Source of the DNA: an uncultured Candidatus Peribacteria bacterium
GTDB lineage: Bacteria; Patescibacteriota; Gracilibacteria; Absconditabacterales; Absconditicoccaceae
Reading direction: 5' to 3'
Assembly: GCA_964367985.1 (NCBI GenBank)
Contig: CAYIZS010000001.1
Location: forward strand, 1 to 55,447
Length of the DNA: 55,447 nucleotides
Shown here: positions 1 through 55,447 of the stretch, piece after piece
Position numbering within the stretch: position 1 is the stretch's first letter
Layout of the letters: each line of letters opens with the position of its first letter
The notes under the pieces: model-generated
What the model saw: only the letters and a program-made list of their open reading frames with translations
What the model was told of the DNA's origin: nothing
The model's database searches: none
Position numbers and translations under genes: made by a program

Positions 1-78
1 ATATCGCAGAGGGAAAAATAATGCCCAAAGATCAGGTAACCTATAAAGTTTGGGAGTTATAAAGTTAAGCTACTCAAT

Positions 79-1098
79 TTAAGCTACATAATAATCTGAT
101 TGATAAAAATTAGCCTGCAAAATAGGAATCCTTTTTTGATACTCTGATAAAAGTACTGGTGACTCGGGGGTTGGCTTTTTAATTCCTGCTCTTTCTCCCA
201 TATAGGGATCCAAAATATACCACTGATGATCCATTTGATTTAAAAAAGCTACTGCTCTGTGTCCATAAATTTTACCTGCAGCAGTATTTGATTGGATACT
301 AAGATCAACAAAATTTGCATCTGGAGCAAATTGAGAATAATAGGCAGGATCTTTGAGTTTTTCTCTATCTTTATTTGTAGATATAAATTTTGAAGAAATA
401 GGTGGAGATTCTACTGCATCTTTTGCATTCCCCCTAGGTACATTAATTCCAAATTTCTGAGCATTTAGAAATGCTGTCTTGGAACATAGAGTGGTGCCTG
501 TATCACTTCTTTCAAAAGGCAATGACTTGATATCTGTCATTTTGAGTGGAAGGTAGCCAATTCTTTCTGAAACTTTTAATTTAGATTCATCCCAGTCAGG
601 ATTTTCTGCTTTTTGAGCGAAAATATACTCCTCCTTATCTTTTTCTACCTGGATATTCATTTGTTCTTCTAGCTGATTATCAGTAATACTAGTGTTTTCT
701 ATAGTTAAAAACTGATTTTTTTCTCTCATTGTTTCTAGGTCTGCTAGAGTTTTGATATTTTCTAATTCTTTTAGATAAAGTTCCAAATCATCAAAAAAAT
801 TCTGAATCTCACTCTCAGGAACTCTAGAAATTTGTAATGATTTTTGCACCAACTTAATTTGAACCTTTTCTTTTAATGTACCCAAAATTCCTCCCTTATA
901 TCTACTTTTGAAGATATTGTACAATAAAGGTTCTCCCAACATATTCATTGATCCTCTTAACTGTGGGGAATATTTCTGCTGTTGCTCAGGAGTTTGTAGC
1001 GCAAAAATTTTATTTAAAAAATCCTCATAAGCTACTTCTGCCACTTCCGTTGGATCCAGTTTTTCTTGAGATTCTCTAGACTCTGAGGAATCAACATC
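79..1098 (-). CDS. hypothetical protein (339 aa) with putative papain-fold Cys-His-Asp hydrolase C-terminal domain
   Basis: Track ORF 79..1044 begins on GTG. The frame stays open to ATG 1096-1098, with TAA stop at 79-81. The C-terminal half has TLCSKTA, then YGHRAVAF, then YILDPY (Cys, His, Asp), the order seen in CHAP/NlpC-type thiol hydrolases. Motif-level call only. Confidence 0.5.
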   Translation of the reverse strand, partial: DVDSSESRESQEKLDPTEVAEVAYEDFLNKIFALQTPEQQQKYSPQLRGSMNMLGEPLLYNIFKSRYKGGILGTLKEKVQIKLVQKSLQISRVPESEIQNFFDDLELYLKELENIKTLADLETMREKNQFLTIENTSITDNQLEEQMNIQVEKDKEEYIFAQKAENPDWDESKLKVSERIGYLPLKMTDIKSLPFERSDTGTTLCSKTAFLNAQKFGINVPRGNAKDAVESPPISSKFISTNKDREKLKDPAYYSQFAPDANFVDLSIQSNTAAGKIYGHRAVAFLNQMDHQWYILDPYMGERAGIKKPTPESPVLLSEYQKRIPILQANFYQSDYYVA

Positions 1099-1202
1099 TG
1101 ATTGAAGAAGTTTCAGTCAGTCTTTGATTAAATCTGTTTTTATAAAATTTTCCATATTTTCTAACAGGTTCATACTACCAGTTTTTTTAGTGATAAAATT
1201 TA

Positions 1203-3176
1203 TTACTTTGGCCACAAAGATCTATTGTGTTCATTTCTCATACTATGCAAATAAGGAATATAATGAGTTTCTATATTTTGATATAATAAAGGATATTTTA
1301 TTTTTAAAGTAGATTCTTTTACTATTTGATATCCATGAAGGTCTGTTCGATTTGTATTTCGTTCCTTTGTATTTATATAAAGTCAAGGATGTTTAAGAGT
1401 TGTTAAATTTCATCTATAGACAAAAGGAGTTTTGTTTTTTCATCTTCATGCATACTCAGACTTTATTTTGTTCGTTAAATTAGCTACTCTCAATCATTCT
1501 TCAACATCAAAACTCAATCACTCTAATCATTCTATTGTGATTTTATTATTTTCATATCTCAATACTGTTGGTCACATATTTCTTTTATAAGATTTAGCAT
1601 AATATTTGTTTGGGTCTTTTGGATCTTGATCTACTTGTAGAAATCTTTCATTTCCTCGTTTATCATAATCACTCTTTACTTCCGTTCCTTCAAGTTCATC
1701 AAGAAGTTTATTTACATATGGTTGTAGAGGATGTTTGTTTGGGTCTTCACGAATCTGATCTCATTGAGTTAATCAAGGTATCCTATTTAAACGAGCTACA
1801 AACATTTCCTTGTTATGAGATTTGTTCAGTGTTGGAGCAGTTTTAGAAACAGTATCTGAAGTATCTAACAAATGCCCTCCTCAAATAGCTCCTAGCCCCA
1901 AAGTTGCTCCCACAGATCATAATGCAGGTCATCAATAGATAAATCACAAAATAGTTGTTAGTGCCATTACTCATCCTCCAGCTATTTTACCCATAGGAAT
2001 TCATTGTGCAGAAAGAAATTCTTTATTTTCTCAATCTGCCAACTCTACTGCTATATCTCCTCATAATCTAGTTGTATTAAATGGGGTATCATTTCTACAT
2101 TTCCCTCTAAAGTTTACTTCACAAAAATTTATAATGTTAGCTGCATGTAAAAGTTCTTTATAATCTTTAAATCTAACTCATTCCATACCCTCTACAGTTC
2201 TATTTTTGATATTAATATTGATTGAAGCTCCATAAGTTTTTAAACTAATAGTATCTTCATTGAGCTGTTCATAGCTAGCATTAGGATTTATTTTAAACGT
2301 TTCTTCCATTATAGATCACGAAATATCTGCTTTAAAGTTTGTGAAAGCATCATCTAGCCCTACTTCAGGCTTATTAATTTTTTCATCTAACCAATTCCCT
2401 ATCAATGGGACTTTATGCACATGATCTTTAAAAGCATAACTAAGTCCTGCACCGACTCATGCTAATCATAGTCATCACATCACTCGTCCCCAATTTCTTT
2501 GTCGCCAATTTTTCTTTTCTCCCTCATTATGTATCACAATTGAAGGTTGAGTTGTTGAGGAATTATTTTGCTGATTAGGATTATTTTTTTGCTCTTTAGC
2601 TAACCTTTTTCTTTCCTTTCTCGCTTTCCATTTTTCTCTGAGAGATTTAATTCCTTTATAAGCTAAAATCCCTAAACCAACTCCCGTCAACCCAAAACCT
2701 GCAGCACGAAGTGAATTTTTTCCTGTCTCTGTCTTCCATTTTTCACCATCTCGAACATCTGTCCATTGATCTTTAACAAAACCTCCAGCTGAAGAAAAAG
2801 CTGCTTTAGTCTTTCACCAAAATCCTTCTGGTTCTGATTCTGTTGTAGTTTTTGAGTTTGTTGTAGTTTTTGAGTTATTACTCTCTTCTATAGTATTTTG
2901 CACCTCTTGATCTAGAGAAGTCAAACTCGTTGTAGTAGTATCTAAGGTAGCAACTTCTTTGGCTATTTTTTCTAATTCTTCACGTTCCTGAGCATCTAGA
3001 GATGCCTCTTGAAGTTTTAACTGAATATCAGCATCTAATTTTTTCTTTGCTGCTTCTATTTCAGACTTTTTTGTTTCCTTTTCCGAATCAACATTTAAAA
3101 CCTTTAGCCCATCTAACTCTAAACGAATGGCATCTGTTTGCTGTTTAAATTGTTCTATAGTATTTGGTTGAGACAT
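1203..3176 (-). CDS. hypothetical membrane protein (657 aa): coiled-coil N-terminus, Thr/Asn-rich linker, Gly-zipper TM segments
   Basis: Track fragments 2814..3206 and 2475..2690 share one frame. A codon-by-codon walk from ATG 3174-3176 to TAA 1203-1205 meets no TAA/TAG but about 26 TGA. Many TGA lie in Gly runs such as GGLGLAGVGAGL (2442-2477) and GGPALGSVGATLGLGAIGGG (1875-1934). A 2-kb open frame in DNA this AT-rich is strong coding evidence. Confidence 0.7.
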
Positions 3177-3340
3177 AACTAAATTTATAACAAATAAAAT
3201 ACTCACCTATAGTATATCCAAAAACAAGAAAAAAAGCAAAAAATTGAACCTTTTTTATACAAAAAAATCCCAGCCTTCTCAAATCAAAGAGATAAAAATA
3301 GACTAGGATTTTTAAATAGCTTTAAACAAAGTAATTATTT

Positions 3341-3544
3341 CTACTCACTCAAGGTTTTATCTTTCGGTTTAAAAATAAAATACACAATCAAAAGTGGGAA
3401 AATCAGAATCTTTTTTAGATTTGGTTTAGTCCAAAAAAGTGCAGGAAAATTTTTGAAAAGATTTTCCATCAGTTGAGAAAACTTATTATTTTCTGGATCC
3501 TGATCAAAAGGATATCTGCCAAAATCTTTGATAAATTCCCACAT
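3341..3544 (-). CDS. small hypothetical membrane protein (67 aa)
   Basis: ATG-to-TAG ORF in the track with a hydrophobic C-terminal stretch (ILIFPLLIVYFIF). It lies on the same strand between tig and the 657-aa gene. Confidence 0.35.
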   Translation of the reverse strand: MWEFIKDFGRYPFDQDPENNKFSQLMENLFKNFPALFWTKPNLKKILIFPLLIVYFIFKPKDKTLSE

Positions 3545-3573
3545 CGTTTGATATACATAAGCAAAATTTGAGA

Positions 3574-4824
3574 CTATTTTTCGTTAGTGCTATCTTTTTT
3601 CGCAGGAGCTTTCTTTTCGGCTTTGGAACTATCAACCAACTTATCATAAAGCTGTTTTTCTACTGCCAAATTTTCTGCATTATCACTTCGATCAATCGTT
3701 ACATCAAGCAGTTCTGCTACTTTATTGAGGATAAAGAATTTTTCTAGACTTTCATTTGCAGCTGTTTTGATATTTTCTGTAAAAGCAGTAGCTTGATCTC
3801 CTAGTTGAGTCATATATTCTTGGACCTTTTCTGCAGATCCAAATCTTTCTTCGAGGTTTTTCATTCTGACTTTAAACTCTTCTTGGATCATTGTTTGAGG
3901 GATTTTTACCTCAATTCCTGCTTTTCTCACTGCTCAAATATAATGTTCTATCGCATGGATCAGTTCGTGTTCATATTTTTGCTTTTCAATCTCAGTTTTT
4001 ACATAAGTTTCCAATTCTGAATAAGTTTTTACTTCTGCATCTTTCCCAAAAAGTTTGGCAATCATCTCATCATTTAGCTCTGGAAGGATCACTTTTTTGA
4101 TATCTTGAATGGTTACTTTGAGGGTTTTGGCATCAGCATGTTTGCTTTGCAAGGTGGCAGGAAGTTTTTTACTTTCATAAGCAAGTTCAATCACTTCTCA
4201 GTTCTTTTTTCCTTCAAAGGTTTTTTTCCAGAAAGGATCTTCCAAAAATTCTGGTTCACCTAAATAAGCGGATCCTTTTTCGAGACTTTCATCCTTTTGA
4301 TCTAAAAATTCTAAACCAAGTTTTGCTATTGTATCTAAAGCATCAATCGCCTCAGCATCTTGGTAATCAGCATAATTTTTTCTAATATTGAGCAGAGAAT
4401 CTTCTAACTCCTTTTTTTCTACTTTGACTGCAATCGGAGCAATTTTTTCTGATTTCCATTTTTCTCCCGCGATAGTCACTTCAGGATAGTAATCTAGAAA
4501 AAAAGTCACCTTGGTAATCTCCCCTGCTTCTTCGGTTTTGAAATTGTAAGGTTCTCAGATAAATTTGAGTTCTGGATTTTCTCCTAAAATTTCTTGGAGT
4601 CCATGGTTTACGAGATCCTCCACAATAGCCATCTCCACATATTTGGGCTCGACCTTTTGTTCTACGATATGGAGAGGTACATTTCCTGGTCTAAATCCAG
4701 GGATTTTCATATCTTCTGCAAAATGTTGGAGCACATGTTCTCTACCATGGGCTTTTTCAGCAGGTCAAAATTCTAGAGTAATTTCATAGTTTGACTGTTC
4801 AGCCAAAGTAAGCGTTTTTTTCAT
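3574..4824 (-). CDS. tig: trigger factor (416 aa)
   Basis: Track fragments 3574..3930, 3934..4194 and 4198..4509, plus unlisted 4510..4824, form one frame joined by TGA at 3934, 4198, 4555 and 4765. The N-terminus MKKTLTLAEQ...KIPGFRPGNVP carries the trigger-factor GFRPGxxP signature. TAG stop at 3574-3576. Confidence 0.85.
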
Positions 4825-4973
4825 TATAAAAAATAAAAGATAAAATCTTGGCTCGAGGATAGCAATATTGACAATAAATTCAAGCGAGATTTGAAAAAAA
4901 ATCTGATTTTAGATTTTTTGGGAGTAAAGCTCGTGCTAGGATTTGGGTGAATAGAACAATTTAGAGCTTTTTT

Positions 4974-5001
4974 TTGCAAAATAAAAAATTCTCATTATAC
5001 T
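4974..5001 (+). promoter_or_regulatory. candidate sigma-70 promoter for the deaminase gene
   Basis: TTGCAA (4974-4979), 16-nt spacer, TATACT (4996-5001), ~40 nt upstream of ATG 5042. Such matches are common in AT-rich DNA. Confidence 0.35.
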
Positions 5002-5041
5002 TACATCAAGAAAAACTTTTATTTAGCATAAATTCTCAAAC

Positions 5042-5560
5042 ATGCCACATAGTAACGGAACGATTAAAGATCATGGTCATCTCAAAGCAGCAGAAATTCA
5101 TGATGATGATTATTTTATGGATATTTGTCGTGTAGTGGGAGAAAAAGGAAGCTGTGATCGTGGAAGAAGTGGCTGTGTAATTGCAAAGGATGGACATATC
5201 ATTTCTACCGGATATGTAGGTGCTCCCAAAGGGAGTCCTACTTGTGATGAGATTGGGCATCAACTACGAACAGTTACTAAAGATAGCGGGGAAACTACCC
5301 ATCATTGTATGAGAAATAGTTGTGCGGAGCTCAATGCAATTGCTAGTGCTTCTCGCCAAGGGGTAAATTTGGAAGGTGCAACACTTTATACCAAAATGAC
5401 TCCTTGCTATATCAGACATTGTGTGCATTTGATTGTAAGTTGTGGAATTTCTAAAGTCGTTTGTGAGAGAAGATACCAAGATACTGAGCTTAGTGAGCAA
5501 GTTTTGAAAAATGCAGGGATAGAGCTCGTCTATCTAGAAAATGGAATTGAAAAATATTAA
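5042..5560 (+). CDS. dCMP (deoxycytidylate) deaminase, ComEB-like, with atypical zinc-ligand motifs
   Basis: 172-aa ORF collinear with ComEB-type deaminases (DDYFM...GSCDRGRSGCVI...GYVG...HHCMRNS-CAELNAI...TPCYIRHC). CAE replaces the usual HAE, and PCx4C replaces PCxxC. Confidence 0.75.
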   Translation: MPHSNGTIKDHGHLKAAEIHDDDYFMDICRVVGEKGSCDRGRSGCVIAKDGHIISTGYVGAPKGSPTCDEIGHQLRTVTKDSGETTHHCMRNSCAELNAIASASRQGVNLEGATLYTKMTPCYIRHCVHLIVSCGISKVVCERRYQDTELSEQVLKNAGIELVYLENGIEKY

Positions 5561-5662
5561 ACTATAGTTTTTAAAAAATAATTTCAAAAAAACTGATCTC
5601 TCTCAAAGGTCAGCTTTTTATTTTTAGAATCATTTATTGGTAAATAAATTATCAGAAAAATT

Positions 5663-7927
5663 CTAGATAAAAATATCTCTAGGTTTTGCTCCATCCTGTG
5701 GACCAATAACTCCCCTTTCTTCCAAAATATCCATAATCCTAGCAGCTCTAGCAAATCCTACATTGAGCTTTCTCTGGAGTAAGGTTGCAGAAGCTTTTCT
5801 CGTTTCCAAAATCACTTGAATTGCTTGATTGACCAAAGCTTCATCATCTCCAGCATCTCCAGATCCTCCCATTCTAGCTGTTTCTAGTTTGGATTCCAAC
5901 GCAGCAATAATCTCTGGATGATAGATATCTTCTTCGCTCAATCCTTCCATATATTTATTTCTCAAATGTGCAACTACACGATCAATTTCATCAGTTGCGA
6001 TGAAAGGAGCTTGCATTCTGATCGGAAATTTGGTACTCGGATCCATATATAATAAATCTCCTTTCCCTACCAAATCCTCTGCCCCTTTACGACCTAAAAT
6101 TGTCCTACTATCAATCTCAGATACTACAGAAAAAGCAATCCTAGTAGGAATATTTGCTTTGATCAGTCCGGTAATCACATTTACAGACGGTCTTTGGGTG
6201 GCGAGAATGAGGTGGATTCCAATTGCTCTAGCTTTAGCAGCAAGACGATTGATGCTATTTTCTACTTCTTTTCTATTTGCAGCACTAGAGAGCATCATAT
6301 CTGCCATCTCATCAATCACAAATACAATACGATACATTTTCTCTGCAGGATTTTTTGCATTATATTCATCAATATTTTTGACTCTCTCATTTTTGAGTAA
6401 AGTATATCTGCTCTCCATCTCATCTACCGTCCATTGGAGCAATTTAATTGCTTTGCCACTCTCATAGACAATAGGAGCTAAAAGATAAGGCAATCCTGAA
6501 TACATAGCTAGTTCAACCTGCTTGGGATCTACCATGAGAAATTTAAGCTCAGAAGGAGTATTTTGATACATCAAAGAAACGATAAAATCATTTACCCCAA
6601 CAGATTTTCCACTTCCTGTAGAACCAGCAATCAACAAATGTGGCATCTTTTCTAATGTTTTAGTTTGAATTGATCCATCAATCCCAATTCCTACAGAAAG
6701 ATTGGTGCTAGATTCTTCCATCGCTTTAGAAAATTGGGAAGTATTGAGGACATCTGGAAGTTTAACTAAGTTTGGACGAGGATTGGGGATTTGTATCCCT
6801 ACTAAATCCGTACCAGGAATCGGAGCAATAATCCTGAGCGATTTTGACTTGAGAGAAAGTTTGATATCATTGGTTAGATTTTCTATCGCAGAGATCCTGA
6901 TTCCTTCTTCTGGTTGGATTTTGATCTGCACAATAGAAGGACCAATATCAAATCCTTTGATCTGAATCGGGACCCCAAACTCTGCCAATTTTGCTTGTAG
7001 AGATTCTGCCTTTTCAATCAAAAATTTTTCATCAATCGTATGTGGATCAGAATTTGGACCCAATAAAGAAGAAGGGAAAGTCGGTTTATCTCCAGCAAAC
7101 TGAATCAGCGGTTTGGGCTTTTTCTCCTCAACCTTTGCATGTACTTTAGCTTTGAAAATTTCTTTGATCAAAGAACCAGAAGCAGATGAAGATCCCGTCT
7201 GGACACTAGTTTTGCTCGGAGCTATATTTTTGACCATCTCTGCCACCGATAGATCGGGTGAAGAAATCGTAATCGTAGGTCTGGATTTTTCTTTTTGTTT
7301 TTTCTGTGGAGCTTTGGCAGTAGATTGGACATTGATCTTGGGAAGTTTTGGTAGACGAACATTGAAAATATAGAGGACATAAGCAACTGAAATCACCAAT
7401 AACAAAACTACCACAATTTTGATTGCCAAAATTGACTCAGCCCCAAAAGCATACTGCAATACTCGCAGTAAAGGTCGAGAAAAATAACCTCCAGCTTTGG
7501 GATACAGTTCTACTGTCTTTTCTAAAATACGAAAATTGAGGATCGCAGAGATCAGCATCATAATTACAAAAAATCGCTTGATCAGAGTTTTCATCAAATA
7601 TCCCTTGATGAGGATAAGGGTTCCAATAATAATCAATAAAAGAAAAAAGGCACTTAGTCCCATCTCGTTTCCAAATGCCACACTAGCGTTGGAATTCAAA
7701 AAATTAAAAATCGGTGAATCCTGAGCTAATGATTTTGAAAAAAAATAGAGCGCCCCAAGGACGATCATCCCTACTCCGATATGATGTTGATTGATCGCAA
7801 CTTTACGAGTCTTTCTGTATCTCCTTTTTCTTGCCAAAATATTTGAGTAATAAATAAAATCCCTATAGTTGAGGTTAGGGATTCTAGCTACACTTTCAAG
7901 GAGAAAGTATATAAATAATCTGACCAA
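5663..7927 (-). CDS. ftsK: DNA translocase FtsK/SpoIIIE
   Basis: 754-aa uninterrupted ORF with N-terminal TM helices, Walker A GSTGSGKS, Walker B VFVIDEMAD and a C-terminal winged-helix gamma domain (LLQRKLNVGFARAARIMDILEERGVIG). The start is uncertain: TTG at 7927, alternative TTG at 7837. No in-frame TGA at all. Confidence 0.9.
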   Translation of the reverse strand: MVRLFIYFLLESVARIPNLNYRDFIYYSNILARKRRYRKTRKVAINQHHIGVGMIVLGALYFFSKSLAQDSPIFNFLNSNASVAFGNEMGLSAFFLLLIIIGTLILIKGYLMKTLIKRFFVIMMLISAILNFRILEKTVELYPKAGGYFSRPLLRVLQYAFGAESILAIKIVVVLLLVISVAYVLYIFNVRLPKLPKINVQSTAKAPQKKQKEKSRPTITISSPDLSVAEMVKNIAPSKTSVQTGSSSASGSLIKEIFKAKVHAKVEEKKPKPLIQFAGDKPTFPSSLLGPNSDPHTIDEKFLIEKAESLQAKLAEFGVPIQIKGFDIGPSIVQIKIQPEEGIRISAIENLTNDIKLSLKSKSLRIIAPIPGTDLVGIQIPNPRPNLVKLPDVLNTSQFSKAMEESSTNLSVGIGIDGSIQTKTLEKMPHLLIAGSTGSGKSVGVNDFIVSLMYQNTPSELKFLMVDPKQVELAMYSGLPYLLAPIVYESGKAIKLLQWTVDEMESRYTLLKNERVKNIDEYNAKNPAEKMYRIVFVIDEMADMMLSSAANRKEVENSINRLAAKARAIGIHLILATQRPSVNVITGLIKANIPTRIAFSVVSEIDSRTILGRKGAEDLVGKGDLLYMDPSTKFPIRMQAPFIATDEIDRVVAHLRNKYMEGLSEEDIYHPEIIAALESKLETARMGGSGDAGDDEALVNQAIQVILETRKASATLLQRKLNVGFARAARIMDILEERGVIGPQDGAKPRDIFI

Positions 7928-8064
7928 GGTAAATACATTAAAAATCGTAAAACTAAAAAATAAAAATCAAAAGTATTCGCAAATTATAGATACCTTAAAT
8001 TCCCTTGATTTTATTAGTTCAATCACTATTGATATAGTAATATTTTTTAGATTTAGATCATCTG

Positions 8065-8379
8065 ATGAATAAGGCTTGTGTAACCTGACTCGATAATATA
8101 AAGGAATTCAGCACACTTCTCCAGTTAATTGCAGATCCTCTGAGACTCAAAATCCTTTGCTTTTTGAATCAGATTCCAGATAATAGAGGTTGTCATGTTA
8201 CTACTTTGACAGAAAAATTCAATAAAGCTCCCAACCTTGTCTCTCATCATCTTAGTATGCTCAAGAGAGAAAACTTAGTCATCTGCACTAAAGAAGGAAC
8301 TAGTAGAAGATATCAACTTAATCTAGAAAAATATCAGATCCTCAAAGATGGGATTAATACCGTCTTTGATGTTAAATAA
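8065..8379 (+). CDS. ArsR/SmtB-family HTH transcriptional regulator (104 aa)
   Basis: Track ORF 8164..8379 is N-terminally truncated. The frame is open from ATG 8065 through TGA 8086-8088, giving LLQLIADPLRLKILCFL...CHVTTLTEKFNKAPNLVSHHLSMLKRENLV, the ArsR-type wHTH pattern. Confidence 0.75.
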
Positions 8380-8432
8380 GCAAAACCAGAAGAACAAATG
8401 TGAAAAAGTTTTTATCTTTAATAAAATATATT

Positions 8433-8792
8433 ATGGCAATTATCAACATTACTCAAAAAGAAGAGTTAGACAAACTACTAGCAGAATTTGGAGGAGTAGT
8501 AATTTTAGATTTTTATGCAGACTGGTGTGGTCCTTGTAAAATGCTTGCTCCAATCTTTACAGAACTTGCTTCTGAATATGATCCATCTGAAGTAAAATTT
8601 GTAAAAATTGACACCGAACAAGCTCAAGAGCTTTCTATGATGTTTGGTATTAGTTCTATCCCTACAGTAGTATATGGAGTAAATCACCAACTTGTAGAAG
8701 GATTCCTTGGACTCAATCAAAAAGAATTCTATCAAGAGAAAATCAAAGAATATCTAGGAAAGGTAGGACAAGAATCAACTCCTACTGAATAA
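8433..8792 (+). CDS. trxA: thioredoxin
   Basis: WCGPC active site (DFYADWCGPCKMLAP), with Trp encoded by TGG. ATG 8433 preferred; the track's GTG 8400 is an alternative start. Confidence 0.85.
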   Translation: MAIINITQKEELDKLLAEFGGVVILDFYADWCGPCKMLAPIFTELASEYDPSEVKFVKIDTEQAQELSMMFGISSIPTVVYGVNHQLVEGFLGLNQKEFYQEKIKEYLGKVGQESTPTE

Positions 8793-8820
8793 CACTCAAA
8801 AATAAAACAATAAAAAAAAG

Positions 8821-8852
8821 ATCAAGGGAAATCAGATTCCTTGATTTTTTTG
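8821..8852 (+). terminator. rho-independent terminator after trxA
   Basis: ATCAAGG...CCTTGAT stem (8821-8845) followed by a T-run. Confidence 0.5.
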
Positions 8853-8921
8853 ATAAGATACGTAACTTTCTCAAACCATTAGCAATTCAATGCCAAAAAC
8901 ATTTTTAGACTTTCAGATACC

Positions 8922-9905
8922 ATGCTCATCTATTTAGAAAAGAAAGTAAAAAACGATCCTATTGCACAGCAGATTATTCAGAAACTCTCAGGCAATCAGA
9001 TTTTGGAAATCGATCACTACAAAAACATTTTTGACAAAAATATCTGAAATCAGTCACTAGCGCCAGCATTTATTATCGCTAAGCAAGAGAAGATTCCTCT
9101 CCTGCCTGTCCCTCCCAACTATGGCTATCCTGGAAAAGCATTTTTTTTCAAAACGAGTCTCAACTGTATCTTCGACTGTGAATACTGCTATCTGAAGGGA
9201 AATTTTAAAACTCAGTATCCAGTGATTTTTGTAAACTATGCTGAGATTCAGCAAGCGATTAGCGATAAAATCCAAGAACTCAGATCTCAAGGATACGAAG
9301 GTCCTATCACTTTTTATGCGAGCAATTATTCTGATGTCCAAGGGATTGATCAGATCAGCCAATTCAATCAGCATTTTTTTCCTTTTTTTGAGCAGTTTGA
9401 TAATGTATTGATGGAAACGAGGACCAAATCTGCAAATATCGACTCGATCCTCCAGGCAAATAATGGCAAAGTAATGAAAAATACAGAAATCGCATTTTCT
9501 CTCAATCCTAGAGAAATCATTCATCGTTATGAAAAAAAAACTGCTCCCCTAGAGCTGAGATTTCAAGCCATCAATCACTTACTACAAAAAGGATATAAAG
9601 TCTGACTGAGATTTTTGCCACTCTTAGCTGTCAAAGACTATCAATCTCTCTATCCTCGTTTTTTGGAGGAAGTGAAAAGGAATATCCCTATAAGTCAGAT
9701 CAATTCAATCTTTATGGCCTCGCTGATTTACAATACAGGAGACTTCAAAACCATGCAAAAGAAAAATCCTGAAAGCAATTTACGAGAAAATTTGGTAGCC
9801 CATCCTAATGGATTGATCAAACTTTCAGATCAGGATTTTCAAAACTTTATCGATATTTTTGAGACAGCATTTCCTCAACAGACAATCTATTTTGATTTTA
9901 TCTAA
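8922..9905 (+). CDS. radical SAM protein, spore-photoproduct-lyase (SplB)-like (327 aa)
   Basis: ATG 8922. Track fragments 9222..9605 and 9615..9905 are in the same frame, joined by TGA at 9045-9047 and 9603-9605. CxxxCxxC cluster motif LNCIFDCEYCYL. Confidence 0.65.
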
Positions 9906-9906
9906 A

Positions 9907-10146
9907 TTATTTTTCTTCCAATTCTTTTAATAACCAATCATCTAACAAAAGGATCAAAATTCCAAAAAGAAGTGATGCAATATAATCAGTAGTAGGATTT
10001 CCAGGGATCCGATAAAGATCCAAGAGTCCCCAAACACTTCTCCAAATCATAATCACTCCTAGTGCAGCAAAAAGAATTTTCAAATTCTTACGGACATAAT
10101 AATGAGCTGCTCTTTTTTTTAAGTTTTTTTTCTTTATTAATGTCAT
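9907..10146 (-). CDS. small hypothetical membrane protein (79 aa)
   Basis: Internal ATG (10144-10146) of track ORF 9907..10212. Two hydrophobic helices (ILFAALGVIMIW, IASLLFGILILLL). TAA stop. Confidence 0.35.
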   Translation of the reverse strand: MTLIKKKNLKKRAAHYYVRKNLKILFAALGVIMIWRSVWGLLDLYRIPGNPTTDYIASLLFGILILLLDDWLLKELEEK

Positions 10147-10183
10147 CGTTAAATAAACATATAAATTCTTTATGTTCAAAGTT

Positions 10184-10996
10184 CTACAATACCTCGCTTC
10201 CTCCTCGTTCAATCACACTAAATCCTGCTCTTTGAAAAGGCTCTATTTTTTGCTCTTCAAGATCAATTGGCGCATCTAAAGCTTTCCAAACCATAAAGAC
10301 TCTCAATATACTATCTGGCTCAGGAGTGATGGTCAAAGGAGCCGTAGCAGTATATTGCTCTCCAGCAAAGTGAATTAAGTTATACTCATTATCCTGCATC
10401 AAAGGAAACCAATACACGATAAACTCATTATATTCTCTAGGAGTTAGACCGATCTCAGAAAGTTTTTCTTGTAAGAATATTTTCGTATCCTCTCCTTTCA
10501 CAACGAATCACTTTGACAAATCCCAATCTGTTTCTTCTCTAGTTTTTCCTTCCCAAAAAAGATAACTATACTCTCTATTATCAGCAATATTCATCAAATC
10601 TCCATCTGGGGAAGCGATCACTTCCCATCATCAGATCTCAGGATCATAATCTGGATAAACCGCAAAAAGATCTCATTGATAATCTAGCTCTACTTTGATC
10701 TGTTGATCAGTTTCTGGGTAAAGGTAAATTACCGGCTTCTTAACTTCTAGTCTTCATCCATTATCATCAAATATATTATATTTATCTTTATAATTTTCCA
10801 AGAATCGACTATCATCTAATATATCATCTCAATCTTTATGATTTTCTAAAAATTGGATATTTAAAAAATTTGGTAGATATCCTACTTTAGTCAACACTGC
10901 CGATCCAATAGCCAATAAAGAGAAACTAGTCACAATAATACCCAATACTTTTCGAGAAAAAATTTTAGGTTTAGTTTTAAAAGTTATCCATTTCAT
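10184..10996 (-). CDS. hypothetical N-terminally anchored protein (270 aa)
   Basis: Track ORF 10184..10501 extends in frame through TGA at 10508, 10628, 10631 and 10673 (and others upstream) to ATG 10994-10996. N-terminal TM/signal segment (VLGIIVTSFSLLAIGSAVL). TAG stop. Confidence 0.6.
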
Positions 10997-11036
10997 ATTT
11001 TTATCATTTGGAAGATAAAAAAACTACTAATGTAAG

Positions 11037-12686
11037 CTAACCTTCTAATTCATTTTCTAGTTTATCTTCTGTTTGATTTCTCAATTTCATGAGAGGAAAC
11101 ATTACTACATCTCTCAGGTTATCTTGTCCAGTCAAAATCGCTAAAATCCTCTCTAATCCCATACCAAATCCACTTTGTGGAGGCATTCCATATTCCATTG
11201 CCTCAACAAAACTATCATCTCCACTCGTTGCCTCATCATCCCCCTTAGCTGCAGCTTCTGCCTGTTTGTCAAAATTTGCTTGCTGGAGCAAGGGATCTAC
11301 CAACTCAGAATATGCTTTACAGATTTCCCATCCATTCACCAACAGCTGAAACTGTTCTACAATCTGAGCATCTGCATCTGCAGTCCTAGCAAGTGGCTGC
11401 ATAATCACTGGATAATTGTAGATAAAAGCAGGACCAATGATTTTTGGTCTCAATACTTTTTTATAAAGATAGTCAATCAAAGTAGTCGTTCCCATAACAT
11501 CCATTCCTTCAAATTCTACTCCTTTTGCACGGATATCCGATCTCAGTTGTGCTACATCTGCAATTCCATATTGAGTGATATCTATCCCAGAAGCATCTAG
11601 GATTCATTTGGTATAATCAATTCTTTCTCGAGGAGTGGTGAAATCCACGTCTCTCACCACCCCATCCTTGTCTTTTACTTTGAGGATTTTTGACACTCCT
11701 AGTTCCTCAAAAAGGTAATCAAACATCTCCTCAGCAAAGCGCATATTATCCTCATAGTTTCGATAGACTGCATAGTGCTCTACCTGAGTAAACTCTTGGA
11801 GATGAGAAGGGTCAGATCCCTCATTTCTAAAATCCTGACCAATTTCAAACACTCTCTCAAATCTTCCTACCGTAGCTTTTTTGAGGGAAGTTTCAAATGC
11901 AATCCTGAGATACATATCAGTATCATAATCATTATGATGGGTAACAAAAGGCCTCGCTGCGGCACCAGAAGCAGCATTATCCAAGATTGGAGTTTGAATC
12001 TCTATAAATCCACGACTCTGATAAAATGCTCTCAAAGTCTGATAAAATTTGGACTTAAAGAGAAATCTCTGATAAGTCTCAGGATTCATGGTCATATCCA
12101 AATATCTTTTTCTATACAGTTCTTCTTGATCACTCAAGCCATGAAATTTTTCTGGTAAAGGTCTGATTGCTTTAGTCAAAAATTTGAATGCTGAGACAAA
12201 AATCGTGAGCTCACCTTTATGAGTTTTGAATACTTCTCCCTCTACTCCGATAAAATCTCCCATATCTACCATTTTTTCCATAAATTTATAAGCTGACATC
12301 TTGCTACCTTCTGCCTCTAGATCCTCCAACTCTGTGAGCAAAACATCCTCCATCGTGCCATCAGAATTTTTCTGAGTTTGATAAATCTGACAGTGGTCTC
12401 TATGAAACATCAACTGAATCTGTGCTGTACTATCCAAAATTCTTGCAAAAGAAAGTTTTCCATGACTACGATAAAGCATTACTCTCCCAGCTGTTTTTAC
12501 CTGAATCTGAGGATTCTGGACTACCTCTTCGCTCTCACGTAAAGATTTATCTGAGTACTGCTTTATAATATCTTGGATCAAATCCTTTTTTTCAAAACTT
12601 TGAGCATAAGGATGGATACCCATCTTGAGCATTTTCTGGGTTTTTTGAATTCTCACCTCTCTTTCAGTCAATTGATGCTGTGTCAT
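11037..12686 (-). CDS. lysS: lysine--tRNA ligase, class II (549 aa)
   Basis: Track fragments 11037..11504 and 11604..12758 are in one frame separated by TGA 11604-11606, with no TAA/TAG between them. Class II motifs present (FRNEG..., GMGLERI). ATG 12684-12686 preferred over the upstream alternative start. Confidence 0.9.
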
Positions 12687-12806
12687 TGCAATTGCTTCTA
12701 AAAAATATAAAATCCCAGTAAATATACTAATCCTGATATTCAATGCAAGCTTTCTCAAAGGATTTTCTCGAAATGATCAGATTTTACCTTGGTAGTAAAT
12801 AACAAC

Positions 12807-13343
12807 ATGTCGGAGAAAAAAAGAAACTTCAACAAACAAAATCTAGGATTTCAAATCCTCTGAATCTTTAGTTTGATAGTTATGATATTACTCTATTTCT
12901 TTTTTTTTCAACTAAAGAAAAATGATCAAACTCTCCAAACTAACCTTGCTCAAAAAAATATTTCTCAAAATCCTGAACAAATCAGCAAGTTTTGTTTCCA
13001 AGAATATTGTTTTGATCTAGAAATTGCAGATACTCTAGAAAAAAGAATGCAAGGACTCATGTATCGTGAGAGTTTAGATAAAGATAAGGGGATGCTTTTT
13101 GACTCTAAAGAAGAAAATATGCATTATTTCTGGATGAAAAACACCTTGATCCCTCTAGATATTATCCGAATAGATCAAAACCTAGAAGTAGTAGAAATCG
13201 TTTCTGCTCCTCCTTGTGAGCAAGATCCTTGTCCTAGTTATGGACCAGACAAAGCAAGCAGATGGGTTATAGAACTCAATAGCTGATCTGCCAATGCAAT
13301 TGGATTGAAACAGTGAAATCATTTAGAATTAATTTGAAATTAA
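12807..13343 (+). CDS. DUF192-family protein (178 aa)
   Basis: ATG 12807. In-frame TGA at 12861, 13284, 13314 and 13335; TAA at 13341-13343. Pattern GLMYRESL..GMLF...FWMKNTLIPLDIIRID....VIELN[G]SANAIGLKQ[G] matches the DUF192 (COG1430) layout. Confidence 0.65.
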
Positions 13344-13414
13344 AAAAAGCTCCAACAAGTGGGGCTTTTGTGCAGAGCTGATAAATTCGCTCAGTTCAGA
13401 CAGAGAATTTGATT

Positions 13415-13488
13415 AGGCGCCTATGGGATTTGAACCCATGAACCGAGGTTTTGCAGACCTGTACAATAGACCGCTCTGTCAAGGCGCC
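13415..13488 (-). tRNA. tRNA-Cys (anticodon GCA)
   Basis: Hand-folded cloverleaf: acceptor GGCGCCT/AGGCGCC, D stem ACAG/TTGT, anticodon stem-loop CAGGT-CTGCAAA-ACCTC, T arm ATGGG-TTCAAAT-CCCAT. Discriminator U, as expected for Cys. No encoded CCA. Confidence 0.85.
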
Positions 13489-13587
13489 TCATCTTTGAAT
13501 GTAGTTAATTTGTCCTCAAAAGCAAGTGAAAATAAAATTACTTGCAAAGGCAAGAGCTTTTCCTATTTTAGGGTCAAGCCTATTTTC

Positions 13588-13635
13588 TCAAGAAAAATAT
13601 CAAGAAAAATATCAAGAAAAATATCAAAAAAAATC
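13588..13635. repeat. 12-nt tandem repeat (TCAAGAAAAATA x3 plus a degenerate 4th copy)
   Basis: Read directly: tcaagaaaaata at 13588, 13600 and 13612, then tcaaaaaaaatc. It is intergenic and ends 25 nt before the glycosyltransferase ATG. Confidence 0.8.
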
Positions 13636-13660
13636 TTCCATTTTATCTCAAAAAATCTAA

Positions 13661-14788
13661 ATGAAACTAGCCTTTATCAATTGTCGGACCATGCCTGGAG
13701 GGGTACTCAATGTGCTAGAAGACTGGATCCAACAAGAAATAAAACACCATGGTCCAGATAGTGAAATCCAACTTTTTACTCTCATTTCAGATTTTGAATC
13801 TCTAAAAATCCCGATCCCAGGAGGAAATGGGAAATATTATGAAGTTAAAATCATAGAAACGCTCCCAAAATGGATCAACCAAATATTTCTTTTTTTTAGC
13901 AAAAGGAAGGTGCCTTTATTGTCTGGAATTTTTGACTATCGCAATTTGATTGTCTTTTATCCTCTACTTATGAAACTCCTCTCTTTCAAAGTAAAAAAAC
14001 AAAAACCTGATCAGATTTTTATCTCTTCTTTTGCTATTGCAAAAAACATTACTCCTCTCCAAGGAATCCCTACTACGCTCTATCTCCACTCCCCCATGCA
14101 ATATATCCGATCACATTATGAAGAATATCTTGCTAAATTTCATGGATGGAAAAAATGGCTTTTTCAAAAAATCACTCCTAGACTCAGAAAATGGGATCAA
14201 AAATACACTCAATTTGATAAAGTATATAGTAACAGTCATTACACTCAGCAATGAGCACTAGAGCTCTATGGAATCGAATCCGAAGTGAAATACCCAAAAA
14301 TTAGAGATGAATTTTATTTTGGAGGGATTAGCCAACAACCATCAGAATATTTTGTCTTTGTAGGGAGATTGGTCAATTTTGTCAGAGAAGCAAAATTGAT
14401 TGTAGAACTTTTCAATAAACTCAAACTTCCTCTCATTATGATTGGTAATGGTCCAGATGAGGTTGAGCTTAAAGCACTCGCTAGAGATACAATCATCTTT
14501 ACGGGTTGGAATCCTGAAGGGATGCTCGATATCATCAAAAATGCCAAAGGACTCATCAATCTCACCAAAGAAAGTTTTGGAATCTGAACGGTAGAAGCAT
14601 TACTCCTAGGAGTACCAGTACTTGGCTACGCACAAGGAGCTACAACCGAACTGGTCGATGCAGAATCTGGAATTTTGGTCAAAGATAAAAAAATAGAAAC
14701 TCTAGAACAAGCAATGCAATCATTCAGTCAAAGAAAATGGGATAGGAAACAAATTTCCGAAAATATTAGATGAAAAATAGGGAAATAA
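13661..14788 (+). CDS. glycosyltransferase, GT-B fold (GT4-like), 375 aa
   Basis: Track fragments 13661..14254 and 14285..14587 plus the tail are one frame joined by TGA at 14252, 14585 and 14771. C-terminal E-x-FG...VEALLLGVPV motif of GT4-type enzymes. TAA at 14786-14788. Confidence 0.7.
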
Positions 14789-14795
14789 AAAATAC

Positions 14796-14823
14796 TTGAC
14801 TTTCTAAAAAATATTATTATATA
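14796..14823 (+). promoter_or_regulatory. candidate sigma-70 promoter
   Basis: TTGACT (14796-14801), 16-nt spacer, TATATA (14818-14823), ~35 nt upstream of ATG 14860. Confidence 0.35.
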
Positions 14824-14859
14824 TATTACATATACAAAACATCTAAAAATAAAAAAAAT

Positions 14860-15261
14860 ATGAAAAAACAAGTTTTAATCATCTCATCAAGAAGAGAGTT
14901 AGGTAAAGAATTGGAAGAAGTTCTTAATAAAGACTTTAGAATGTCTTTATCAAACTCAGAAGCTTTAGAATTTAGCTTCCACTCAAAACAAGAGTTATTG
15001 GATAATCTCTTTAGTAAAGACTTCATAAATAGAAAAGAAGAAGTCATCAACCATCCAAGTATTATAATCTTCATCTGGGAAGAATATCATGGTGGTATTA
15101 AGAGAGCAATAAACTTCTGCAAAAAAAAATTTAATAGAAAAATATTTCTATTAAAGGAGATTAAAGACTTTCTTGGTGATGATCTAGTACAACAACCATT
15201 AGAAAAGATTAGCGTCAAAGATCTAATACAAAGACTTCCAGACGAGATTTGGGAATCCTAA
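14860..15261 (+). CDS. hypothetical protein (133 aa)
   Basis: Clean ATG-to-TAA ORF bounded by a promoter-like element and a strong terminator. No recognisable motif. Confidence 0.5.
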   Translation: MKKQVLIISSRRELGKELEEVLNKDFRMSLSNSEALEFSFHSKQELLDNLFSKDFINRKEEVINHPSIIIFIWEEYHGGIKRAINFCKKKFNRKIFLLKEIKDFLGDDLVQQPLEKISVKDLIQRLPDEIWES

Positions 15262-15265
15262 TAAA

Positions 15266-15297
15266 AAATACCCTCTAAATTTTGGAGGGTATTTCTA
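15266..15297. terminator. bidirectional rho-independent terminator
   Basis: TACCCTC (15269-15275) / GAGGGTA (15285-15291) stem flanked by an A-run and a T-run. It sits between convergent genes ending at 15261 (+) and 15318 (-). Confidence 0.7.
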
Positions 15298-15317
15298 TTT
15301 AAATCAAAATATATATT

Positions 15318-17885
15318 TTAATACATCTTGTTATAATATTCATAAGATCTTTTTAGCATTTTGAGCACCTCTCCTCTTTTTTCTGTCCTTTTAGGATTAG
15401 CTACATCATGATCCATAATATTCGCTGCTCTCAGACTTTTGATATGCTCTACATAGTAATAGGTATTATCATTATTATTAAACGTTTCATTCCAAAGCAA
15501 CCTAGAAAGCAAGGTAGCAAATTGTGCTCTGGAAACTTCCCTATTTGGCTCAAAAAGAGATCTCTTGGTAACTCCATCTGCATCATATCCCATTAGACCT
15601 AGCTGACAAGAAAGTTTGATATAATCTTTCATTTCCTGAGTCTGATCTCAGAGATCTGGGAAACTGCAAGTTTTACTATAATCTGGTTTCATATCTAGGA
15701 TTTGCATTGAAAACTCAGAAATCATTTTAGCCATATGACGCCTCAGTAGTGGTCCATCTAAATCTGCTTTTTCTATAGGACAAGCTGTTGTAATTTTGTA
15801 CTTGTAGGCCCAGAGAAAAGCATCAATCAAAGATTGAGAATAAGGAGCATTTGCTGGCACCGTACATCCTACATTTTCATAATTTTCTTTAGGTTTGCTT
15901 GGTTCTGTAGTTTGCGTTTCAGTTTTTTTAGAAGGAGCTGTACCACATTTCCCATCATAATAACTAGGAGAAAAATCTCCATCCGGACAATAATCTTTAC
16001 TAAAACCTCCTCATCCAGAACTTCCAGATTTTTTAATTGCTTCTACATCAAAAGAACAAATCTGAGTAAAGCTACCACTCAAAGTATTTACTACGGTCAG
16101 ATCAATTTTGTGAGTAGCCGCTGTATCAAAAGTATACTGATAAGATCCAGATAAACTTTCAGATCCTGAAGCATTTAAAGTCTGATTTCCATATGTAAGC
16201 AAGGTATTTTGGAATCCAGTAATAATTGCAAAGGAGAATTTCACACTCAAAGGAATATTTCCTGATTTAGGAGTTATTTGGAAATTCAGAGCATCACAAA
16301 CCGGGTATTCTAGCTGACAAGTGGCAGAACATCCATCTCAGCTTTCAAGATTTCCATCATCACACTGCTCCACATCCTCTACAACAAAATCTCCACATAC
16401 TGATTGGGAAAATAATAAATTTTGCGTACAAATCCCCGTCAGATTTCAAACTTCATTTTTTCCTTGCAAAGTAACGGTATAAGCTCCTCCTGTCAAATAC
16501 GTGTAAATTTCTTGATGTTCTCAATTTCAAAGGGCAATAGGAACAGATCCATCTCACCAATCAATACTTTCCAAAACTAGTCCTGTACTAGAAGCAAAAT
16601 TCGCTGTTACCATTGCTGGGACATAATTACCAACCACTTCTAGATCCAAATCTAATGTACTACAACTCGGAACTTTTCGCTGACAAGTGCTAGTACAAGC
16701 ATCTCAATCAATTCATGGCTCACATTGTTCTCATTCTTCAACAACATCATTTAAACATTCAGCAACAATAGAAAGAGCATTCGCTTGAGTACAAATCCTA
16801 CTAGAACTAGAATGAGAACTGTTTTGCAATACAAAAACTGGAGAATAGGTTCAAAGACTAGTATAAATATGATTTGCTGGAGATAGTGGAGGTTGAACTA
16901 AAGTACTACCATCTCATCGGTCTAATGAGTAAGCAGTAATTCGTGCTGGATGAGAAAAAGTAGCTGAAATCTGAGTTAAATTAGGTTGTCCTGTGGTTGG
17001 AGAGAAGTTTACTGTAAGATCTGAACAGCTTGGTACTTCTCGTTGACAGGTAGCAGAACAACCATCTCCATTCTCAGTACCTCCATCATCACACTGCTCA
17101 CCAGATTCAACTATTCCATTTCCACAGCTAGCACTGATAGTAATCTGAGGACCAGAACAATTTCTAAAAGATCCTGAATTATCACTATTTTCAATTCTAA
17201 AAGATGGAGTAAAGGTTCCTACTGAGGGATAAGTATGAAGAAGTGGAAAGTTAGGAGAATAATTTGTCTGTCAAGATCTCCAAGTCAATGAAGTTATATT
17301 TATCCAACCTGGTAAAGTTCATCACAAAGTTGCTGTAACGGTAGTTCCAGGTACCCCTGCAGTAGGAGAAAAAGAAAGATCTACAGAGGCACAAGAAGGG
17401 ATTTCTCGCTGACAAGTTGAGGAACAACCATCTCAACTACTAGTATTTCCATCATCACATTGCTCATTCCAAGAAACACTTGCATCCCCACAAACTCAAG
17501 AGACTGTAATTGATCAAATGAAACAATGAGTACTTCATGGACCAGATTCTTCTTTAAGTAGAATTGATACATCTATATTTTGAAAAGCATGAGAGTAAAC
17601 ATTAGTATCTGGAGATCATGAAGTACTTTTTCATCCAATTCAATGATTAGTTCCATATCGAAAAATGTCTGTAGCTATGAATCAGCTGTCTAAAAGCGAA
17701 TAATTCATTGTCAGAGTTTCTCCTATACTAAGAGAGCTTTTATCTAAAGAAGCAGAAACTAATGCACTACAGTCGTATATTTCTTGAGCATTAGAATATC
17801 CCAACAGAGACAAAAATACCACCCCCAACAAGAGTAGATACTTTATTCTTCCTAAAACAAAATTTCTATTCATAATCATTAGCAT
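15318..17885 (-). CDS. secreted surface protein (855 aa): signal peptide, 4x (PKD-like + Cys-rich repeat) units, C-terminal SLH-like domains
   Basis: Track fragments 15318..15632, 15648..15860, 16011..16250 and 17682..17885 share one frame. A codon-by-codon walk from ATG 17883-17885 to TAA 15318-15320 finds no TAA/TAG and ~23 TGA. Signal peptide LLLLGVVFLSLLGYSNA. PKD-like segments: SIDW[G]DGS...YTYLTGGAYTVTL. Cys-rich motifs: EQCDDGNTSS[G]DGCSSTCQRE (myxococcal Cys-rich repeat type). SLH-like: FPDL[G]DQ...GLMGYDADG...FEPNREVSRAQFATLLSRLLW. Confidence 0.8.
16318..17465 (-). repeat. four ~360-nt intragenic domain repeats
   Basis: The conserved DNA block ...catcatcacaytgctc... (encoding E-Q-C-D-D) recurs near 16365, 16735 (diverged), 17090 and 17455. 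Each occurrence is preceded by ...gacaagt... (encoding T-C-Q). Confidence 0.7.
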
Positions 17886-17912
17886 CTAAAAAAGGCTAAA
17901 ACAATCTCTTTC

Positions 17913-17940
17913 ATTATAATCTTTTTTCTTTTTTTGTCAA
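17913..17940 (-). promoter_or_regulatory. near-consensus sigma-70 promoter of the surface-protein gene
   Basis: On the minus strand: TTGACA (17935-17940), 16-nt spacer, TATAAT (17913-17918), ~28 nt upstream of ATG 17885. Confidence 0.55.
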
Positions 17941-18026
17941 AAAATCGGAAGTTTTTTCTTCATTAGACAACTACATCATAATTTGAGGAAAAGGATAGAA
18001 CAAAAATATCTAAAGACTCAAAAATT

Positions 18027-18055
18027 TTAGGAAAAAAATAAATTCTGACTATAAT
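18027..18055 (+). promoter_or_regulatory. candidate sigma-70 promoter
   Basis: TTAGGA (18027-18032), 17-nt spacer, TATAAT (18050-18055). The -10 lies only ~10 nt before ATG 18065, so the real start may be ATG 18095. Confidence 0.35.
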
Positions 18056-18064
18056 TGAGTAATC

Positions 18065-18520
18065 ATGTTTTTATCTTTTATAGCTTTTATCACCATGAAC
18101 CTCAATTCCTCCAACAATTCACTGACTACTAGTACTGCTACTCTCAATCATTTACTAGCAAAGATTGAAGGTACCTGCAATGCACTGATTAGTGCCCTTG
18201 AAATAACCACTGAATCTGCTAGTAGCTACGGAGGAGGAATGATACGACATTTTGAGAGTGAGTATGTAGATCAGATTATTAGAAATCTTCTCCAGCTCAG
18301 AGCTTATAGTCTCAGACTCAGACAAGAAACTCAGAAAGGACTCCTCCAATCCAGAGAAGATCTCCAAATTTTGGTAGAAGGAATGTATGATTTTAGCGAT
18401 AAATTGGACCAATTGATGCAACAAAACGGATTTATCAGAAATAATTTTCAATATGCACTGGATGAACTCAAAAATACTATTGGAACAATTTTATCAGAAC
18501 TCGTTCTCAGTGTTGAATAA
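18065..18520 (+). CDS. hypothetical helical protein (151 aa; alternative start 18095)
   Basis: ATG-to-TAA ORF followed by a terminator. No recognisable motif. Confidence 0.5.
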   Translation: MFLSFIAFITMNLNSSNNSLTTSTATLNHLLAKIEGTCNALISALEITTESASSYGGGMIRHFESEYVDQIIRNLLQLRAYSLRLRQETQKGLLQSREDLQILVEGMYDFSDKLDQLMQQNGFIRNNFQYALDELKNTIGTILSELVLSVE

Positions 18521-18561
18521 AGATTAAACCTGCAAACAAAAAGAAAAAATAAAAAAAAATA

Positions 18562-18589
18562 AAGATCCTGATTTTGGGGTCTTTTTTTT
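18562..18589 (+). terminator. rho-independent terminator
   Basis: AAGATCC-TGATTTT-GGGGTCTT hairpin (one G-U pair) followed by T8. Confidence 0.6.
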
Positions 18590-18677
18590 ATTTAATATAA
18601 AATCTCAAATAAGTAGTTGTTTTTTTCTCTTGAATAACTAGGCTAAAGTTAGAATCAATTTAGCTCTTTTTGAGAAA

Positions 18678-19745
18678 ATGTTACTATTAGTTATTATTAT
18701 CCTTGGATTGGGACTCCTATATTTTTTTACAATGTGGAGTCAACTCCCCTTCCTCTGAGAATTGGCAGTCAGTTTTTTCCCTTTAGGAATGCCAATCATT
18801 CTCATTGGACTCTTTATCAGTCTCCGAAACTTATGGAAAAAACTTTACAAAAGACCGACCACCCCTCGCCCTCTAGAAAAATATTCAATTTTCTTTGTTT
18901 TAGCTTTTGGGGGACTTTTTTTGCTATATTCTCATACCATTCAAAATTTTTACCAAGTGACTAAATCAGAAGAAATTCAACAAGAAGTTGAAACAGAAGG
19001 GATCAAGGTACTCTTTGCAAATATCTATAAAGAAAATTCAAATAGCGAACAACTCCAAGCAATCATCACCAAGCACGATCCAGATTTAGTTTTATTTGTA
19101 GAATTTTCTGACCAACACAAAGACAAGCTAGGTTCGTTTATTGAAGCGAATTATCCCTACATCAATAGGACCAGTTGGTCTAAAATTTTTGTAGGAAGCG
19201 TTGTTTTTAGCAAATATCCAATAGAAAATTTAGCAGACGACTTTGAACAAGGAAGCCGAAGATATGCCTACTTTGCCATCGAAAAATGAGGAGAAAAATA
19301 CTATTTTTATGAAGTACACACCAGCTCTCCTACTAGCCTAGAAAACTTTCAAACAAGAAATCTCCAACTCACTAGACTTGCAGAAGATATCAATTCCCTC
19401 CACACTTCCACCAGATCAGAGGAAGCAAAAGTCTTGATACTCTGAGATTTTAACGTAACTCCTCGATCTCCCTACTACCAAAAATTTGCCCAGGATTTGA
19501 CAGTAAATTGGGATAATAAAACGAGAAATCTGAATCCTTTTTTTTCATGGAATGTGGGAGAGATGTTGCTCATCCATGATGATTTTGCAAAACTTTTACC
19601 CGCTAAAGTCAGATTTTTGGATTATCCTTTGAAGATTTTGGGGGCACATATTGATCATCTCTTTAGCAATACTCAGATCAAAAATCTAGAAATCATCCAG
19701 ATCCCAGGATCTGATCATAAAGGAATGGTCTTTGAGGCCTATTAA
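18678..19745 (+). CDS. membrane-anchored endonuclease/exonuclease/phosphatase (EEP) family protein (355 aa)
   Basis: ATG 18678. Track fragments 18762..19289 and 19497..19745 are in the same frame, joined by TGA at 18756, 19287 and 19443. EEP motifs VLIL[G]DFNVTP, HIDHLF and GSDH. Two N-terminal TM helices. Confidence 0.8.
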
Positions 19746-19800
19746 TTTTTTTATAAAAAAAATACTGTAAAATTTTCAGTATCTTTCTAATTTAAACATT

Positions 19801-19871
19801 CGGGGAGTGCGGGGATCGAACCCACAGTGTCGGTTCCGAAGACCGATGTGTTACCATTACACCAACCCCCC
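19801..19871 (-). tRNA. tRNA-Arg (anticodon UCG)
   Basis: Hand-folded: acceptor GGGGGGT/ACTCCCC (one G-U), D arm GTGT-AATGGTA-ACAC, anticodon arm TCGGT-CTTCGGA-ACCGA, T arm GTGGG-TTCGATC-CCCGC. Discriminator G. No encoded CCA. Confidence 0.8.
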
Positions 19872-20032
19872 AAGGGCAATCAGTTTATAACAAAGCTTTA
19901 TCTAAAATCAAGCAAGTTTTTAAATTTTTAATAACAATCCTGAAATTTTCTTCAAAAATTTGCTTTTTTGAGAGACTTTGATTATACTTGTAACAATATA
20001 AGAAACTTTATCTATTACAAAAACAAAAAACA

Positions 20033-20742
20033 ATGATAAAAGCAGTTTTTTTGACCTAGATGATACCCTATTTGATTATGAACAAGCACATCAAAAAGCA
20101 TTATCCATAACTTTCAAGAAAATTCAGAAAATCACCAAAATAAATCCAGAATTGATTCATCTGCTTTTTGAAATCGCACAAAAAGATGTCAAAAGACAAC
20201 TAGTAGGAACAGCCGCTTCTCACAATAGAGATCTCTACTTTCAAAAGTTTTTTGAAAAGATCAATGCGGAAACCAAATACAAAATTCAACCCAAAGAAAT
20301 CATCACCATCTATGATCTTTATCGAGATGCATTTTATAAAGCGATGAAAAAAGAAGTTTGGAGCAATAGACTCTTGAAATATCTCAAAAGAAAAGGGATC
20401 AAAACTGGAATCATTACCGACTCTATCACCTATACTCAGCTCAAAAAAATGGAAATACTGGGGATCTCAGATGATATTGATGTCCTTGTTACCTCAGAAG
20501 AAGTTGGAACAGAAAAACCTCACTCTGGAGGATTTATTCTTGCCTGTCATAAAGCAGGAGTACTCGCAAGCGAATCGATCATGGTAGGAGATAACATTGA
20601 AAGAGATATTGATGGAGCTCAGCGAGTAGGGATGAAAGGAATCTGGATCAATAGATACCACAAAAAAACCAAAGGAATTGAAGCATTTTATACTGTTTAT
20701 ACAACCAAAGAACTCTACGAATTACTCAAAAAATTGCTATAA
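20033..20742 (+). CDS. HAD-superfamily hydrolase with an apparent 1-nt frameshift in a T7 tract near the 5' end
   Basis: The only ATG (20033) reads MIKAVFLT* and stops at 20057-20059. The +1 frame from 20053 reads DLDDTLFDY... (HAD motif I) and continues into track ORF 20152..20742 (motif II GIITDS; motif III/IV VGDNIERDIDGA). One extra T in the run at 20046-20052 would give MIKAVFFDLDDTL. Confidence 0.7.
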
Positions 20743-20794
20743 CTCCCAGGAAACTCTACCAAACAAAAAATAAGAAAAAAGATAAAAAATAATT

Positions 20795-20821
20795 AAAACT
20801 CTGATTTTGGAGTTTTTTTTG
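20795..20821 (+). terminator. rho-independent terminator
   Basis: AAAACTC-TGATTTTG-GAGTTTT hairpin followed by a T-run. Confidence 0.55.
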
Positions 20822-20881
20822 TTTGCATCTAATCCATCAAATCATATAGTCATCATATCTTTATATCAAAGAAAAACAAAG

Positions 20882-22135
20882 ATGGTACTTTATTCATTTT
20901 CTCAGCTTTCTCTCTACCAACAATGCCCCAAGAAATATCAGTTTAGATACTTGGACAAAATAGAGAGAGATTTTGAAACCACTCCGGATCTAGTGCTAGG
21001 AACCAGCGTCCATAGTGCATTAGAATGGCTTTATCAACAAGTCAGTATTTTCCTGACTCCAGAACTTTCTGATGTAATCTGAAAATTTGAAGAGAACCGA
21101 ACTACTGCAGAATCTCAAGCTAAAAACGAACTCAACTATCACAAAGAACTCCAAAAAACAGACTATCTCAGGAGAGGAGAAAACTATCTCAGAACTTATT
21201 ATCAAAAATACTATCCTTTTGATCAAAGCAAACTTATCGCAACAGAAAAAAGACTTATCTTTAATCTCGATGATCCCAAAGGAGAAAAAGAATCTATCAA
21301 ATTTACTGGATTTATCGATAGGTTAGACAAAGAGGATGATACCTTTATCATCAATGACTACAAAACAAACAAACATCTCCCTAGCGCAGAAGATACTGAT
21401 TATCAAGAGCAGCTCACCCTTTATGCCAAAGCCATGCAACAGCTCTATCCTGACTATCAAAAAAACATCAAAGCCAGACTCCATTTTCTGCATTTTGATC
21501 TCCTCAAGGAATGGGAAATCTGAGCTCCAGAACTTGCAGTAGTAGAAAATAAATACTATCAGCTTGCAAGTGAAATAGAAGAAAAAAGATTTTATTTTAA
21601 TATGGGAGAACGCAATACCTTTCCGACCAAAGAAAACAACTATTGTAAATACTGCGAATATATGAGCATCTGTCCACTTTGGATTCATCTAGGACAAGGA
21701 GATGAAATGATCTCCCATCAGGATCTGGGAGAAAGCAGCGTCAAACGCCTTGTAGATCGTTATGCAGAACTAGGTAAACAAGAAACTGAAAGCAAAAAAG
21801 AGAAAGAAATCATCAAAGAAGTACTTATTGGATATCAACAAGGAAAACAACAAGAAAGACTCTTTGGTTACCACAATAGTATCAAGTTTTCTCGCCAATC
21901 CAGCTGGAAAACTATTGATAAAGATGGACTCAAAGAATATCTGGTAAAAATCTGACTTTTGGATGAAGCAAGTGATCTCTCTCACCATAAAATATTAGCA
22001 TTGATAAAAAAGTGAGAAATCAGTCTCTGAGAGGTGGGGAAATTCTGAACCCTCAACGAAAACCAATCTCTCTACCCTAGGAAATTAAAGGAAGATGAAA
22101 TAGATTTTGAAACTGATGAAAATGCAGGATCCTAG
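20882..22135 (+). CDS. PD-(D/E)XK nuclease with Cas4/AddB-type Fe-S cysteines (417 aa)
   Basis: ATG 20882. The frame is open to TAG 22133-22135 across TGA at 21080, 21521 and 21953 and others in the tail. N-terminal SFSQLSLYQQCPKKYQFRYL, core GFIDRLD...INDYKT, C-terminal Cys cluster CKYCEYMSICP. Confidence 0.7.
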
Positions 22136-22306
22136 GGATCAAAGCTTCTCTCAAAAAGGATCAAAGAACTTTTGATAAGAGCATTTTTACAAGAGAAACT
22201 ACGAACAAGGTAATGAGTTTTTTTAAGCAACTCTCCTTGCAATCTTCTGAGCAAAAAAATATACTCTCTGCTGAAATAAACCCAGACTTTTATTTTGATA
22301 CAACAA

Positions 22307-23401
22307 ATGTTTTCAGATCCTGGAATCCTCCTCAAACTCAGTTTTATCCTCTCCTATGGACTAGCTAGTTTTATCTTAGCATTATTGCTTTACAAACCCT
22401 ATATCAAACTCCTTCAAAGACTCAAAGCCGGGAAAACGATTCGTGAAAATACTGCAACAGGAGAAAAATCAGAAATCTTTAGCAAACTCCATGCGCATAA
22501 ACAAGGAACCCCTACAATGGGAGGAGGACTCTTTATGATCGTGATGCTGATCATGATTTTAGGATCTTTTCTCCTCCCAAAACTCTGATGGATTGACTAC
22601 TCTCTCTGGAATCGTGAGGAGAGTTATATCATCCTTTTTGGGTTTTTTAGTATGGGACTGATCGGAATCGTAGATGACTATCTCAATATCAAAGGACATG
22701 GAAAGATCAAAGGCCTCAGTGCCAGAGCAAAACTCATCGGGATGTTTATTTTTTCTGCGTGGATCTCTTATTGGTTTTATGCAAAGCTCGGAGTCAGTTA
22801 TATCAATCTCTGGCCGTTGGCAGGAAAAATTGAAGTCTGACTCCTCTTTCCAATTCTGACTTTTATTGCCACAATTGCGATAGTCAATGCGATCAATATT
22901 TCAGATGGACTCGATGGACTCGTCGGTGGAACAATGGCAATGATTTTGACGAGTCTGGGGATCGTTACTTTTTTGAATGGAACTTATATCGCCACGACGG
23001 TTGTAGGGATCTTGGTGGCAGTACTGGTAGCATTTCTTTTTTTCAATATCAATCCAGCAAAAGTCTTTATGGGAGATAGTGGGGCCTTTGCACTAGGAGG
23101 GATTGTCGCTTCTCTGATCTATCTCCTCAATATGAGATTCTGAATTTTAATCCCCTTTTTGATTATTTTTGGAGTTTTTATCCTAGAGTTTTTTTCAAGT
23201 TTTCTTCAAATTTTTTGGAAAAAAGTTTTCAAAAAAAAGCTCTTTCCGATAGCTCCCTTTCATCATCTACTAGAGCATTATGGCATGAAAGAAACCACCA
23301 TCGTCATGAAAATCTGGCTGATCCAAGGAATATTGATTGTAGCAGGAGTTTTGATGATTTTGATCGAATATGTTTTAATCAAAAAAGGAGGAACTTTCTA
23401 G
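22307..23401 (+). CDS. mraY: phospho-N-acetylmuramoyl-pentapeptide transferase (364 aa)
   Basis: Four track fragments (22295.., 22652.., 22934.., 23159..23401) are in one frame joined by TGA at 22586, 22838 and 23141. Motifs HAHKQGTPTMGG, VDDYLNI, NAINISDGLDGL, GDSGAFALGG and APFHHLLEH. Confidence 0.9.
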
Positions 23402-23442
23402 CCCTCCTTTATTGTTTGGAATATATTTATTATCTTAATATA

Positions 23443-23934
23443 CTAGGGAGTTGGTGCTGGAGCCGGAGTTGAGGATTTATTCCACCAAGCAAGTTTTGAA
23501 AACCAATTTTCTTTGGTAGGGATTTTTGTTTGTAATTTTTCAAAAGTAAAACTGGACGCTGGTTTCGTCGTATCAAATAAACTTTTTATTGAATTTCCAA
23601 GATTATTGAACAAATTTCCTGTTATATCACGAGCATTTAAAACTGCATTCCTAGATGGTTCTAAGGCAAGTCTCACTGCTCATTCTATTAGAGCTCAAGT
23701 TCAAGCAACAAGTCCAATAGGAACTTGATAAAGTTTGTTATACCACTTTCCTTTAGTTCGTGAAGAGGATAAAGTATCTCGTAATTTAGTACTCGTATCT
23801 TCTACAATAGTTCCAAGATCTGAGAGAACATTTCCCCCTAACCTCAAAGTATCTATTCAAGCTAGTCCTACAGTTCCAGCTCCTCTAGGTACTATTCCAA
23901 AAGTATTTCCCATAAAGTTTCCAAATTTTCCCAT
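23443..23934 (-). CDS. hypothetical Gly-rich small membrane protein (163 aa)
   Basis: Track ORF 23443..23676 extends in frame through TGA at 23680, 23695, 23701 and 23857 to ATG 23932-23934. It contains KWYNKLYQVPIGLVA[G]T[G]ALIE[G]AV. TAG stop. Confidence 0.6.
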
Positions 23935-24003
23935 CGTCAGTAGATATAATAAATAAATTATTTGCCCACAAACTCATTATAACTATTTTTAAACAAAAGT
24001 CAA

Positions 24004-24342
24004 TTATTTTTTATTTTTATTCATAGCAAGAATCTGATTTTTTTGAAACTCCTCAAAAACATCTCCCAAAAAATCATCATAATCAGGGATTACTTCTTCG
24101 ATATATTCTAACGCCTCATGTTCTTTTTCTGCAGCAAAAAGTTCATCCACCTTTTCTCTCTGCTCTGGACTCAAAGCAGCCAATACTGCTGTCATAATCG
24201 TATCCATCAATACAGGTTCCATCTCAGATTTGAGTAAATCAAAATCTGCTAGCTCAGGATCAAATCACATTTGTAACAAGGTATCATTGAGAAAATCCTC
24301 ATAAAAAAGATCTTCTGTTTCGTGGTGATGCATGTCAGTCAT
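24004..24342 (-). CDS. small acidic helical protein (112 aa)
   Basis: Track ORF 24004..24222 extends through one TGA to ATG 24340-24342 (MTDMHHHETEDLFYEDF...). The C-terminal part reads ...YIEEVIPDYDDFLGDVFEEF. Confidence 0.6.
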
Positions 24343-24414
24343 TTTGATATAATATAAAGAAATAAATAGTAATGATATAATTATTTGATCATCAGCTACA
24401 AGTCTATCTGAAAC

Positions 24415-27400
24415 TTAAGCAGCTATTGCAGATGTATCTGCATCAGAAAGATTTGGATAAGCTTCTAGCATTTCTTGCTTAATAAGTCCGTTGGTATCTA
24501 ATAATCATGGATGAAAATATTTTTTCATCTCAGACGTAATAGTTAAAGATTCTCACAAAATAAGTGCCTCAGTTAATTGATAGCCAGAGTTTTGATCAAA
24601 CTCATAATCCATTACAGACATTAGCAAGGTATAAAATCTAGGAGTCTGAACTTCTTTTCAATCCAACATTTTACTTGACAAACGTTCGTTGATATTTTTT
24701 AGTGAGTGTTTGCGATTAACTAATAATTTATAAAAATCCTGCATATCAATATTATAGGTCTTTGAAAGTAATGTTAAGACATTTCTCTCCTTTTGGTATG
24801 CATTAAATGCAGCATTTTGTCCATAATCTTTCAATATTTTCAGAGTAAAATGCTCTGTAATAGCTTCATTAAGAGCTCTTCCACGCTCCTGAATACTAAT
24901 TTTTCCATCTGAATTTTTACTAAATCTTCTCATCATAGCTCCCAATCTACGTGCATTTGGATATTTGTTGTATGCATCAGCTCTAGCTAATTTTTTTTCA
25001 TCCTTGTATTGATGCCAATAATTGGAAGTACTTGTTCCATGAACCATCTCATGGACGATCGTATGCATCAAATTTTCTTCTATCTTTTGACGTAAATATT
25101 CCCCTTTAAAATCTTTGTAAAACAAGGCATCTCTATTGATAAACAATTCTCCATTCATATAGCTACAAAATCATAAGGTATCAGGATCATAGCTTCCTTT
25201 CTGTCACCAAAACTCATAGTTTCATACGATATGAATCTTGTCTTTATTTGGGGTTTTAGAACGCTCTCCACCAATAGCATTAAAGGCATTATCGACAGCA
25301 CTTAATGCCATCTCAATAACAGAATCAAATGAATCTTCTGCTACATACTCTCTCTCTTTTTGAATAGATTCTACCAAAATTCTTTCTGCTTCTATCCTAT
25401 CTCATCTCGCAAGAGCATCTTCTATCTGCACCGTAGCATCATAAAACTCTTTAAAGTTCGGATCCTTATAAAGAGGAACTCCATGATCTAAAACAATTTT
25501 TGCAATTTCTTCTGGAGATTTAAACTTAAAATCCTCCGGGTATTCTTCTGTTAAAAAAGGTTCAATATCTCATCCCAAAATAGCACCTCTTGGAGAGACT
25601 CCAATTTTTTCTGAACTAAAAGGTTTGGGAGGGATGGGATTAAATTTATCAAAAGGGTCATTTCAAGCTTTTTTCCATCCATCCTTCCAATGTCCAGGTT
25701 TATCAGTAATTGGTTTCGTAGGTATGGGATCTTTATCTCATTTATCTATTTGATCAGGATTTTGATTTTCTTTTTCCTGTTTATTTTTCTTGAAAGTATT
25801 GAAAAATAAAGGAAGTGGAACAAACTTAGTATTTTCTCCTACTCCTGGAATAATATCCTTGATTTTAAAGATCACTTGTCCAAATCTTTCAGCTACAGAT
25901 TCTCAATGAGCCCCAGCGATACTCCTGGTTGCATCATAAGCAAAATCAGGAACCATACTAGCATTTCCAGAAGAAGCCAATCCTTCCGCAGCTTTTTCTA
26001 AGGTTTCTAATGCACGATATCCATGCAAAAAGTCATTACTAAATGCTTTTCATGCTCGATCAGATTCCCATGGCTTGCTAGCGATTTCTCTGAGGAATGC
26101 TGACTCCTGAGTAGAAGAGAGTCCCAAAGATTTAATATTGGAAATAACTGCAGTCATTTTATCTTGATAAGCTCAAGAAGTGTTGAGCATACTGGCTACT
26201 CTAGTTGGAACATCATCAGTTCCTGCACTATAGAGCACCTCCATCGTAGCATCTGGATGTAAACCAGATAGTTGACTAGAAAGCTTTGTAGCTACCTCAG
26301 AATTTCCAGTAATCTCATGACCACCCAAAGTAAAATGATCTACACCAGATCCCTGCAAAAGATTTTCTGTAGGTTTCTGACTAAAAATACCATTACCCAT
26401 AATTGCTTGGGATGCTACCGCAAATCATGCAGATACAGCTGCTGTAGTTAGTCCATATTTGGTTGCCAACCAGGTTCTTTCTTTTTTGAATCTCCTATTA
26501 GCATTATCATAATCAGACTCCAATTCTGTCACTAATGTCGCATAATCATCTCATTCTAAAGTACTCAAATTATTGATCTCATCAAAAGTAATCCCCAATT
26601 TTTGAGCTCAAAGCTCCAAACTTTTCCACAAAAGATTCATCTCTTGCTCTACCAACTCAGGAGAGTCTGAATAGAGAAAATTATGTCCTGTTTTGAGATA
26701 AGCATCCAACCTTACTTTTGATTGTAATAAAATAGAAGACAAATGCCCTTGATCCACTGCAGACAAAGGTCTCAGTGAAGAACTCATAGCCAAAAGCTCT
26801 CCTGCCAATTCTTTGGTACTCAAAAACTGATCATGAGTAGCATCATTGTAGAGTTCAAGCTGTCTTTTGGCTTTATATCTTTTAGCTCGATTTAGTGCTC
26901 CTTTTTTTGCAAAATCATCTTGTCGTTTTTTAACTAAAACTTTTTCTTTTTGATTTGCTGATACTCGATTTTTCTCGTGAGTATTGTGTTCTTTGGTATA
27001 ATGGGTCCATTTTTTTACAAAATTCATAAATCCTGTCGTACCAGCAAATACTCCTATTTTTAGCGCAGAAGCAGCCACCACTCCCATTCCCAAAGCTCCA
27101 CCGGTTGCTCCTAGCAACACCCCTAGTCCAGCATAAGCTGGCACCTGATAATACCAAGGGATTTTGTCTAATTTGTGCCCTAGTTTGTAAAGCCAACCTT
27201 TTTCATTTTTAGTATTATCGATTTGATAAGCAGCTTTCCCTTTATCTAAAACATGAAGTTTGACTTTCAAGTTTTCTAATTCTTGCCCTCTCAAAGATTC
27301 TCTAAATTGAAAATATTTTTTTAAATTTTCTAGATCTCATTTTTCTAAATCTGGAGAGATCTGATTTAAAAATTTAGGAGAAGTCTGATAATCTAAAATA

Positions 27401-29106
27401 AATTGACGAATCTCTTGATTGATTGCCTCTACATCAGCACCTGTCATCAAAGCTTGAGACAAACGATCCATCAATTGATATTGTCCTCTCTCTACTGTAA
27501 GCTGATCTAAAATATTGCTAGAAAAATATTCGATATTTCCTTTTTTGAGTTCAGATTTGATGCTTGGATGCTGTTCTACAATCGTATTAAATAGTAATTT
27601 AAAATAATCCTCAGTAATTCTTCATAACACAAACTCTTGTGCCAAGTGATTTACTTCTGGGATTTCTAATGCTATTGTAGTCAATTGCTCTATATCCCCA
27701 AAATTTGTTTTTTGCTCTAAACTATGACGATTGGCTGCTCTAGTAAGTTCTGAATCACTTTTTGTATCCATGGTAAATGCCTTATTTTTTGCGATATCTT
27801 GCATATAGGTATTGATTAAATTTTTTCTCATTTTCCCTCTAGAAAAGAAAAATTTTGCTCTTTTTAAAAGATTTAATTTGTGAGTGACTTTATATTCATC
27901 TTTTAGATATTCCTCAGCATAAAGTCTAGCATTTTCTTGATGAGTTTGAAAAGTATTGGAAAGAACTGCATCAATTGAGACATTCTCTGGATCTGATTTT
28001 ATTGGATCTATTGGATCTATCGGATCTATCGGATCTATCGGATTTATTGGATCTATTGGATCTATCGGATCTATCGGATCTATTGGATCTATCGGATCTA
28101 TCGGATCTATTGGATCTATCGGATCTGGTTTGACTACCTTATTTAATAACCTTATTATATGGTATTCTTTAGTTTCAGTAGCAAGATCTTTTTCTAAAAG
28201 ACTTAAACTATTCTTTAATTTTCAAAGATCTTTTTCTTTTTTAAGCAGCATTTCTTCTTTAGGCCTTCTACCCAACTCATTGCCACGCATCTTATCTGCA
28301 TCTAATTCACTTTTCAAATCATCAATTATCTTTTGTATATCTGCTATTTCTTCCAACAAAGCTGCTTTTTCTGCAGTTCTATCTTTTTTTTCTTCTCATA
28401 AAACAACATACTCTACCTCATATCCTATTTTTTTCAACATTGATTCACTTTTCTTGGAACTTTCTATGATTTCATTAAGTGTTTTAAAATGAGGATCTCA
28501 TGAACCAATATCATGATTATTTATTTGAATATCTAGCCCTTGAGATAAGATTATTATTTCAGCAAACATCGTATCTAAATCTTTAATTTGCATTTCAAAA
28601 TCATCAACACTAATCCTATTCTCATATTTTTTTACCAATAAATCTTCATATTTTTTTCTAAAATCTGCATAAAAATTTAGATCATCCAGAGCAATCCAAT
28701 TCCCCTTTCTTAGTTCTATTTGTCCAGCAGGCACTCCATTATTGAGATGATTAACTCAATTGTCATATCTATTTTCAGAAAGCTTCGATGCCAGTAAATC
28801 TCTAGAAACTAATTTTCCCAATTTAATTTTATCAAGATCTTCTCTAGGTGCTGATTTTAATTGGCTCTCTAAGTAGTTTTTCAATAACTCATAGAGTTTG
28901 ATTGCTGGATCATTTGGATCATTATAACGTAAAGTAGCTTTTATATAGTCTGTCTCATGCAACATTTTCCCCTTTTCATCAAAAGAGAGTTGAGAAAAAT
29001 CCAATGAAAGATTCTCTAAAAGATCTTCCATAGTTTGAATATTTGGATTTTGAGAAAGCAGAGAAATCCTTTCTTTTATCCCTTCTGTTAAAAGGTTGTT
29101 TGTCAT
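24415..29106 (-). CDS. giant membrane protein (1563 aa) with (DPI)14 repeat and C-terminal HExxH zincin-like metalloprotease domain
   Basis: Six track fragments (24658..25158, 26173..26400, 26608..27294, 27622..27831, 28498..28734, 28756..29106) are all in one frame. A codon-by-codon walk from ATG 29104-29106 to TAA 24415-24417 finds no TAA/TAG and ~22 TGA. Layout: helical N-terminal ~330 aa; DPI repeat; Gly-zipper TM pair (WYYQVPAYAGLGVLLGATGGALGMGVVAASALKIGVFAGTTGF); a third TM; then a large C-terminal part ending in TIVHEMVHGT (25039-25053), with ALNEAITEHF ~60 aa later. Confidence 0.8.
28000..28125 (-). repeat. 14 tandem 9-nt units (GAT CCR ATA) encoding (Asp-Pro-Ile)14
   Basis: Read directly on the plus strand as tat(t/c)ggatc x14. 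In the giant ORF frame this gives DPIDPIDPI..., with one DPI->NPI variant (28036-28044). Confidence 0.9.
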
Positions 29107-29207
29107 AATACTCGAAAATTAAGAATTAAATTACTTTATTTAAGTATAAGTAATTAGATAATAAAAAACAAAAAACAGCAACAATTTTAAACACAAAACA
29201 TTGACAT

Positions 29208-29235
29208 ATTATACATAAATGATATTTATATTCAA
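29208..29235 (-). promoter_or_regulatory. candidate sigma-70 promoter of the giant gene
   Basis: Minus strand: TTGAAT (29230-29235), 16-nt spacer, TATAAT (29208-29213), ~100 nt upstream of ATG 29106 and just downstream of a terminator. Confidence 0.4.
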
Positions 29236-29246
29236 CTTAAAATTTA

Positions 29247-29273
29247 TTAAAAAATCTGAGACTTTTCTCAGAT
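29247..29273 (-). terminator. rho-independent terminator after the 92-aa gene
   Basis: Perfect 8-bp stem ATCTGAGA / TCTCAGAT (29254-29273) with a 4-nt loop. The plus-strand A-run (29249-29253) is a T-run on the minus strand. Confidence 0.6.
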
Positions 29274-29299
29274 TTCTTCATTTATAGGTTAGAAAAGAA

Positions 29300-29578
29300 T
29301 TATGCAAGATACTCCGCCAAAAAAGAAGAAGTAACTTCTTCTAAAAGTCAGATATAATTTGGGATTTTAAAAAACAATTTGGAGTCTAATTCTTCTATTG
29401 TAGATGCCTGAATTTCTGCCATTACTTGATCATCAACCAATAGTTCTATCTCTCACCAAAAAAGCTCTTCGATCTGTGTTTCTATAAAATCTTTTTCATA
29501 TTCAGAAAAATCATCTTGAGCAATTTGTTGTACTCTATCTACTGCATAATTTTTAGCATCTTGTAAAGTCTTAAGCAT
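29300..29578 (-). CDS. small acidic helical protein (92 aa)
   Basis: Not in the track because it is split by TGA at 29453 and 29348. ATG 29576-29578 to TAA 29300-29302, hand translated: MLKTLQDAKNYAVDRVQQIAQDDFSEYEKDFIETQIEELFW[G]EIELL...FFKIPNYI[G]LLEEVTSSFLAEYLA. Confidence 0.55.
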
Positions 29579-29614
29579 GATATTTTATTTGTTAAATAAT
29601 AAATTAAGTTGTTT

Positions 29615-30541
29615 TTATGCTGCCAAACCAACATTTCTTTTTTGTTGATCAACATATTTTTTCTGAGCCTCTAATAACTCCTCTGCTATCAAATTCTTGA
29701 GGCCAATAGTCCAAGTGCTATCTTTTTCATCGATTTTGATTTTTTCTTTCAAAATTGCAAGCTGTTCTCAAATTGTATCTGATTTCCATTTCCACAACAT
29801 TTTCACCTTCCCTCTTTTGAGAGTTTGTCTAGTTCAAAATAAGCTGGTATTTGTTAGCCCCATTAAATAAATTAATACATTTTTAGGATAATCTTCGGAA
29901 TAATTCGCCGGATCTTCTGAACCTTTCATTTCTTTTATTTTTGATTGAATTGTCACCAGTCTTCTCCTAGACCAAGAGAGATATTCTTTTAATTTAGGTC
30001 CATGTGTCACAATCCCTGTCAAATTTGCTTTTAGTTCATTTATTTCATCATCCTTAACTTTTTTCAAAGTATCGATATTTCATCCTACTTGCGAAATATA
30101 ATTTTTCATATCTTTTTTAAAAAAATCCTGGAGATTTTTATTTTTTTTAGCTTCTCTTTCTTTCTCTAGATTTGCTATTGCTACTTGCATATCTACTTCT
30201 TTTTTCTCTTTCTCTTTTTTGCTACCTTTAAAATTTTCGAGTTCTTTTTGAAGAGCTTTTATTTGTTTGTCGTAATCTTCATCTATTTCTTTTAAGTCTT
30301 TAGAAACCTCATTATAAGCATTTCAAAAACTCTCATGTTTTGTTTTTACTTTTTCTGGAGATTTTTTATTTTCCAAAAAATCACGCAATTGTTCTGCTTT
30401 CTTGATACTTTCTGGATCTCCTTGCTGATAATATCTTCCCATTTCAGAATAAAGCTGCTGATCTGTCAGATTTTTCCAAGATTCCTGTAACTTCATTTCT
30501 TCTGGAGTTAAGGGTTGAGTAGGATTAGTAGTGTTTTCCAT
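29615..30541 (-). CDS. hypothetical coiled-coil protein (308 aa)
   Basis: Track fragments 30323..30589 and 29834..30067 are in one frame joined by TGA at 30323, 30080, 29834 and 29768. ATG 30539-30541 (MENTTNPTQ...) to TAA 29615-29617. Lys/Glu-rich heptad-like sequence. Confidence 0.6.
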
Positions 30542-30642
30542 TATTTTAACATCAGAAAATAAATACATATAATATGATAAATAACCCAATTATATTCTAA
30601 AAAAACAAAAAAGCAAAATTTGAAAGACTTTTTTCTCCAAAA

Positions 30643-30669
30643 GAAAAAAATCCTGAACTCAGTCAGGAT
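30643..30669 (-). terminator. rho-independent terminator after rpsA
   Basis: ATCCTGA / TCAGGAT stem (30650-30669). The plus-strand A-run at 30643-30649 is a T-run on the minus strand. Confidence 0.6.
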
Positions 30670-30695
30670 CTTTTATATTTTTTAAGAGCAATAAA

Positions 30696-31877
30696 TTACT
30701 CCTCTTTTTCTTCGATCTGTTTTACCACATCTTCCAAGCTACCTTTGCTCGCAGCTTTTTTAGCTGGTTTCTTTTCTCCTTCTTCACCTACTTTTTCATC
30801 CAAATTTTTCATAGAAAGTCAGAGTTTTCTATTTTTAGGATCGATCAAAATCAATTTTGCTTTTACGATTTGACCAAGTTTTACAACTTCGTTTGGATTA
30901 TTTACGGTTTTTTGAGAAAGCTCACTCAAGTGCACCAATCCATTGATATCCTGGAATACCCTCACAAACACTCCATACGGCACATATCTCACGATTTCTC
31001 CTTCGATAATATCTCCCACTTTGTGATGTTTTGGAAGCTCTTCTCGTGGATCTCCTCTGAGCTGTTTTGCAGAGAGAGAGATTTTACCATTATCGAGCCC
31101 AATCACTTTTACCTGCATTTTTTCTCAGATTTTTCAAAGTCTATCGATATCATTTACATGTCCATAAGTAATCTCTGAAATATGCACTAATCCTTCTACC
31201 GTACCACCAATAGTTACAAATAGTCCATAAGATGAAATACCACTTACCACTCCATCAAAAATCTTTCCAACTTCGAGCTCTGCAAGTACTTTTTCTTTTT
31301 CTTCTTTGAGTGCTTCTCTCTCTGAGAGGATAATTCTTTTATCTTCTTCGTCGATATTAATTACTCTCACTTTAATTTCTTGTCCGATGAGTTCGAGCAA
31401 TTTGTCAAAGATCACTTCTTGGTCTCCATCCTCTACTCTAGGGTAATGAATTGGAGCAAGCTGAGAAAGCGGGATAAATCCTTTGATTCCATGCATATCG
31501 ATGAGTAATCCTCCCAAGTTTGCCTCAGTAGGTACCACAGAAATGATTTCATCTTTTTCAAATTTTCCAATGATAGATTTTCGTACATCATATTGCAATA
31601 ATCTAGTCACAGAAACAATATAGTATCCATCTTCGTGTCTCACAGCAGGATTGATAATTTCTAGTTCGAGTTCTGTTCATGGATTGAGATCAAATTCTGA
31701 TCTTTTGAGTTCTTTAACCTCTTTGGAAAGAATCACACCAGTAAATGCACCATTTTCACAGTTTACAAGTACCCCATTTTCTATCTCTTTGAGGATCACT
31801 CCCTGTACTTTTACCCCTTCTTTAATCAGAGGTATCTGATAAGTTCCCCCTTTAGGAGAACTGGCTTTTTTTGCCAT
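30696..31877 (-). CDS. rpsA: 30S ribosomal protein S1 (393 aa, four S1 domains)
   Basis: Track fragments 30819..31118, 31134..31643 and 31677..31877 are in one frame joined by TGA at 30819, 31125, 31134 and 31677. Repeated S1-domain pattern (G.V....YG.FV.I.....GL.HISE). TAA at 30696-30698. Confidence 0.85.
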
Positions 31878-31938
31878 TAATAATTAAAAGTTAAATAAAT
31901 AAAAATATCAGCCAAACAACTTTGATTGAATGCCGAAA

Positions 31939-32190
31939 TTAAACCTTGAGTCAGATTTTTTTGGAGATTTTGCTATACGCATCGAGATCTCTAGATTTGA
32001 GATATCTGAGCAAAGTTCTCCTTTTCGCTACCTTTTTGAGCAAACTCCTTTTGGAGTCATAATCTTTGGGATTGGCTGCTACATGCGCTTGCAAAAGAGC
32101 AATTTCCTCTCCAAGAATACCGATTTGCATCTCTGGAGAACCCGTGTCCTTGTCATGTCTCTGAAAGACATCTTCTTGTGTTTTTGCCAT
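31939..32190 (-). CDS. rpsO: 30S ribosomal protein S15 (83 aa)
   Basis: ATG 32188-32190 (MAKTQEDVFQRHDKDTGSPEMQI...). The track stop at 31951-31953 is TGA. Read as Gly, the C-terminus becomes ...SKKI[G]LKV*, matching the usual S15 ...LGLRx end. TAA at 31939-31941. Confidence 0.85.
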
Positions 32191-32268
32191 TAGTTTGAGA
32201 AAGAATAAAAAAATAAAAACCTGAAACAAACTCTATAGTGAGATCACCATCATGAGAAAGCTTCAATT

Positions 32269-32340
32269 TACTCCTGGCAGGAATCGAACCTACATCAAAC
32301 CCTTAGGACGGGCCTATTCTATCCATTGAACTACAGGAGC
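32269..32340 (-). tRNA. tRNA-Arg (anticodon CCU)
   Basis: Hand-folded: acceptor GCTCCTG/CAGGAGT (G1-U72 wobble), D arm GTTC-AATGGATA-GAAT, anticodon arm GGCCC-GTCCTAA-GGGTT, T arm GTAGG-TTCGATT-CCTGC. No encoded CCA. Confidence 0.75.
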
Positions 32341-32457
32341 TTGGCCAAATTTGAGCATCAAAAAAAGAGAACTCAAAATTCCCTTATTTATAAATTTCCT
32401 CGGTCTAATTTCAAGTCCAAGTGGTTGCAAAAATTCATCCTCAAAATCTAAAAGGAA

Positions 32458-33081
32458 TTATTTCCTTCCAAAATCTGCAGGATTTTCTCCCCACTTACTG
32501 GTATCTCGACGAAGAATTTGAGTATCAACGGTTTGACCTTTGAGCCACTCCTCTGCTTCCTGAATCAGGGCAAATAATTCTTTATTTTCATATGCAAAAA
32601 TTAGGTTGGTTTTGCAAGTTTTGAGCTGAATCCATTTGATCGCAATTTTAGAATCTGAATAAATCACATAGTCTGTTTTTTTTTCTTTTTTCAACCACTG
32701 CAATCCATGGACAATCGCCAAAAATTCTCAGATATTATTGGTACCTACTGGAGATTTGAAATAGAAAATTTGCTGCTGAGTAGCCAGACTGATCCCCTGA
32801 TATTCCATCACTCCTGTAGCAGAAGAATGCGCTGCATCTACTGCAATCGCAGTCGAGAAATAAGGGATATCACTAGCAATGAAACCTGGAGTAGTTTTTT
32901 GATAATACTTTTCCCATCCCTCCTCTAGAGCTTTTTCTGCTGATACTAAGCTAGGAAAAGATTTATATTTTGCATCTGGGAATCCAGAAACTAAAGCCTG
33001 CACCTCTCCCCAAGAATCAAAAATTCAGACTTTTTTACCTTTCCGAATAACATATCGTTTGGAAGATTTGAGAGAAGCCAT
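32458..33081 (-). CDS. rnhA: ribonuclease HI with N-terminal hybrid-binding domain (207 aa)
   Basis: Track fragments 32458..32721 and 32728..33003 plus the N-terminus are one frame (TGA at 32728 and 33025). N-terminus MASLKSSKRYVIRKGKKV[G]IFDSWGEVQALVSGFPDAKYKSF is the RNase H1 HBD pattern. Catalytic residues lie in AIAVDAA, TNNI[G]EFLAI and IYSDS. Confidence 0.8.
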
Positions 33082-33200
33082 AAAATTTACACTTGGAGAA
33101 ATAAATGCTACTTTTCTAGTGAATTCTCTTGCAAAAGCAATCATTTTCTCTATTTTCTATCAAGTTAAAGTAGTATTTTAGTTATTTTAGAAAAAAAGAA

Positions 33201-35009
33201 ATGTATCGTAGCCATACTTGCTGAGAACTAAACAGCAGCCATCTCAACCAATCCGTCACTCTTTCTGGCTGGGTCAATAAAATCAGAAATCTCGGAGGGA
33301 TGACTTTTATCGATCTCAGGGATCGTTATGGGATCACTCAAATCACCTACAATCCTTCTCAAGCTAATTTCTCTTTGGCAGAGATCAAAGCAGAATATGT
33401 CCTCCGTATCCAAGGAACCGTCAAAGCTAGACCAGCAGAGATGATCAATACTGCTATGCATACCGGAGAAATTGAAATACAACCAAGCAAGATTGAAATC
33501 CTCTCTGAAAGCCAAGAACTGCCTTTTTCTATCGATCATGAAAATCCTGTAGGAGAAGATCTCAGACTCGAATATCGTTATCTCGACTTGAGGAGAAAAT
33601 CACTCAAAGAAAGCATCATCATGAGACATAAGATTTATCTTGAGACGATGAACTTTTTTGATCAGCAAGGGTTTTTGCATCTAGAGACTCCAACTTTTAT
33701 CAAAAATACTCCAGAAGGATCCAGAGAATTTGTAGTACCAGCCAGATTTGATCCGGGTAAATTTTTTGTCCTCCCTCAGTCTCCTCAGCAACACAAGCAG
33801 ATGCTCATGGTCGCAGGGTTTGACAAATATTATCAGCTTGCAAGATGCTATCGTGATGAAGACCCTCGTGGAGATCGTCAGCCAGAATTTACTCAAGTAG
33901 ATTTTGAGCTTTCATTTGTGACTCAAGAAGAAATCATTGATTTGATCCAAGCATATTTTCTCCATCTGGTCAAAAAATACTATCCCCAGAGACCGCTATT
34001 GGCAGAGCCTTTCCCTATCTTCACTTGGCAAGAAGCCATGGATCAGTATGGAAGTGATAAACCAGAACTCAGAGTCGATGGACTAACCTTTATCGATACT
34101 ACTGAATGGGGTAAAAAATCTGATTTTGGACTTTTTCAGTCGTCAACATGCATCAAAGCGATGGTCATTCCCAAAGAAATGGGAAGATCAGAAATCGAAA
34201 AAAAATATGAAGGATTTGTCAAAAACAAAGGTTCCAGAGCACTTCCATGGATCTGTTTTAGCAAAACAGAAGGAGTAAAAGGAAGCATTGCAAAATTTTT
34301 CTCTCCTGAAGCTTTAGAAGAACTCAAAAACCTCACTCAAGCTCAAACGGGAGATACTGTTTTTTTCCAAGCAGATAGCTGGCTCAATGCTTGTAATCAT
34401 CTCGGAATGCTTAGGACTGAAATCATCAAAGAACTCAATCTCCTAGAGGGAAAAGAAGAACAACTAGCTTTTGCATTTGTAGTAGATATGCCACTCTATG
34501 AACTTGGAGATGATGACCAACTCGGAGCTACGCACCATCCTTTCACAACTCCAAAAATGGAAGACATCCCTTTTGTCCTCTCCTTGGCACAAAAAATCCA
34601 ATCAGGGAAAACTATCTCTGCAGAAGAAACTCAGCAACTTTTGCAGGTCAAATCTGATGCATACGATATTATCCTCAATGGATTTGAGCTCGGAGGTGGA
34701 AGTATCAGGATTTTTGATTCTGAGCTGCAACATGCTATTTTTAGTATCCTCTGACTCTCTGATCAGCAAATCGAGGAAAGGTTCTGACATCTGCTCAAAT
34801 CCTTTCAATACGGAGTACCACCTCATGGAGGCTGTGCTTTTGGTCTAGATAGGATCGTTATGCTCCTCCAAAACAAAGAGAATATTCGTGAAGTGATGAT
34901 TTTTCCAAAGAACCAAAGATATCGTGACCTCATGCTCAATGCTCCTAGCGATATTGATGCAGACTTTTTGGATGAACTAGGACTGGCTATTGCAGAGAAA
35001 AAAGAATAA
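33201..35009 (+). CDS. aspS: aspartate--tRNA ligase (602 aa)
   Basis: ATG 33201. Track ORF 33300..34754 is extended at both ends through TGA at 33222, 34752 and 34785. MYRSHTC[G]ELN..., class II motifs, C-terminus F[G][30 protein letters not shown] at 35007-35009. Confidence 0.9.
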
Positions 35010-35816
35010 AAAAAAGCTCCTTTTTCTTTCTTATTTTTTGCAGAGAAATGACAGGCAACGTTTTATCTATCTGACGCCAATTTCACCAAGTTATCAACAA
35101 TTGAAATCGGTGTCCCGTAGGGCTTGCGGATAGATTTTGTTAGGCGATGTATTTATTAATATTCATCTCAAAATATTGCGACAGCTCATCAGGTTATAAC
35201 TATTCATAGAATTAATCACCACCAACCAAACATAAAAAATAAAAATGATAAAATTCATAACCATATTAAGAATCAAATAAACTTAAGCAACTTAATAAAA
35301 AAGTTATCCATTATTATTTTGATTAAAATATAAAACTATAAATACTATTAACTATTGCATAATAAATATGTAGCCTAACTCAATGTTGTATTACATGTTT
35401 ACTTGAGAAATATACTAAATTTGTATATTCTATGATATAAGCGGTGAGTGACCTAAGGATATTTTTTTTAGAGTCTAGAATATTTAACAAAAATTTTCAC
35501 ATACTTTTTTAAAATTTTTAATAACTTAGTGTAAATATTTTCTCATGCTATTCAACAATTAAATCTAAATTCGCATTATTTTCAAAAAATATTTAAAAAT
35601 TCAAATGCTTTTTTGTCTACTAAGATGTAAATTTTTTTCTATAAGAGTTTTTGCTAATCATGATGTAGTTATATTGATTATTTAAACCACTTCAACTACT
35701 TTAGACTCAAATATCTTAACTCTTCTTGCTTTTGCTAGTAGATTTTCTTATACTAAAAGAGAGATGATTAAACTCAGAAAAAATCTTGAGTAAGACACTT
35801 TTAATTTTCATAGGGA
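35010..35816. other. ~800-bp gene-free, extremely AT-rich spacer with a GC-richer foldable island at its 5' end (35039-35150)
   Basis: All six frames are dense in TAA/TAG even under table 25. Within 35065-35135, inverted repeats ATCTATC/GATAGAT, CGC/GCG, CACC/GGTG and CCC-GTA-GGG could form a small multi-stem structure. Confidence 0.6.
35768..35793 (+). promoter_or_regulatory. imperfect palindrome upstream of hrcA (possible degenerate operator)
   Basis: TTAAACTCAgaaaaaatctTGAGTAAG, i.e. ACTCA-N10-TGAGT, 25-50 nt before ATG 35817. It resembles CIRCE (TTAGCACTC-N9-GAGTGCTAA) only loosely. Confidence 0.2.
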
Positions 35817-36485
35817 ATGGCCCAAAAAGATAGTAAGCTCCTTGCATTGCTAGATACCGTGATTGACTGTTATCTAGATAGTGGAGAGCCAGTTGGCTCA
35901 AAGCTTTTGCATGGACTAAAAATCTCTGACTATGCTCCTTCTACTCTGAGAAAATATCTCAATATTTTGGAAAAGCAGGGACTTGTCTATCAGCCGTATA
36001 ATTCTTCTGGGAGGATTCCTACCCTCCAAGGGATGTCTGCATATCTAGATACGACTCTAGCAGAAGTATCAGAAGAATCCATCGATCTAGAACTCGATGC
36101 TGCTAGAGGAAATCTCAAAAGTCTGGTCGAAGCACTTGGAGAGGTTTCGGATGGTGTGGTGATTGGATTTATCAGAAATGATGAATACTATTATCTCGGG
36201 ATCAACAATCTCCTCCGTGATGATATGGTCAATGAATACTCTGCGACGAGGACAATTATCCGTTTTATTGAAGAGAAAAAAATTGTAGCTTTTATCGACA
36301 AAAAAATCCTCAAAAGCAGAGAGATCTACTATAGCTTTGTCAACGATGAAGATACCGTCATCTCTTGTACCTATAGCAAGATCAGCTTTGATGGTTATGA
36401 TGGGATACTCGCCATTGTAGGCCCTTTGAGAGTCAATTATAAAAAAAATATTGCTATCCTGAGAAAAGTCCTAGAAACACTTTAG
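35817..36485 (+). CDS. hrcA: heat-inducible transcription repressor HrcA, short form (222 aa)
   Basis: N-terminal wHTH pattern LLALLDTVIDCYLDSGEPVGSKLL...STLRKYLNILEKQGLVYQPYNSSGRIPTLQGMSAYLD. Genuine TAG stop, so it is ~100 aa shorter than typical HrcA. Confidence 0.75.
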   Translation: MAQKDSKLLALLDTVIDCYLDSGEPVGSKLLHGLKISDYAPSTLRKYLNILEKQGLVYQPYNSSGRIPTLQGMSAYLDTTLAEVSEESIDLELDAARGNLKSLVEALGEVSDGVVIGFIRNDEYYYLGINNLLRDDMVNEYSATRTIIRFIEEKKIVAFIDKKILKSREIYYSFVNDEDTVISCTYSKISFDGYDGILAIVGPLRVNYKKNIAILRKVLETL

Positions 36486-36504
36486 TATCGTTATTTTACA
36501 AACC

Positions 36505-36984
36505 ATGTATCCAAATAACATTGAGCAAAACAATGCTCCCCTCGATTCATGAAGGGAAAATATTGCACAATTGCAACAAAGAATTAAGAATCTCAAAAAT
36601 GAATTGGAACAACAACATATTTACGAAAAACAAGAGTTAAAAAAAGAAATCATCCAAAATGCATTAAAAGATTTATCAAGTGCTAGTGAAAGAGTAAATA
36701 ATTTAAATGACCTCAAAGCGGAAGAACAGCAAAATGAAATAGATACAATTGAAGCAATACTTAGAGGAATAGAATTATCAAAAAATGAAATAGCATCTCT
36801 TCAACAACAAATCTTAGACACCTCAATAGATTTCAAAGAAACAATAGTCGCCAAACTTCCTCAAAGTTCAGAAAAATCTATTGAGTGAAGGATGCAAGCT
36901 GTCGATCAAATATCCAACCTACCAACAACCTGAAATTCATTTGCAGATCGAGCAAAAAAACAAATAGACAAATTCCTTGCTTAA
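36505..36984 (+). CDS. hypothetical coiled-coil protein (159 aa)
   Basis: ATG 36505. Track ORF 36571..36888 is extended through TGA at 36550, 36886 and 36931 to TAA 36982-36984. No GrpE motifs despite its position after hrcA. Confidence 0.5.
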
Positions 36985-37011
36985 TTATTTATTTAGTTTT
37001 TATAATTTTTT

Positions 37012-37509
37012 ATGGCAGAAATAGTACAAAGTGCAGGAGGAATCCTTTATTGTTTAGATGAAAACCGTGAACCTAAATATCTTATTATCAAAAGACATGC
37101 TCTCTCAGGAAAGATCGAACGAGTAGCCCCAAAAGGTAAAATCCAGAAAGGAGAAAAGATCGAAGAAACAGCACTCAGAGAGACTTCCGAAGAATGCTGA
37201 ATTCCTCTCAATCAACTCAGAATTAAACAACAAATCTGAACTACCTCTCTGAGAAGTTCTGAAACCAAAAGAGGTCATCTAGACAAAGATGTGACCTATT
37301 TTCTCATGCACTATACCGGCAATCCTGAAATGGTAAAAATCACAGATGGTGAAGGATATATCGGGATTCATAAATGGGCTAGTATCCAAGAAATTCTTGC
37401 GCTCCTCTACTACGGAGATATCAGAGAACTCTTTAGGAAGGCACACTTGATAATCCAAAACGAAAAAAAGAATAACCTAGTCAAGGAAAACTTTCTCAAA
37501 AAGCTGTAA
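37012..37509 (+). CDS. NUDIX hydrolase (165 aa)
   Basis: Track fragments 37012..37200 and 37291..37509 are in one frame (TGA at 37198 and 37237). Complete Nudix box GKIQKGEKIEETALRETSEEC[G]I, with its terminal Gly encoded by TGA. Confidence 0.8.
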
Positions 37510-37578
37510 TTTATCTTGTATTTCCTAGAGACATTACTATCATCAAAAATAGTTTTTTATTTCCCTTATCCAATTCTC

Positions 37579-37929
37579 ATGACCACAGAACTCTTGCAAG
37601 TCAGTGACATCAAGTACAAATTTGTTAATGTATCTGAAGTAATGGAATCAGATCTCAAAAAAGCAGTAGAATCACAAATCGCAAACAAAGGACAAAGTGT
37701 CCTCAAAAAAATCTATGCGAAAAATATTGATGCAAAAGTGATCGTTGATTATAGTATCATCAAAAACAAAGCAGGACTCTACGAATCAGATTTTATTTTT
37801 CTCTATGATGGAGAAAGATTTACCGTATCGAGCCACAAAGGTTTCAAAATAGCCAGAGACATGGTTTCTCATGCTTTCGACAAATGGAAAAGGAAAGTTC
37901 TTTGATTTTGGGGATCTTTTGGCAAATAG
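37579..37929 (+). CDS. putative ribosome-associated inhibitor / hibernation factor (RaiA/HPF-like), 116 aa
   Basis: Internal ATG 37579 of track ORF 37516..37905. Size and C-terminal pattern ...HKGFKIARDMVSHAFDKWKRKV resemble the S30AE family (DMYAAID..KL.RQL.K). The TGA at 37903 adds the tail [G]FWGSFGK before TAG 37927-37929. Confidence 0.4.
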
Positions 37930-38010
37930 AATAGCAAATACAATCCCAAAACTGGAAATACTAAAATCAGCAAAAATCAGATTTTTATTTTTATCAAATC
38001 GTGATCAGTT

Positions 38011-38490
38011 ATGAGTAATAAAAATTTTCTCACTAAAGAAGGATACGAGAAACTCATTAGAGAGCTCAAAGAACTCAAACAAGAAAAACTCCCTGCTGTC
38101 TTAGAAAGACTTTCTGAAGCAAAAGCAATGGGAGATCTCTCAGAAAACTTTGAGTACAAATCAGCTATGGAAGACAAGGATTTTATCCATTCCAGGATTG
38201 CTGAGATTGAAATGCTCATCGAAGATGCAGAGATCGTAGAAAAAAAACAAACCGGATCCAAAAAAAATGTAGATTTTGGAAGCAAAGTCCTCCTCGATAT
38301 CGAAGGAGAAGACAAAGAATATACCGTAGTAATTGTCGGTACTGCAGAAGTTGGTATCGAAGAAGGAATCATAAATATCTCCTTTGAATCTCCACTAGGT
38401 CAAGCCATCAGAGGGAAAAAAGTTGGAGAAGTTGGTAAAATGAGACACGAGACAGGGAGAAAAAATGTAAAAATTCTCGCTATAGAATAA
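38011..38490 (+). CDS. greA: transcription elongation factor GreA
   Basis: 159-aa ORF with LTKEGYEKLIRELKELK...AKAMGDLSENFEYKSAMEDKDFIHSRIAEIE and C-terminal ISFESPLGQAIRGKKVGE. Confidence 0.9.
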   Translation: MSNKNFLTKEGYEKLIRELKELKQEKLPAVLERLSEAKAMGDLSENFEYKSAMEDKDFIHSRIAEIEMLIEDAEIVEKKQTGSKKNVDFGSKVLLDIEGEDKEYTVVIVGTAEVGIEEGIINISFESPLGQAIRGKKVGEVGKMRHETGRKNVKILAIE

Positions 38491-38556
38491 TTTTGCTATT
38501 CAAACTCTCAGTTTTCAAAATACTTTTAGGCAAATCAGTAGCGCTATTCCTTGAAC

Positions 38557-39168
38557 ATGTATAATCCTTATGATTTTTATTTTAAAAAAGCAAAAAAAAC
38601 AGGCTACAAAGCCAGGAGTGCTTTTAAACTTGAAGAAATTCAGCAAAAATATGGACTCATCACTCCACAGACCAAAAATATCTTGGATATTGGCTGTGCT
38701 CCAGGGAGCTGGATACAATATAGTTTTGCACAGCTCAAAAAAAATCGTATCAAAGATTTTAAAATCATCTGACTAGATATCAAACCTGTAGAGCTCAACT
38801 TCCCAGAAATCAAAACTTATGTCCAAGATATCACTGATACTACTGGAGTACAAGCAATCTTTGATGCAGAACAGGTCCAACAGTTTGACTTTATCCAGTC
38901 AGATATGGCACCAAATACAATTGGACTCAGAGATATCGATGCAATTAGATCACTAGATCTCATCCAACAGAGCTATTGGATTTACGAGCAATATCTCAAC
39001 CCCCAAGGGAGTTTTGCAATCAAACTTTTTATGGGACCAGGATTTGATGAATTTATCATGCAGCTAAAAAAAAGATTTTGAGGGAAATATATCAAAGTAT
39101 TTAAACCAGAAAGTTCTAGGAAACAAAGTAAAGAAACTTATGTGATCAAAATTCCAGAAAAAAAATAA
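38557..39168 (+). CDS. rlmE: 23S rRNA U2552 2'-O-methyltransferase RlmE/FtsJ (203 aa)
   Basis: Track ORF 38551..38772 continues through TGA at 38770 and 39079 to TAA 39166-39168. Motifs YKARSAFKLEEI, LDIGCAPGSW, KII[G]LDI and SDMAPN. Confidence 0.8.
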
Positions 39169-39341
39169 AAGAAAATAAAAGACAGAAACTTCGAAAAATC
39201 TCTGTCTTCTTGCATTTTTTTGAGGGATAATCCCCAAAATTTGCTTACAAGGTTCTACTACACGTAGACTATTATATAAATAATATCGATTTTGTCAAAT
39301 TTATTAAAAGATTTTTATTTATCCCTAGAAAGAGGCAGATC

Positions 39342-40688
39342 ATGGACAATCTAAAGAAAAAAATGCGAGAAAAATTCCAAGATGATATTGCAGAGCTTAA
39401 CGAAGGACTCCAAAAATTATTGGAAATAAGCTTTAAAAAAGGAAGTATCGAAGAAGAAGAAATTATTTCAGAACTGGATGATATGGATGGAAATATCAAA
39501 GTTTTGGAAAAATTTTATGATCTCACCGACAAACTGGGGATCAAGATCATTACCATCGAAGAGATCTTAGAAAAAGAACAAGAAGAAATCAAAAAAGAAA
39601 GCAAACTAGGGAAAGTAAGCATCTATGGCAATAAAGCCACCACCAATGCAGCAAATTCTCAGCACAAAGACTTTATCAAGCTCTATTTCAATGATATTGG
39701 GAAAATCCCACTCCTCACTGCTGATGAAGAAAAAGAAATTGCAAGAAAAATCAAGAAAGGAGACGAAGCTGCCAAAAAGAAACTCATAGAATCCAATCTC
39801 AGACTGGTAATTTCTATTGCAAAAAGATTTTTTGGAGGGAGATTGACCTTTTCAGATCTCATCCAAGAAGGGAATATTGGGCTCATCAAAGCAATCGAAA
39901 AGTTTGATCCAGAGAGAGATTTCAAATTTAGTACTTATGCAACGTGGTGGATCAAACAGTCCATCACCAAAGCTATTGCAGATATGAGTAAACATGTGAG
40001 GATTCCAGTCCATCTCATCGATGAGATCAATTCTTATAATAAAGCCTATCAGATCCTTTTCCAAAAACTTGGTCGTGAACCTACAAGCAAAGAAATTGGA
40101 CAAAAACTCTGATTCCCTATCAAAAAAATCAAAAAACTAGAAGAGGTGATTTTTGGAAATGTCTCCCTCGATAGACAAGTTGGAGATGAAGGGAGAGACA
40201 CCCTTGCAGATCTCCTAGAAGATGCCAATACCATGAGACCAGATCAGATCGCAGAGAGAAATGCATTGAGAAATAATCTTGATACCATTTTGGAGATGCT
40301 CGATGATAGAGAGGCAAAAATCGTAAAAATGAGATATGGGATCGATGGTCCAAAATTTACTTTGGAACAAGTGGGAGAAGAATTTGATGTGACCAGAGAG
40401 AGAGTCAGACAAATTGAGCAAAAAGTGATCCAAAAACTCAAAGACCACGAAGGGCTCCAAAGAATCATCTGAATAGAAGACGATATTGAAAAAATGATCA
40501 GTAAAGAAAAAAAGAAAAAGTCTAAAAAAGCTGGAAACAAAAAATCTCCAGATCAATATGAATATGATGAAGCAGAATCCTATCTAGATACCTTGATAGA
40601 TGGGGATTTTGAGAGTGAAGAAGATGATATAGAATATGGAGAAATAGAAGATATCGTAAAATTTGAAGAATTGGATTTGGATGAATAA
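39342..40688 (+). CDS. rpoD: primary sigma factor RpoD/SigA with TGA-encoded internal Gly and a 72-aa C-terminal Lys-rich/acidic extension (448 aa under table 25)
   Basis: Track fragments 39342..40112, 40146..40472 and 40494..40688 are all in one frame. Regions 2-4 are recognisable ([62 protein letters not shown]). TGA 40110 sits in L[G]FP. TGA 40470 sits where sigma-70 proteins normally end. Confidence 0.85.
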
Positions 40689-40770
40689 TCCTCAAAATTT
40701 TCTTTAAAAAGATCTAATCGTTTTAACTAAATCAATCTATTTTAAAGAAATCAGAAATAAACTGAGAAGA

Positions 40771-40797
40771 AGATTCCATTGAGGGATCTTTTTTTTT
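40771..40797 (+). terminator. rho-independent terminator after rpoD
   Basis: AGATTCC-ATTGA-GGGATCT hairpin followed by T9. Confidence 0.65.
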
Positions 40798-40897
40798 GAA
40801 AGGTTTTTGTAAGGGAGAATTTACACAGATTTTTTTAGCAACAAAAAAACAAAGAGAAAATTCTGATAAAGAAGCATCTAAAGACAAAAGAAAATTG

Positions 40898-41944
40898 CTA
40901 ACAATATCTCACTTCTGGCTCTAATGAGATTCCAAATTTTTCTAGAACACTCTTTTGGATCTGTTGTGCTAAATCAGCAATATCAACTCCTTTGGTGCCG
41001 GTATTGAGGATCACCAAGGCATGTTTGGGAGAGACTGTAGCTGATCCCAAAGATTTACCTTTCCATCCCGCTAATTCGATCAATTGTCCAGCAGAAAGTT
41101 TGATCAAATCCTCTCCCTCTTCCCAAAAAACTAAATCTGGATACTGTTGAACAAGCTCTTCTCGCTGAGGGATTCAGATTTTTGGATTTTTGAAATAACT
41201 CCCAGCAGTCCCAACTTCTGCAGGATTGGGTAATTTACTAGCTCTAATTTGGCGGATTGCCTGCAAGAGAGTTTGCTGTTTATCACGAGGGGAAAGTGCT
41301 TCAAAATCAATAGTTTCTGCAGCAAAAAAGGTCTGAATATCTTTGTAAGAAGTAGTAAATACATACTCCTCATCAATTCTTGGAAGCTCAAAACCCACAT
41401 GAGTAATAATAAACTGATCCAAGAGTTCCTGTTTGAAAATACTCTCACGATAAGCAAACTCACACTCCTCTGCACTGAGTTTCTGGATCGTTTGGGTGGT
41501 CAAATTTACTCCCAAAACTTCTGAGATAATTTGAGACGCTTCTTGTCCATAAGCTCAAATATTTGATACTGCTACGCTTCCGATCAAACTCGGGATATCA
41601 ACCATATTTTCCAGACCTCCTAACTGACGATCCACCGCCCACTGGACAAAATCATTCCAAGACTCCCCTGCTGCTACCTGTACTAGTACTGATTGATCCG
41701 TCTCTGAGAGGACTTTGATCCCTTTCATCTCCATTTTGAGCACCACCCCATCAAAAAAATCTGAAACAAACAAAGTATTGTATCCTCATCCCAGAATCCA
41801 ATGTGCTTGCTCTTTCCACAGATCAGATGCAATGAGCTGCAAAAGTTGGTAAGTGCTAGTAATTGTTTGAAAATATCTCGCTCTGCAATGCACTCAAAAG
41901 CTATTGAAAGCTTGCAATTCAACATTTTCTTGAAACATCATCAT
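40898..41944 (-). CDS. murB: UDP-N-acetylenolpyruvoylglucosamine reductase (348 aa)
   Basis: Track fragments 40898..41107, 41174..41515 and 41555..41773 plus the N-terminus are one frame (TGA at 41174, 41555, 41786 and 41894). NSF[G]VHCRARYF, ILG[G]GYNTLF, KLSAGQLIELAGWKG. The start lies among three consecutive ATGs (41936-41944). Confidence 0.85.
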
Positions 41945-42080
41945 GGAAAAGAGAAAATAAAACATCCTCAGCTTATAGAAAGGCAAAGAAAAAGCAAAAG
42001 AAATCTGATTGCTTTATATTGATTTATCATCCTAAAAAAATATGATTTAGAGGAATCACTTTTAGTTATCTTAAACAACG

Positions 42081-42383
42081 ATGCCAATCATCTCCTCGAT
42101 AGCGCTTGAGAAGCTTGCAAAAGAAAATAAAATCTCCCTCGATCCTCTACAAGCCACAAAATTAGAACAGAATTTGAATAACAATCTTTCCAAACTAGTA
42201 AGACTTCCAATATCCCAAGACACCAAGATCAATATGGAACTAAGAGGAGAAAAGATTAGATGTTTTGACCTGGAAAGTAGCAACAATAAAAATGATAAGC
42301 TTCTAGCAAATACTCAACATCCCCTCAAAAATCAAAGCATTACCATTCAAACTTCTCTCAAAACAGAGATTTCGTCATCATAG
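42081..42383 (+). CDS. gatC: putative Asp/Glu-tRNA amidotransferase subunit C
   Basis: 100-aa ORF. The spacing of IALEKLAKENKISLDPLQATKLEQNLNNNLSKLVRL...DT...ELRGEK resembles GatC (LA.LA.L.L.eee...f..qL..Il.....L..vdT....lReD). No flanking gatA/gatB. Confidence 0.4.
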   Translation: MPIISSIALEKLAKENKISLDPLQATKLEQNLNNNLSKLVRLPISQDTKINMELRGEKIRCFDLESSNNKNDKLLANTQHPLKNQSITIQTSLKTEISSS

Positions 42384-42433
42384 ATAGCTATCAAGATTTT
42401 AAAAAAGTTTTTATTTTTTTATACGATATCCTC

Positions 42434-43183
42434 ATGCGAGTACCAGTACTAATAGTTTTCATCATCCTCATATCTATGACACTTAGAATTGTCAATCAAT
42501 ATGAAAGGAAAGTCGTACTAACCTTTGGAAAGTTTACAGGAATCCTCACTCCTGGGATCAGAATCATCATCCCTGGAATCCAAAAAACCATCAATGTTGA
42601 TATCAGAGAAAAGGCAGTAGATGTACCGAGTCAAGAAGCGATGACCAGAGACAATATTTCCTGCACCATCAATGCAGTCATTTACTATAGGATCAAAGAA
42701 GATCAGGTAAATAGAGCTGTTTTGAATGTAAGGAACCTCGACTATGCGATGACACAGTTTGCACTCACTACCATGAGAAATATCGTCGGACAATTTGAAC
42801 TAGATGAACTTTTGGCTAAAAGAGAAGAAGCTGCCAAAAAGATCAAAGAAATTGTAGATGAAAAATCTGATACTCGAGGAGTAGATGTCCTCTCCGTAGA
42901 ACTCAAAGATATCAATATCCCAGATGAACTCAAAAGAACCATTGGGAAACAAGCAGAAGCAGAGAGAGAAAAAAGAGCAAAGATTATCACTTCTGAGGGA
43001 GAACTTGCTAGTGCAGAAAACCTCAAACACGCTGCAGAAATGCTTGCTTCATCTCCAGGTGCATTACACCTCAGGACTTTACAATCACTCAATGATATCA
43101 GCTCTGATCAGAGCAATACTACCGTTTGGATGATCCCTATCGAAATCCTTGATGCGATCAAGGGATTAGGTAACAAAAAATAG
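42434..43183 (+). CDS. SPFH/band-7 (stomatin-like) membrane protein
   Basis: 249-aa ORF with an N-terminal TM, then IVNQYERKVVLTFGKF...PGIRIIIP...VDIREKAVDVPSQEAMTRDN...AEAEREKRAKII. Confidence 0.85.
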   Translation: MRVPVLIVFIILISMTLRIVNQYERKVVLTFGKFTGILTPGIRIIIPGIQKTINVDIREKAVDVPSQEAMTRDNISCTINAVIYYRIKEDQVNRAVLNVRNLDYAMTQFALTTMRNIVGQFELDELLAKREEAAKKIKEIVDEKSDTRGVDVLSVELKDINIPDELKRTIGKQAEAEREKRAKIITSEGELASAENLKHAAEMLASSPGALHLRTLQSLNDISSDQSNTTVWMIPIEILDAIKGLGNKK

Positions 43184-43226
43184 AAACGATTCAAAACAAA
43201 CATTCAAAAAAGCTCACATGAGTTAA

Positions 43227-44957
43227 CTATTTTTTCTTTAGTTCTTCTAAGAGTAGTTCTGAATGTCTATTCCTGATTGACTTAATATGTTCAATACGTA
43301 GTTGTTCTAACTGAGAAAGGTCCGTATTGATCTGTTCTAATATTTCAGAACTATGCAAAGATCCTAAATCCAAAGAAAGTGCAACATAATCCGCACCCCT
43401 CTCATAAAGCTCCAATGCTTCCTGATTTTTATTTGCACCAACAATAAATAAAATCTGATAAGCTCTTTTTTTGATCGCATCGAGGATGGTGAGATTGTCC
43501 GAAAAATGTCTACTTCCAGAGACAACAACCTGAATTCCATCTAGGTCTAATTCATCAAAAAAATTAGGATTGGTGATATCTCCATAGCTACTAGCTATAT
43601 TTTTACTATTGAGATACTCTACGACATAAGGATTTCGGTCAATCACCAAAGGATTGTTTCCAGAAGCGACAAAATCATCCCTAAAAATTTTTCCCATCCC
43701 AGAATAACCCAAAATCAGGACATCATATTTATCTTCTGATGCTTGTAAAGATTCTGGCTGATAAGGGAAAATCTTCCCTGGCAATCGGCTAAAATATTTT
43801 CATACTTTGAGATACATCCACTCTCCGTATTTGATCGCATAACCTGAAAGCGCAATCGTAAAAAGTGCAATAAAAGTCAGAGTTCCTAATAGATTTGGAT
43901 CTTTGATAAAACCATTGGAAATTCCAAAAAGTACAGCAATAAAAGAAAACTCACTAATATGGCTAAAACAAAGTCCTGAGAGAAAAGAATTTTTCTTATT
44001 GGATCATTGGAATCCTAGGATCAGCATTACAATCAAGGGTTTGACCAAAAGAACAAATAATGCAAAATACATCAGATAATTTTTTTGGATTTGGGTATCT
44101 GGACCGATATTTGCTCCAAGTAAAACAAAAAAGATTACAATGAAAAAATCTTTGATTGATTTGATCTTGGCGATTACCTCATTTTTGTAGGCAGAATTTG
44201 CCAAAACCATCCCTGCTAAAAGACAACCAATCTCCATTCAAAAACCTAAATATTCAAAAATTGCTCCATAGATAAAACACCATCCTAGAGCAAAAAGCAT
44301 TAGAAATTCTTGAGATTTTGCGATGGTTTTGATAATTTTGGGGATCAAGTGTTTAAAAGAAAATCGCACCAGTACAACCACAATTCCTACTTTTAATCAG
44401 AGAATACCGATAACCTCTCCTAAACTCCCCTCACCCATTCACTGGAAACTGAGGATTACTATCAATGCAAGCATAATCAAGGTATCCTGAGAGATAGAAA
44501 TACCGAGTGCATTCTCCGCAAAAATTGAGGTAGCCATCCCTTTTTTTTCTTCAAAAACTTTAAGCATCACAATCGTACTACTCGATGCCAAAGCTATTGC
44601 CAAAATCCCTGCAGTTGCCAAATCCATTCACAATAATTTTCACAGAACAAATGCTCCCAATGCAGTAAAGATCACTTGCAATACTCCCCCTATCAAATTT
44701 TTTTTACCTGCTTTCTGAATCGCTTCTGGACTAATACCTAAACCGGTAATAAAGAGCAAAAGTCCTATTCCAAAAGAAGAGAAAGTCTGCAAATCCTGAG
44801 ATTCTCCGAGCAAAAGATCTGGAAACAAAAAACTGATCAATACTCCTGCTAGAAGATAAGCAATGAGACTGGGTTGTTTAAATTTATTCCCTAATGCCAA
44901 AAGAAGCAACGCTACCGTCATAATCAAGGCTATAATCGCAAAAGAAGATAATTGCAT
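43227..44957 (-). CDS. monovalent cation:proton antiporter (CPA2/Kef-type) with C-terminal RCK/TrkA-N domain (576 aa)
   Basis: Track fragments 43227..43784, 44004..44237, 44439..44627 and 44640..44957 are in one frame. The gaps were walked and contain only TGA (at least 7: 43800, 44004, 44238, 44397, 44439, 44628, 44640). Rossmann-type YDVLILGYSGMGK in the C-terminal domain. Confidence 0.8.
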
Positions 44958-45157
44958 TCTAGAAAAAAATTTAAATCAAACTAAAACAAAAGCTCTTATT
45001 AGTATAATCAAAATCCCCTTTTTTGACAAAAATATCTCTAATAATGAGTGAAAAAACCTTGCATTTTATCAGATTTATTGTTTTTTATAAAAATGGATTT
45101 GCAAACTCTAGATAATTGATTACACTACAAGTCATTTTATTGTTCTCCTTTTAAAGT

Positions 45158-45637
45158 ATGCAAGAGATCCTCATCTGCTCTCTAGATGAAGTAAATATCC
45201 CTCAAAAATATAGTGCTGAAGCTGTAGGGCGAGATCTCAAGAATGCAGAATCCTGCAATATCGCAGCAGGAGAGATCAAACTGATTTCATCAGGAGTAAA
45301 AATATTCCTTCCACTTGGGCGATCTGCTCGCATTGTTGCTAGAAGTGGTTTGCCGATAAAAACAGGATTATTACTAGCCAATAGTATTGGGATCATTGAT
45401 AGTGACTATAGAGGAGAATATCTGATGCAACTCTACAATCCTAGCAAAGAACAAATAGAAATTCCAGCAGGGACCAGGCTTTGTCAGATTTTTTTTGAAC
45501 CCAACTGGGCACAAATCCAATATCCTATCAGCTTTCCTCAGATCAAAACCTTGGTAGATAAGGAAATGTATCAAAATTTTGAGCAGCACTATCCTAGTCA
45601 GAGAGGAAGTTGAGGATTTGGATCTAGCTGAGATTAG
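45158..45637 (+). CDS. dut: dUTP diphosphatase (159 aa)
   Basis: Motifs RSGL, IGIIDSDYRGE and RLCQI. The C-terminal motif 5 is restored only under table 25: RGS[G]GFGSS[G]D (TGA at 45611 and 45629). TAG at 45635-45637. Confidence 0.85.
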
Positions 45638-45668
45638 CTAACATTTTATCAATAATATCTTAACAATC

Positions 45669-46433
45669 ATGAACGAACGAATTAAATCTCCAAAAAGTAT
45701 TGCAAATATCAGAGAATCTGGGAAATATCTGACAGAACTTTTGCATTTTTTACAAAATTCTACTAAAGCTGGGATGGATTTGATCAGCATCGAAGCATTA
45801 GCTGAAGATCGAATCAATAAACGCCATCTCAAAGGAGCTTTTAAAGAATATAACGGATTTCCTGCAAATCTTTGTCTCTCAGTAAATGATTGTGTGGTAC
45901 ACGGAATCCCAGACCGCACTATCCTCAAAAACGGTGATCTTCTCAAAATTGATGCTGGACTGATTTATCAGGGAGGATTTTCTGATGCGGCGATCAGTCT
46001 TATCGTGGGAAATGAAAGCCATAATCCAGCAGGACAAGCACTCATTGAAAGCACCAAAGCTTCCCTAGATCGTGGAGTAGAAAGCATCAAAACTGGAGGA
46101 ACTGCTTACGAATTTGCAAAAGCCGTTTATGATCAGGTCAAGGGAGATGGTTTTGAAATTATTAGAACTCTGAGTGGGCATGGAGTTGGAAATGCAGTCC
46201 ATGAAGAACCTCATATTCACAACTATCCCCATGCTCCCATGAAAAAAATCAAATGGTTACCGTGAATGGTTGTAGCACTTGAGCCAATCACAGCGATCAA
46301 GTCTGATGATGTGGTCTATAGAGAACACAACGACTGGAATCTTTACTGTAGAAAAGTAGATCTTGGTGCTCAATGGGAATATACGGTCCTCATCTGAGAA
46401 CAGGGTCCAGAAATCTTGGCAGGAATACAATAA
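45669..46433 (+). CDS. map: methionine aminopeptidase type I (254 aa)
   Basis: Track ORF 45669..46265 continues through TGA at 46263 (LP[G]MVVALEP) and 46395 to TAA 46431-46433. Metal-ligand context present: D..KID, GHGVG, ALEP, EYTV. Confidence 0.85.
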
Positions 46434-46494
46434 TACCAAGCTATAACTAGCTGTTGTAAATAACCATTCAACTGGAACGACAAAGAGATAGCAA

Positions 46495-48192
46495 TTAATA
46501 ACCCAAAAGTTTCATTTTCTGAGGAGCTGTTGGGACAAAAAGATCAAACCACCTTGGAGCAGATACTACAAGAAAATCACCTCCATGATTTAAAGTAGCA
46601 ATACTACGATCTTTGAGATAAAATTGATAATTTCTAGCAAACTGTTCTTGAAAGTTTTCTTGTTCATTAGTAGGGATTTTTAAGGATTTAATCCCATTGA
46701 AAACAAAATCACCTGCTCAATTGATCAGCTTGAGAGGGAAATAAAACTGCGTTTTGTCTGGAGAAAAGAAACTCAGATCTACAAACTCTGCTAAACTATA
46801 AGCAAGCTGTCCAGGATAATAGGCAGTATTTTTTATTGTTTTTTCTAAAGGTTTTTTTGCACAGGCATTTTCAGCACAAGTAGCCAAGTTTGGAAGTGCT
46901 ATCAAGACTTTTTTGAAATAAAGACGGTTATTCTTTTCCCCAATAGTCAAAAAAGTTAAATTATCACTATCCGAAGTTAATGGATACCAAAGTTGCTCTT
47001 CTGGATCATAAGAGACAGTACCTAATGCAAGCATATTTCCTCCATGATTAGTTCGCAAAGAAATACGATCTTCTTGGACTAGATAAAGCCGCTTTTTATC
47101 AAAAAAATACTTTCATTCTCCTGGATCTTGTAAATTATTGAACAAGGCAAACTGTTCATCTATTTTGAGTAATTTGCTAGTCCCCGTATACACTAAAGCA
47201 AGGAGTTTTTGAGAAGTTAAATTTTGAGCTTCATCAGGAGACAAGAGAGTTCCTAAAGTCTGATAAGATTTCATATATTTAATGACAGGTTCTAGTACAA
47301 ACTGATCCAAAACCATGATTTTTTCTTGCTCTTGATCTAAATGATAGAATCCATACATAAACTTGTCCTCAAAAATCAGTTTTTCAACATTTCCAAAAAA
47401 ACTTGCTACTTGTGATCCTTGATTGAGAGCCTTGAGGTCTATGGTTATCACAGAGATAAAACTCGCACCTAGACTATCAAGATTTTGATCAGGAAACTTT
47501 ACCATTCTACAGTCAATTTCTTGTTCTTTTGCTGTGATTTTGAGAAAATCTCTATCTTCCAAAAAATGAGGGATCAATTCATTTACTCTTTGCTTCCCAG
47601 CTTTATATTCCTCTATTTCTCAAGGAGAATAAGTTCTTTGGGTAGCAAAATAAAATTTATTTTGGATAATCTTGCTGTCCAATAAAGCTCACTGAATCTG
47701 AAAATATTTGACAGGAATAATTTTTTTATCATCTATACGATAGATCATCATCAAAGTTTTATCTTCATAATGGGCAGTAATAATAAGTAAATCTTCATAA
47801 CGATCTGTCTGAATCAGAGAAAATTTGGGAGAAAATCTGATCATCCCAAAAATTTCTGGAGTAGTGAGATTCATTACCGGATTGAGACTAGAATGAGGAC
47901 TTTTGACCAAAAGAATAGATCTTGCGGCTTTTTGATGGAGAGGCAAAAAATCTGTAGTCATAAAAGAATGAGCTTCTGAAGAAACCACTCTAGCCAAAGA
48001 ATCAGATTTTTTTGAGCTAAGAGAAGTCTCTAAATTATGTAATGGAAGGTTTTCTAAGATTTTTCCAATTTGATTACAAGAACTGAAACTTTCCCAAGAA
48101 TCTTCTTGATATGAATTATTTGCTGCAAGAACTGAAGCATTCAACAAAAAAAATACGAAGATAAAGACTAAGTTTAACAGATTTCTCAACAT
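46495..48192 (-). CDS. hypothetical secreted protein (565 aa)
   Basis: Track fragments 46717..47058, 47113..47577 and 47689..48192 are in one frame joined by TGA. The gaps were walked without TAA/TAG. Signal peptide LVFIFVFFLLNASVLAANN. TAA at 46495-46497. Confidence 0.6.
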
Positions 48193-48466
48193 GCTATAAC
48201 ATATAAATTGGGTAAAATTTGACTAAAATCAAAGCAAAGTATTTCTCCCATTGAGGGAATAAAACTATTATAGTCTTTTTTTTATTTTTTACAAATTTTT
48301 GGACTTTAAGTTTTGTAAACAGACTTAACATATTTCATAAAACAATAACATCAGAAAAAAATCCAAGAATTAGCCCAGAAGTCAACAAAAACTTGAAAAG
48401 AGTCGACAGATCAGTATCTTCTGTCTAGATCCATCTAACTATGGGAGTTTTTATTTTTACAATAAG

Positions 48467-48859
48467 ATGCTTAGATTGTTCAAAGACTTTGCTCGATCTA
48501 TTATTATCAATGCAGTTATCCTGTGGGTACTAGACTATTATCAGTTTGGGATTTCCATCCAACTAGCATCCTCAGAAACGATACAAATCGTCACCAGTTT
48601 TTTGGTTTTAGGGTTTATTTTTTGGGTTTTCAATTTCTTGATCAAAAAGATTTTCAAAGTTGTGACTTTTCCACTTAGGATTCTAACTCTGGGATTGATC
48701 AGTGTTTTGATCAATGTTGGGATTCTCTATGCCTTCGCTCGATTTGTCAATCATAACTTCCCTGAGTTTAATATCCAGCTTGTAGGATTTTATCAAACGC
48801 TAATCCTCTCAGTAACTATTTCTCTAGCATATTATTTACTTTCTAAAATACTCAAATAA
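48467..48859 (+). CDS. DUF360 / phage-holin-4-like membrane protein
   Basis: 130-aa, 4-TM ORF. IINAVILWVLDYY...FPLRILTLGLISVLINVGILYAF matches the family's LTLGLF.L.iNa core. Confidence 0.6.
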   Translation: MLRLFKDFARSIIINAVILWVLDYYQFGISIQLASSETIQIVTSFLVLGFIFWVFNFLIKKIFKVVTFPLRILTLGLISVLINVGILYAFARFVNHNFPEFNIQLVGFYQTLILSVTISLAYYLLSKILK

Positions 48860-49119
48860 TGAGACCAGCTTCACTGTCCTATCTCATCGGACTAGTTATC
48901 TTTGGATTACTCGGAGCGATTCCTTTTTTCCAAAATCTCGGTGGAGATACTACTGCCCTCCTTCGAGGAGCAAAAATTTCTGTCACCAAACTTTACCTCT
49001 ACACCAGCTTTATGGGGATGGTCCAAGGAGCATTTCTTGTCCTCTTTCTCAAATCTTTCCTCCTCAATCTCAAAAGAACTAAACTAGAAAAATTTGATCT
49101 TTGAAATTATGAAGATTAA
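48859..49119 (+). CDS. small hypothetical membrane protein (86 aa)
   Basis: ATG overlaps the previous stop (TAATG). Two TM helices. The track stop at 49102 is TGA, so the frame runs to TAA 49117-49119. Confidence 0.45.
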
Positions 49120-49179
49120 TAAAACAAACCCATAAAAATCTGATTTTTCTTTTATTTTAACTATAAAAATTCTACCATC

Positions 49180-49800
49180 ATGTCAAAAGATTATATCATC
49201 AGCAGAGATAAAGCGGCCAGTGTCCTAAATGTTTCAACTAGAACGATCGATAGATATATCAAAGCAGGTAAACTATCCTATAGGAAAGTAGCAAACAAAG
49301 TCCTCCTTTCTAAAGCTGAAATCCAAGAACTTCAGCAAGAATATTCTGTCCTCCATGAAAAAATTTCTACCGAATTTCTCAAAGAAGAAAACAATGATAC
49401 ACTGACCAACAATGCCCCAAATTTCAATGGGAATAATCAAAACTTGCTAGTGAGAGCTGATATCGAAAAAGCTATCGACGAAAAAATCGAAAAATTTTTC
49501 CTGGTATTCAAAGAAAAGGATAAAATGCTCGAAGAAAAAAATACCATCATCTTTGCACTCCAGCAGAGAATCGCAGAACTAGAAGTCAAAATCCAAAATA
49601 TGATCGCACTCCCCGACTATAGCAAAGAAAAACAAGAAGCATTATTGGAAAAAAAGAAACTCGAAGAAAGAATCTCTAGTCTCAAAGAAACCGTGAGAAA
49701 TGAAAAAATCAAAAATTTTATCCTCATCCTTTTTTCCCTGGTTTTTATCGGGATTGCACTATTTCTCCTCGTAAAATACAACATCATCGCTCAAAAATAG
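49180..49800 (+). CDS. membrane-anchored HTH (excisionase/MerR-like HTH_17) protein with coiled coil
   Basis: 206-aa ORF. N-terminal ISRDKAASVLNVSTRTIDRYIKAGKLSYRKV, central heptads, C-terminal TM FILILFSLVFIGIALFLLV. Confidence 0.55.
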   Translation: MSKDYIISRDKAASVLNVSTRTIDRYIKAGKLSYRKVANKVLLSKAEIQELQQEYSVLHEKISTEFLKEENNDTLTNNAPNFNGNNQNLLVRADIEKAIDEKIEKFFLVFKEKDKMLEEKNTIIFALQQRIAELEVKIQNMIALPDYSKEKQEALLEKKKLEERISSLKETVRNEKIKNFILILFSLVFIGIALFLLVKYNIIAQK

Positions 49801-49866
49801 ACAAGTTTTCAATTTCTGAGCAAAGAGACTCCTCCCGCTATTTAGATCTACTATAACACAATAATT

Positions 49867-51312
49867 ATGAGACATAAATTCTGATTTTTCTTTTTGAGTA
49901 TTTTTTTATTATTAGGGATTTCCAGTACTCAAGCATACACCTTTGGTCTCAAATCTAGCGACAATAGTATAGAAAATATCTTGGCAATCGAAAAGGAATA
50001 CCGACTCTATCTCCCTCTAGTAGGATTTATCTATGATCCTCGAGATGGACAGGACGTAACTGCTGAGCTAGGGAAAATAGCTACCCAGCTAGGAAATCAA
50101 AGAATCTATCATCTCACCCTCTCCCCTGACAAGTACACAGCTGCAGAAGTCGCATCAGGAGCATTTGATCAGCAATATTTGAGCTTTTTTAGAGCGATCA
50201 AAGACTATAATCTCAAGGTCATTTTTAGAACGATGCATGAGATGAATGGAGGACGATATCCTCGATCCTCTGACCCAGAAAATTTCAAACAAGCCCGGAT
50301 CCATGTCTGGAATCTTGCTAGATCTCTCGGACTTGATCAGCATCAGATCCTTTTTGATTTTTCACTCAATCACTGGGATATGCCTACACTAGATCCCAGA
50401 CCCAATCAACAATCCTCTCTCATCACTTGTAAAGATCCTGCTACTTTACAAAAAGATCTTGAAAAACTAGAGAAAAAATCGACCCTCACTCCAGCAGAAA
50501 AAAAGCTTTTGGAAGAACAAAAAAAAGCGATAAAAAAACTGGAAAATTGTTTCCGTTTTGAAGATTATTATCCTGGAGATGAATATGTAGATCTGATAGG
50601 AGTCAGTTTTTATAACTGGGGAAAAGCAACTAGCCATAGACAGTGGATCGCTCCGGATAAAATTCTCAATGATCCAGACTGGAATACGCTAGATAGGATG
50701 AAAAAACTCGGGAAACCACTCTTTGTAGACGAAGTAGGGACAAGTGCTATTTACTACAGTGGAAACTATCTCCATGAAAAATCTCAGCAAGTTTTCCGCA
50801 CAGAAAAGGAGAGAAAAAACCAATGGTTGAGCCAGCTTGGAAAATTTTTATCACAAGAGCATTTTGTAGGAGCACTCTATTTTAATGTAGACTATACCCA
50901 TGGACTAAACTATGCACTCCTGGGAGAAGCAGACTGGGCAATTATCAATCTCCAGACACAAATATTTTATGAAGGATTTTGGGAACTCTATCAGGCTTCA
51001 AAAGCTGATTTTACCAGTCTTTTGAAACTCTTTGGGCTCGAAGAACTGCAGCTACAAGGAAAAAGCTATCTAGTGGCACAAGGGCTCAGTAGTCTCATCC
51101 AACAAATAGATACTCTCGTAAGTACAAAATTCCCAGAAGCAGAAAAAAAACTCAATCTCTATCAACAACTGGAGAAAAATTCAGGATTTCCTCTCACCTT
51201 TAGAAAAGCTCTCGGAGAACTCAAAGAGATCCTAGCTTATCAAATTTTGGTAGCGAAGGAGAACGTTTTTGAGAGTAGCGAAGAAATGCTAGAAACAGGG
51301 ATTGAAAAATAG
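49867..51312 (+). CDS. secreted glycoside hydrolase, GH26-like (481 aa)
   Basis: ATG 49867 with TGA 49882 inside the signal peptide (MRHKF[G]FFFLSIFLLLGISS). FRTMHEMNGG (GH26 acid/base context), YYPGDEYVDLIGVSFY, LFVDEVG (nucleophile context). Confidence 0.5.
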
Positions 51313-51401
51313 AGGGGAAAAAACAAGCTTGAAAAATACTCCTACATAAGTATAAAAAAAACTGAATATCATCTTTTATCTCATTTATTTGATACACTAC
51401 C

Positions 51402-51956
51402 ATGGTAAAAATCGATGCAGCAGAAGTAAAAAAAGGAACTGTTTTAGAAATGAATGGTCAGCTTTTTAGAGTATTAGACCTTTCTTTTATGCAGATGCAA
51501 CAAAGACAAGGAAGTTATACCTACAAGGTAAGGAATATCAACACTGGAGGGGTACAAAATATTACCGTAAAATCTGGAACTACACTAGATCAGGCAGATA
51601 TCCAGACCAATAATGCAGTCTACCTCTACAATTCTGGAGAGAGCTACTCTTTTATGGAAAATGATACGGGAGAAATCCACGATATTGACAAAGCAGAAAT
51701 CTCTGATATCACCGGATACCTCAAAGATAATCTCGATGTTTATATCCAAATCTACCAAGGGAATGTGATCAATGTCATCCTGCCTTCTACTATTAGTTAT
51801 ACTATTACCGATACCGTACCAGGAATCAAAGGCAATAGAGCCCAATCTGGAACCAAACCAGCTACTCTAGAAACCGGAATGGAAATCCAAGTACCTCTCC
51901 ACAAAGAAATCTGAGATATTGTAACAATCAATACCCTTACTAGTGGGGTGAGTTAG
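51402..51956 (+). CDS. efp: elongation factor P (184 aa) with a non-canonical modification loop
   Basis: Track ORF 51402..51914 continues through TGA 51912 (EI[G]DIVTINT..., the usual GD.I.VDT end) to TAG 51954-51956. Residues 31-35 read QMQQR where E. coli has KPGKG. Confidence 0.8.
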
Positions 51957-51981
51957 ATCTTTTTTTATTCACTTGCTTTAG

Positions 51982-52635
51982 ATGCTGACTCCCAAACTCC
52001 TCGCAAATATCAGTATTATCATGGCTATCATTGTGCTGATCCTCAGTATCGGAGTCATTATTTTTCCCAAAACATTTAGAGAATTTGATCTCAAACTCGT
52101 AGCCAACAATACCAACTCTGCATTCAAAGATCGTATCGCTTTCTGGATTGATCGTAGCATCAGCTGGAAACCAATCACGCTCCTCTATCTGGTATGGGGG
52201 GTCTTTTTGGTTATATTGGACAAAATTACTGCATTTGGAGTGATAGGGATCAGTATCCTCTCTGGATCTTTAGGATTCTGGGCAATCAAGCGTATTACCC
52301 AAAGGAAAAGACCTGCAGATGCTAGAGTCCATTACACAGACTATAGTTTTCCTAGTGGCCATACTACTACAGGAGTTATTATTTTATTGAGTTTTGCTTA
52401 TTTTCTCACACTCCTCATCGATCAAACTCTTTGGGCATGGATTTTTTATAGTTTAGCTCTCCTGGGAGGAGCTGTGGTCGGACGGAGTAGGCGATACCTC
52501 AAAGCGCATCGAGTCAGTGATGTAATAACTGCACGATTATTAGGAATCGGATTTTTTATCTTTTCTTATCTCCTGATCCTCTATTTTGGAGATGCGATCC
52601 TCGAGAGTGTAATGCAAGTATTTTTTAGTCTCTAA
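51982..52635 (+). CDS. PAP2-family phosphatase (undecaprenyl-diphosphatase/PgpB-like)
   Basis: 217-aa multi-TM ORF with the tripartite PAP2 motif KRITQRKRP ... PSGH ... SRRYLKAHRVSD. Confidence 0.8.
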   Translation: MLTPKLLANISIIMAIIVLILSIGVIIFPKTFREFDLKLVANNTNSAFKDRIAFWIDRSISWKPITLLYLVWGVFLVILDKITAFGVIGISILSGSLGFWAIKRITQRKRPADARVHYTDYSFPSGHTTTGVIILLSFAYFLTLLIDQTLWAWIFYSLALLGGAVVGRSRRYLKAHRVSDVITARLLGIGFFIFSYLLILYFGDAILESVMQVFFSL

Positions 52636-52647
52636 TAGGGTAAAAAA

Positions 52648-53736
52648 ATCACAAAAATCCGAGATACGATCATCATTTGAGCTGGAGCTAGTGGACTATT
52701 CTTTGCAGATCAATTAAAAGATCACAAATCCGTAGCCATTTTGGAAGCTAACGATGCTCCTGGAAAAAAACTCTTACTTTCTGGAGGAGGAAGATGTAAT
52801 TTTTCTAATGCAAAAATCGAGTTGGCTCAAGATTATCTCTGTGATGATCTAGATTTTTTGGAACAGACTTTTGCTCAATTTGATACGGCAGATTTTTTGG
52901 ATTATCTCAAGAGCTATGATATTGACTACAAGATAGAAGAGAACGGAAGACTCCTTCTAGCAAGTAATAAATCAAAGCAGTTATTGGAGCATTTCTTACA
53001 GCAGAGGGAAGATAAACAGATCCCAATCTACTACAATCATCCAGTAGAAAAAATAGAAAAATCTGGAGACTATCGACTCCTCCAAACTAATCAAGGGGAG
53101 TTTCTGAGCAAAAAAATCGTCATTGCGAGTGGTGGGAAAAGTTTTCCCGGGATCGGAGGATCAGATTTTGTCATTCGTTTTGCAAATCACTATCATATCA
53201 GCTATCAAAAACCCTACCCAGCACTTTGCGGGATCCAAACCCAGCCAAATCTAGGAGAAATAAGTGGAAGTAGTGTTATCGCTACCCTGCAACTCTGGGA
53301 TCAGGAACAGATAATTCATCAAGAGAAAGGGGCTGTGCTCTTTACCCATCGAGGGATTTCTGGACCCAGCGCTTTCAATCTCTCCCTCTGGATCAACTAC
53401 TATTATCCTCAGAATTTTGAACAACTTAGGATTCAACTCCATATCCCCGCTGATCAGGTCAGTAAAAGATTACTTTCTCATCTCGGAAAAAAGAAAAAAT
53501 CTGATCTCATCCTGGACTTCAATATCGATCAAATCAGAGGATTGGATCAAGCCAAAATTATGGCTGGAGGAATCTTGCTCCAAGAAGTCTATCCCAATTT
53601 TGAACTCAAAAAATTGCCCAATATATTTCTCATCTGAGAGGCCCTCAATGTCAACGGAAAAAGTGGCGGATTCAATCTCCAATGGTGTCGAAGCAGTGCT
53701 GCTGTCTGTGCAAGTGCGATGGAGGGAAGATGCTAA
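52648..53736 (+). CDS. HI0933/BaiN-like FAD-dependent flavoprotein; start codon unresolved
   Basis: Track ORF 52741..53637 is truncated at both ends. The frame is open from 52639 (after TAA TAG at 52633-52638) and reads ...ITKIRDTIII[G]AGASGLFF (TGA at 52678 is the first Gly of GxGxxG). The C-terminus runs through TGA 53635 ([G]EALNVNGKSGGFNLQW) to TAA 53734-53736. There is no ATG/GTG/TTG between 52639 and the Rossmann motif; only ATC at 52648 and 52657. Confidence 0.7.
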
Positions 53737-53783
53737 AGCATACATCATTTCCACCCGGGTGTGATACACAAATCCACCCCCTG

Positions 53784-53889
53784 CCCCCCTCCCACGCCTC
53801 GTAGCACTGCGAGGTTTATCAACCCCGTAGCTAGTACGGGGCTAGGGAGGGGGATAACTAAAGCATTTCCTCCCTTGATAAAGGGAGGA
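53784..53889. other. GC-rich structured element (candidate ncRNA or REP-like element)
   Basis: An outer pairing CCCCCCTCCC (53784-53793) / GGGAGGGGG (53845-53853) encloses hairpins CCTCG..CGAGG (53797-53814) and CCCCGTA-GCTAG-TACGGGG (53823-53841). It is followed by a 9-bp hairpin TCCTCCCTT-GATA-AAGGGAGGA (53868-53889). Nothing else in the window has this composition. Confidence 0.45.
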
Positions 53890-53940
53890 TAGGAGGGATT
53901 TGTCCGAATAGAAGGATAGAAAGAATTTGAAAAATTTTCT

Positions 53941-53977
53941 AAAAACAAAAAAGCCGAATTAAAATAATCCGGCTTTT
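53941..53977 (-). terminator. rho-independent terminator after the lipoprotein gene
   Basis: AAGCCG (53951-53956) / CGGCTT (53970-53975) stem. The plus-strand A-run at 53941-53950 is a T-run on the minus strand. Confidence 0.5.
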
Positions 53978-53991
53978 AAGATATTATTTTT

Positions 53992-54627
53992 CTATTTTCT
54001 TTTTACTACAAAGCGAAAATTCCCGCCTTGTAATTGAACATATTCAGCATATACACTTTCAATCTTAACAGAAATACTCTGCTTACCAGAACTAAATCCG
54101 GAGACATTGAAAGCAATAATACTTAAATTCATTACATCCCCCACCTTGCCATCTACAAAGGGGAGAAAAACTCTCTTGGAATAAGGATTCACCTTATCAG
54201 GTGAGATCCAGATTCCTTCCTTATTTTTAGCAAGAAAACTTGCCTCAAATAAGGAATTTTCATTTGCATCATACACTCCCACCCCCTTTGATAAGAGATT
54301 GGGAGTTGGTTTTTCCACCTCCTTAACAGTAACCTTCAATCCAGCGGATTTATCCACAGAAGAGATAATTAGAGTCTGGATCCCGGCTTTCAACCCAGTA
54401 ATACGGAGTTGATTACCTGAAAGATTCCAGCGGACCGTTTCAGAATTTTTCGGAGACACAACGTAACCTTCTGCTTTATCACCTCCGGTGATGGCGACGG
54501 TTTTTTCCTCTCCTACCTTCAGTTCAATCGAGCTTTCGCTCAATTTTACATCAGGAGTTGGCAGGTCTTCTTTACACGAAGCAAAGAGAAGAAGAGAAAC
54601 CCATAAGAACAATATTATCTTTTTCAT
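53992..54627 (-). CDS. lipoprotein (211 aa) with Bacteroidota-style lipobox
   Basis: MKKIILFLWVSLLLFASC-KEDLP signal/lipobox. Intact ATG-to-TAG ORF without TGA. Noticeably higher G+C and different codon choices from the rest of the window. Confidence 0.7.
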   Translation of the reverse strand: MKKIILFLWVSLLLFASCKEDLPTPDVKLSESSIELKVGEEKTVAITGGDKAEGYVVSPKNSETVRWNLSGNQLRITGLKAGIQTLIISSVDKSAGLKVTVKEVEKPTPNLLSKGVGVYDANENSLFEASFLAKNKEGIWISPDKVNPYSKRVFLPFVDGKVGDVMNLSIIAFNVSGFSSGKQSISVKIESVYAEYVQLQGGNFRFVVKRK

Positions 54628-54703
54628 AATTTTCTTTATTATGACTCTCTCCTCTCTTGATCTAGACCTTGATCTAAACCAAGAAAGGGAAAGAGTCTGA
54701 TTA

Positions 54704-55447
54704 TTATTTTACTTCTATCTTATAAAAGATATCCCACTCATCACCAATTTTTATGGTGAGTGTGAAAGATCCTTTTTCATTAAGCGATATTTTTTCTGGA
54801 AGAGGAGAAAATACTTTTTGAGTATTTTCATTAATTCCTTTGCTGAGATGATAAGTCATCTCAAGTTTAGGATTTTCAAGATCCTTCCATATTACTGGAA
54901 GAAGATCTCCCATCTCAAAAAATTCCTTCATCTCATAAAGATGGGGAATTTTATGGGTCTCACTGCTCAAAGCTTCCGTCTTAACGGAAGCAATGAGTGG
55001 CTCTGAAACTTTATCACCATCTTTGGAGTAGATCTTGATTTCATACTCCATATCCGGTTCAAGATTCTTTAGCCACAAGATCGGCTCATTAGAAGTCAGA
55101 GAATGCTCTCCAACTTCAATCAGCCACTCCTCACTTTCATTATCTACCCAAGAGATGATAGCATCTCTTTGATAGATTTTTTCAATTTTGAAAGAAGTAG
55201 GAGCAGATGGTGCCGCTCTTTCTACGATTACCGTTGCATTTGCAGTTTTTCCACCATCAGCAGTCGTAACTGTGATTGTAGCATTTCCTACAGCAAGAGC
55301 TGTTACTTTACCATTCGCATCAACACTAGCAACTGAACTATTACTTGATGACCAAGTAACACTCTTATTTGTTGCATTCGTTGGTGCTATTGTAGCTACC
55401 AAGGTTTCACTTCCGCCTTCAACCAAGTTGAGAGAAGTTTTATTGAG
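54704..55447 (-). CDS. Big_2 (bacterial Ig-like group 2) domain surface protein, 5'-truncated by the window end
   Basis: The frame is open to the window edge. SLNLVEGGSETLVATIAPTNATNKSVTWSSSNSSVASVDANGKVTALAVGNATITVTTADGGKTANATVIV is a textbook Big_2 pattern. TAA at 54704-54706. Confidence 0.75.
   Translation of the reverse strand, partial: LNKTSLNLVEGGSETLVATIAPTNATNKSVTWSSSNSSVASVDANGKVTALAVGNATITVTTADGGKTANATVIVERAAPSAPTSFKIEKIYQRDAIISWVDNESEEWLIEVGEHSLTSNEPILWLKNLEPDMEYEIKIYSKDGDKVSEPLIASVKTEALSSETHKIPHLYEMKEFFEMGDLLPVIWKDLENPKLEMTYHLSKGINENTQKVFSPLPEKISLNEKGSFTLTIKIGDEWDIFYKIEVK

Follow-up and report, generated by a model that had tools for sequence, protein, structure and literature searches.

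Gene content and stop codons of the window

The window analysed here is a 55,447-nt stretch of DNA with a GC content of 35%. With TAA and TAG as the sole stop codons, the gene model comprises 51 genes with 16,237 codons, and 87.9% of the window is coding (Table 1). The only tRNA genes found in the window are tRNA-Cys(GCA), tRNA(UCG) and tRNA-Arg(CCU), and within these 55,447 nt, a statement on window content only, there is no release-factor gene (prfB), TrpRS, tRNA-Gly(UCA) or tRNA-Trp(CCA). The lineage given in the initial annotation, the recoded SR1/Gracilibacteria type, is supported; the closest MAG shows 94% AspRS identity (NCBI label 'Candidatus Peribacteria'). Position 53736, where that annotation ended, is the stop of the last TGA-bearing gene and nothing more. 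The last 1.7 kb beyond it are part of the same genome, since the junction at ~53.8 kb is also present in the independent assembly L016. The HI0933-like flavoprotein gene lacks a canonical start codon.

Table 1. Features of the window, with positions of in-frame TGA, CGA and CGG codons (nt, or residue where indicated)
Feature	Position	Strand	Codons and remarks
Whole window	1..55447	.	One recoded segment: 51 genes, 161 TGA (Gly), 70 CGA and 5 CGG (predicted Trp)
Lineage-specific membrane protein	1203..3176	-	26 TGAs, 44% of its own Gly codons
FtsK	5663..7768	-	No TGA among 42 Gly codons; CGA 7576, 7477, 7465; Pfam domains
Lysyl-tRNA synthetase (LysRS)	11037..12686	-	CGA 11630 (residue 353), 11762 (residue 309); TGA residue 361
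tRNA-Cys(GCA)	13415..13488	-	
DUF4215 (Cys-rich repeat) and PKD surface protein	15318..17885	-	23 TGAs, 6 CGAs; Pfam domains
EEP-family protein, membrane-anchored	18678..19745	+	TGA 19443 (GDFN); CGA 19464
tRNA(UCG)	19801..19871	-	Predicted CGA/CGG decoder; aligned over every position with Rfam (61.6 bits)
MraY-type glycosyltransferase family 4	22307..23401	+	3 TGAs; Pfam
1,563-residue protein	24415..29106	-	22 TGAs, 4 CGAs
Ribosomal protein S1	30696..31877	-	Four TGAs; CGA 31583 (residue 99), 31046 (residue 278)
Ribosomal protein S15	31939..32190	-	TGA 31951; putative, identified by eye from translation
tRNA-Arg(CCU)	32269..32340	-	Canonical Arg identity: D-loop AAUGGAUA (A20), A73
RNase H1 with hybrid-binding domain	32458..33144	-	TGA 33025 and residue 139; CGA residues 30, 213; CGG residue 34; Pfam Cauli_VI, RNase_H
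Aspartyl-tRNA synthetase (AspRS)	33201..35009	+	TGA 33222, 34752, 34785
Nudix hydrolase	37012..37509	+	TGA 37198 (last G of Nudix box); CGA 37120
RlmE/FtsJ methyltransferase	38557..39168	+	TGA 38770 and residue 175; Pfam FtsJ residues 17-197 covers both
Primary sigma-70 factor	39342..40688	+	TGA 40110 and residue 385; CGA residue 9; Pfam Sigma70 r1_2, r2, r3, r4
MurB	40898..41965	-	TGA residues 24, 60, 137, 263; CGA residue 268
Stomatin/SPFH protein	42434..43183	+	CGA 42875 (residue 148)
Kef-type cation/H+ antiporter	43227..44957	-	7 TGAs, 3 CGAs
dUTPase	45158..45637	+	TGA 45611, 45629 (motif 5); CGA 45230, 45320
Methionine aminopeptidase (MetAP)	45669..46433	+	TGA 46263 (PGM motif), 46395; CGA residues 4, 48
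GH26-like protein	49867..51312	+	CGA 50254, 50263; CGG 50296; motif NGGWYPWSS...AW
Elongation factor P (EF-P)	51402..51956	+	TGA 51912
PAP2 phosphatase	51982..52635	+	No TGA; CGG 52483; CGA 52492, 52510, 52534
HI0933-like flavoprotein	52648..53736	+	TGA 52678 (GxGxxG), 53635; CGA 52660, 53074, 53350, 53689

Of the 51 genes, 33 terminate with TAA and 18 with TAG, and none ends in TGA. In-frame TGA occurs 161 times, in 37 of the 51 genes (99 per 10^4 codons), and the 16 positions for which it had been claimed all carry it (as TCA on the forward strand for minus-strand genes). The companion claim, that these genes contain no in-frame TAA or TAG, is likewise borne out. The off-frames of these genes, two for each, are rich in all three triplets (TGA 309, TAG 247 and TAA 204 per 10^4), so that the in-frame absence of TAA and TAG beside 161 TGAs is not due to chance. 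Translation with table 11 yields a mean of 4.2 pieces per gene, the longest piece covering less than 70% of the length in 23 genes, which is the severe fragmentation that had been anticipated. Read-through is real, with Pfam and PDB matches that continue unbroken across the TGAs; the AspRS match covers residues 1-598 of 602 (E=2.6e-144) across three TGAs, and Na_H_Exchanger in the antiporter (residues 15-376) runs across six.

UGA as a glycine codon

Alignments with PDB homologues, in which the query codon under test was masked as X, place Gly as the majority residue at 12 of the 18 alignable TGA columns. The remaining six columns hold D/S, Q, V/K, S, A and T, and Trp, the outcome against which the initial annotation had set its glycine assignment, occurs at 0/18. 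All three TGA columns of AspRS are Gly in four of four PDB structures, and relatives carry TGA or GGA/GGT/GGG there. The EF-P codon aligns with Gly in 3/3 structures and is GGA in relative L015, both TGAs of the HI0933-like flavoprotein correspond to Gly in 4/4, and in MurB three of four columns are Gly, the fourth being variable (D/S). In dUTPase, TGA152 aligns with Gly, and both codons are GGA in L002. As for S1, the column of TGA251 is Gly, and at TGA353 E. coli has Ser and L009 has GGA. TGA199 of MetAP is Gly in 3/3 structures, but TGA243 is discordant, with Thr in all three; TGA361 of LysRS aligns with Ala in 4/4. TGA also occupies invariant Gly positions in the GxGxxG, GDFN and PSGH motifs, and the Nudix box GX5EX7REUXEEXGU, read from sequence, is satisfied with the codon at 37198 as Gly.

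Codon-level alignment with five recoded relatives gives a similar picture. Window TGA stands opposite GGN 12 times, TGA 10 times, and Ser and Ala once each, and of 178 TGAs in the relatives, 116 align with Gly in the window. Across related loci, recoded and standard-code alike, neither Trp nor TGG is found opposite any of 31 window TGA codons. TGA positions are kept across independent assemblies and relatives, 35 of them in L001 and 10 among the more distant relatives. Two of the MraY-type TGAs stay TGA in both L001 and L004, while the one at residue 94 is TGA in L004 and lies outside the L001 alignment. In the 1,563-residue protein, two aligned TGAs are GGT in the 95%-identical L001 sequence and the others TGA, and RNase H1 has GGA for TGA139 in L001. 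FtsK has no TGA in the window, and its orthologues in L003 and L004 carry TGA at dozens of window GGN positions (36/48 in L003; 48/72 in L004, a count that comprises FtsK and three other genes). A database-free comparison is provided by the internal paralogous repeats of the DUF4215/PKD surface protein, where SS-TGA-DGCS in one copy matches EN-GGN-DGCS in another. The TGAs of the lineage-specific membrane protein, for which no Pfam family was found, lie within Gly-rich transmembrane stretches.

Summed over 12 Pfam domains in 10 proteins, table 4 scores 1028.5 bits and table 25 scores 1072.7 bits, a comparison which, as the initial annotation had proposed, favours TGA as Gly. UGA as a sense codon for glycine, without a Trp meaning, is thus fully supported, and the GGN exchanges in relatives are part of this support.

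CGA and CGG in tryptophan positions

The tally over all codons confines the deviation from the standard code to TGA (G, 0.65), CGA (W, 0.61) and CGG (W, 2/2). Judged from the alignments, CGA and CGG behave as tryptophan, not arginine, and in this respect plain table 25, the code first assigned to this DNA, does not hold. The statement that Trp at conserved positions is encoded by TGG is incomplete, since of the window's 214 Trp-type codons 75 (35%) are CGA (70) or CGG (5), spread evenly over the genes (heterogeneity p=0.38). In the five recoded relatives, window CGA is opposite TGG 14 times, CGA four times, Tyr three times, Val and Ala once each, and Arg never, and CGG is opposite TGG in 2/2 cases; the control codons CGT (39/52) and AGA (73/94) pair with Arg. 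Support for CGG is thin, with two of five codons informative against relatives or distant homologues. One CGA in L001, a 94-98% identical relative, stands opposite a window AGA and counts against CGA as Trp.

Among PDB homologues, both CGA columns of S1 (W and W/F) are Trp in E. coli S1, and residue 278, part of a DPW motif, is TGG in L009. Residue 353 of LysRS aligns with W, W, F, F (residue 309, with A, A, A, T, is uninformative), CGA351 of the HI0933-like flavoprotein with W, W, L, W, i.e., Trp in 3/4, and CGA148 of the stomatin/SPFH protein with Trp in the DAWGIKV motif of solved stomatins. Other columns are mixed, with I/F/Y at CGA48 of MetAP (TGG in L002) and Y/M/M and E/F/W in dUTPase. 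CGA238 of the HI0933-like flavoprotein meets Arg in 3/4 structures, but is TGG in L015 and CGA in L009. The first three CGR columns of the PAP2 phosphatase are TGG in both L009 and L015, the three FtsK codons correspond to TGG, TGG and TAY in the L003/L004 orthologues, and CGG34 of RNase H1 is CGA in L001. Within the surface-protein repeats, SLD-CGA-TGA-DGS matches SID-TGG-TGA-DGS. In the GH26-like family, compared over 150 representatives, homologues below 43% identity without a recoding signature show W, W/Y and W/Y/F in the CGR columns, never R, which is confined to close relatives (43-67% identity). At window TGG columns, catalogue proteins of this family show R at 206 sites vs W at 325, which mirrors the reassignment of CGR to Trp.

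Reading CGR as Trp on top of table 25 raises the Pfam total to 1100.1 bits, with Trp better than Arg in six of the 12 domains, equal in four and worse in two. The gain from Arg to Trp is from 48.0 to 56.7 bits for PAP2 and from 75.5 to 79.7 for dUTPase. Scores for table 4, table 25 and table 25 with Trp are 41.3, 44.5 and 49.4 bits for NUDIX, 45.7, 51.7 and 53.9 for Exo_endo_phos, and 184.2, 196.1 and 202.2 for the HI0933-like flavoprotein. The antiporter scores slightly worse with Trp, by 1.7 bits in Na_H_Exchanger and 3.0 in TrkA_N.

According to a published identity rule, A20 is the Arg determinant and a Trp-type tRNA typically has G73 (PMC8629427). The window tRNA(UCG) has the D-loop AAUGGUA with U20 in place of A20, together with G73, G1:C72 and G37, and is by this rule predicted to be Trp-type rather than Arg-type. 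In contrast, tRNA-Arg(CCU) in the same window has A20 and A73, and among metagenomic tRNA(UCG) genes used as a control, A20 is present in 107/107 that could be parsed. The weak Trp element A/G1:U72 is missing in tRNA(UCG), which has G1:C72 instead and carries G rather than A at position 37.

Genetic code and alternative readings

These results make it highly probable that the bacterium behind the window, a low-GC member of the UGA-recoded Patescibacteria (Absconditabacteria/SR1 type), reads UGA as Gly and both CGA and CGG as Trp, with UAA and UAG as the only stops. The tRNA(UCG) would then be charged by TrpRS and read CGA and CGG via wobble, leaving Arg to AGA/AGG and CGU/CGC (of the corresponding tRNAs, tRNA-Arg CCU is seen in the window and UCU is not). 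A tRNA-Gly(UCA) from another part of the genome would decode UGA, and the organism has presumably lost RF2, as have the clade members described so far. For Absconditabacteria, Shulgina & Eddy 2021 (PMC8629427) had predicted this triple code with the same tRNA rule; the window code matches it and is of an already known kind.

It is unlikely that CGA and CGG are instead in transition, i.e., ambiguous between Arg and Trp or poorly decoded. Such a state could account for the conserved-Arg site in the HI0933-like flavoprotein, the AGA-to-CGA difference from the closely related L001, and the G37 and G1:C72 retained by tRNA(UCG), and the Codetta authors note that experiments are needed to exclude ambiguity (PMC8629427). 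However, CGR makes up more than a third of the Trp-type codons, evenly across genes, and occurs at invariant Trp residues of the essential S1 and LysRS, where ambiguity would be costly; moreover, the sole CGR-reading tRNA seen in the window appears not to be Arg-type.

Plain NCBI table 25, with UGA as Gly and all other codons standard, is very unlikely to be the complete code. Its UGA assignment is fully supported, current tools and GTDB apply it to the clade, and the conserved Arg in the HI0933-like flavoprotein and the two antiporter domains speak for it. The codon tallies contradict it, CGA being opposite an Arg codon in 0/25 cases in the five recoded relatives, where CGT and AGA reach ~75%. 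In S1, stomatin, the HI0933-like flavoprotein, LysRS and the GH26-like protein, invariant Trp positions carry CGA or CGG, the summed Pfam score gains 27 bits with Trp, and tRNA(UCG) has no A20. With CGA and CGG as Trp, translating the window with table 25 would replace Trp by Arg at 75 positions, invariant residues included.

UGA as Trp (table 4, Mycoplasma-type), the code used for relatives in public catalogues, is scarcely credible and is refuted by the alignments. Database proteins of relatives (P0004-P0006) do show W where the window has Gly, which indicates that the pipelines chose table 4. The absence of Trp from the PDB columns and related loci, the TGAs at invariant Gly and a Pfam total 44 bits lower all oppose it, and in the window it would introduce Trp at 161 Gly sites.

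The standard code, with TGAs arising from pseudogenes, sequencing or assembly error, selenocysteine or programmed read-through, has nothing specific in its favour beyond the general prior of table 11 in most bacteria and a practically negligible probability: it shatters 37 of the 51 genes, and is refuted by the number of TGAs beside zero in-frame TAA/TAG, by their conserved positions, by the lack of any gene ending in TGA, and by a density of ~1% of codons, far above any selenoprotein usage.

Stop codons and the reading of UGA

With TAA and TAG as the only stops, the window (55,447 bp, GC ~0.35) resolves into 51 genes with 16,237 codons and a coding density of 87.9%, together with three tRNA genes (Cys-GCA, UCG and Arg-CCU); neither an rRNA nor a release-factor gene was found within it. 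The stop codon is TAA in 33 of the genes and TAG in the other 18, and, as the initial annotation had claimed, neither triplet occurs in frame inside a gene. TGA is present in frame at 161 codons distributed over 37 genes, and at 16/16 of the positions where that annotation had placed it. When these genes are read in their other two frames, TGA, TAG and TAA are about equally common (204–309 per 10^4), so that the asymmetry between the stop triplets stems from the reading frame and not from composition. The predicted C-termini agree with those of homologues (AspRS, 602 vs. 580–599 residues; EF-P, 184 vs. 184–215), and domain matches continue uninterrupted by the TGA codons, as for AspRS (residues 1–598, E=2.6e-144), Na_H_Exchanger (15–376, over six TGAs) and HI0933_like (8–358). 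UAA and UAG are the sole stop codons in the window. The standard code (table 11) splits 37 of the 51 genes, with 4.2 pieces on average over genes, and the expected fragmentation of a standard-code annotation is thereby borne out.

Pfam annotation of the window returns an ordinary bacterial housekeeping set, with genes for translation and folding (trigger factor, LysRS, AspRS, S1, S15, EF-P, MetAP), envelope and division (FtsK, MraY-type GT4, MurB), transcription and RNA modification (GreA, sigma-70, an HrcA-like protein, RlmE), other enzymes (thioredoxin, RNase H1, Nudix, dUTPase, PAP2, an HI0933-like flavoprotein, a HAD hydrolase, a PD-(D/E)XK nuclease) and membrane proteins (stomatin, a Kef-type antiporter), in addition to several lineage-specific large proteins. 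An exact-sequence look-up of the FtsK product in protein records gave no entry. In a protein of 1,563 residues, the tripeptide Pro-Ile-Asp (PID) is repeated over a long tract at approximately residues 330–375.

Coordinates of the features of the window discussed in the text
Feature	Position (nt)	Strand
Membrane protein with highest TGA share	1203-3176	-
FtsK	5663-7768	-
Cys-rich/PKD protein	15318-17885	
tRNA(UCG)	19801-19871	-
HAD hydrolase, upstream stop to first conserved motif	20002-20060	
1,563-residue protein with PID repeats	24415-29106	-
tRNA-Arg(CCU)	32269-32340	-
PAP2 and HI0933-like gene pair	51982-53736	
HI0933-like flavoprotein, upstream stop to first conserved motif	52639-52680	
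HI0933-like residue 238, CGA codon	53350-53352	
GC-rich nested palindrome	53785-53890	
Lipoprotein-like gene	53992-54627	-
Big_2/fn3 gene	54704-55447	-

UGA is read as glycine. Nine proteins were aligned to solved structures with TGA masked as X, and 12 of the 18 TGA columns hold Gly in the structures, the remainder being small or polar; Trp occupies 0/18. All TGA columns are Gly in AspRS (3/3), EF-P (1/1), dUTPase (1/1 alignable) and the HI0933-like protein (2/2, one being the first G of GxGxxG). In MurB, Gly is found at three of four, the remaining one being D/S, and in MetAP at one of two (Gly in PGM, Thr at TGA243). S1 has Gly at one of four, the others being Q, V/K and S at variable positions, and the single LysRS column is Ala (0/1). 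As a test independent of annotation, related loci were fetched via AspRS and a PAP2 homologue, and codons were compared in protein-guided alignments. Against five recoded relatives, TGA codons of the window face GGN 12 times, TGA 10 times, and Ser and Ala once each; conversely, 116 of 178 TGA codons in these relatives are opposite a Gly codon of the window. A database-free control is provided by paralogous repeats in the Cys-rich/PKD protein, where '...SS-TGA-DGCS...' in one repeat corresponds to '...EN-GGN-DGCS...' in another. The alternative reading of UGA as Trp (table 4), which the initial annotation had already dismissed, is excluded: no TGA column is Trp, no TGA–TGG pairing occurs in the codon alignments with relatives, and the Pfam total falls 44 bits below that for Gly.

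Reading of CGA and CGG, and the tRNA(UCG) gene

The window contains 70 CGA and 5 CGG codons. Among 25 aligned codons, CGA of the window is opposite TGG 14 times, CGA four times, Tyr three times, and Val and Ala once each in the relatives, and never opposite Arg; the control codons CGT and AGA face Arg in 39/52 and 73/94 cases. CGG of the window is opposite TGG in both cases (2/2), and CGG in two of the recoded relatives (L001 and L002) aligns with TGG in the window. In three standard-code loci (L005–L007), it is Arg or Lys of the window that faces their CGA. When all 62 observed codons are tallied, the only ones to deviate from the standard code are TGA (Gly 0.65, as for GGA, 0.67), CGA (Trp 0.61, as for TGG, 0.66) and CGG (Trp 2/2).

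In solved structures, CGA columns are Trp in E. coli S1 (twice, once in 'DPW'), stomatin ('AWGI') and HI0933 ('QWAWSS'), W/F in LysRS, and aromatic or hydrophobic in MetAP and dUTPase. For the GH26-like family, an exhaustive search with a TGA-free segment of the gene as query yielded 150 representatives; at two CGA columns and one CGG column, homologues below 43% identity that lack a recoding signature show W, W/Y and W/Y/F, and never R. Only close relatives have Arg at these columns, as a mistranslation of CGR codons (CGA or CGG) of their own. In paralogous PKD repeats, 'SLD-CGA-TGA-DGS' corresponds to 'SID-TGG-TGA-DGS'. The evidence for CGG comes from a thin sample of five codons, and includes residue 168 of PAP2, which is TGG in two relatives, and residue 144 of the GH26-like protein, the distantly W/Y/F column. 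Based on these alignments, CGA is most probably read as Trp, and the same reading is suggested for CGG by its few codons.

The comparison of translation tables with profile models, a check put forward in the initial annotation itself, qualifies its proposal of table 25 in the same direction. For 12 domains from 10 proteins, the Pfam scores sum to 1028.5 bits with table 4, 1072.7 with table 25, and 1100.1 with table 25 modified to read CGR as Trp. Table 25 is thus superior to table 4, but the modified table is the best; per domain, W scores higher than R in six cases, ties in four and is slightly lower in two. What remains of the proposal is UGA as Gly with UAA and UAG as stops, but not the unchanged standard sense codons, since CGA and CGG align with Trp.

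A small number of sites are discordant. In the HI0933-like protein, residue 238 ('THxGISGP') is CGA in the window, whereas three of four structures have Arg at the equivalent position; in B. cereus it is Phe. This codon is also CGA in the recoded relative L009 and TGG in L015, such that the clade evidently has Trp at this site; the codon may be left over from an ancestral CGA for Arg that came to be read as Trp. Furthermore, in structures the column of TGA243 in MetAP is Thr and that of CGA309 in LysRS is Ala/Thr, TrkA_N scores R above W by 3 bits, and one CGA of L001 is opposite AGA in the window. Such cases are few compared with the totals, yet they allow for a degree of ambiguity in decoding.

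A candidate decoder for CGR is encoded on the same contig. The Rfam alignment of tRNA(UCG) reads GGGGGGU-UG-GUGU-AAUGGUA-ACAC-A-UCGGU-CUUCGGA-ACCGA-CACU-GUGGG-UUCGAUC-CCCGC-ACUCCCC-G, and features the D-loop AAUGGUA with U at position 20, G at position 37 and the discriminator G73. In the nearby tRNA-Arg(CCU), positions 20 and 73 are both A, as is classical for arginine. To obtain a control set, metagenomes were scanned for tRNAs that share the anticodon arm of tRNA(UCG). Among the matches listed, all were canonical A20-bearing tRNA-Arg(UCG) and none resembled the tRNA of the window; A20 and a GC-type acceptor stem are present in 107/107 of the parseable control tRNA(UCG) genes among these matches. 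Because all controls carry A20, its loss is specific to tRNA(UCG) of the window. Presence of G73 and absence of A20 is exactly the rule by which tRNA(UCG) of Absconditabacteria was classified as a Trp acceptor (PMC8629427), and by this rule the tRNA of the window can provisionally be assigned as such; the weak Trp element A/G1:U72 is missing. Nearest-neighbour typing had no tRNA-Trp to draw on among the 213 tRNAs of the fetched loci, and a BLAST search with tRNA(UCG) against E. coli genomes gave no match. To what we take to be the sequence of B. subtilis tRNA-Trp, the ungapped identity is 70%, which should be regarded as a lead only. A tRNA(UCA) was not found in tRNA scans of 12 related loci.

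Relation to known codes, lineage and codon usage

The same three reassignments, UGA to Gly and CGA/CGG to Trp via tRNA(UCG), were predicted with Codetta for Absconditabacteria (SR1) (Shulgina & Eddy 2021, eLife, PMC8629427). As in that group, the window has low GC (inside the reported range of 0.26–0.38), depressed CGN usage, AGA as the dominant Arg codon and very rare CGG. Per 10^4 codons, we count AGA 204, AGG 47, CGT 43, CGC 9, CGA 43 and CGG 3. The value for CGA, a third of the Trp codons, can be compared only roughly with the <37 per 10^4 in PMC8629427, since the denominators differ and the latter refers to Pfam-aligned columns across all species. The triple code has been predicted once, computationally, in 2021 (PMC8629427), and is covered by no classifier of the gTranslate preprint.

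Table 25 (Candidate Division SR1 and Gracilibacteria), attributed to Campbell et al. 2013 and Rinke et al. 2013, shares with the window UGA as Gly and UAA and UAG as the only stops, but CGA and CGG are Arg in table 25 and would be Trp here. Table 4, used by Mycoplasmatales and some endosymbionts, is similar in having UGA as a sense codon in small, low-GC genomes, but assigns it to Trp instead of Gly. An Arg-to-Trp change of a sense codon in a low-GC background with a Trp-like tRNA was also predicted for Anaerococcus and RFN20 Bacilli in the 2021 screen (PMC8629427). There, the change is limited to CGG, and proceeds via tRNA(CCG) after loss of tRNA(UCG), whereas in the window tRNA(UCG) would carry both CGA and CGG.

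To our knowledge, no NCBI table covers UGA as Gly together with CGA/CGG as Trp, and we know of no sense-codon reassignment reported in the Candidate Phyla Radiation other than Arg to Trp.

Among public metagenome-assembled genomes, the nearest carry the label 'uncultured Candidatus Peribacteria' (94% identity in AspRS) or 'uncultured bacterium' (67–69%), and all have in-frame TGA; the next matches, at 42–45% identity, are without. The NCBI label 'Candidatus Peribacteria' is attached both to the UGA-recoded closest relative L001 (CAYTFB010000003.1) and to L005, which has no in-frame TGA, and the taxonomic label is therefore no predictor of genetic code here. In GTDB, organisms with UGA as Gly are placed in class JAEDAM01 (Absconditabacterales, BD1-5), and NCBI labels for such organisms are often inconsistent (2026 preprint). 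The CGA-to-Trp trait points to the Absconditabacteria side for the lineage of the window, a placement by code alone.

Synteny of the PAP2 and HI0933-like pair extends to distant recoded relatives (L009–L015) at ~43–45% identity, where the next genes downstream are an integrase in L009 and VanY/GrpE in L015. The contig as a whole measures 57,150 bp, and its sequence is also present in run ERR5322706 and assembly ERZ25038560. The study of one distant relative (SRP286056) concerns wastewater.

Usage of TGA for Gly is uneven among the genes of the window (chi-square p=5e-10), ranging from 0/42 Gly codons in FtsK to 26/59 in a membrane protein, and amounts to 7.8% in 18 housekeeping genes vs. 20.2% elsewhere (Fisher p=3e-8). 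In the sister genomes L003, L004 and L009, TGA accounts for 50–59% of Gly codons. For Trp codons, the share of CGR is homogeneous among genes (p=0.38). A tentative and rather doubtful reading is that in this lineage the capture of CGA from Arg by Trp has reached a later stage than in any genome yet described. Roughly one in three Trp residues would now be CGA, evenly spread over genes, and the capture would have reached a formerly conserved Arg of HI0933-like enzymes, now Trp in the clade, while UGA as Gly would still be under selection, as judged from its housekeeping and sister-genome shares. If so, two codon reassignments that proceed at different speeds within the same genomes could be followed through the clade as in a natural time series.

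Database translation and the 3' end of the window

No standard table translates the contig correctly: table 4 writes Trp at Gly sites, and with table 25, 75 Trp sites would receive Arg, catalytic-core and invariant residues among them. Public catalogues used table 4 with standard CGR for proteins of the clade (P0004–P0006, P0007–P0156), and many entries are short fragments. In the GH26-like family catalogue, W and G occur 255 and 976 times, respectively, at Gly columns, and R and W 206 and 325 times at Trp columns. UGA as Gly has been known in SR1/Gracilibacteria since 2013, and the correction concerns three reassigned codons, not one. The value of the contig is hence practical and confirmatory: it adds independent codon-level support for CGA/CGG as Trp, earlier reported from a single computational screen, with the cognate tRNA on the same contig, and offers concrete test sites for proteomics.

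The two genes at the 3' end, a lipoprotein-like and a Big_2/fn3 gene, are unlike the rest in having neither TGA nor CGR in 460 codons, and recent horizontal acquisition is possible. A chimeric 3' end (53.74–55.45 kb) was considered and rejected, since an independent assembly (L016) has the identical junction. Two convergent genes are separated by a GC-rich nested palindrome (CCCCCCUCCC...GGGAGGGGG together with a second hairpin), with folding-energy z-scores of -6.6 on the plus strand and -5.8 on the minus strand; Rfam gave only sub-threshold chance matches to this spacer.

The genes for the HAD hydrolase and the HI0933-like flavoprotein, although well supported, both lack ATG, GTG and TTG between the upstream in-frame stop and the first conserved motif, and AT[TC]-ACA-AAA is present in this interval in both, which suggests that they use AUU/AUC start codons.

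Follow-up and report, generated by a model that had tools for sequence, protein, structure and literature searches.

The locus described here is built around a giant gene on the minus strand of the window, the name by which we refer to the whole 55,447-nt stretch of DNA that was analysed. The giant gene stands in a cluster with the conserved order coiled-coil protein, 92-aa acidic protein, giant protein, DUF5663 protein and Gly-rich protein, and in the window this cluster adjoins mraY (22295-23401). The features are the following.

29615-30589, minus strand: first cluster gene, coiled-coil protein of 324 aa (ORF length), with 36% identity (E 6e-51) to its syntenic counterpart in L011
29300-29578, minus strand: 92-aa acidic protein, with 47% identity (E 5e-24) to the protein encoded immediately upstream of the giant in L011
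29249-29278 and 29208-29235, minus strand: terminator-like hairpin and promoter-like TTGAAT-16-TATAAT, respectively, upstream of the giant CDS, consensus matches only
24415-29106, minus strand: complete giant CDS, 1563 aa under table 25, with 22 TGA read as Gly and the stop TAA at 24415-24417
28141-29106, minus strand: variable N-terminal helical/coiled-coil region, aa 1-322, without signal peptide
28000-28126, minus strand: (DPI)n acidic proline-rich spacer, a 9-bp tandem array of 14.1 copies
25789-27987, minus strand: conserved core module, aa 374-1106, ending in FFNTFK, present in code-25 Absconditabacteria-type genomes only
27016-27156, minus strand: Gly-zipper hydrophobic stretch, aa 651-697, interpreted as a membrane hairpin of two helices
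26968-27015, minus strand: juxtamembrane motif KKWTHYTKEHNTHEKN, aa 698-713, nearly invariant in two family alignments
26383-26457, minus strand: third hydrophobic segment, aa 884-908, a putative N-in/C-out signal-anchor
25612-25788, minus strand: low-complexity K/E/P-rich linker, aa 1107-1165, joining core to head
24418-25611, minus strand: candidate zincin-like head, aa 1166-1563, ending in Ala-Ala, of a small CPR-confined family
25039-25053, minus strand: HEMVH (H1352, E1353, H1356), at least 90% conserved in the head family
24850-24870, minus strand: NEAITEH, a nearly invariant Glu pair, with E1414 as candidate third zinc ligand and E1418 at +4
24004-24342, minus strand: DUF5663-type downstream partner, 112 aa, strongly acidic, homologous to PF18908-bearing proteins of L009 and L011
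23976-24003: promoter-like TTGACT-16-TATAAT ahead of the 163-aa gene, a consensus match
23443-23934, minus strand: Gly-rich protein, 163 aa, with Pro-rich tail, whose homologs adjoin the giant in L011, L001 and L002

The sequence-only reading had described one 4.7-kb frame free of TAA and TAG, with about 22 TGA, and this is borne out by the 4692 nt (1564 codons), which hold exactly 22 TGA, no TAG and a single TAA, the terminal one. The first start codon is the ATG at 29106, four codons past the upstream stop, with the frame open from 29118, and the chance of a 1563-codon frame without TAA or TAG at 35% GC, computed from base composition, is about 1e-37. In the AspRS gene of the window (33201-35009) all three TGA codons align to Gly in the Thermus AspRS, and comparison of the TGA codons of the L001 ortholog with the giant gene of the window gives GGN-Gly 32 times, TGA 8 times and Trp 0 times. 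TGA is glycine here (code 25), neither Trp (code 4) nor a stop, and we regard the ORF and the code assignment of the giant gene as practically certain. Orthologs of the same architecture, the search for which had been proposed as a check, exist at L001, L002 and L003, with intact full-length frames in L002 (1659 aa) and L003 (1742 aa), and L011 keeps the whole set of neighbours. The further check by independent assemblies succeeded in part: two of them match the 5' kilobase of the giant gene, with 99.99% and 95% identity, but the gene from the repeat onward is uncovered, both contigs ending inside the DPI array, where short-read assemblies break. The DPI copy number is thus without independent confirmation, while the reading frame is safe from an error in this number because the period of the repeat is 9 bp.

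The AspRS, which groups with that of Absconditabacteria, agrees with the earlier assignment of the source to the CPR bacteria. Of the Gracilibacteria/SR1 setting that had been proposed, the SR1 part stands and the Gracilibacteria part does not, with the AspRS 55-69% identical to Absconditabacteria-type sequences as compared with 45% to Gracilibacteria; by this protein the organism is one of the Absconditabacteria (SR1).

The order of parts along the giant agrees with the earlier description, with the third hydrophobic segment being marginal (Kyte-Doolittle 1.31). The N-terminal region is not conserved relative to L009, L010 and L011, in which the homology begins at about aa 355, and its profile resembles those of standard-code CPR giants weakly but collinearly (hhalign 94%, E 1e-7). 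Likewise, the (DPI)14 repeat is as read before, save that one unit is NPI, and at the same position the relatives carry other Pro-rich repeats (PEPQ, ANPTTTP, EEKPV). The conserved core, residues ~374-1106, is lineage-specific and contains the Gly-zipper hairpin, the juxtamembrane motif and the further hydrophobic segment. The core module is present in a single copy per locus; the database search gives 31 homologs of it at E<=1e-115, which are 35-44% identical and, one fragment apart, align with 91-100% coverage, and it has no match in Pfam, PDB or PHROGs. The juxtamembrane motif, in its family form KKWTHYTKExNTHEKN, is found in all core homologs compared for their terminal domains. A phage or tail tape-measure protein was considered for the giant and rejected (PhageMin_Tail at E 0.3 in Pfam, PHROGs empty, no relative in IMG/VR).

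The Gly-zipper stretch has 19-residue Kyte-Doolittle peaks of 1.78 and 1.69 and K/R-rich flanks on both sides in 5 family members. Around the third segment, K plus R number 6-8 in the preceding 25 aa and 1-2 in the following 25 aa in the 5 members, and the giant has no signal peptide. In the standard-code relatives the hydrophobic segments are weaker still, with none reaching 1.3 in P0005. It is noted that the charge distribution around the hydrophobic segments in the 5 members fits N-in/C-out. Judged from hydropathy and the positive-inside rule, the giant is probably anchored in the membrane, and a head facing the outside of the cell is slightly favoured. Should the third segment not cross the membrane, the head would be cytoplasmic. 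In another explanation, which we consider very unlikely, the giant would be a scaffold tethered to the membrane and facing the cytoplasm, serving the envelope or division machinery of the cell itself, with the hairpin alone in the membrane and the HExxH domain acting on the cell's own proteins. The marginal third segment speaks for it, as do the long coiled-coil and the acidic Pro-rich regions, which are also features of cytoskeletal proteins of wall-less bacteria, while the scarcity of K and R behind the third segment is what an extracellular stretch would show; the genomic setting, which also bears on it, is given below.

Neither the modularity of the giant nor the five-gene cluster appeared in the sequence-only reading. 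All relatives have a comparable linker after FFNTFK, and it is within or after this linker that near-identical relatives lose similarity, those with 92-94% identical cores carrying unrelated terminal domains. At least five head types occur on the core family, of which the zincin-like head is one, the others including coiled-coil or short domains. At L011 the entire five-gene synteny is kept and the head is coiled-coil, and at L008 two proteins with an identical N-terminal ~440 aa have different C-termini, each preceded by an identical DUF5663 gene. No silent 'orphan' head cassettes were seen. That the giant is composed of a conserved core and a swappable C-terminal head we hold to be very likely.

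The head family, taken as the C-terminal ~400 aa, has 32 representatives among 1.84 billion proteins, all from CPR bacteria. The HEMVH at 25039-25053 followed by NEAITEH about 60 aa later, as reported from the sequence, has the right coordinates, with E1414 lying 58 residues past the second His (H1356), and both motifs are conserved family-wide. In the head-family alignment the equivalents in the homolog P0015, H185, E186 and H189, are at least 90% conserved and E242 and E246 nearly invariant, with a near-invariant Tyr and several Arg in addition, although the other members are only 23-60% identical to P0015; in L002 the first Glu of NEAxxE is retained and the +4 Glu is replaced by Gln. The AlphaFold (AF2) model of P0015 (pLDDT 89.3, pTM 0.88), a protein 33% identical to the window fragment, has the order strands, HExxH helix (172-191), beta-meander and NEA helix (238-255), which is the zincin order. 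Searched with Foldseek, this model gives selecase (probability 0.47-0.69, TM 0.47-0.49), phage SprT (probability 0.80, TM 0.46) and archaemetzincin among the best matches, all with E>0.1. The window protein itself has no peptidase-family match in Pfam or NCBIfam, and the head family reaches no Pfam, NCBIfam or PDB family at significance or gathering cut-off. Sub-threshold Pfam matches of the head relatives are mostly to zincin families, with SprT-like (4 of 17 members), Tox-MPTase3, Aspzincin_M35, YgjP-like and Peptidase_M91; the best SprT-like (PF10263) scores are 13.8-19.8 bits, below the cut-off of 25.6, and Tox-MPTase3 (PF15639) scores 18.5 bits on full-length P0024, below the cut-off of 25, with E 3.7e-4 for the trimmed P0024 domain.

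The profile and structure searches that had been suggested thus returned the zincin order of elements and weak zincin matches but no family above cut-off. Similarly, for the proposed gluzincin-type site, the HExxH and the downstream Glu are conserved, and helical in the P0015 model, but no Foldseek match falls below E 0.1. Because no fold or profile match is significant, the zincin assignment rests on the motif conservation together with weak but consistent matches. From these we consider it fairly likely that the head is a zincin-like metallohydrolase, and plausible that it represents a new zincin-like family, previously unclassified.

The resemblances to known zincins are as follows. As in gluzincins and minimal zincins (MEROPS clan MA; selecase, SprT/Wss1-type), the HExxH helix of the P0015 model comes after a small beta-sheet, and as in gluzincins a downstream helix follows, carrying NEAITE, comparable to the NEAxxD type of thermolysin. 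In the NEAISD of thermolysin the Glu provides the third ligand, and a His is supported by the acid at +4; gluzincins have about 18-75 residues between His and Glu, and the 58 of the head falls inside this range. The best Foldseek matches (selecase, archaemetzincin, SprT), none of them significant, liken the head to minimal zincins. Unlike known zincins, the head has in the model a ~45-residue beta-meander inserted between the two helices, its catalytic core is preceded by ~170 extra helical residues and followed by ~130, and its family has a conserved C-terminal AA and a CPR-only distribution.

The lack of a significant match to peptidase families would also be expected if the HExxH/NEA domain had no catalytic role and were a zincin-like module for binding (pseudo-enzyme or head of an adhesin), or were no zincin, and the protein a pure adhesin or fibre. 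The coiled-coil or short domains that make up other heads of the family fit such a role, and giant membrane proteins are proposed as attachment factors in the Vampirococcus paper (PMC8080830). By contrast, the near-invariant His, Glu, His, Glu, Glu, Tyr and several Arg form the pattern of a catalytic site rather than of a binding surface, and while HExxH alone would occur by chance in ~5% of proteins this long, it would not be jointly conserved with a partner Glu. We consider this explanation improbable.

The two small genes downstream, already noted as following the giant gene, are true conserved partners, both having homologs in L011. The 112-aa protein shares 64% identity (E 2e-32) with its L009 homolog and 56% with its L011 homolog, each of which has a precomputed PF18908 match; searched against Pfam directly the 112-aa protein has no match at E<=0.1, and it is by clear sequence homology to the PF18908-bearing proteins that it is a DUF5663 member. 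The Gly-rich protein is 55% identical (E 6e-54) to its L011 homolog and also has homologs in L001 and L002 (E 1e-26 to 1e-28). Upstream, the 92-aa protein is probably a divergent DUF5663-like paralog, its C-terminal IPNY..LL..F..EYL motif matching the DUF5663 set in hhalign (E 7e-5, probability 62%), while the 324-aa coiled-coil protein reaches no family at cut-off in the Pfam search. The giant gene had been credited with its own promoter-like element just after a terminator; both are present, but promoter-like sites are no commoner region-wide (28 found) than expected from shuffles (30.6). DUF5663 lies beside the giants at L004, L006, L008, L009 and L011 and goes with the core irrespective of the head. 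An immunity gene specific to a head was not identified, the adjacent gene being DUF5663 whichever the head, and since DUF5663 is unchanged across heads it is not itself such a gene.

In the loci L004 and L005 the cluster, consisting of a 434-aa protein, DUF5663 and the giant, is flanked by ftsA and ftsZ, and this, with the window cluster abutting mraY, counts for the division scaffold set out above; the placement of one relative between ftsA and ftsZ hints at a housekeeping role, which is against our preferred explanation. However, the division-gene setting is not conserved, with L006, L008, L009, L010 and L011 having other neighbours, and strain-level head swapping is unusual in housekeeping machinery.

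At two distant, standard-code loci, giant and DUF5663 lie near secretion genes, with PrgI, TraC-like, VirB4-like and SLT/CHAP genes at L008 and a VirD4-like gene and Tad/Flp genes at L006. This adjacency to T4SS genes favours a secreted or injected effector, the Gly-zipper of which would insert in the target membrane after export, for example by the CPR Gram-positive-type T4SS, with DUF5663 as secretion chaperone and the C-terminal AA as part of the export signal. The Gly-rich character and moderate hydrophobicity of the segments (none at 1.3 in P0005) are in line with this, as are the complete zincin-head C-termini, which among those listed all end in AA except that of P0021 (GA). The AA terminus is, however, missing from the other head types; no T4SS or other secretion genes were recognised among the scanned ORFs of the window, and none is called around the code-25 relatives L009, L010 and L011; and the charge asymmetry suits a resident N-in/C-out membrane protein. 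We regard the effector as unlikely. The want of a signal peptide and of recognised secretion genes among the scanned ORFs of the window also counts against our preferred explanation.

Head swapping invites comparison with polymorphic toxins (Rhs, CDI, LXG, WapA-type), in which the 92-94% identical cores with unrelated C-terminal domains past a common linker, the L008 duplicates sharing the N-terminal part and differing C-terminally, and the small gene adjoining the giant have their like. Unlike them, the giant is without LXG, PAAR, Rhs, TPS or signal peptide (Pfam, NCBIfam), the adjoining DUF5663 is constant across heads, orphan cassettes are not seen, and some members of the core family are without any enzymatic head; the analogy is weakened because no head-specific immunity gene is identified. 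T6SS Eag/DUF1795 chaperones shield effector transmembrane helices, and T3SS and T4SS chaperones form comparable pairs. The present pair may be likened to these by analogy, in that a very acidic helical protein of ~100 aa is encoded beside a large protein with hydrophobic segments and DUF5663 stays constant while the enzymatic end varies; DUF5663 differs in having no sequence or demonstrated structural relation to Eag or T3SS/T4SS chaperones.

We propose that the giant is an N-in/C-out anchored modular envelope scaffold displaying swappable heads. The N-terminal 650 aa and the loop aa 698-883 would be cytoplasmic, and aa 884-908 would be an uncleaved signal-anchor that places juxtamembrane domain, flexible stalk and head on the cell exterior. 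This head would be a zinc-dependent gluzincin-type hydrolase with ligands His1352, His1356 and Glu1414 and with Glu1353 as candidate catalytic base. The small acidic DUF5663-type proteins would act as chaperones or adaptors for the conserved cytoplasmic or membrane part, not as head immunity, and head swapping would diversify a surface function against host or competitors in the manner of polymorphic effectors. We judge the whole package, including the code, the zincin head and the host role, to be evenly balanced between right and wrong, and the host-directed role by itself we put forward only tentatively.

Giant membrane proteins of 1392-4163 aa are described in Vampirococcus (Absconditabacteria) and proposed as host-attachment factors (PMC8080830). 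They share with the present giant the bacterial group, the size class, the inferred membrane location and the want of a characterised function, but are described there generically, via WD40, TPR and PKD-type domains (PMC8080830); the passages searched mention neither the core family nor its zincin-like head, and neither the exchange of heads nor the pairing with DUF5663.

Finally, the five-gene cluster may serve host interaction. In a wider reading, which we consider rather doubtful, CPR bacteria would have an undescribed surface or delivery system composed of a membrane-inserting scaffold, enzymatic heads that can be exchanged (the present one from a new zincin family) and obligatory DUF5663 chaperones or adaptors, which would attack or remodel the host envelope in epibiotic or predatory growth, with the free Ala-Ala of the zincin heads either plugging the active site in an autoinhibitory, product-like way or tagging the protein for export.

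The sequence-only reading had described a single 4.7-kb frame with about 22 TGA codons, and the frame was recovered as such on the minus strand: its 4692 nt translate under table 25 or 4 into 1563 residues with one terminal TAA, and under table 11 they give 23 stops, 22 of them TGA and none TAG. The features of this gene, the product of which is called the giant in what follows, are

24415-29106, minus strand: giant gene, 1563 residues
28000-28126, minus strand: array of 9-bp period encoding the DPI repeat
25039-25053, minus strand: HEMVH, the HExxH motif (H1352, E1353, H1356)
24850-24870, minus strand: NEAITEH, the NEA motif (E1414 and, at +4, E1418)
24418-24423, minus strand: Ala-Ala C-terminus

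The earliest start codon is the ATG at 29106, four codons past the upstream stop. By our own calculation, the chance of a frame of 1563 codons free of TAA and TAG at 35% GC is about 1e-37, and elsewhere in the window too the long ORFs (among them AspRS, FtsK, sigma-70, MraY, S1, trigger factor, EF-P) emerge only when TGA is read through. Orthologous giants exist as intact code-25 frames with their parts in identical order at two relatives' loci, L002 (1659 aa) and L003 (1742 aa). A third locus, L001, carries an ortholog with a single in-frame stop close to the 5' end. This stop, a TAA/TAG at position 6605 of L001 (JGI 3300034058 Ga0373119_0244751), detaches the initial ~155 codons, whose translation otherwise agrees with the L002 and L003 N-termini, and is either a sequencing error or a genuine split or pseudogene.

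Independent assemblies cover the first ~1 kb of the giant gene: the window's 5' region is found in two Logan assemblies (SRR27197504 and SRR11702756; contigs L012 and L013), in one with 99.99% and in the other with 95% identity, and TGA is retained in the 95% strain at the single position viewable. Both contigs terminate at window position 28097, within the DPI array, and so the copy number (14.1) is unconfirmed and may vary or be collapsed in the window; since the repeat period is 9 bp, it cannot break the frame. At ~5400-5510 of L011, another relative's locus, a run of N (translated X) marks an assembly gap inside the giant's N-terminal ANPTTTP Pro/Thr-rich repeat, which suggests that the spacer repeats of giants are hard to assemble in general.

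Two alignments decide between TGA as Gly (code 25) and TGA as Trp (code 4). In AspRS (33201-35009), three of three TGA codons align to glycines of the Thermus AspRS (Gly8, the Gly of LLGIG and the Gly of KFGFF). In the codon-level alignment of the giant with its L001 ortholog, an ortholog TGA stands opposite a window GGN-Gly 32 times, opposite a window TGA 8 times and opposite Trp never. Because TGA in L001 pairs with Gly and never with Trp, code 25 applies, and code 4 is ruled out by both alignments. With a 'Candidatus Absconditabacteria' sequence AspRS shares 62% identity, and with SR1/Absconditabacterales-named sequences 55-69%; a Gracilibacteria origin, with only 45% identity, is ruled out. 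From these identities and from the two genome-collection matches for the giant gene, an Absconditicoccaceae MAG and UBA6263, the organism belongs to SR1/Absconditabacteria.

The C-terminal part (aa 1166-1563), called the head here, had been read as a zincin domain with a gluzincin-type His-His-Glu site. One head relative (P0001) was returned by a word-indexed search of 5.8 billion proteins, and HMMER, run exhaustively over 1.84 billion representatives, returned 32, to which standard-code Patescibacteria contribute full-length proteins of 1471-1717 aa; the sole member with a source name is labelled hypothetical. With BLASTP, the giant aligns to these relatives over its final ~400 aa only. In a 17-sequence alignment of the head (A5), both His and the Glu of HExxH, the NEA Glu and the Glu at +4 are at least 90% conserved, as are an Asn, a Tyr and several Arg. 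Because the +4 Glu is replaced by Gln in L002, where the first Glu of NEA is kept, E1414 is the likely third ligand. The distance between the second His and the NEA Glu is 58 in the window protein and ~42-61 over the head family. Between the two motifs lies an EF-hand-like 12-residue loop, SKNSDGKISIQE (24922-24957, minus strand; aa 1384-1395), with a troponin C match at E 0.2; since this stretch is variable and indel-rich across the family, the EF-hand reading was rejected and the likeness is probably due to chance.

The motif site of the sequence-only reading is conserved across the family; profile and fold searches gave no significant match to any family. Pfam, NCBIfam and PHROGs, queried with the head, the core and the entire giant, returned noise only (Amelogenin and MisL on the DPI repeat; PhageMin_Tail, E 0.3), and PDB sequence searches with the head and with the head (A5) and core (A6) profiles returned nothing significant (WLM protease, E 0.53). 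When each A5 member was scanned against Pfam, all matches were sub-threshold, the most recurrent and strongest being zincin families: SprT-like in 4 of 17, Tox-MPTase3 (E 3.7e-4), Aspzincin_M35, YgjP-like and Peptidase_M91. AlphaFold with two sequences only (code-4-translated P0001 as the target) gave pLDDT 41, and with A5 and the homolog P0015 as the target it gave pLDDT 89.3 and pTM 0.88. The P0015 model begins with long helices; strands 130-163 then form a small sheet into which a single helix is inserted, helix 172-191 bears HExxH, a meander of four strands comes next, helix 238-255 bears NEA, and the C-terminal part is helical. Foldseek with this model found no match at E<0.1 in PDB and BFVD, the top meaningful local matches, all at E>0.1, being minimal zincins: selecase 4qhj/4qhf (probability 0.47-0.69, target-normalised TM 0.47-0.49), archaemetzincin, and phage SprT proteins (probability 0.80, TM 0.46). 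By its motifs and predicted fold the head appears to resemble the gluzincins, yet it lies below every curated membership threshold; probably, though short of proof, it is a new zincin-like family of gluzincin type, restricted to candidate phyla radiation (CPR) bacteria and outside all curated families.

All complete zincin-head C-termini examined end in Ala-Ala (AIAA, PKAA, PIAA, QMAA, NVAA, KIAA, PVAA; P0003, P0005, P0006, P0007, P0009, P0011, P0013, P0014, P0020, P0024 and P0032) except that of P0021, which ends in GA. P0024 still ends in AA although a metallophosphatase domain comes after its zincin domain. The ending is not found in other head types and is limited to the zincin head, save for one Gly-rich homolog in L002; as a cluster-wide feature it was rejected, for a 324-aa neighbour ends in GLAA and its L011 homolog does not. 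The free Ala-Ala end may act as a degron or as an export tag, or may mimic a product with autoinhibitory effect.

The core (aa 374-1106) forms a conserved module of its own. When these residues, aligned with the L001-L003 orthologs (A6), were used as the query, 31 proteins that are 35-44% identical were retrieved at E<=1e-115; all have 91-100% coverage apart from one 436-aa fragment, the remaining 30 being 971-1321 aa long. They have in common a helical region, a Gly-zipper stretch, the motif KKWTHYTKExNTHEKN, a second helical region, a third hydrophobic segment and a domain ending in FFNTFK. Past a K/E/P-rich linker their ends differ: a domain of ~420 aa, one of ~130 aa, nothing but a lysine-rich tail, coiled-coil repeats of EAEKKNE, or combinations, and the zincin head in none of the 31. 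P0047, P0045 and P0050 are 92-94% identical across 730 core residues, share the first ~150-200 residues of their tails and diverge completely beyond. A Pro-rich repeat is always upstream of the core, with varying sequence (DPI in the window; PEPQ, ANPTTTP and EEKPV in relatives). No match to the core turned up in Pfam, PDB or PHROGs, and there is one copy per locus, with no paralogs in the window or the fetched loci. A prophage or tape-measure origin was ruled out, with nothing in PHROGs and no relative in IMG/VR. The core HMM fails to detect the standard-code giants; since hhalign of the N-terminal parts is collinear (94% probability, E 1e-7), a distant common architecture with them is likely.

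Among the alternative heads (C-termini of P0044, P0045, P0049, P0054-P0058, P0060 and P0062-P0064), the recurrent ~130-aa one, with the motifs IYV.HQT...GL...G.RGH.GSD..VI.EF and no Pfam match, could be a small toxin-like enzyme domain. The ~420-aa one, with NWHAVPGFDG.RVSKGEFVKNISYEKG, is likewise without family assignment.

By inspection the giant has no N-terminal signal peptide, and its 19-residue Kyte-Doolittle peaks are 1.78 and 1.69 (aa 655-688, read as a hairpin) and 1.31 (aa 885-903). Lys and Arg were counted per 25 residues around these segments in five family members:

flanking the hairpin: 5-6 ahead of it, 5-7 past it
flanking the third segment: 6-8 ahead of it, 1-2 past it

As this pattern fits the positive-inside rule, the predicted topology is N-in, hairpin, cytoplasmic loop and C-out anchor, and ~655 residues, consisting of a juxtamembrane domain, a stalk and the head, would lie outside the cell. 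The outward-facing head is predicted from hydropathy and the positive-inside rule; were the third segment not a membrane span, the head would be cytoplasmic.

The two small genes that follow the giant gene proved to be conserved partners, with homologs adjoining giants in relatives. The acidic 112-aa protein shares 64% identity with an L009 gene and 56% with an L011 gene, both of which come after a giant and carry PF18908 (DUF5663) hits, and the 163-aa Gly-rich protein has homologs adjoining the giant in L011, L001 and L002. All five genes of the window cluster recur in L011 in matching order (a coiled-coil protein, the acidic 92-aa protein, the giant, DUF5663 and the Gly-rich protein), and despite this shared synteny its giant bears a coiled-coil head. 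The 92-aa, 112-aa and DUF5663-type small proteins are all strongly acidic, and the 92-aa and DUF5663 proteins share a C-terminal IP[DN]Y..LL..F..EYL motif (hhalign E 7e-5). In standard-code relatives the DUF5663 gene is directly upstream of the giant. The locus L008 (2656-14227 of GCA_964481135.1 CAYZSW010000003.1) has three DUF5663 genes with a large protein beside each; there, 896- and 1149-aa proteins have an identical N-terminal ~440 aa and identical DUF5663, with differing C-terminal domains, and directly downstream is a Gram-positive-type T4SS cluster (PrgI, TraC-like, VirB4-like, SLT/CHAP). Because the L008 copies keep the N-terminus and DUF5663 while the ends differ, DUF5663 goes with the constant part, which favours a chaperone or adaptor and disfavours a head-specific immunity protein. 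The term DUF5663 was not found in the literature searched, and in the searched passages of a Patescibacteria T4SS paper no effectors or chaperones are named.

In L004/L005 (4424-14036 of GCA_021825655.1 JAKAGU010000005.1), a standard-code Patescibacteria cluster of a 434-aa Pro-rich protein, DUF5663 and a 1558-aa zincin-head giant is inserted between ftsA and ftsZ. The window cluster abuts mraY; a division-gene neighbourhood is not general among relatives.

Other window genes are also noted here. A second TGA-rich gene (1203-3206, minus strand; 667 aa, 26 TGA) encodes a coiled-coil N-terminus and several Gly-zipper hydrophobic segments, and is followed by the gene of a 378-aa protein (79-1215, minus strand); neither product reaches a Pfam cut-off. 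The architecture of the 667-aa protein appears loosely like that of the giant, and the core HMM does not detect it. The gene at 15318-17885 (minus strand), with 23 in-frame TGA, encodes a secreted, Cys-rich protein of 855 aa that has DUF4215 and PKD repeats; gene calling under the standard code would overlook this surface protein too. The final two ORFs (53992-55426) are without TGA; the product of one has a signal of lipoprotein type (LFASCKE), and that of the other has a Big_2 domain and an fn3 hit below threshold. Beyond ~50 kb the GC content rises slightly, with no sharp break; these ORFs are possibly acquired DNA or merely small-sample noise.

The giant is like polymorphic effectors in its swappable ends, but their trafficking domains and co-varying immunity genes are absent from it and its cluster. 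The Vampirococcus genome paper (PMC8080830) describes giant membrane proteins as abundant in these bacteria and thought to mediate attachment; in the literature searched there was no description of this core/head family, of head swapping or of the DUF5663 pairing. We consider the giant a modular protein of surface or effector type that brings with it a new zincin-like family; for it the genomics is solid and the mechanism inferred.

Like other CPR bacteria, Absconditabacteria grow attached to other bacteria, on which some of them prey. To our knowledge, hardly any of the molecules behind this contact have been described, in part because standard annotation breaks up the largest genes at recoded TGA codons. 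The locus offers a new zincin-like domain family confined to CPR bacteria, and a conserved, predicted membrane core with a presumed outer domain that close relatives exchange, a hallmark of molecules under host or competitor pressure. DUF5663 gains a candidate role as the constant partner of large proteins across CPR. Absconditicoccus and Vampirococcus are cultivated relatives in which the head could be studied, and if the head is an extracellular protease, it would be a candidate enzyme for host-envelope degradation or surface processing.
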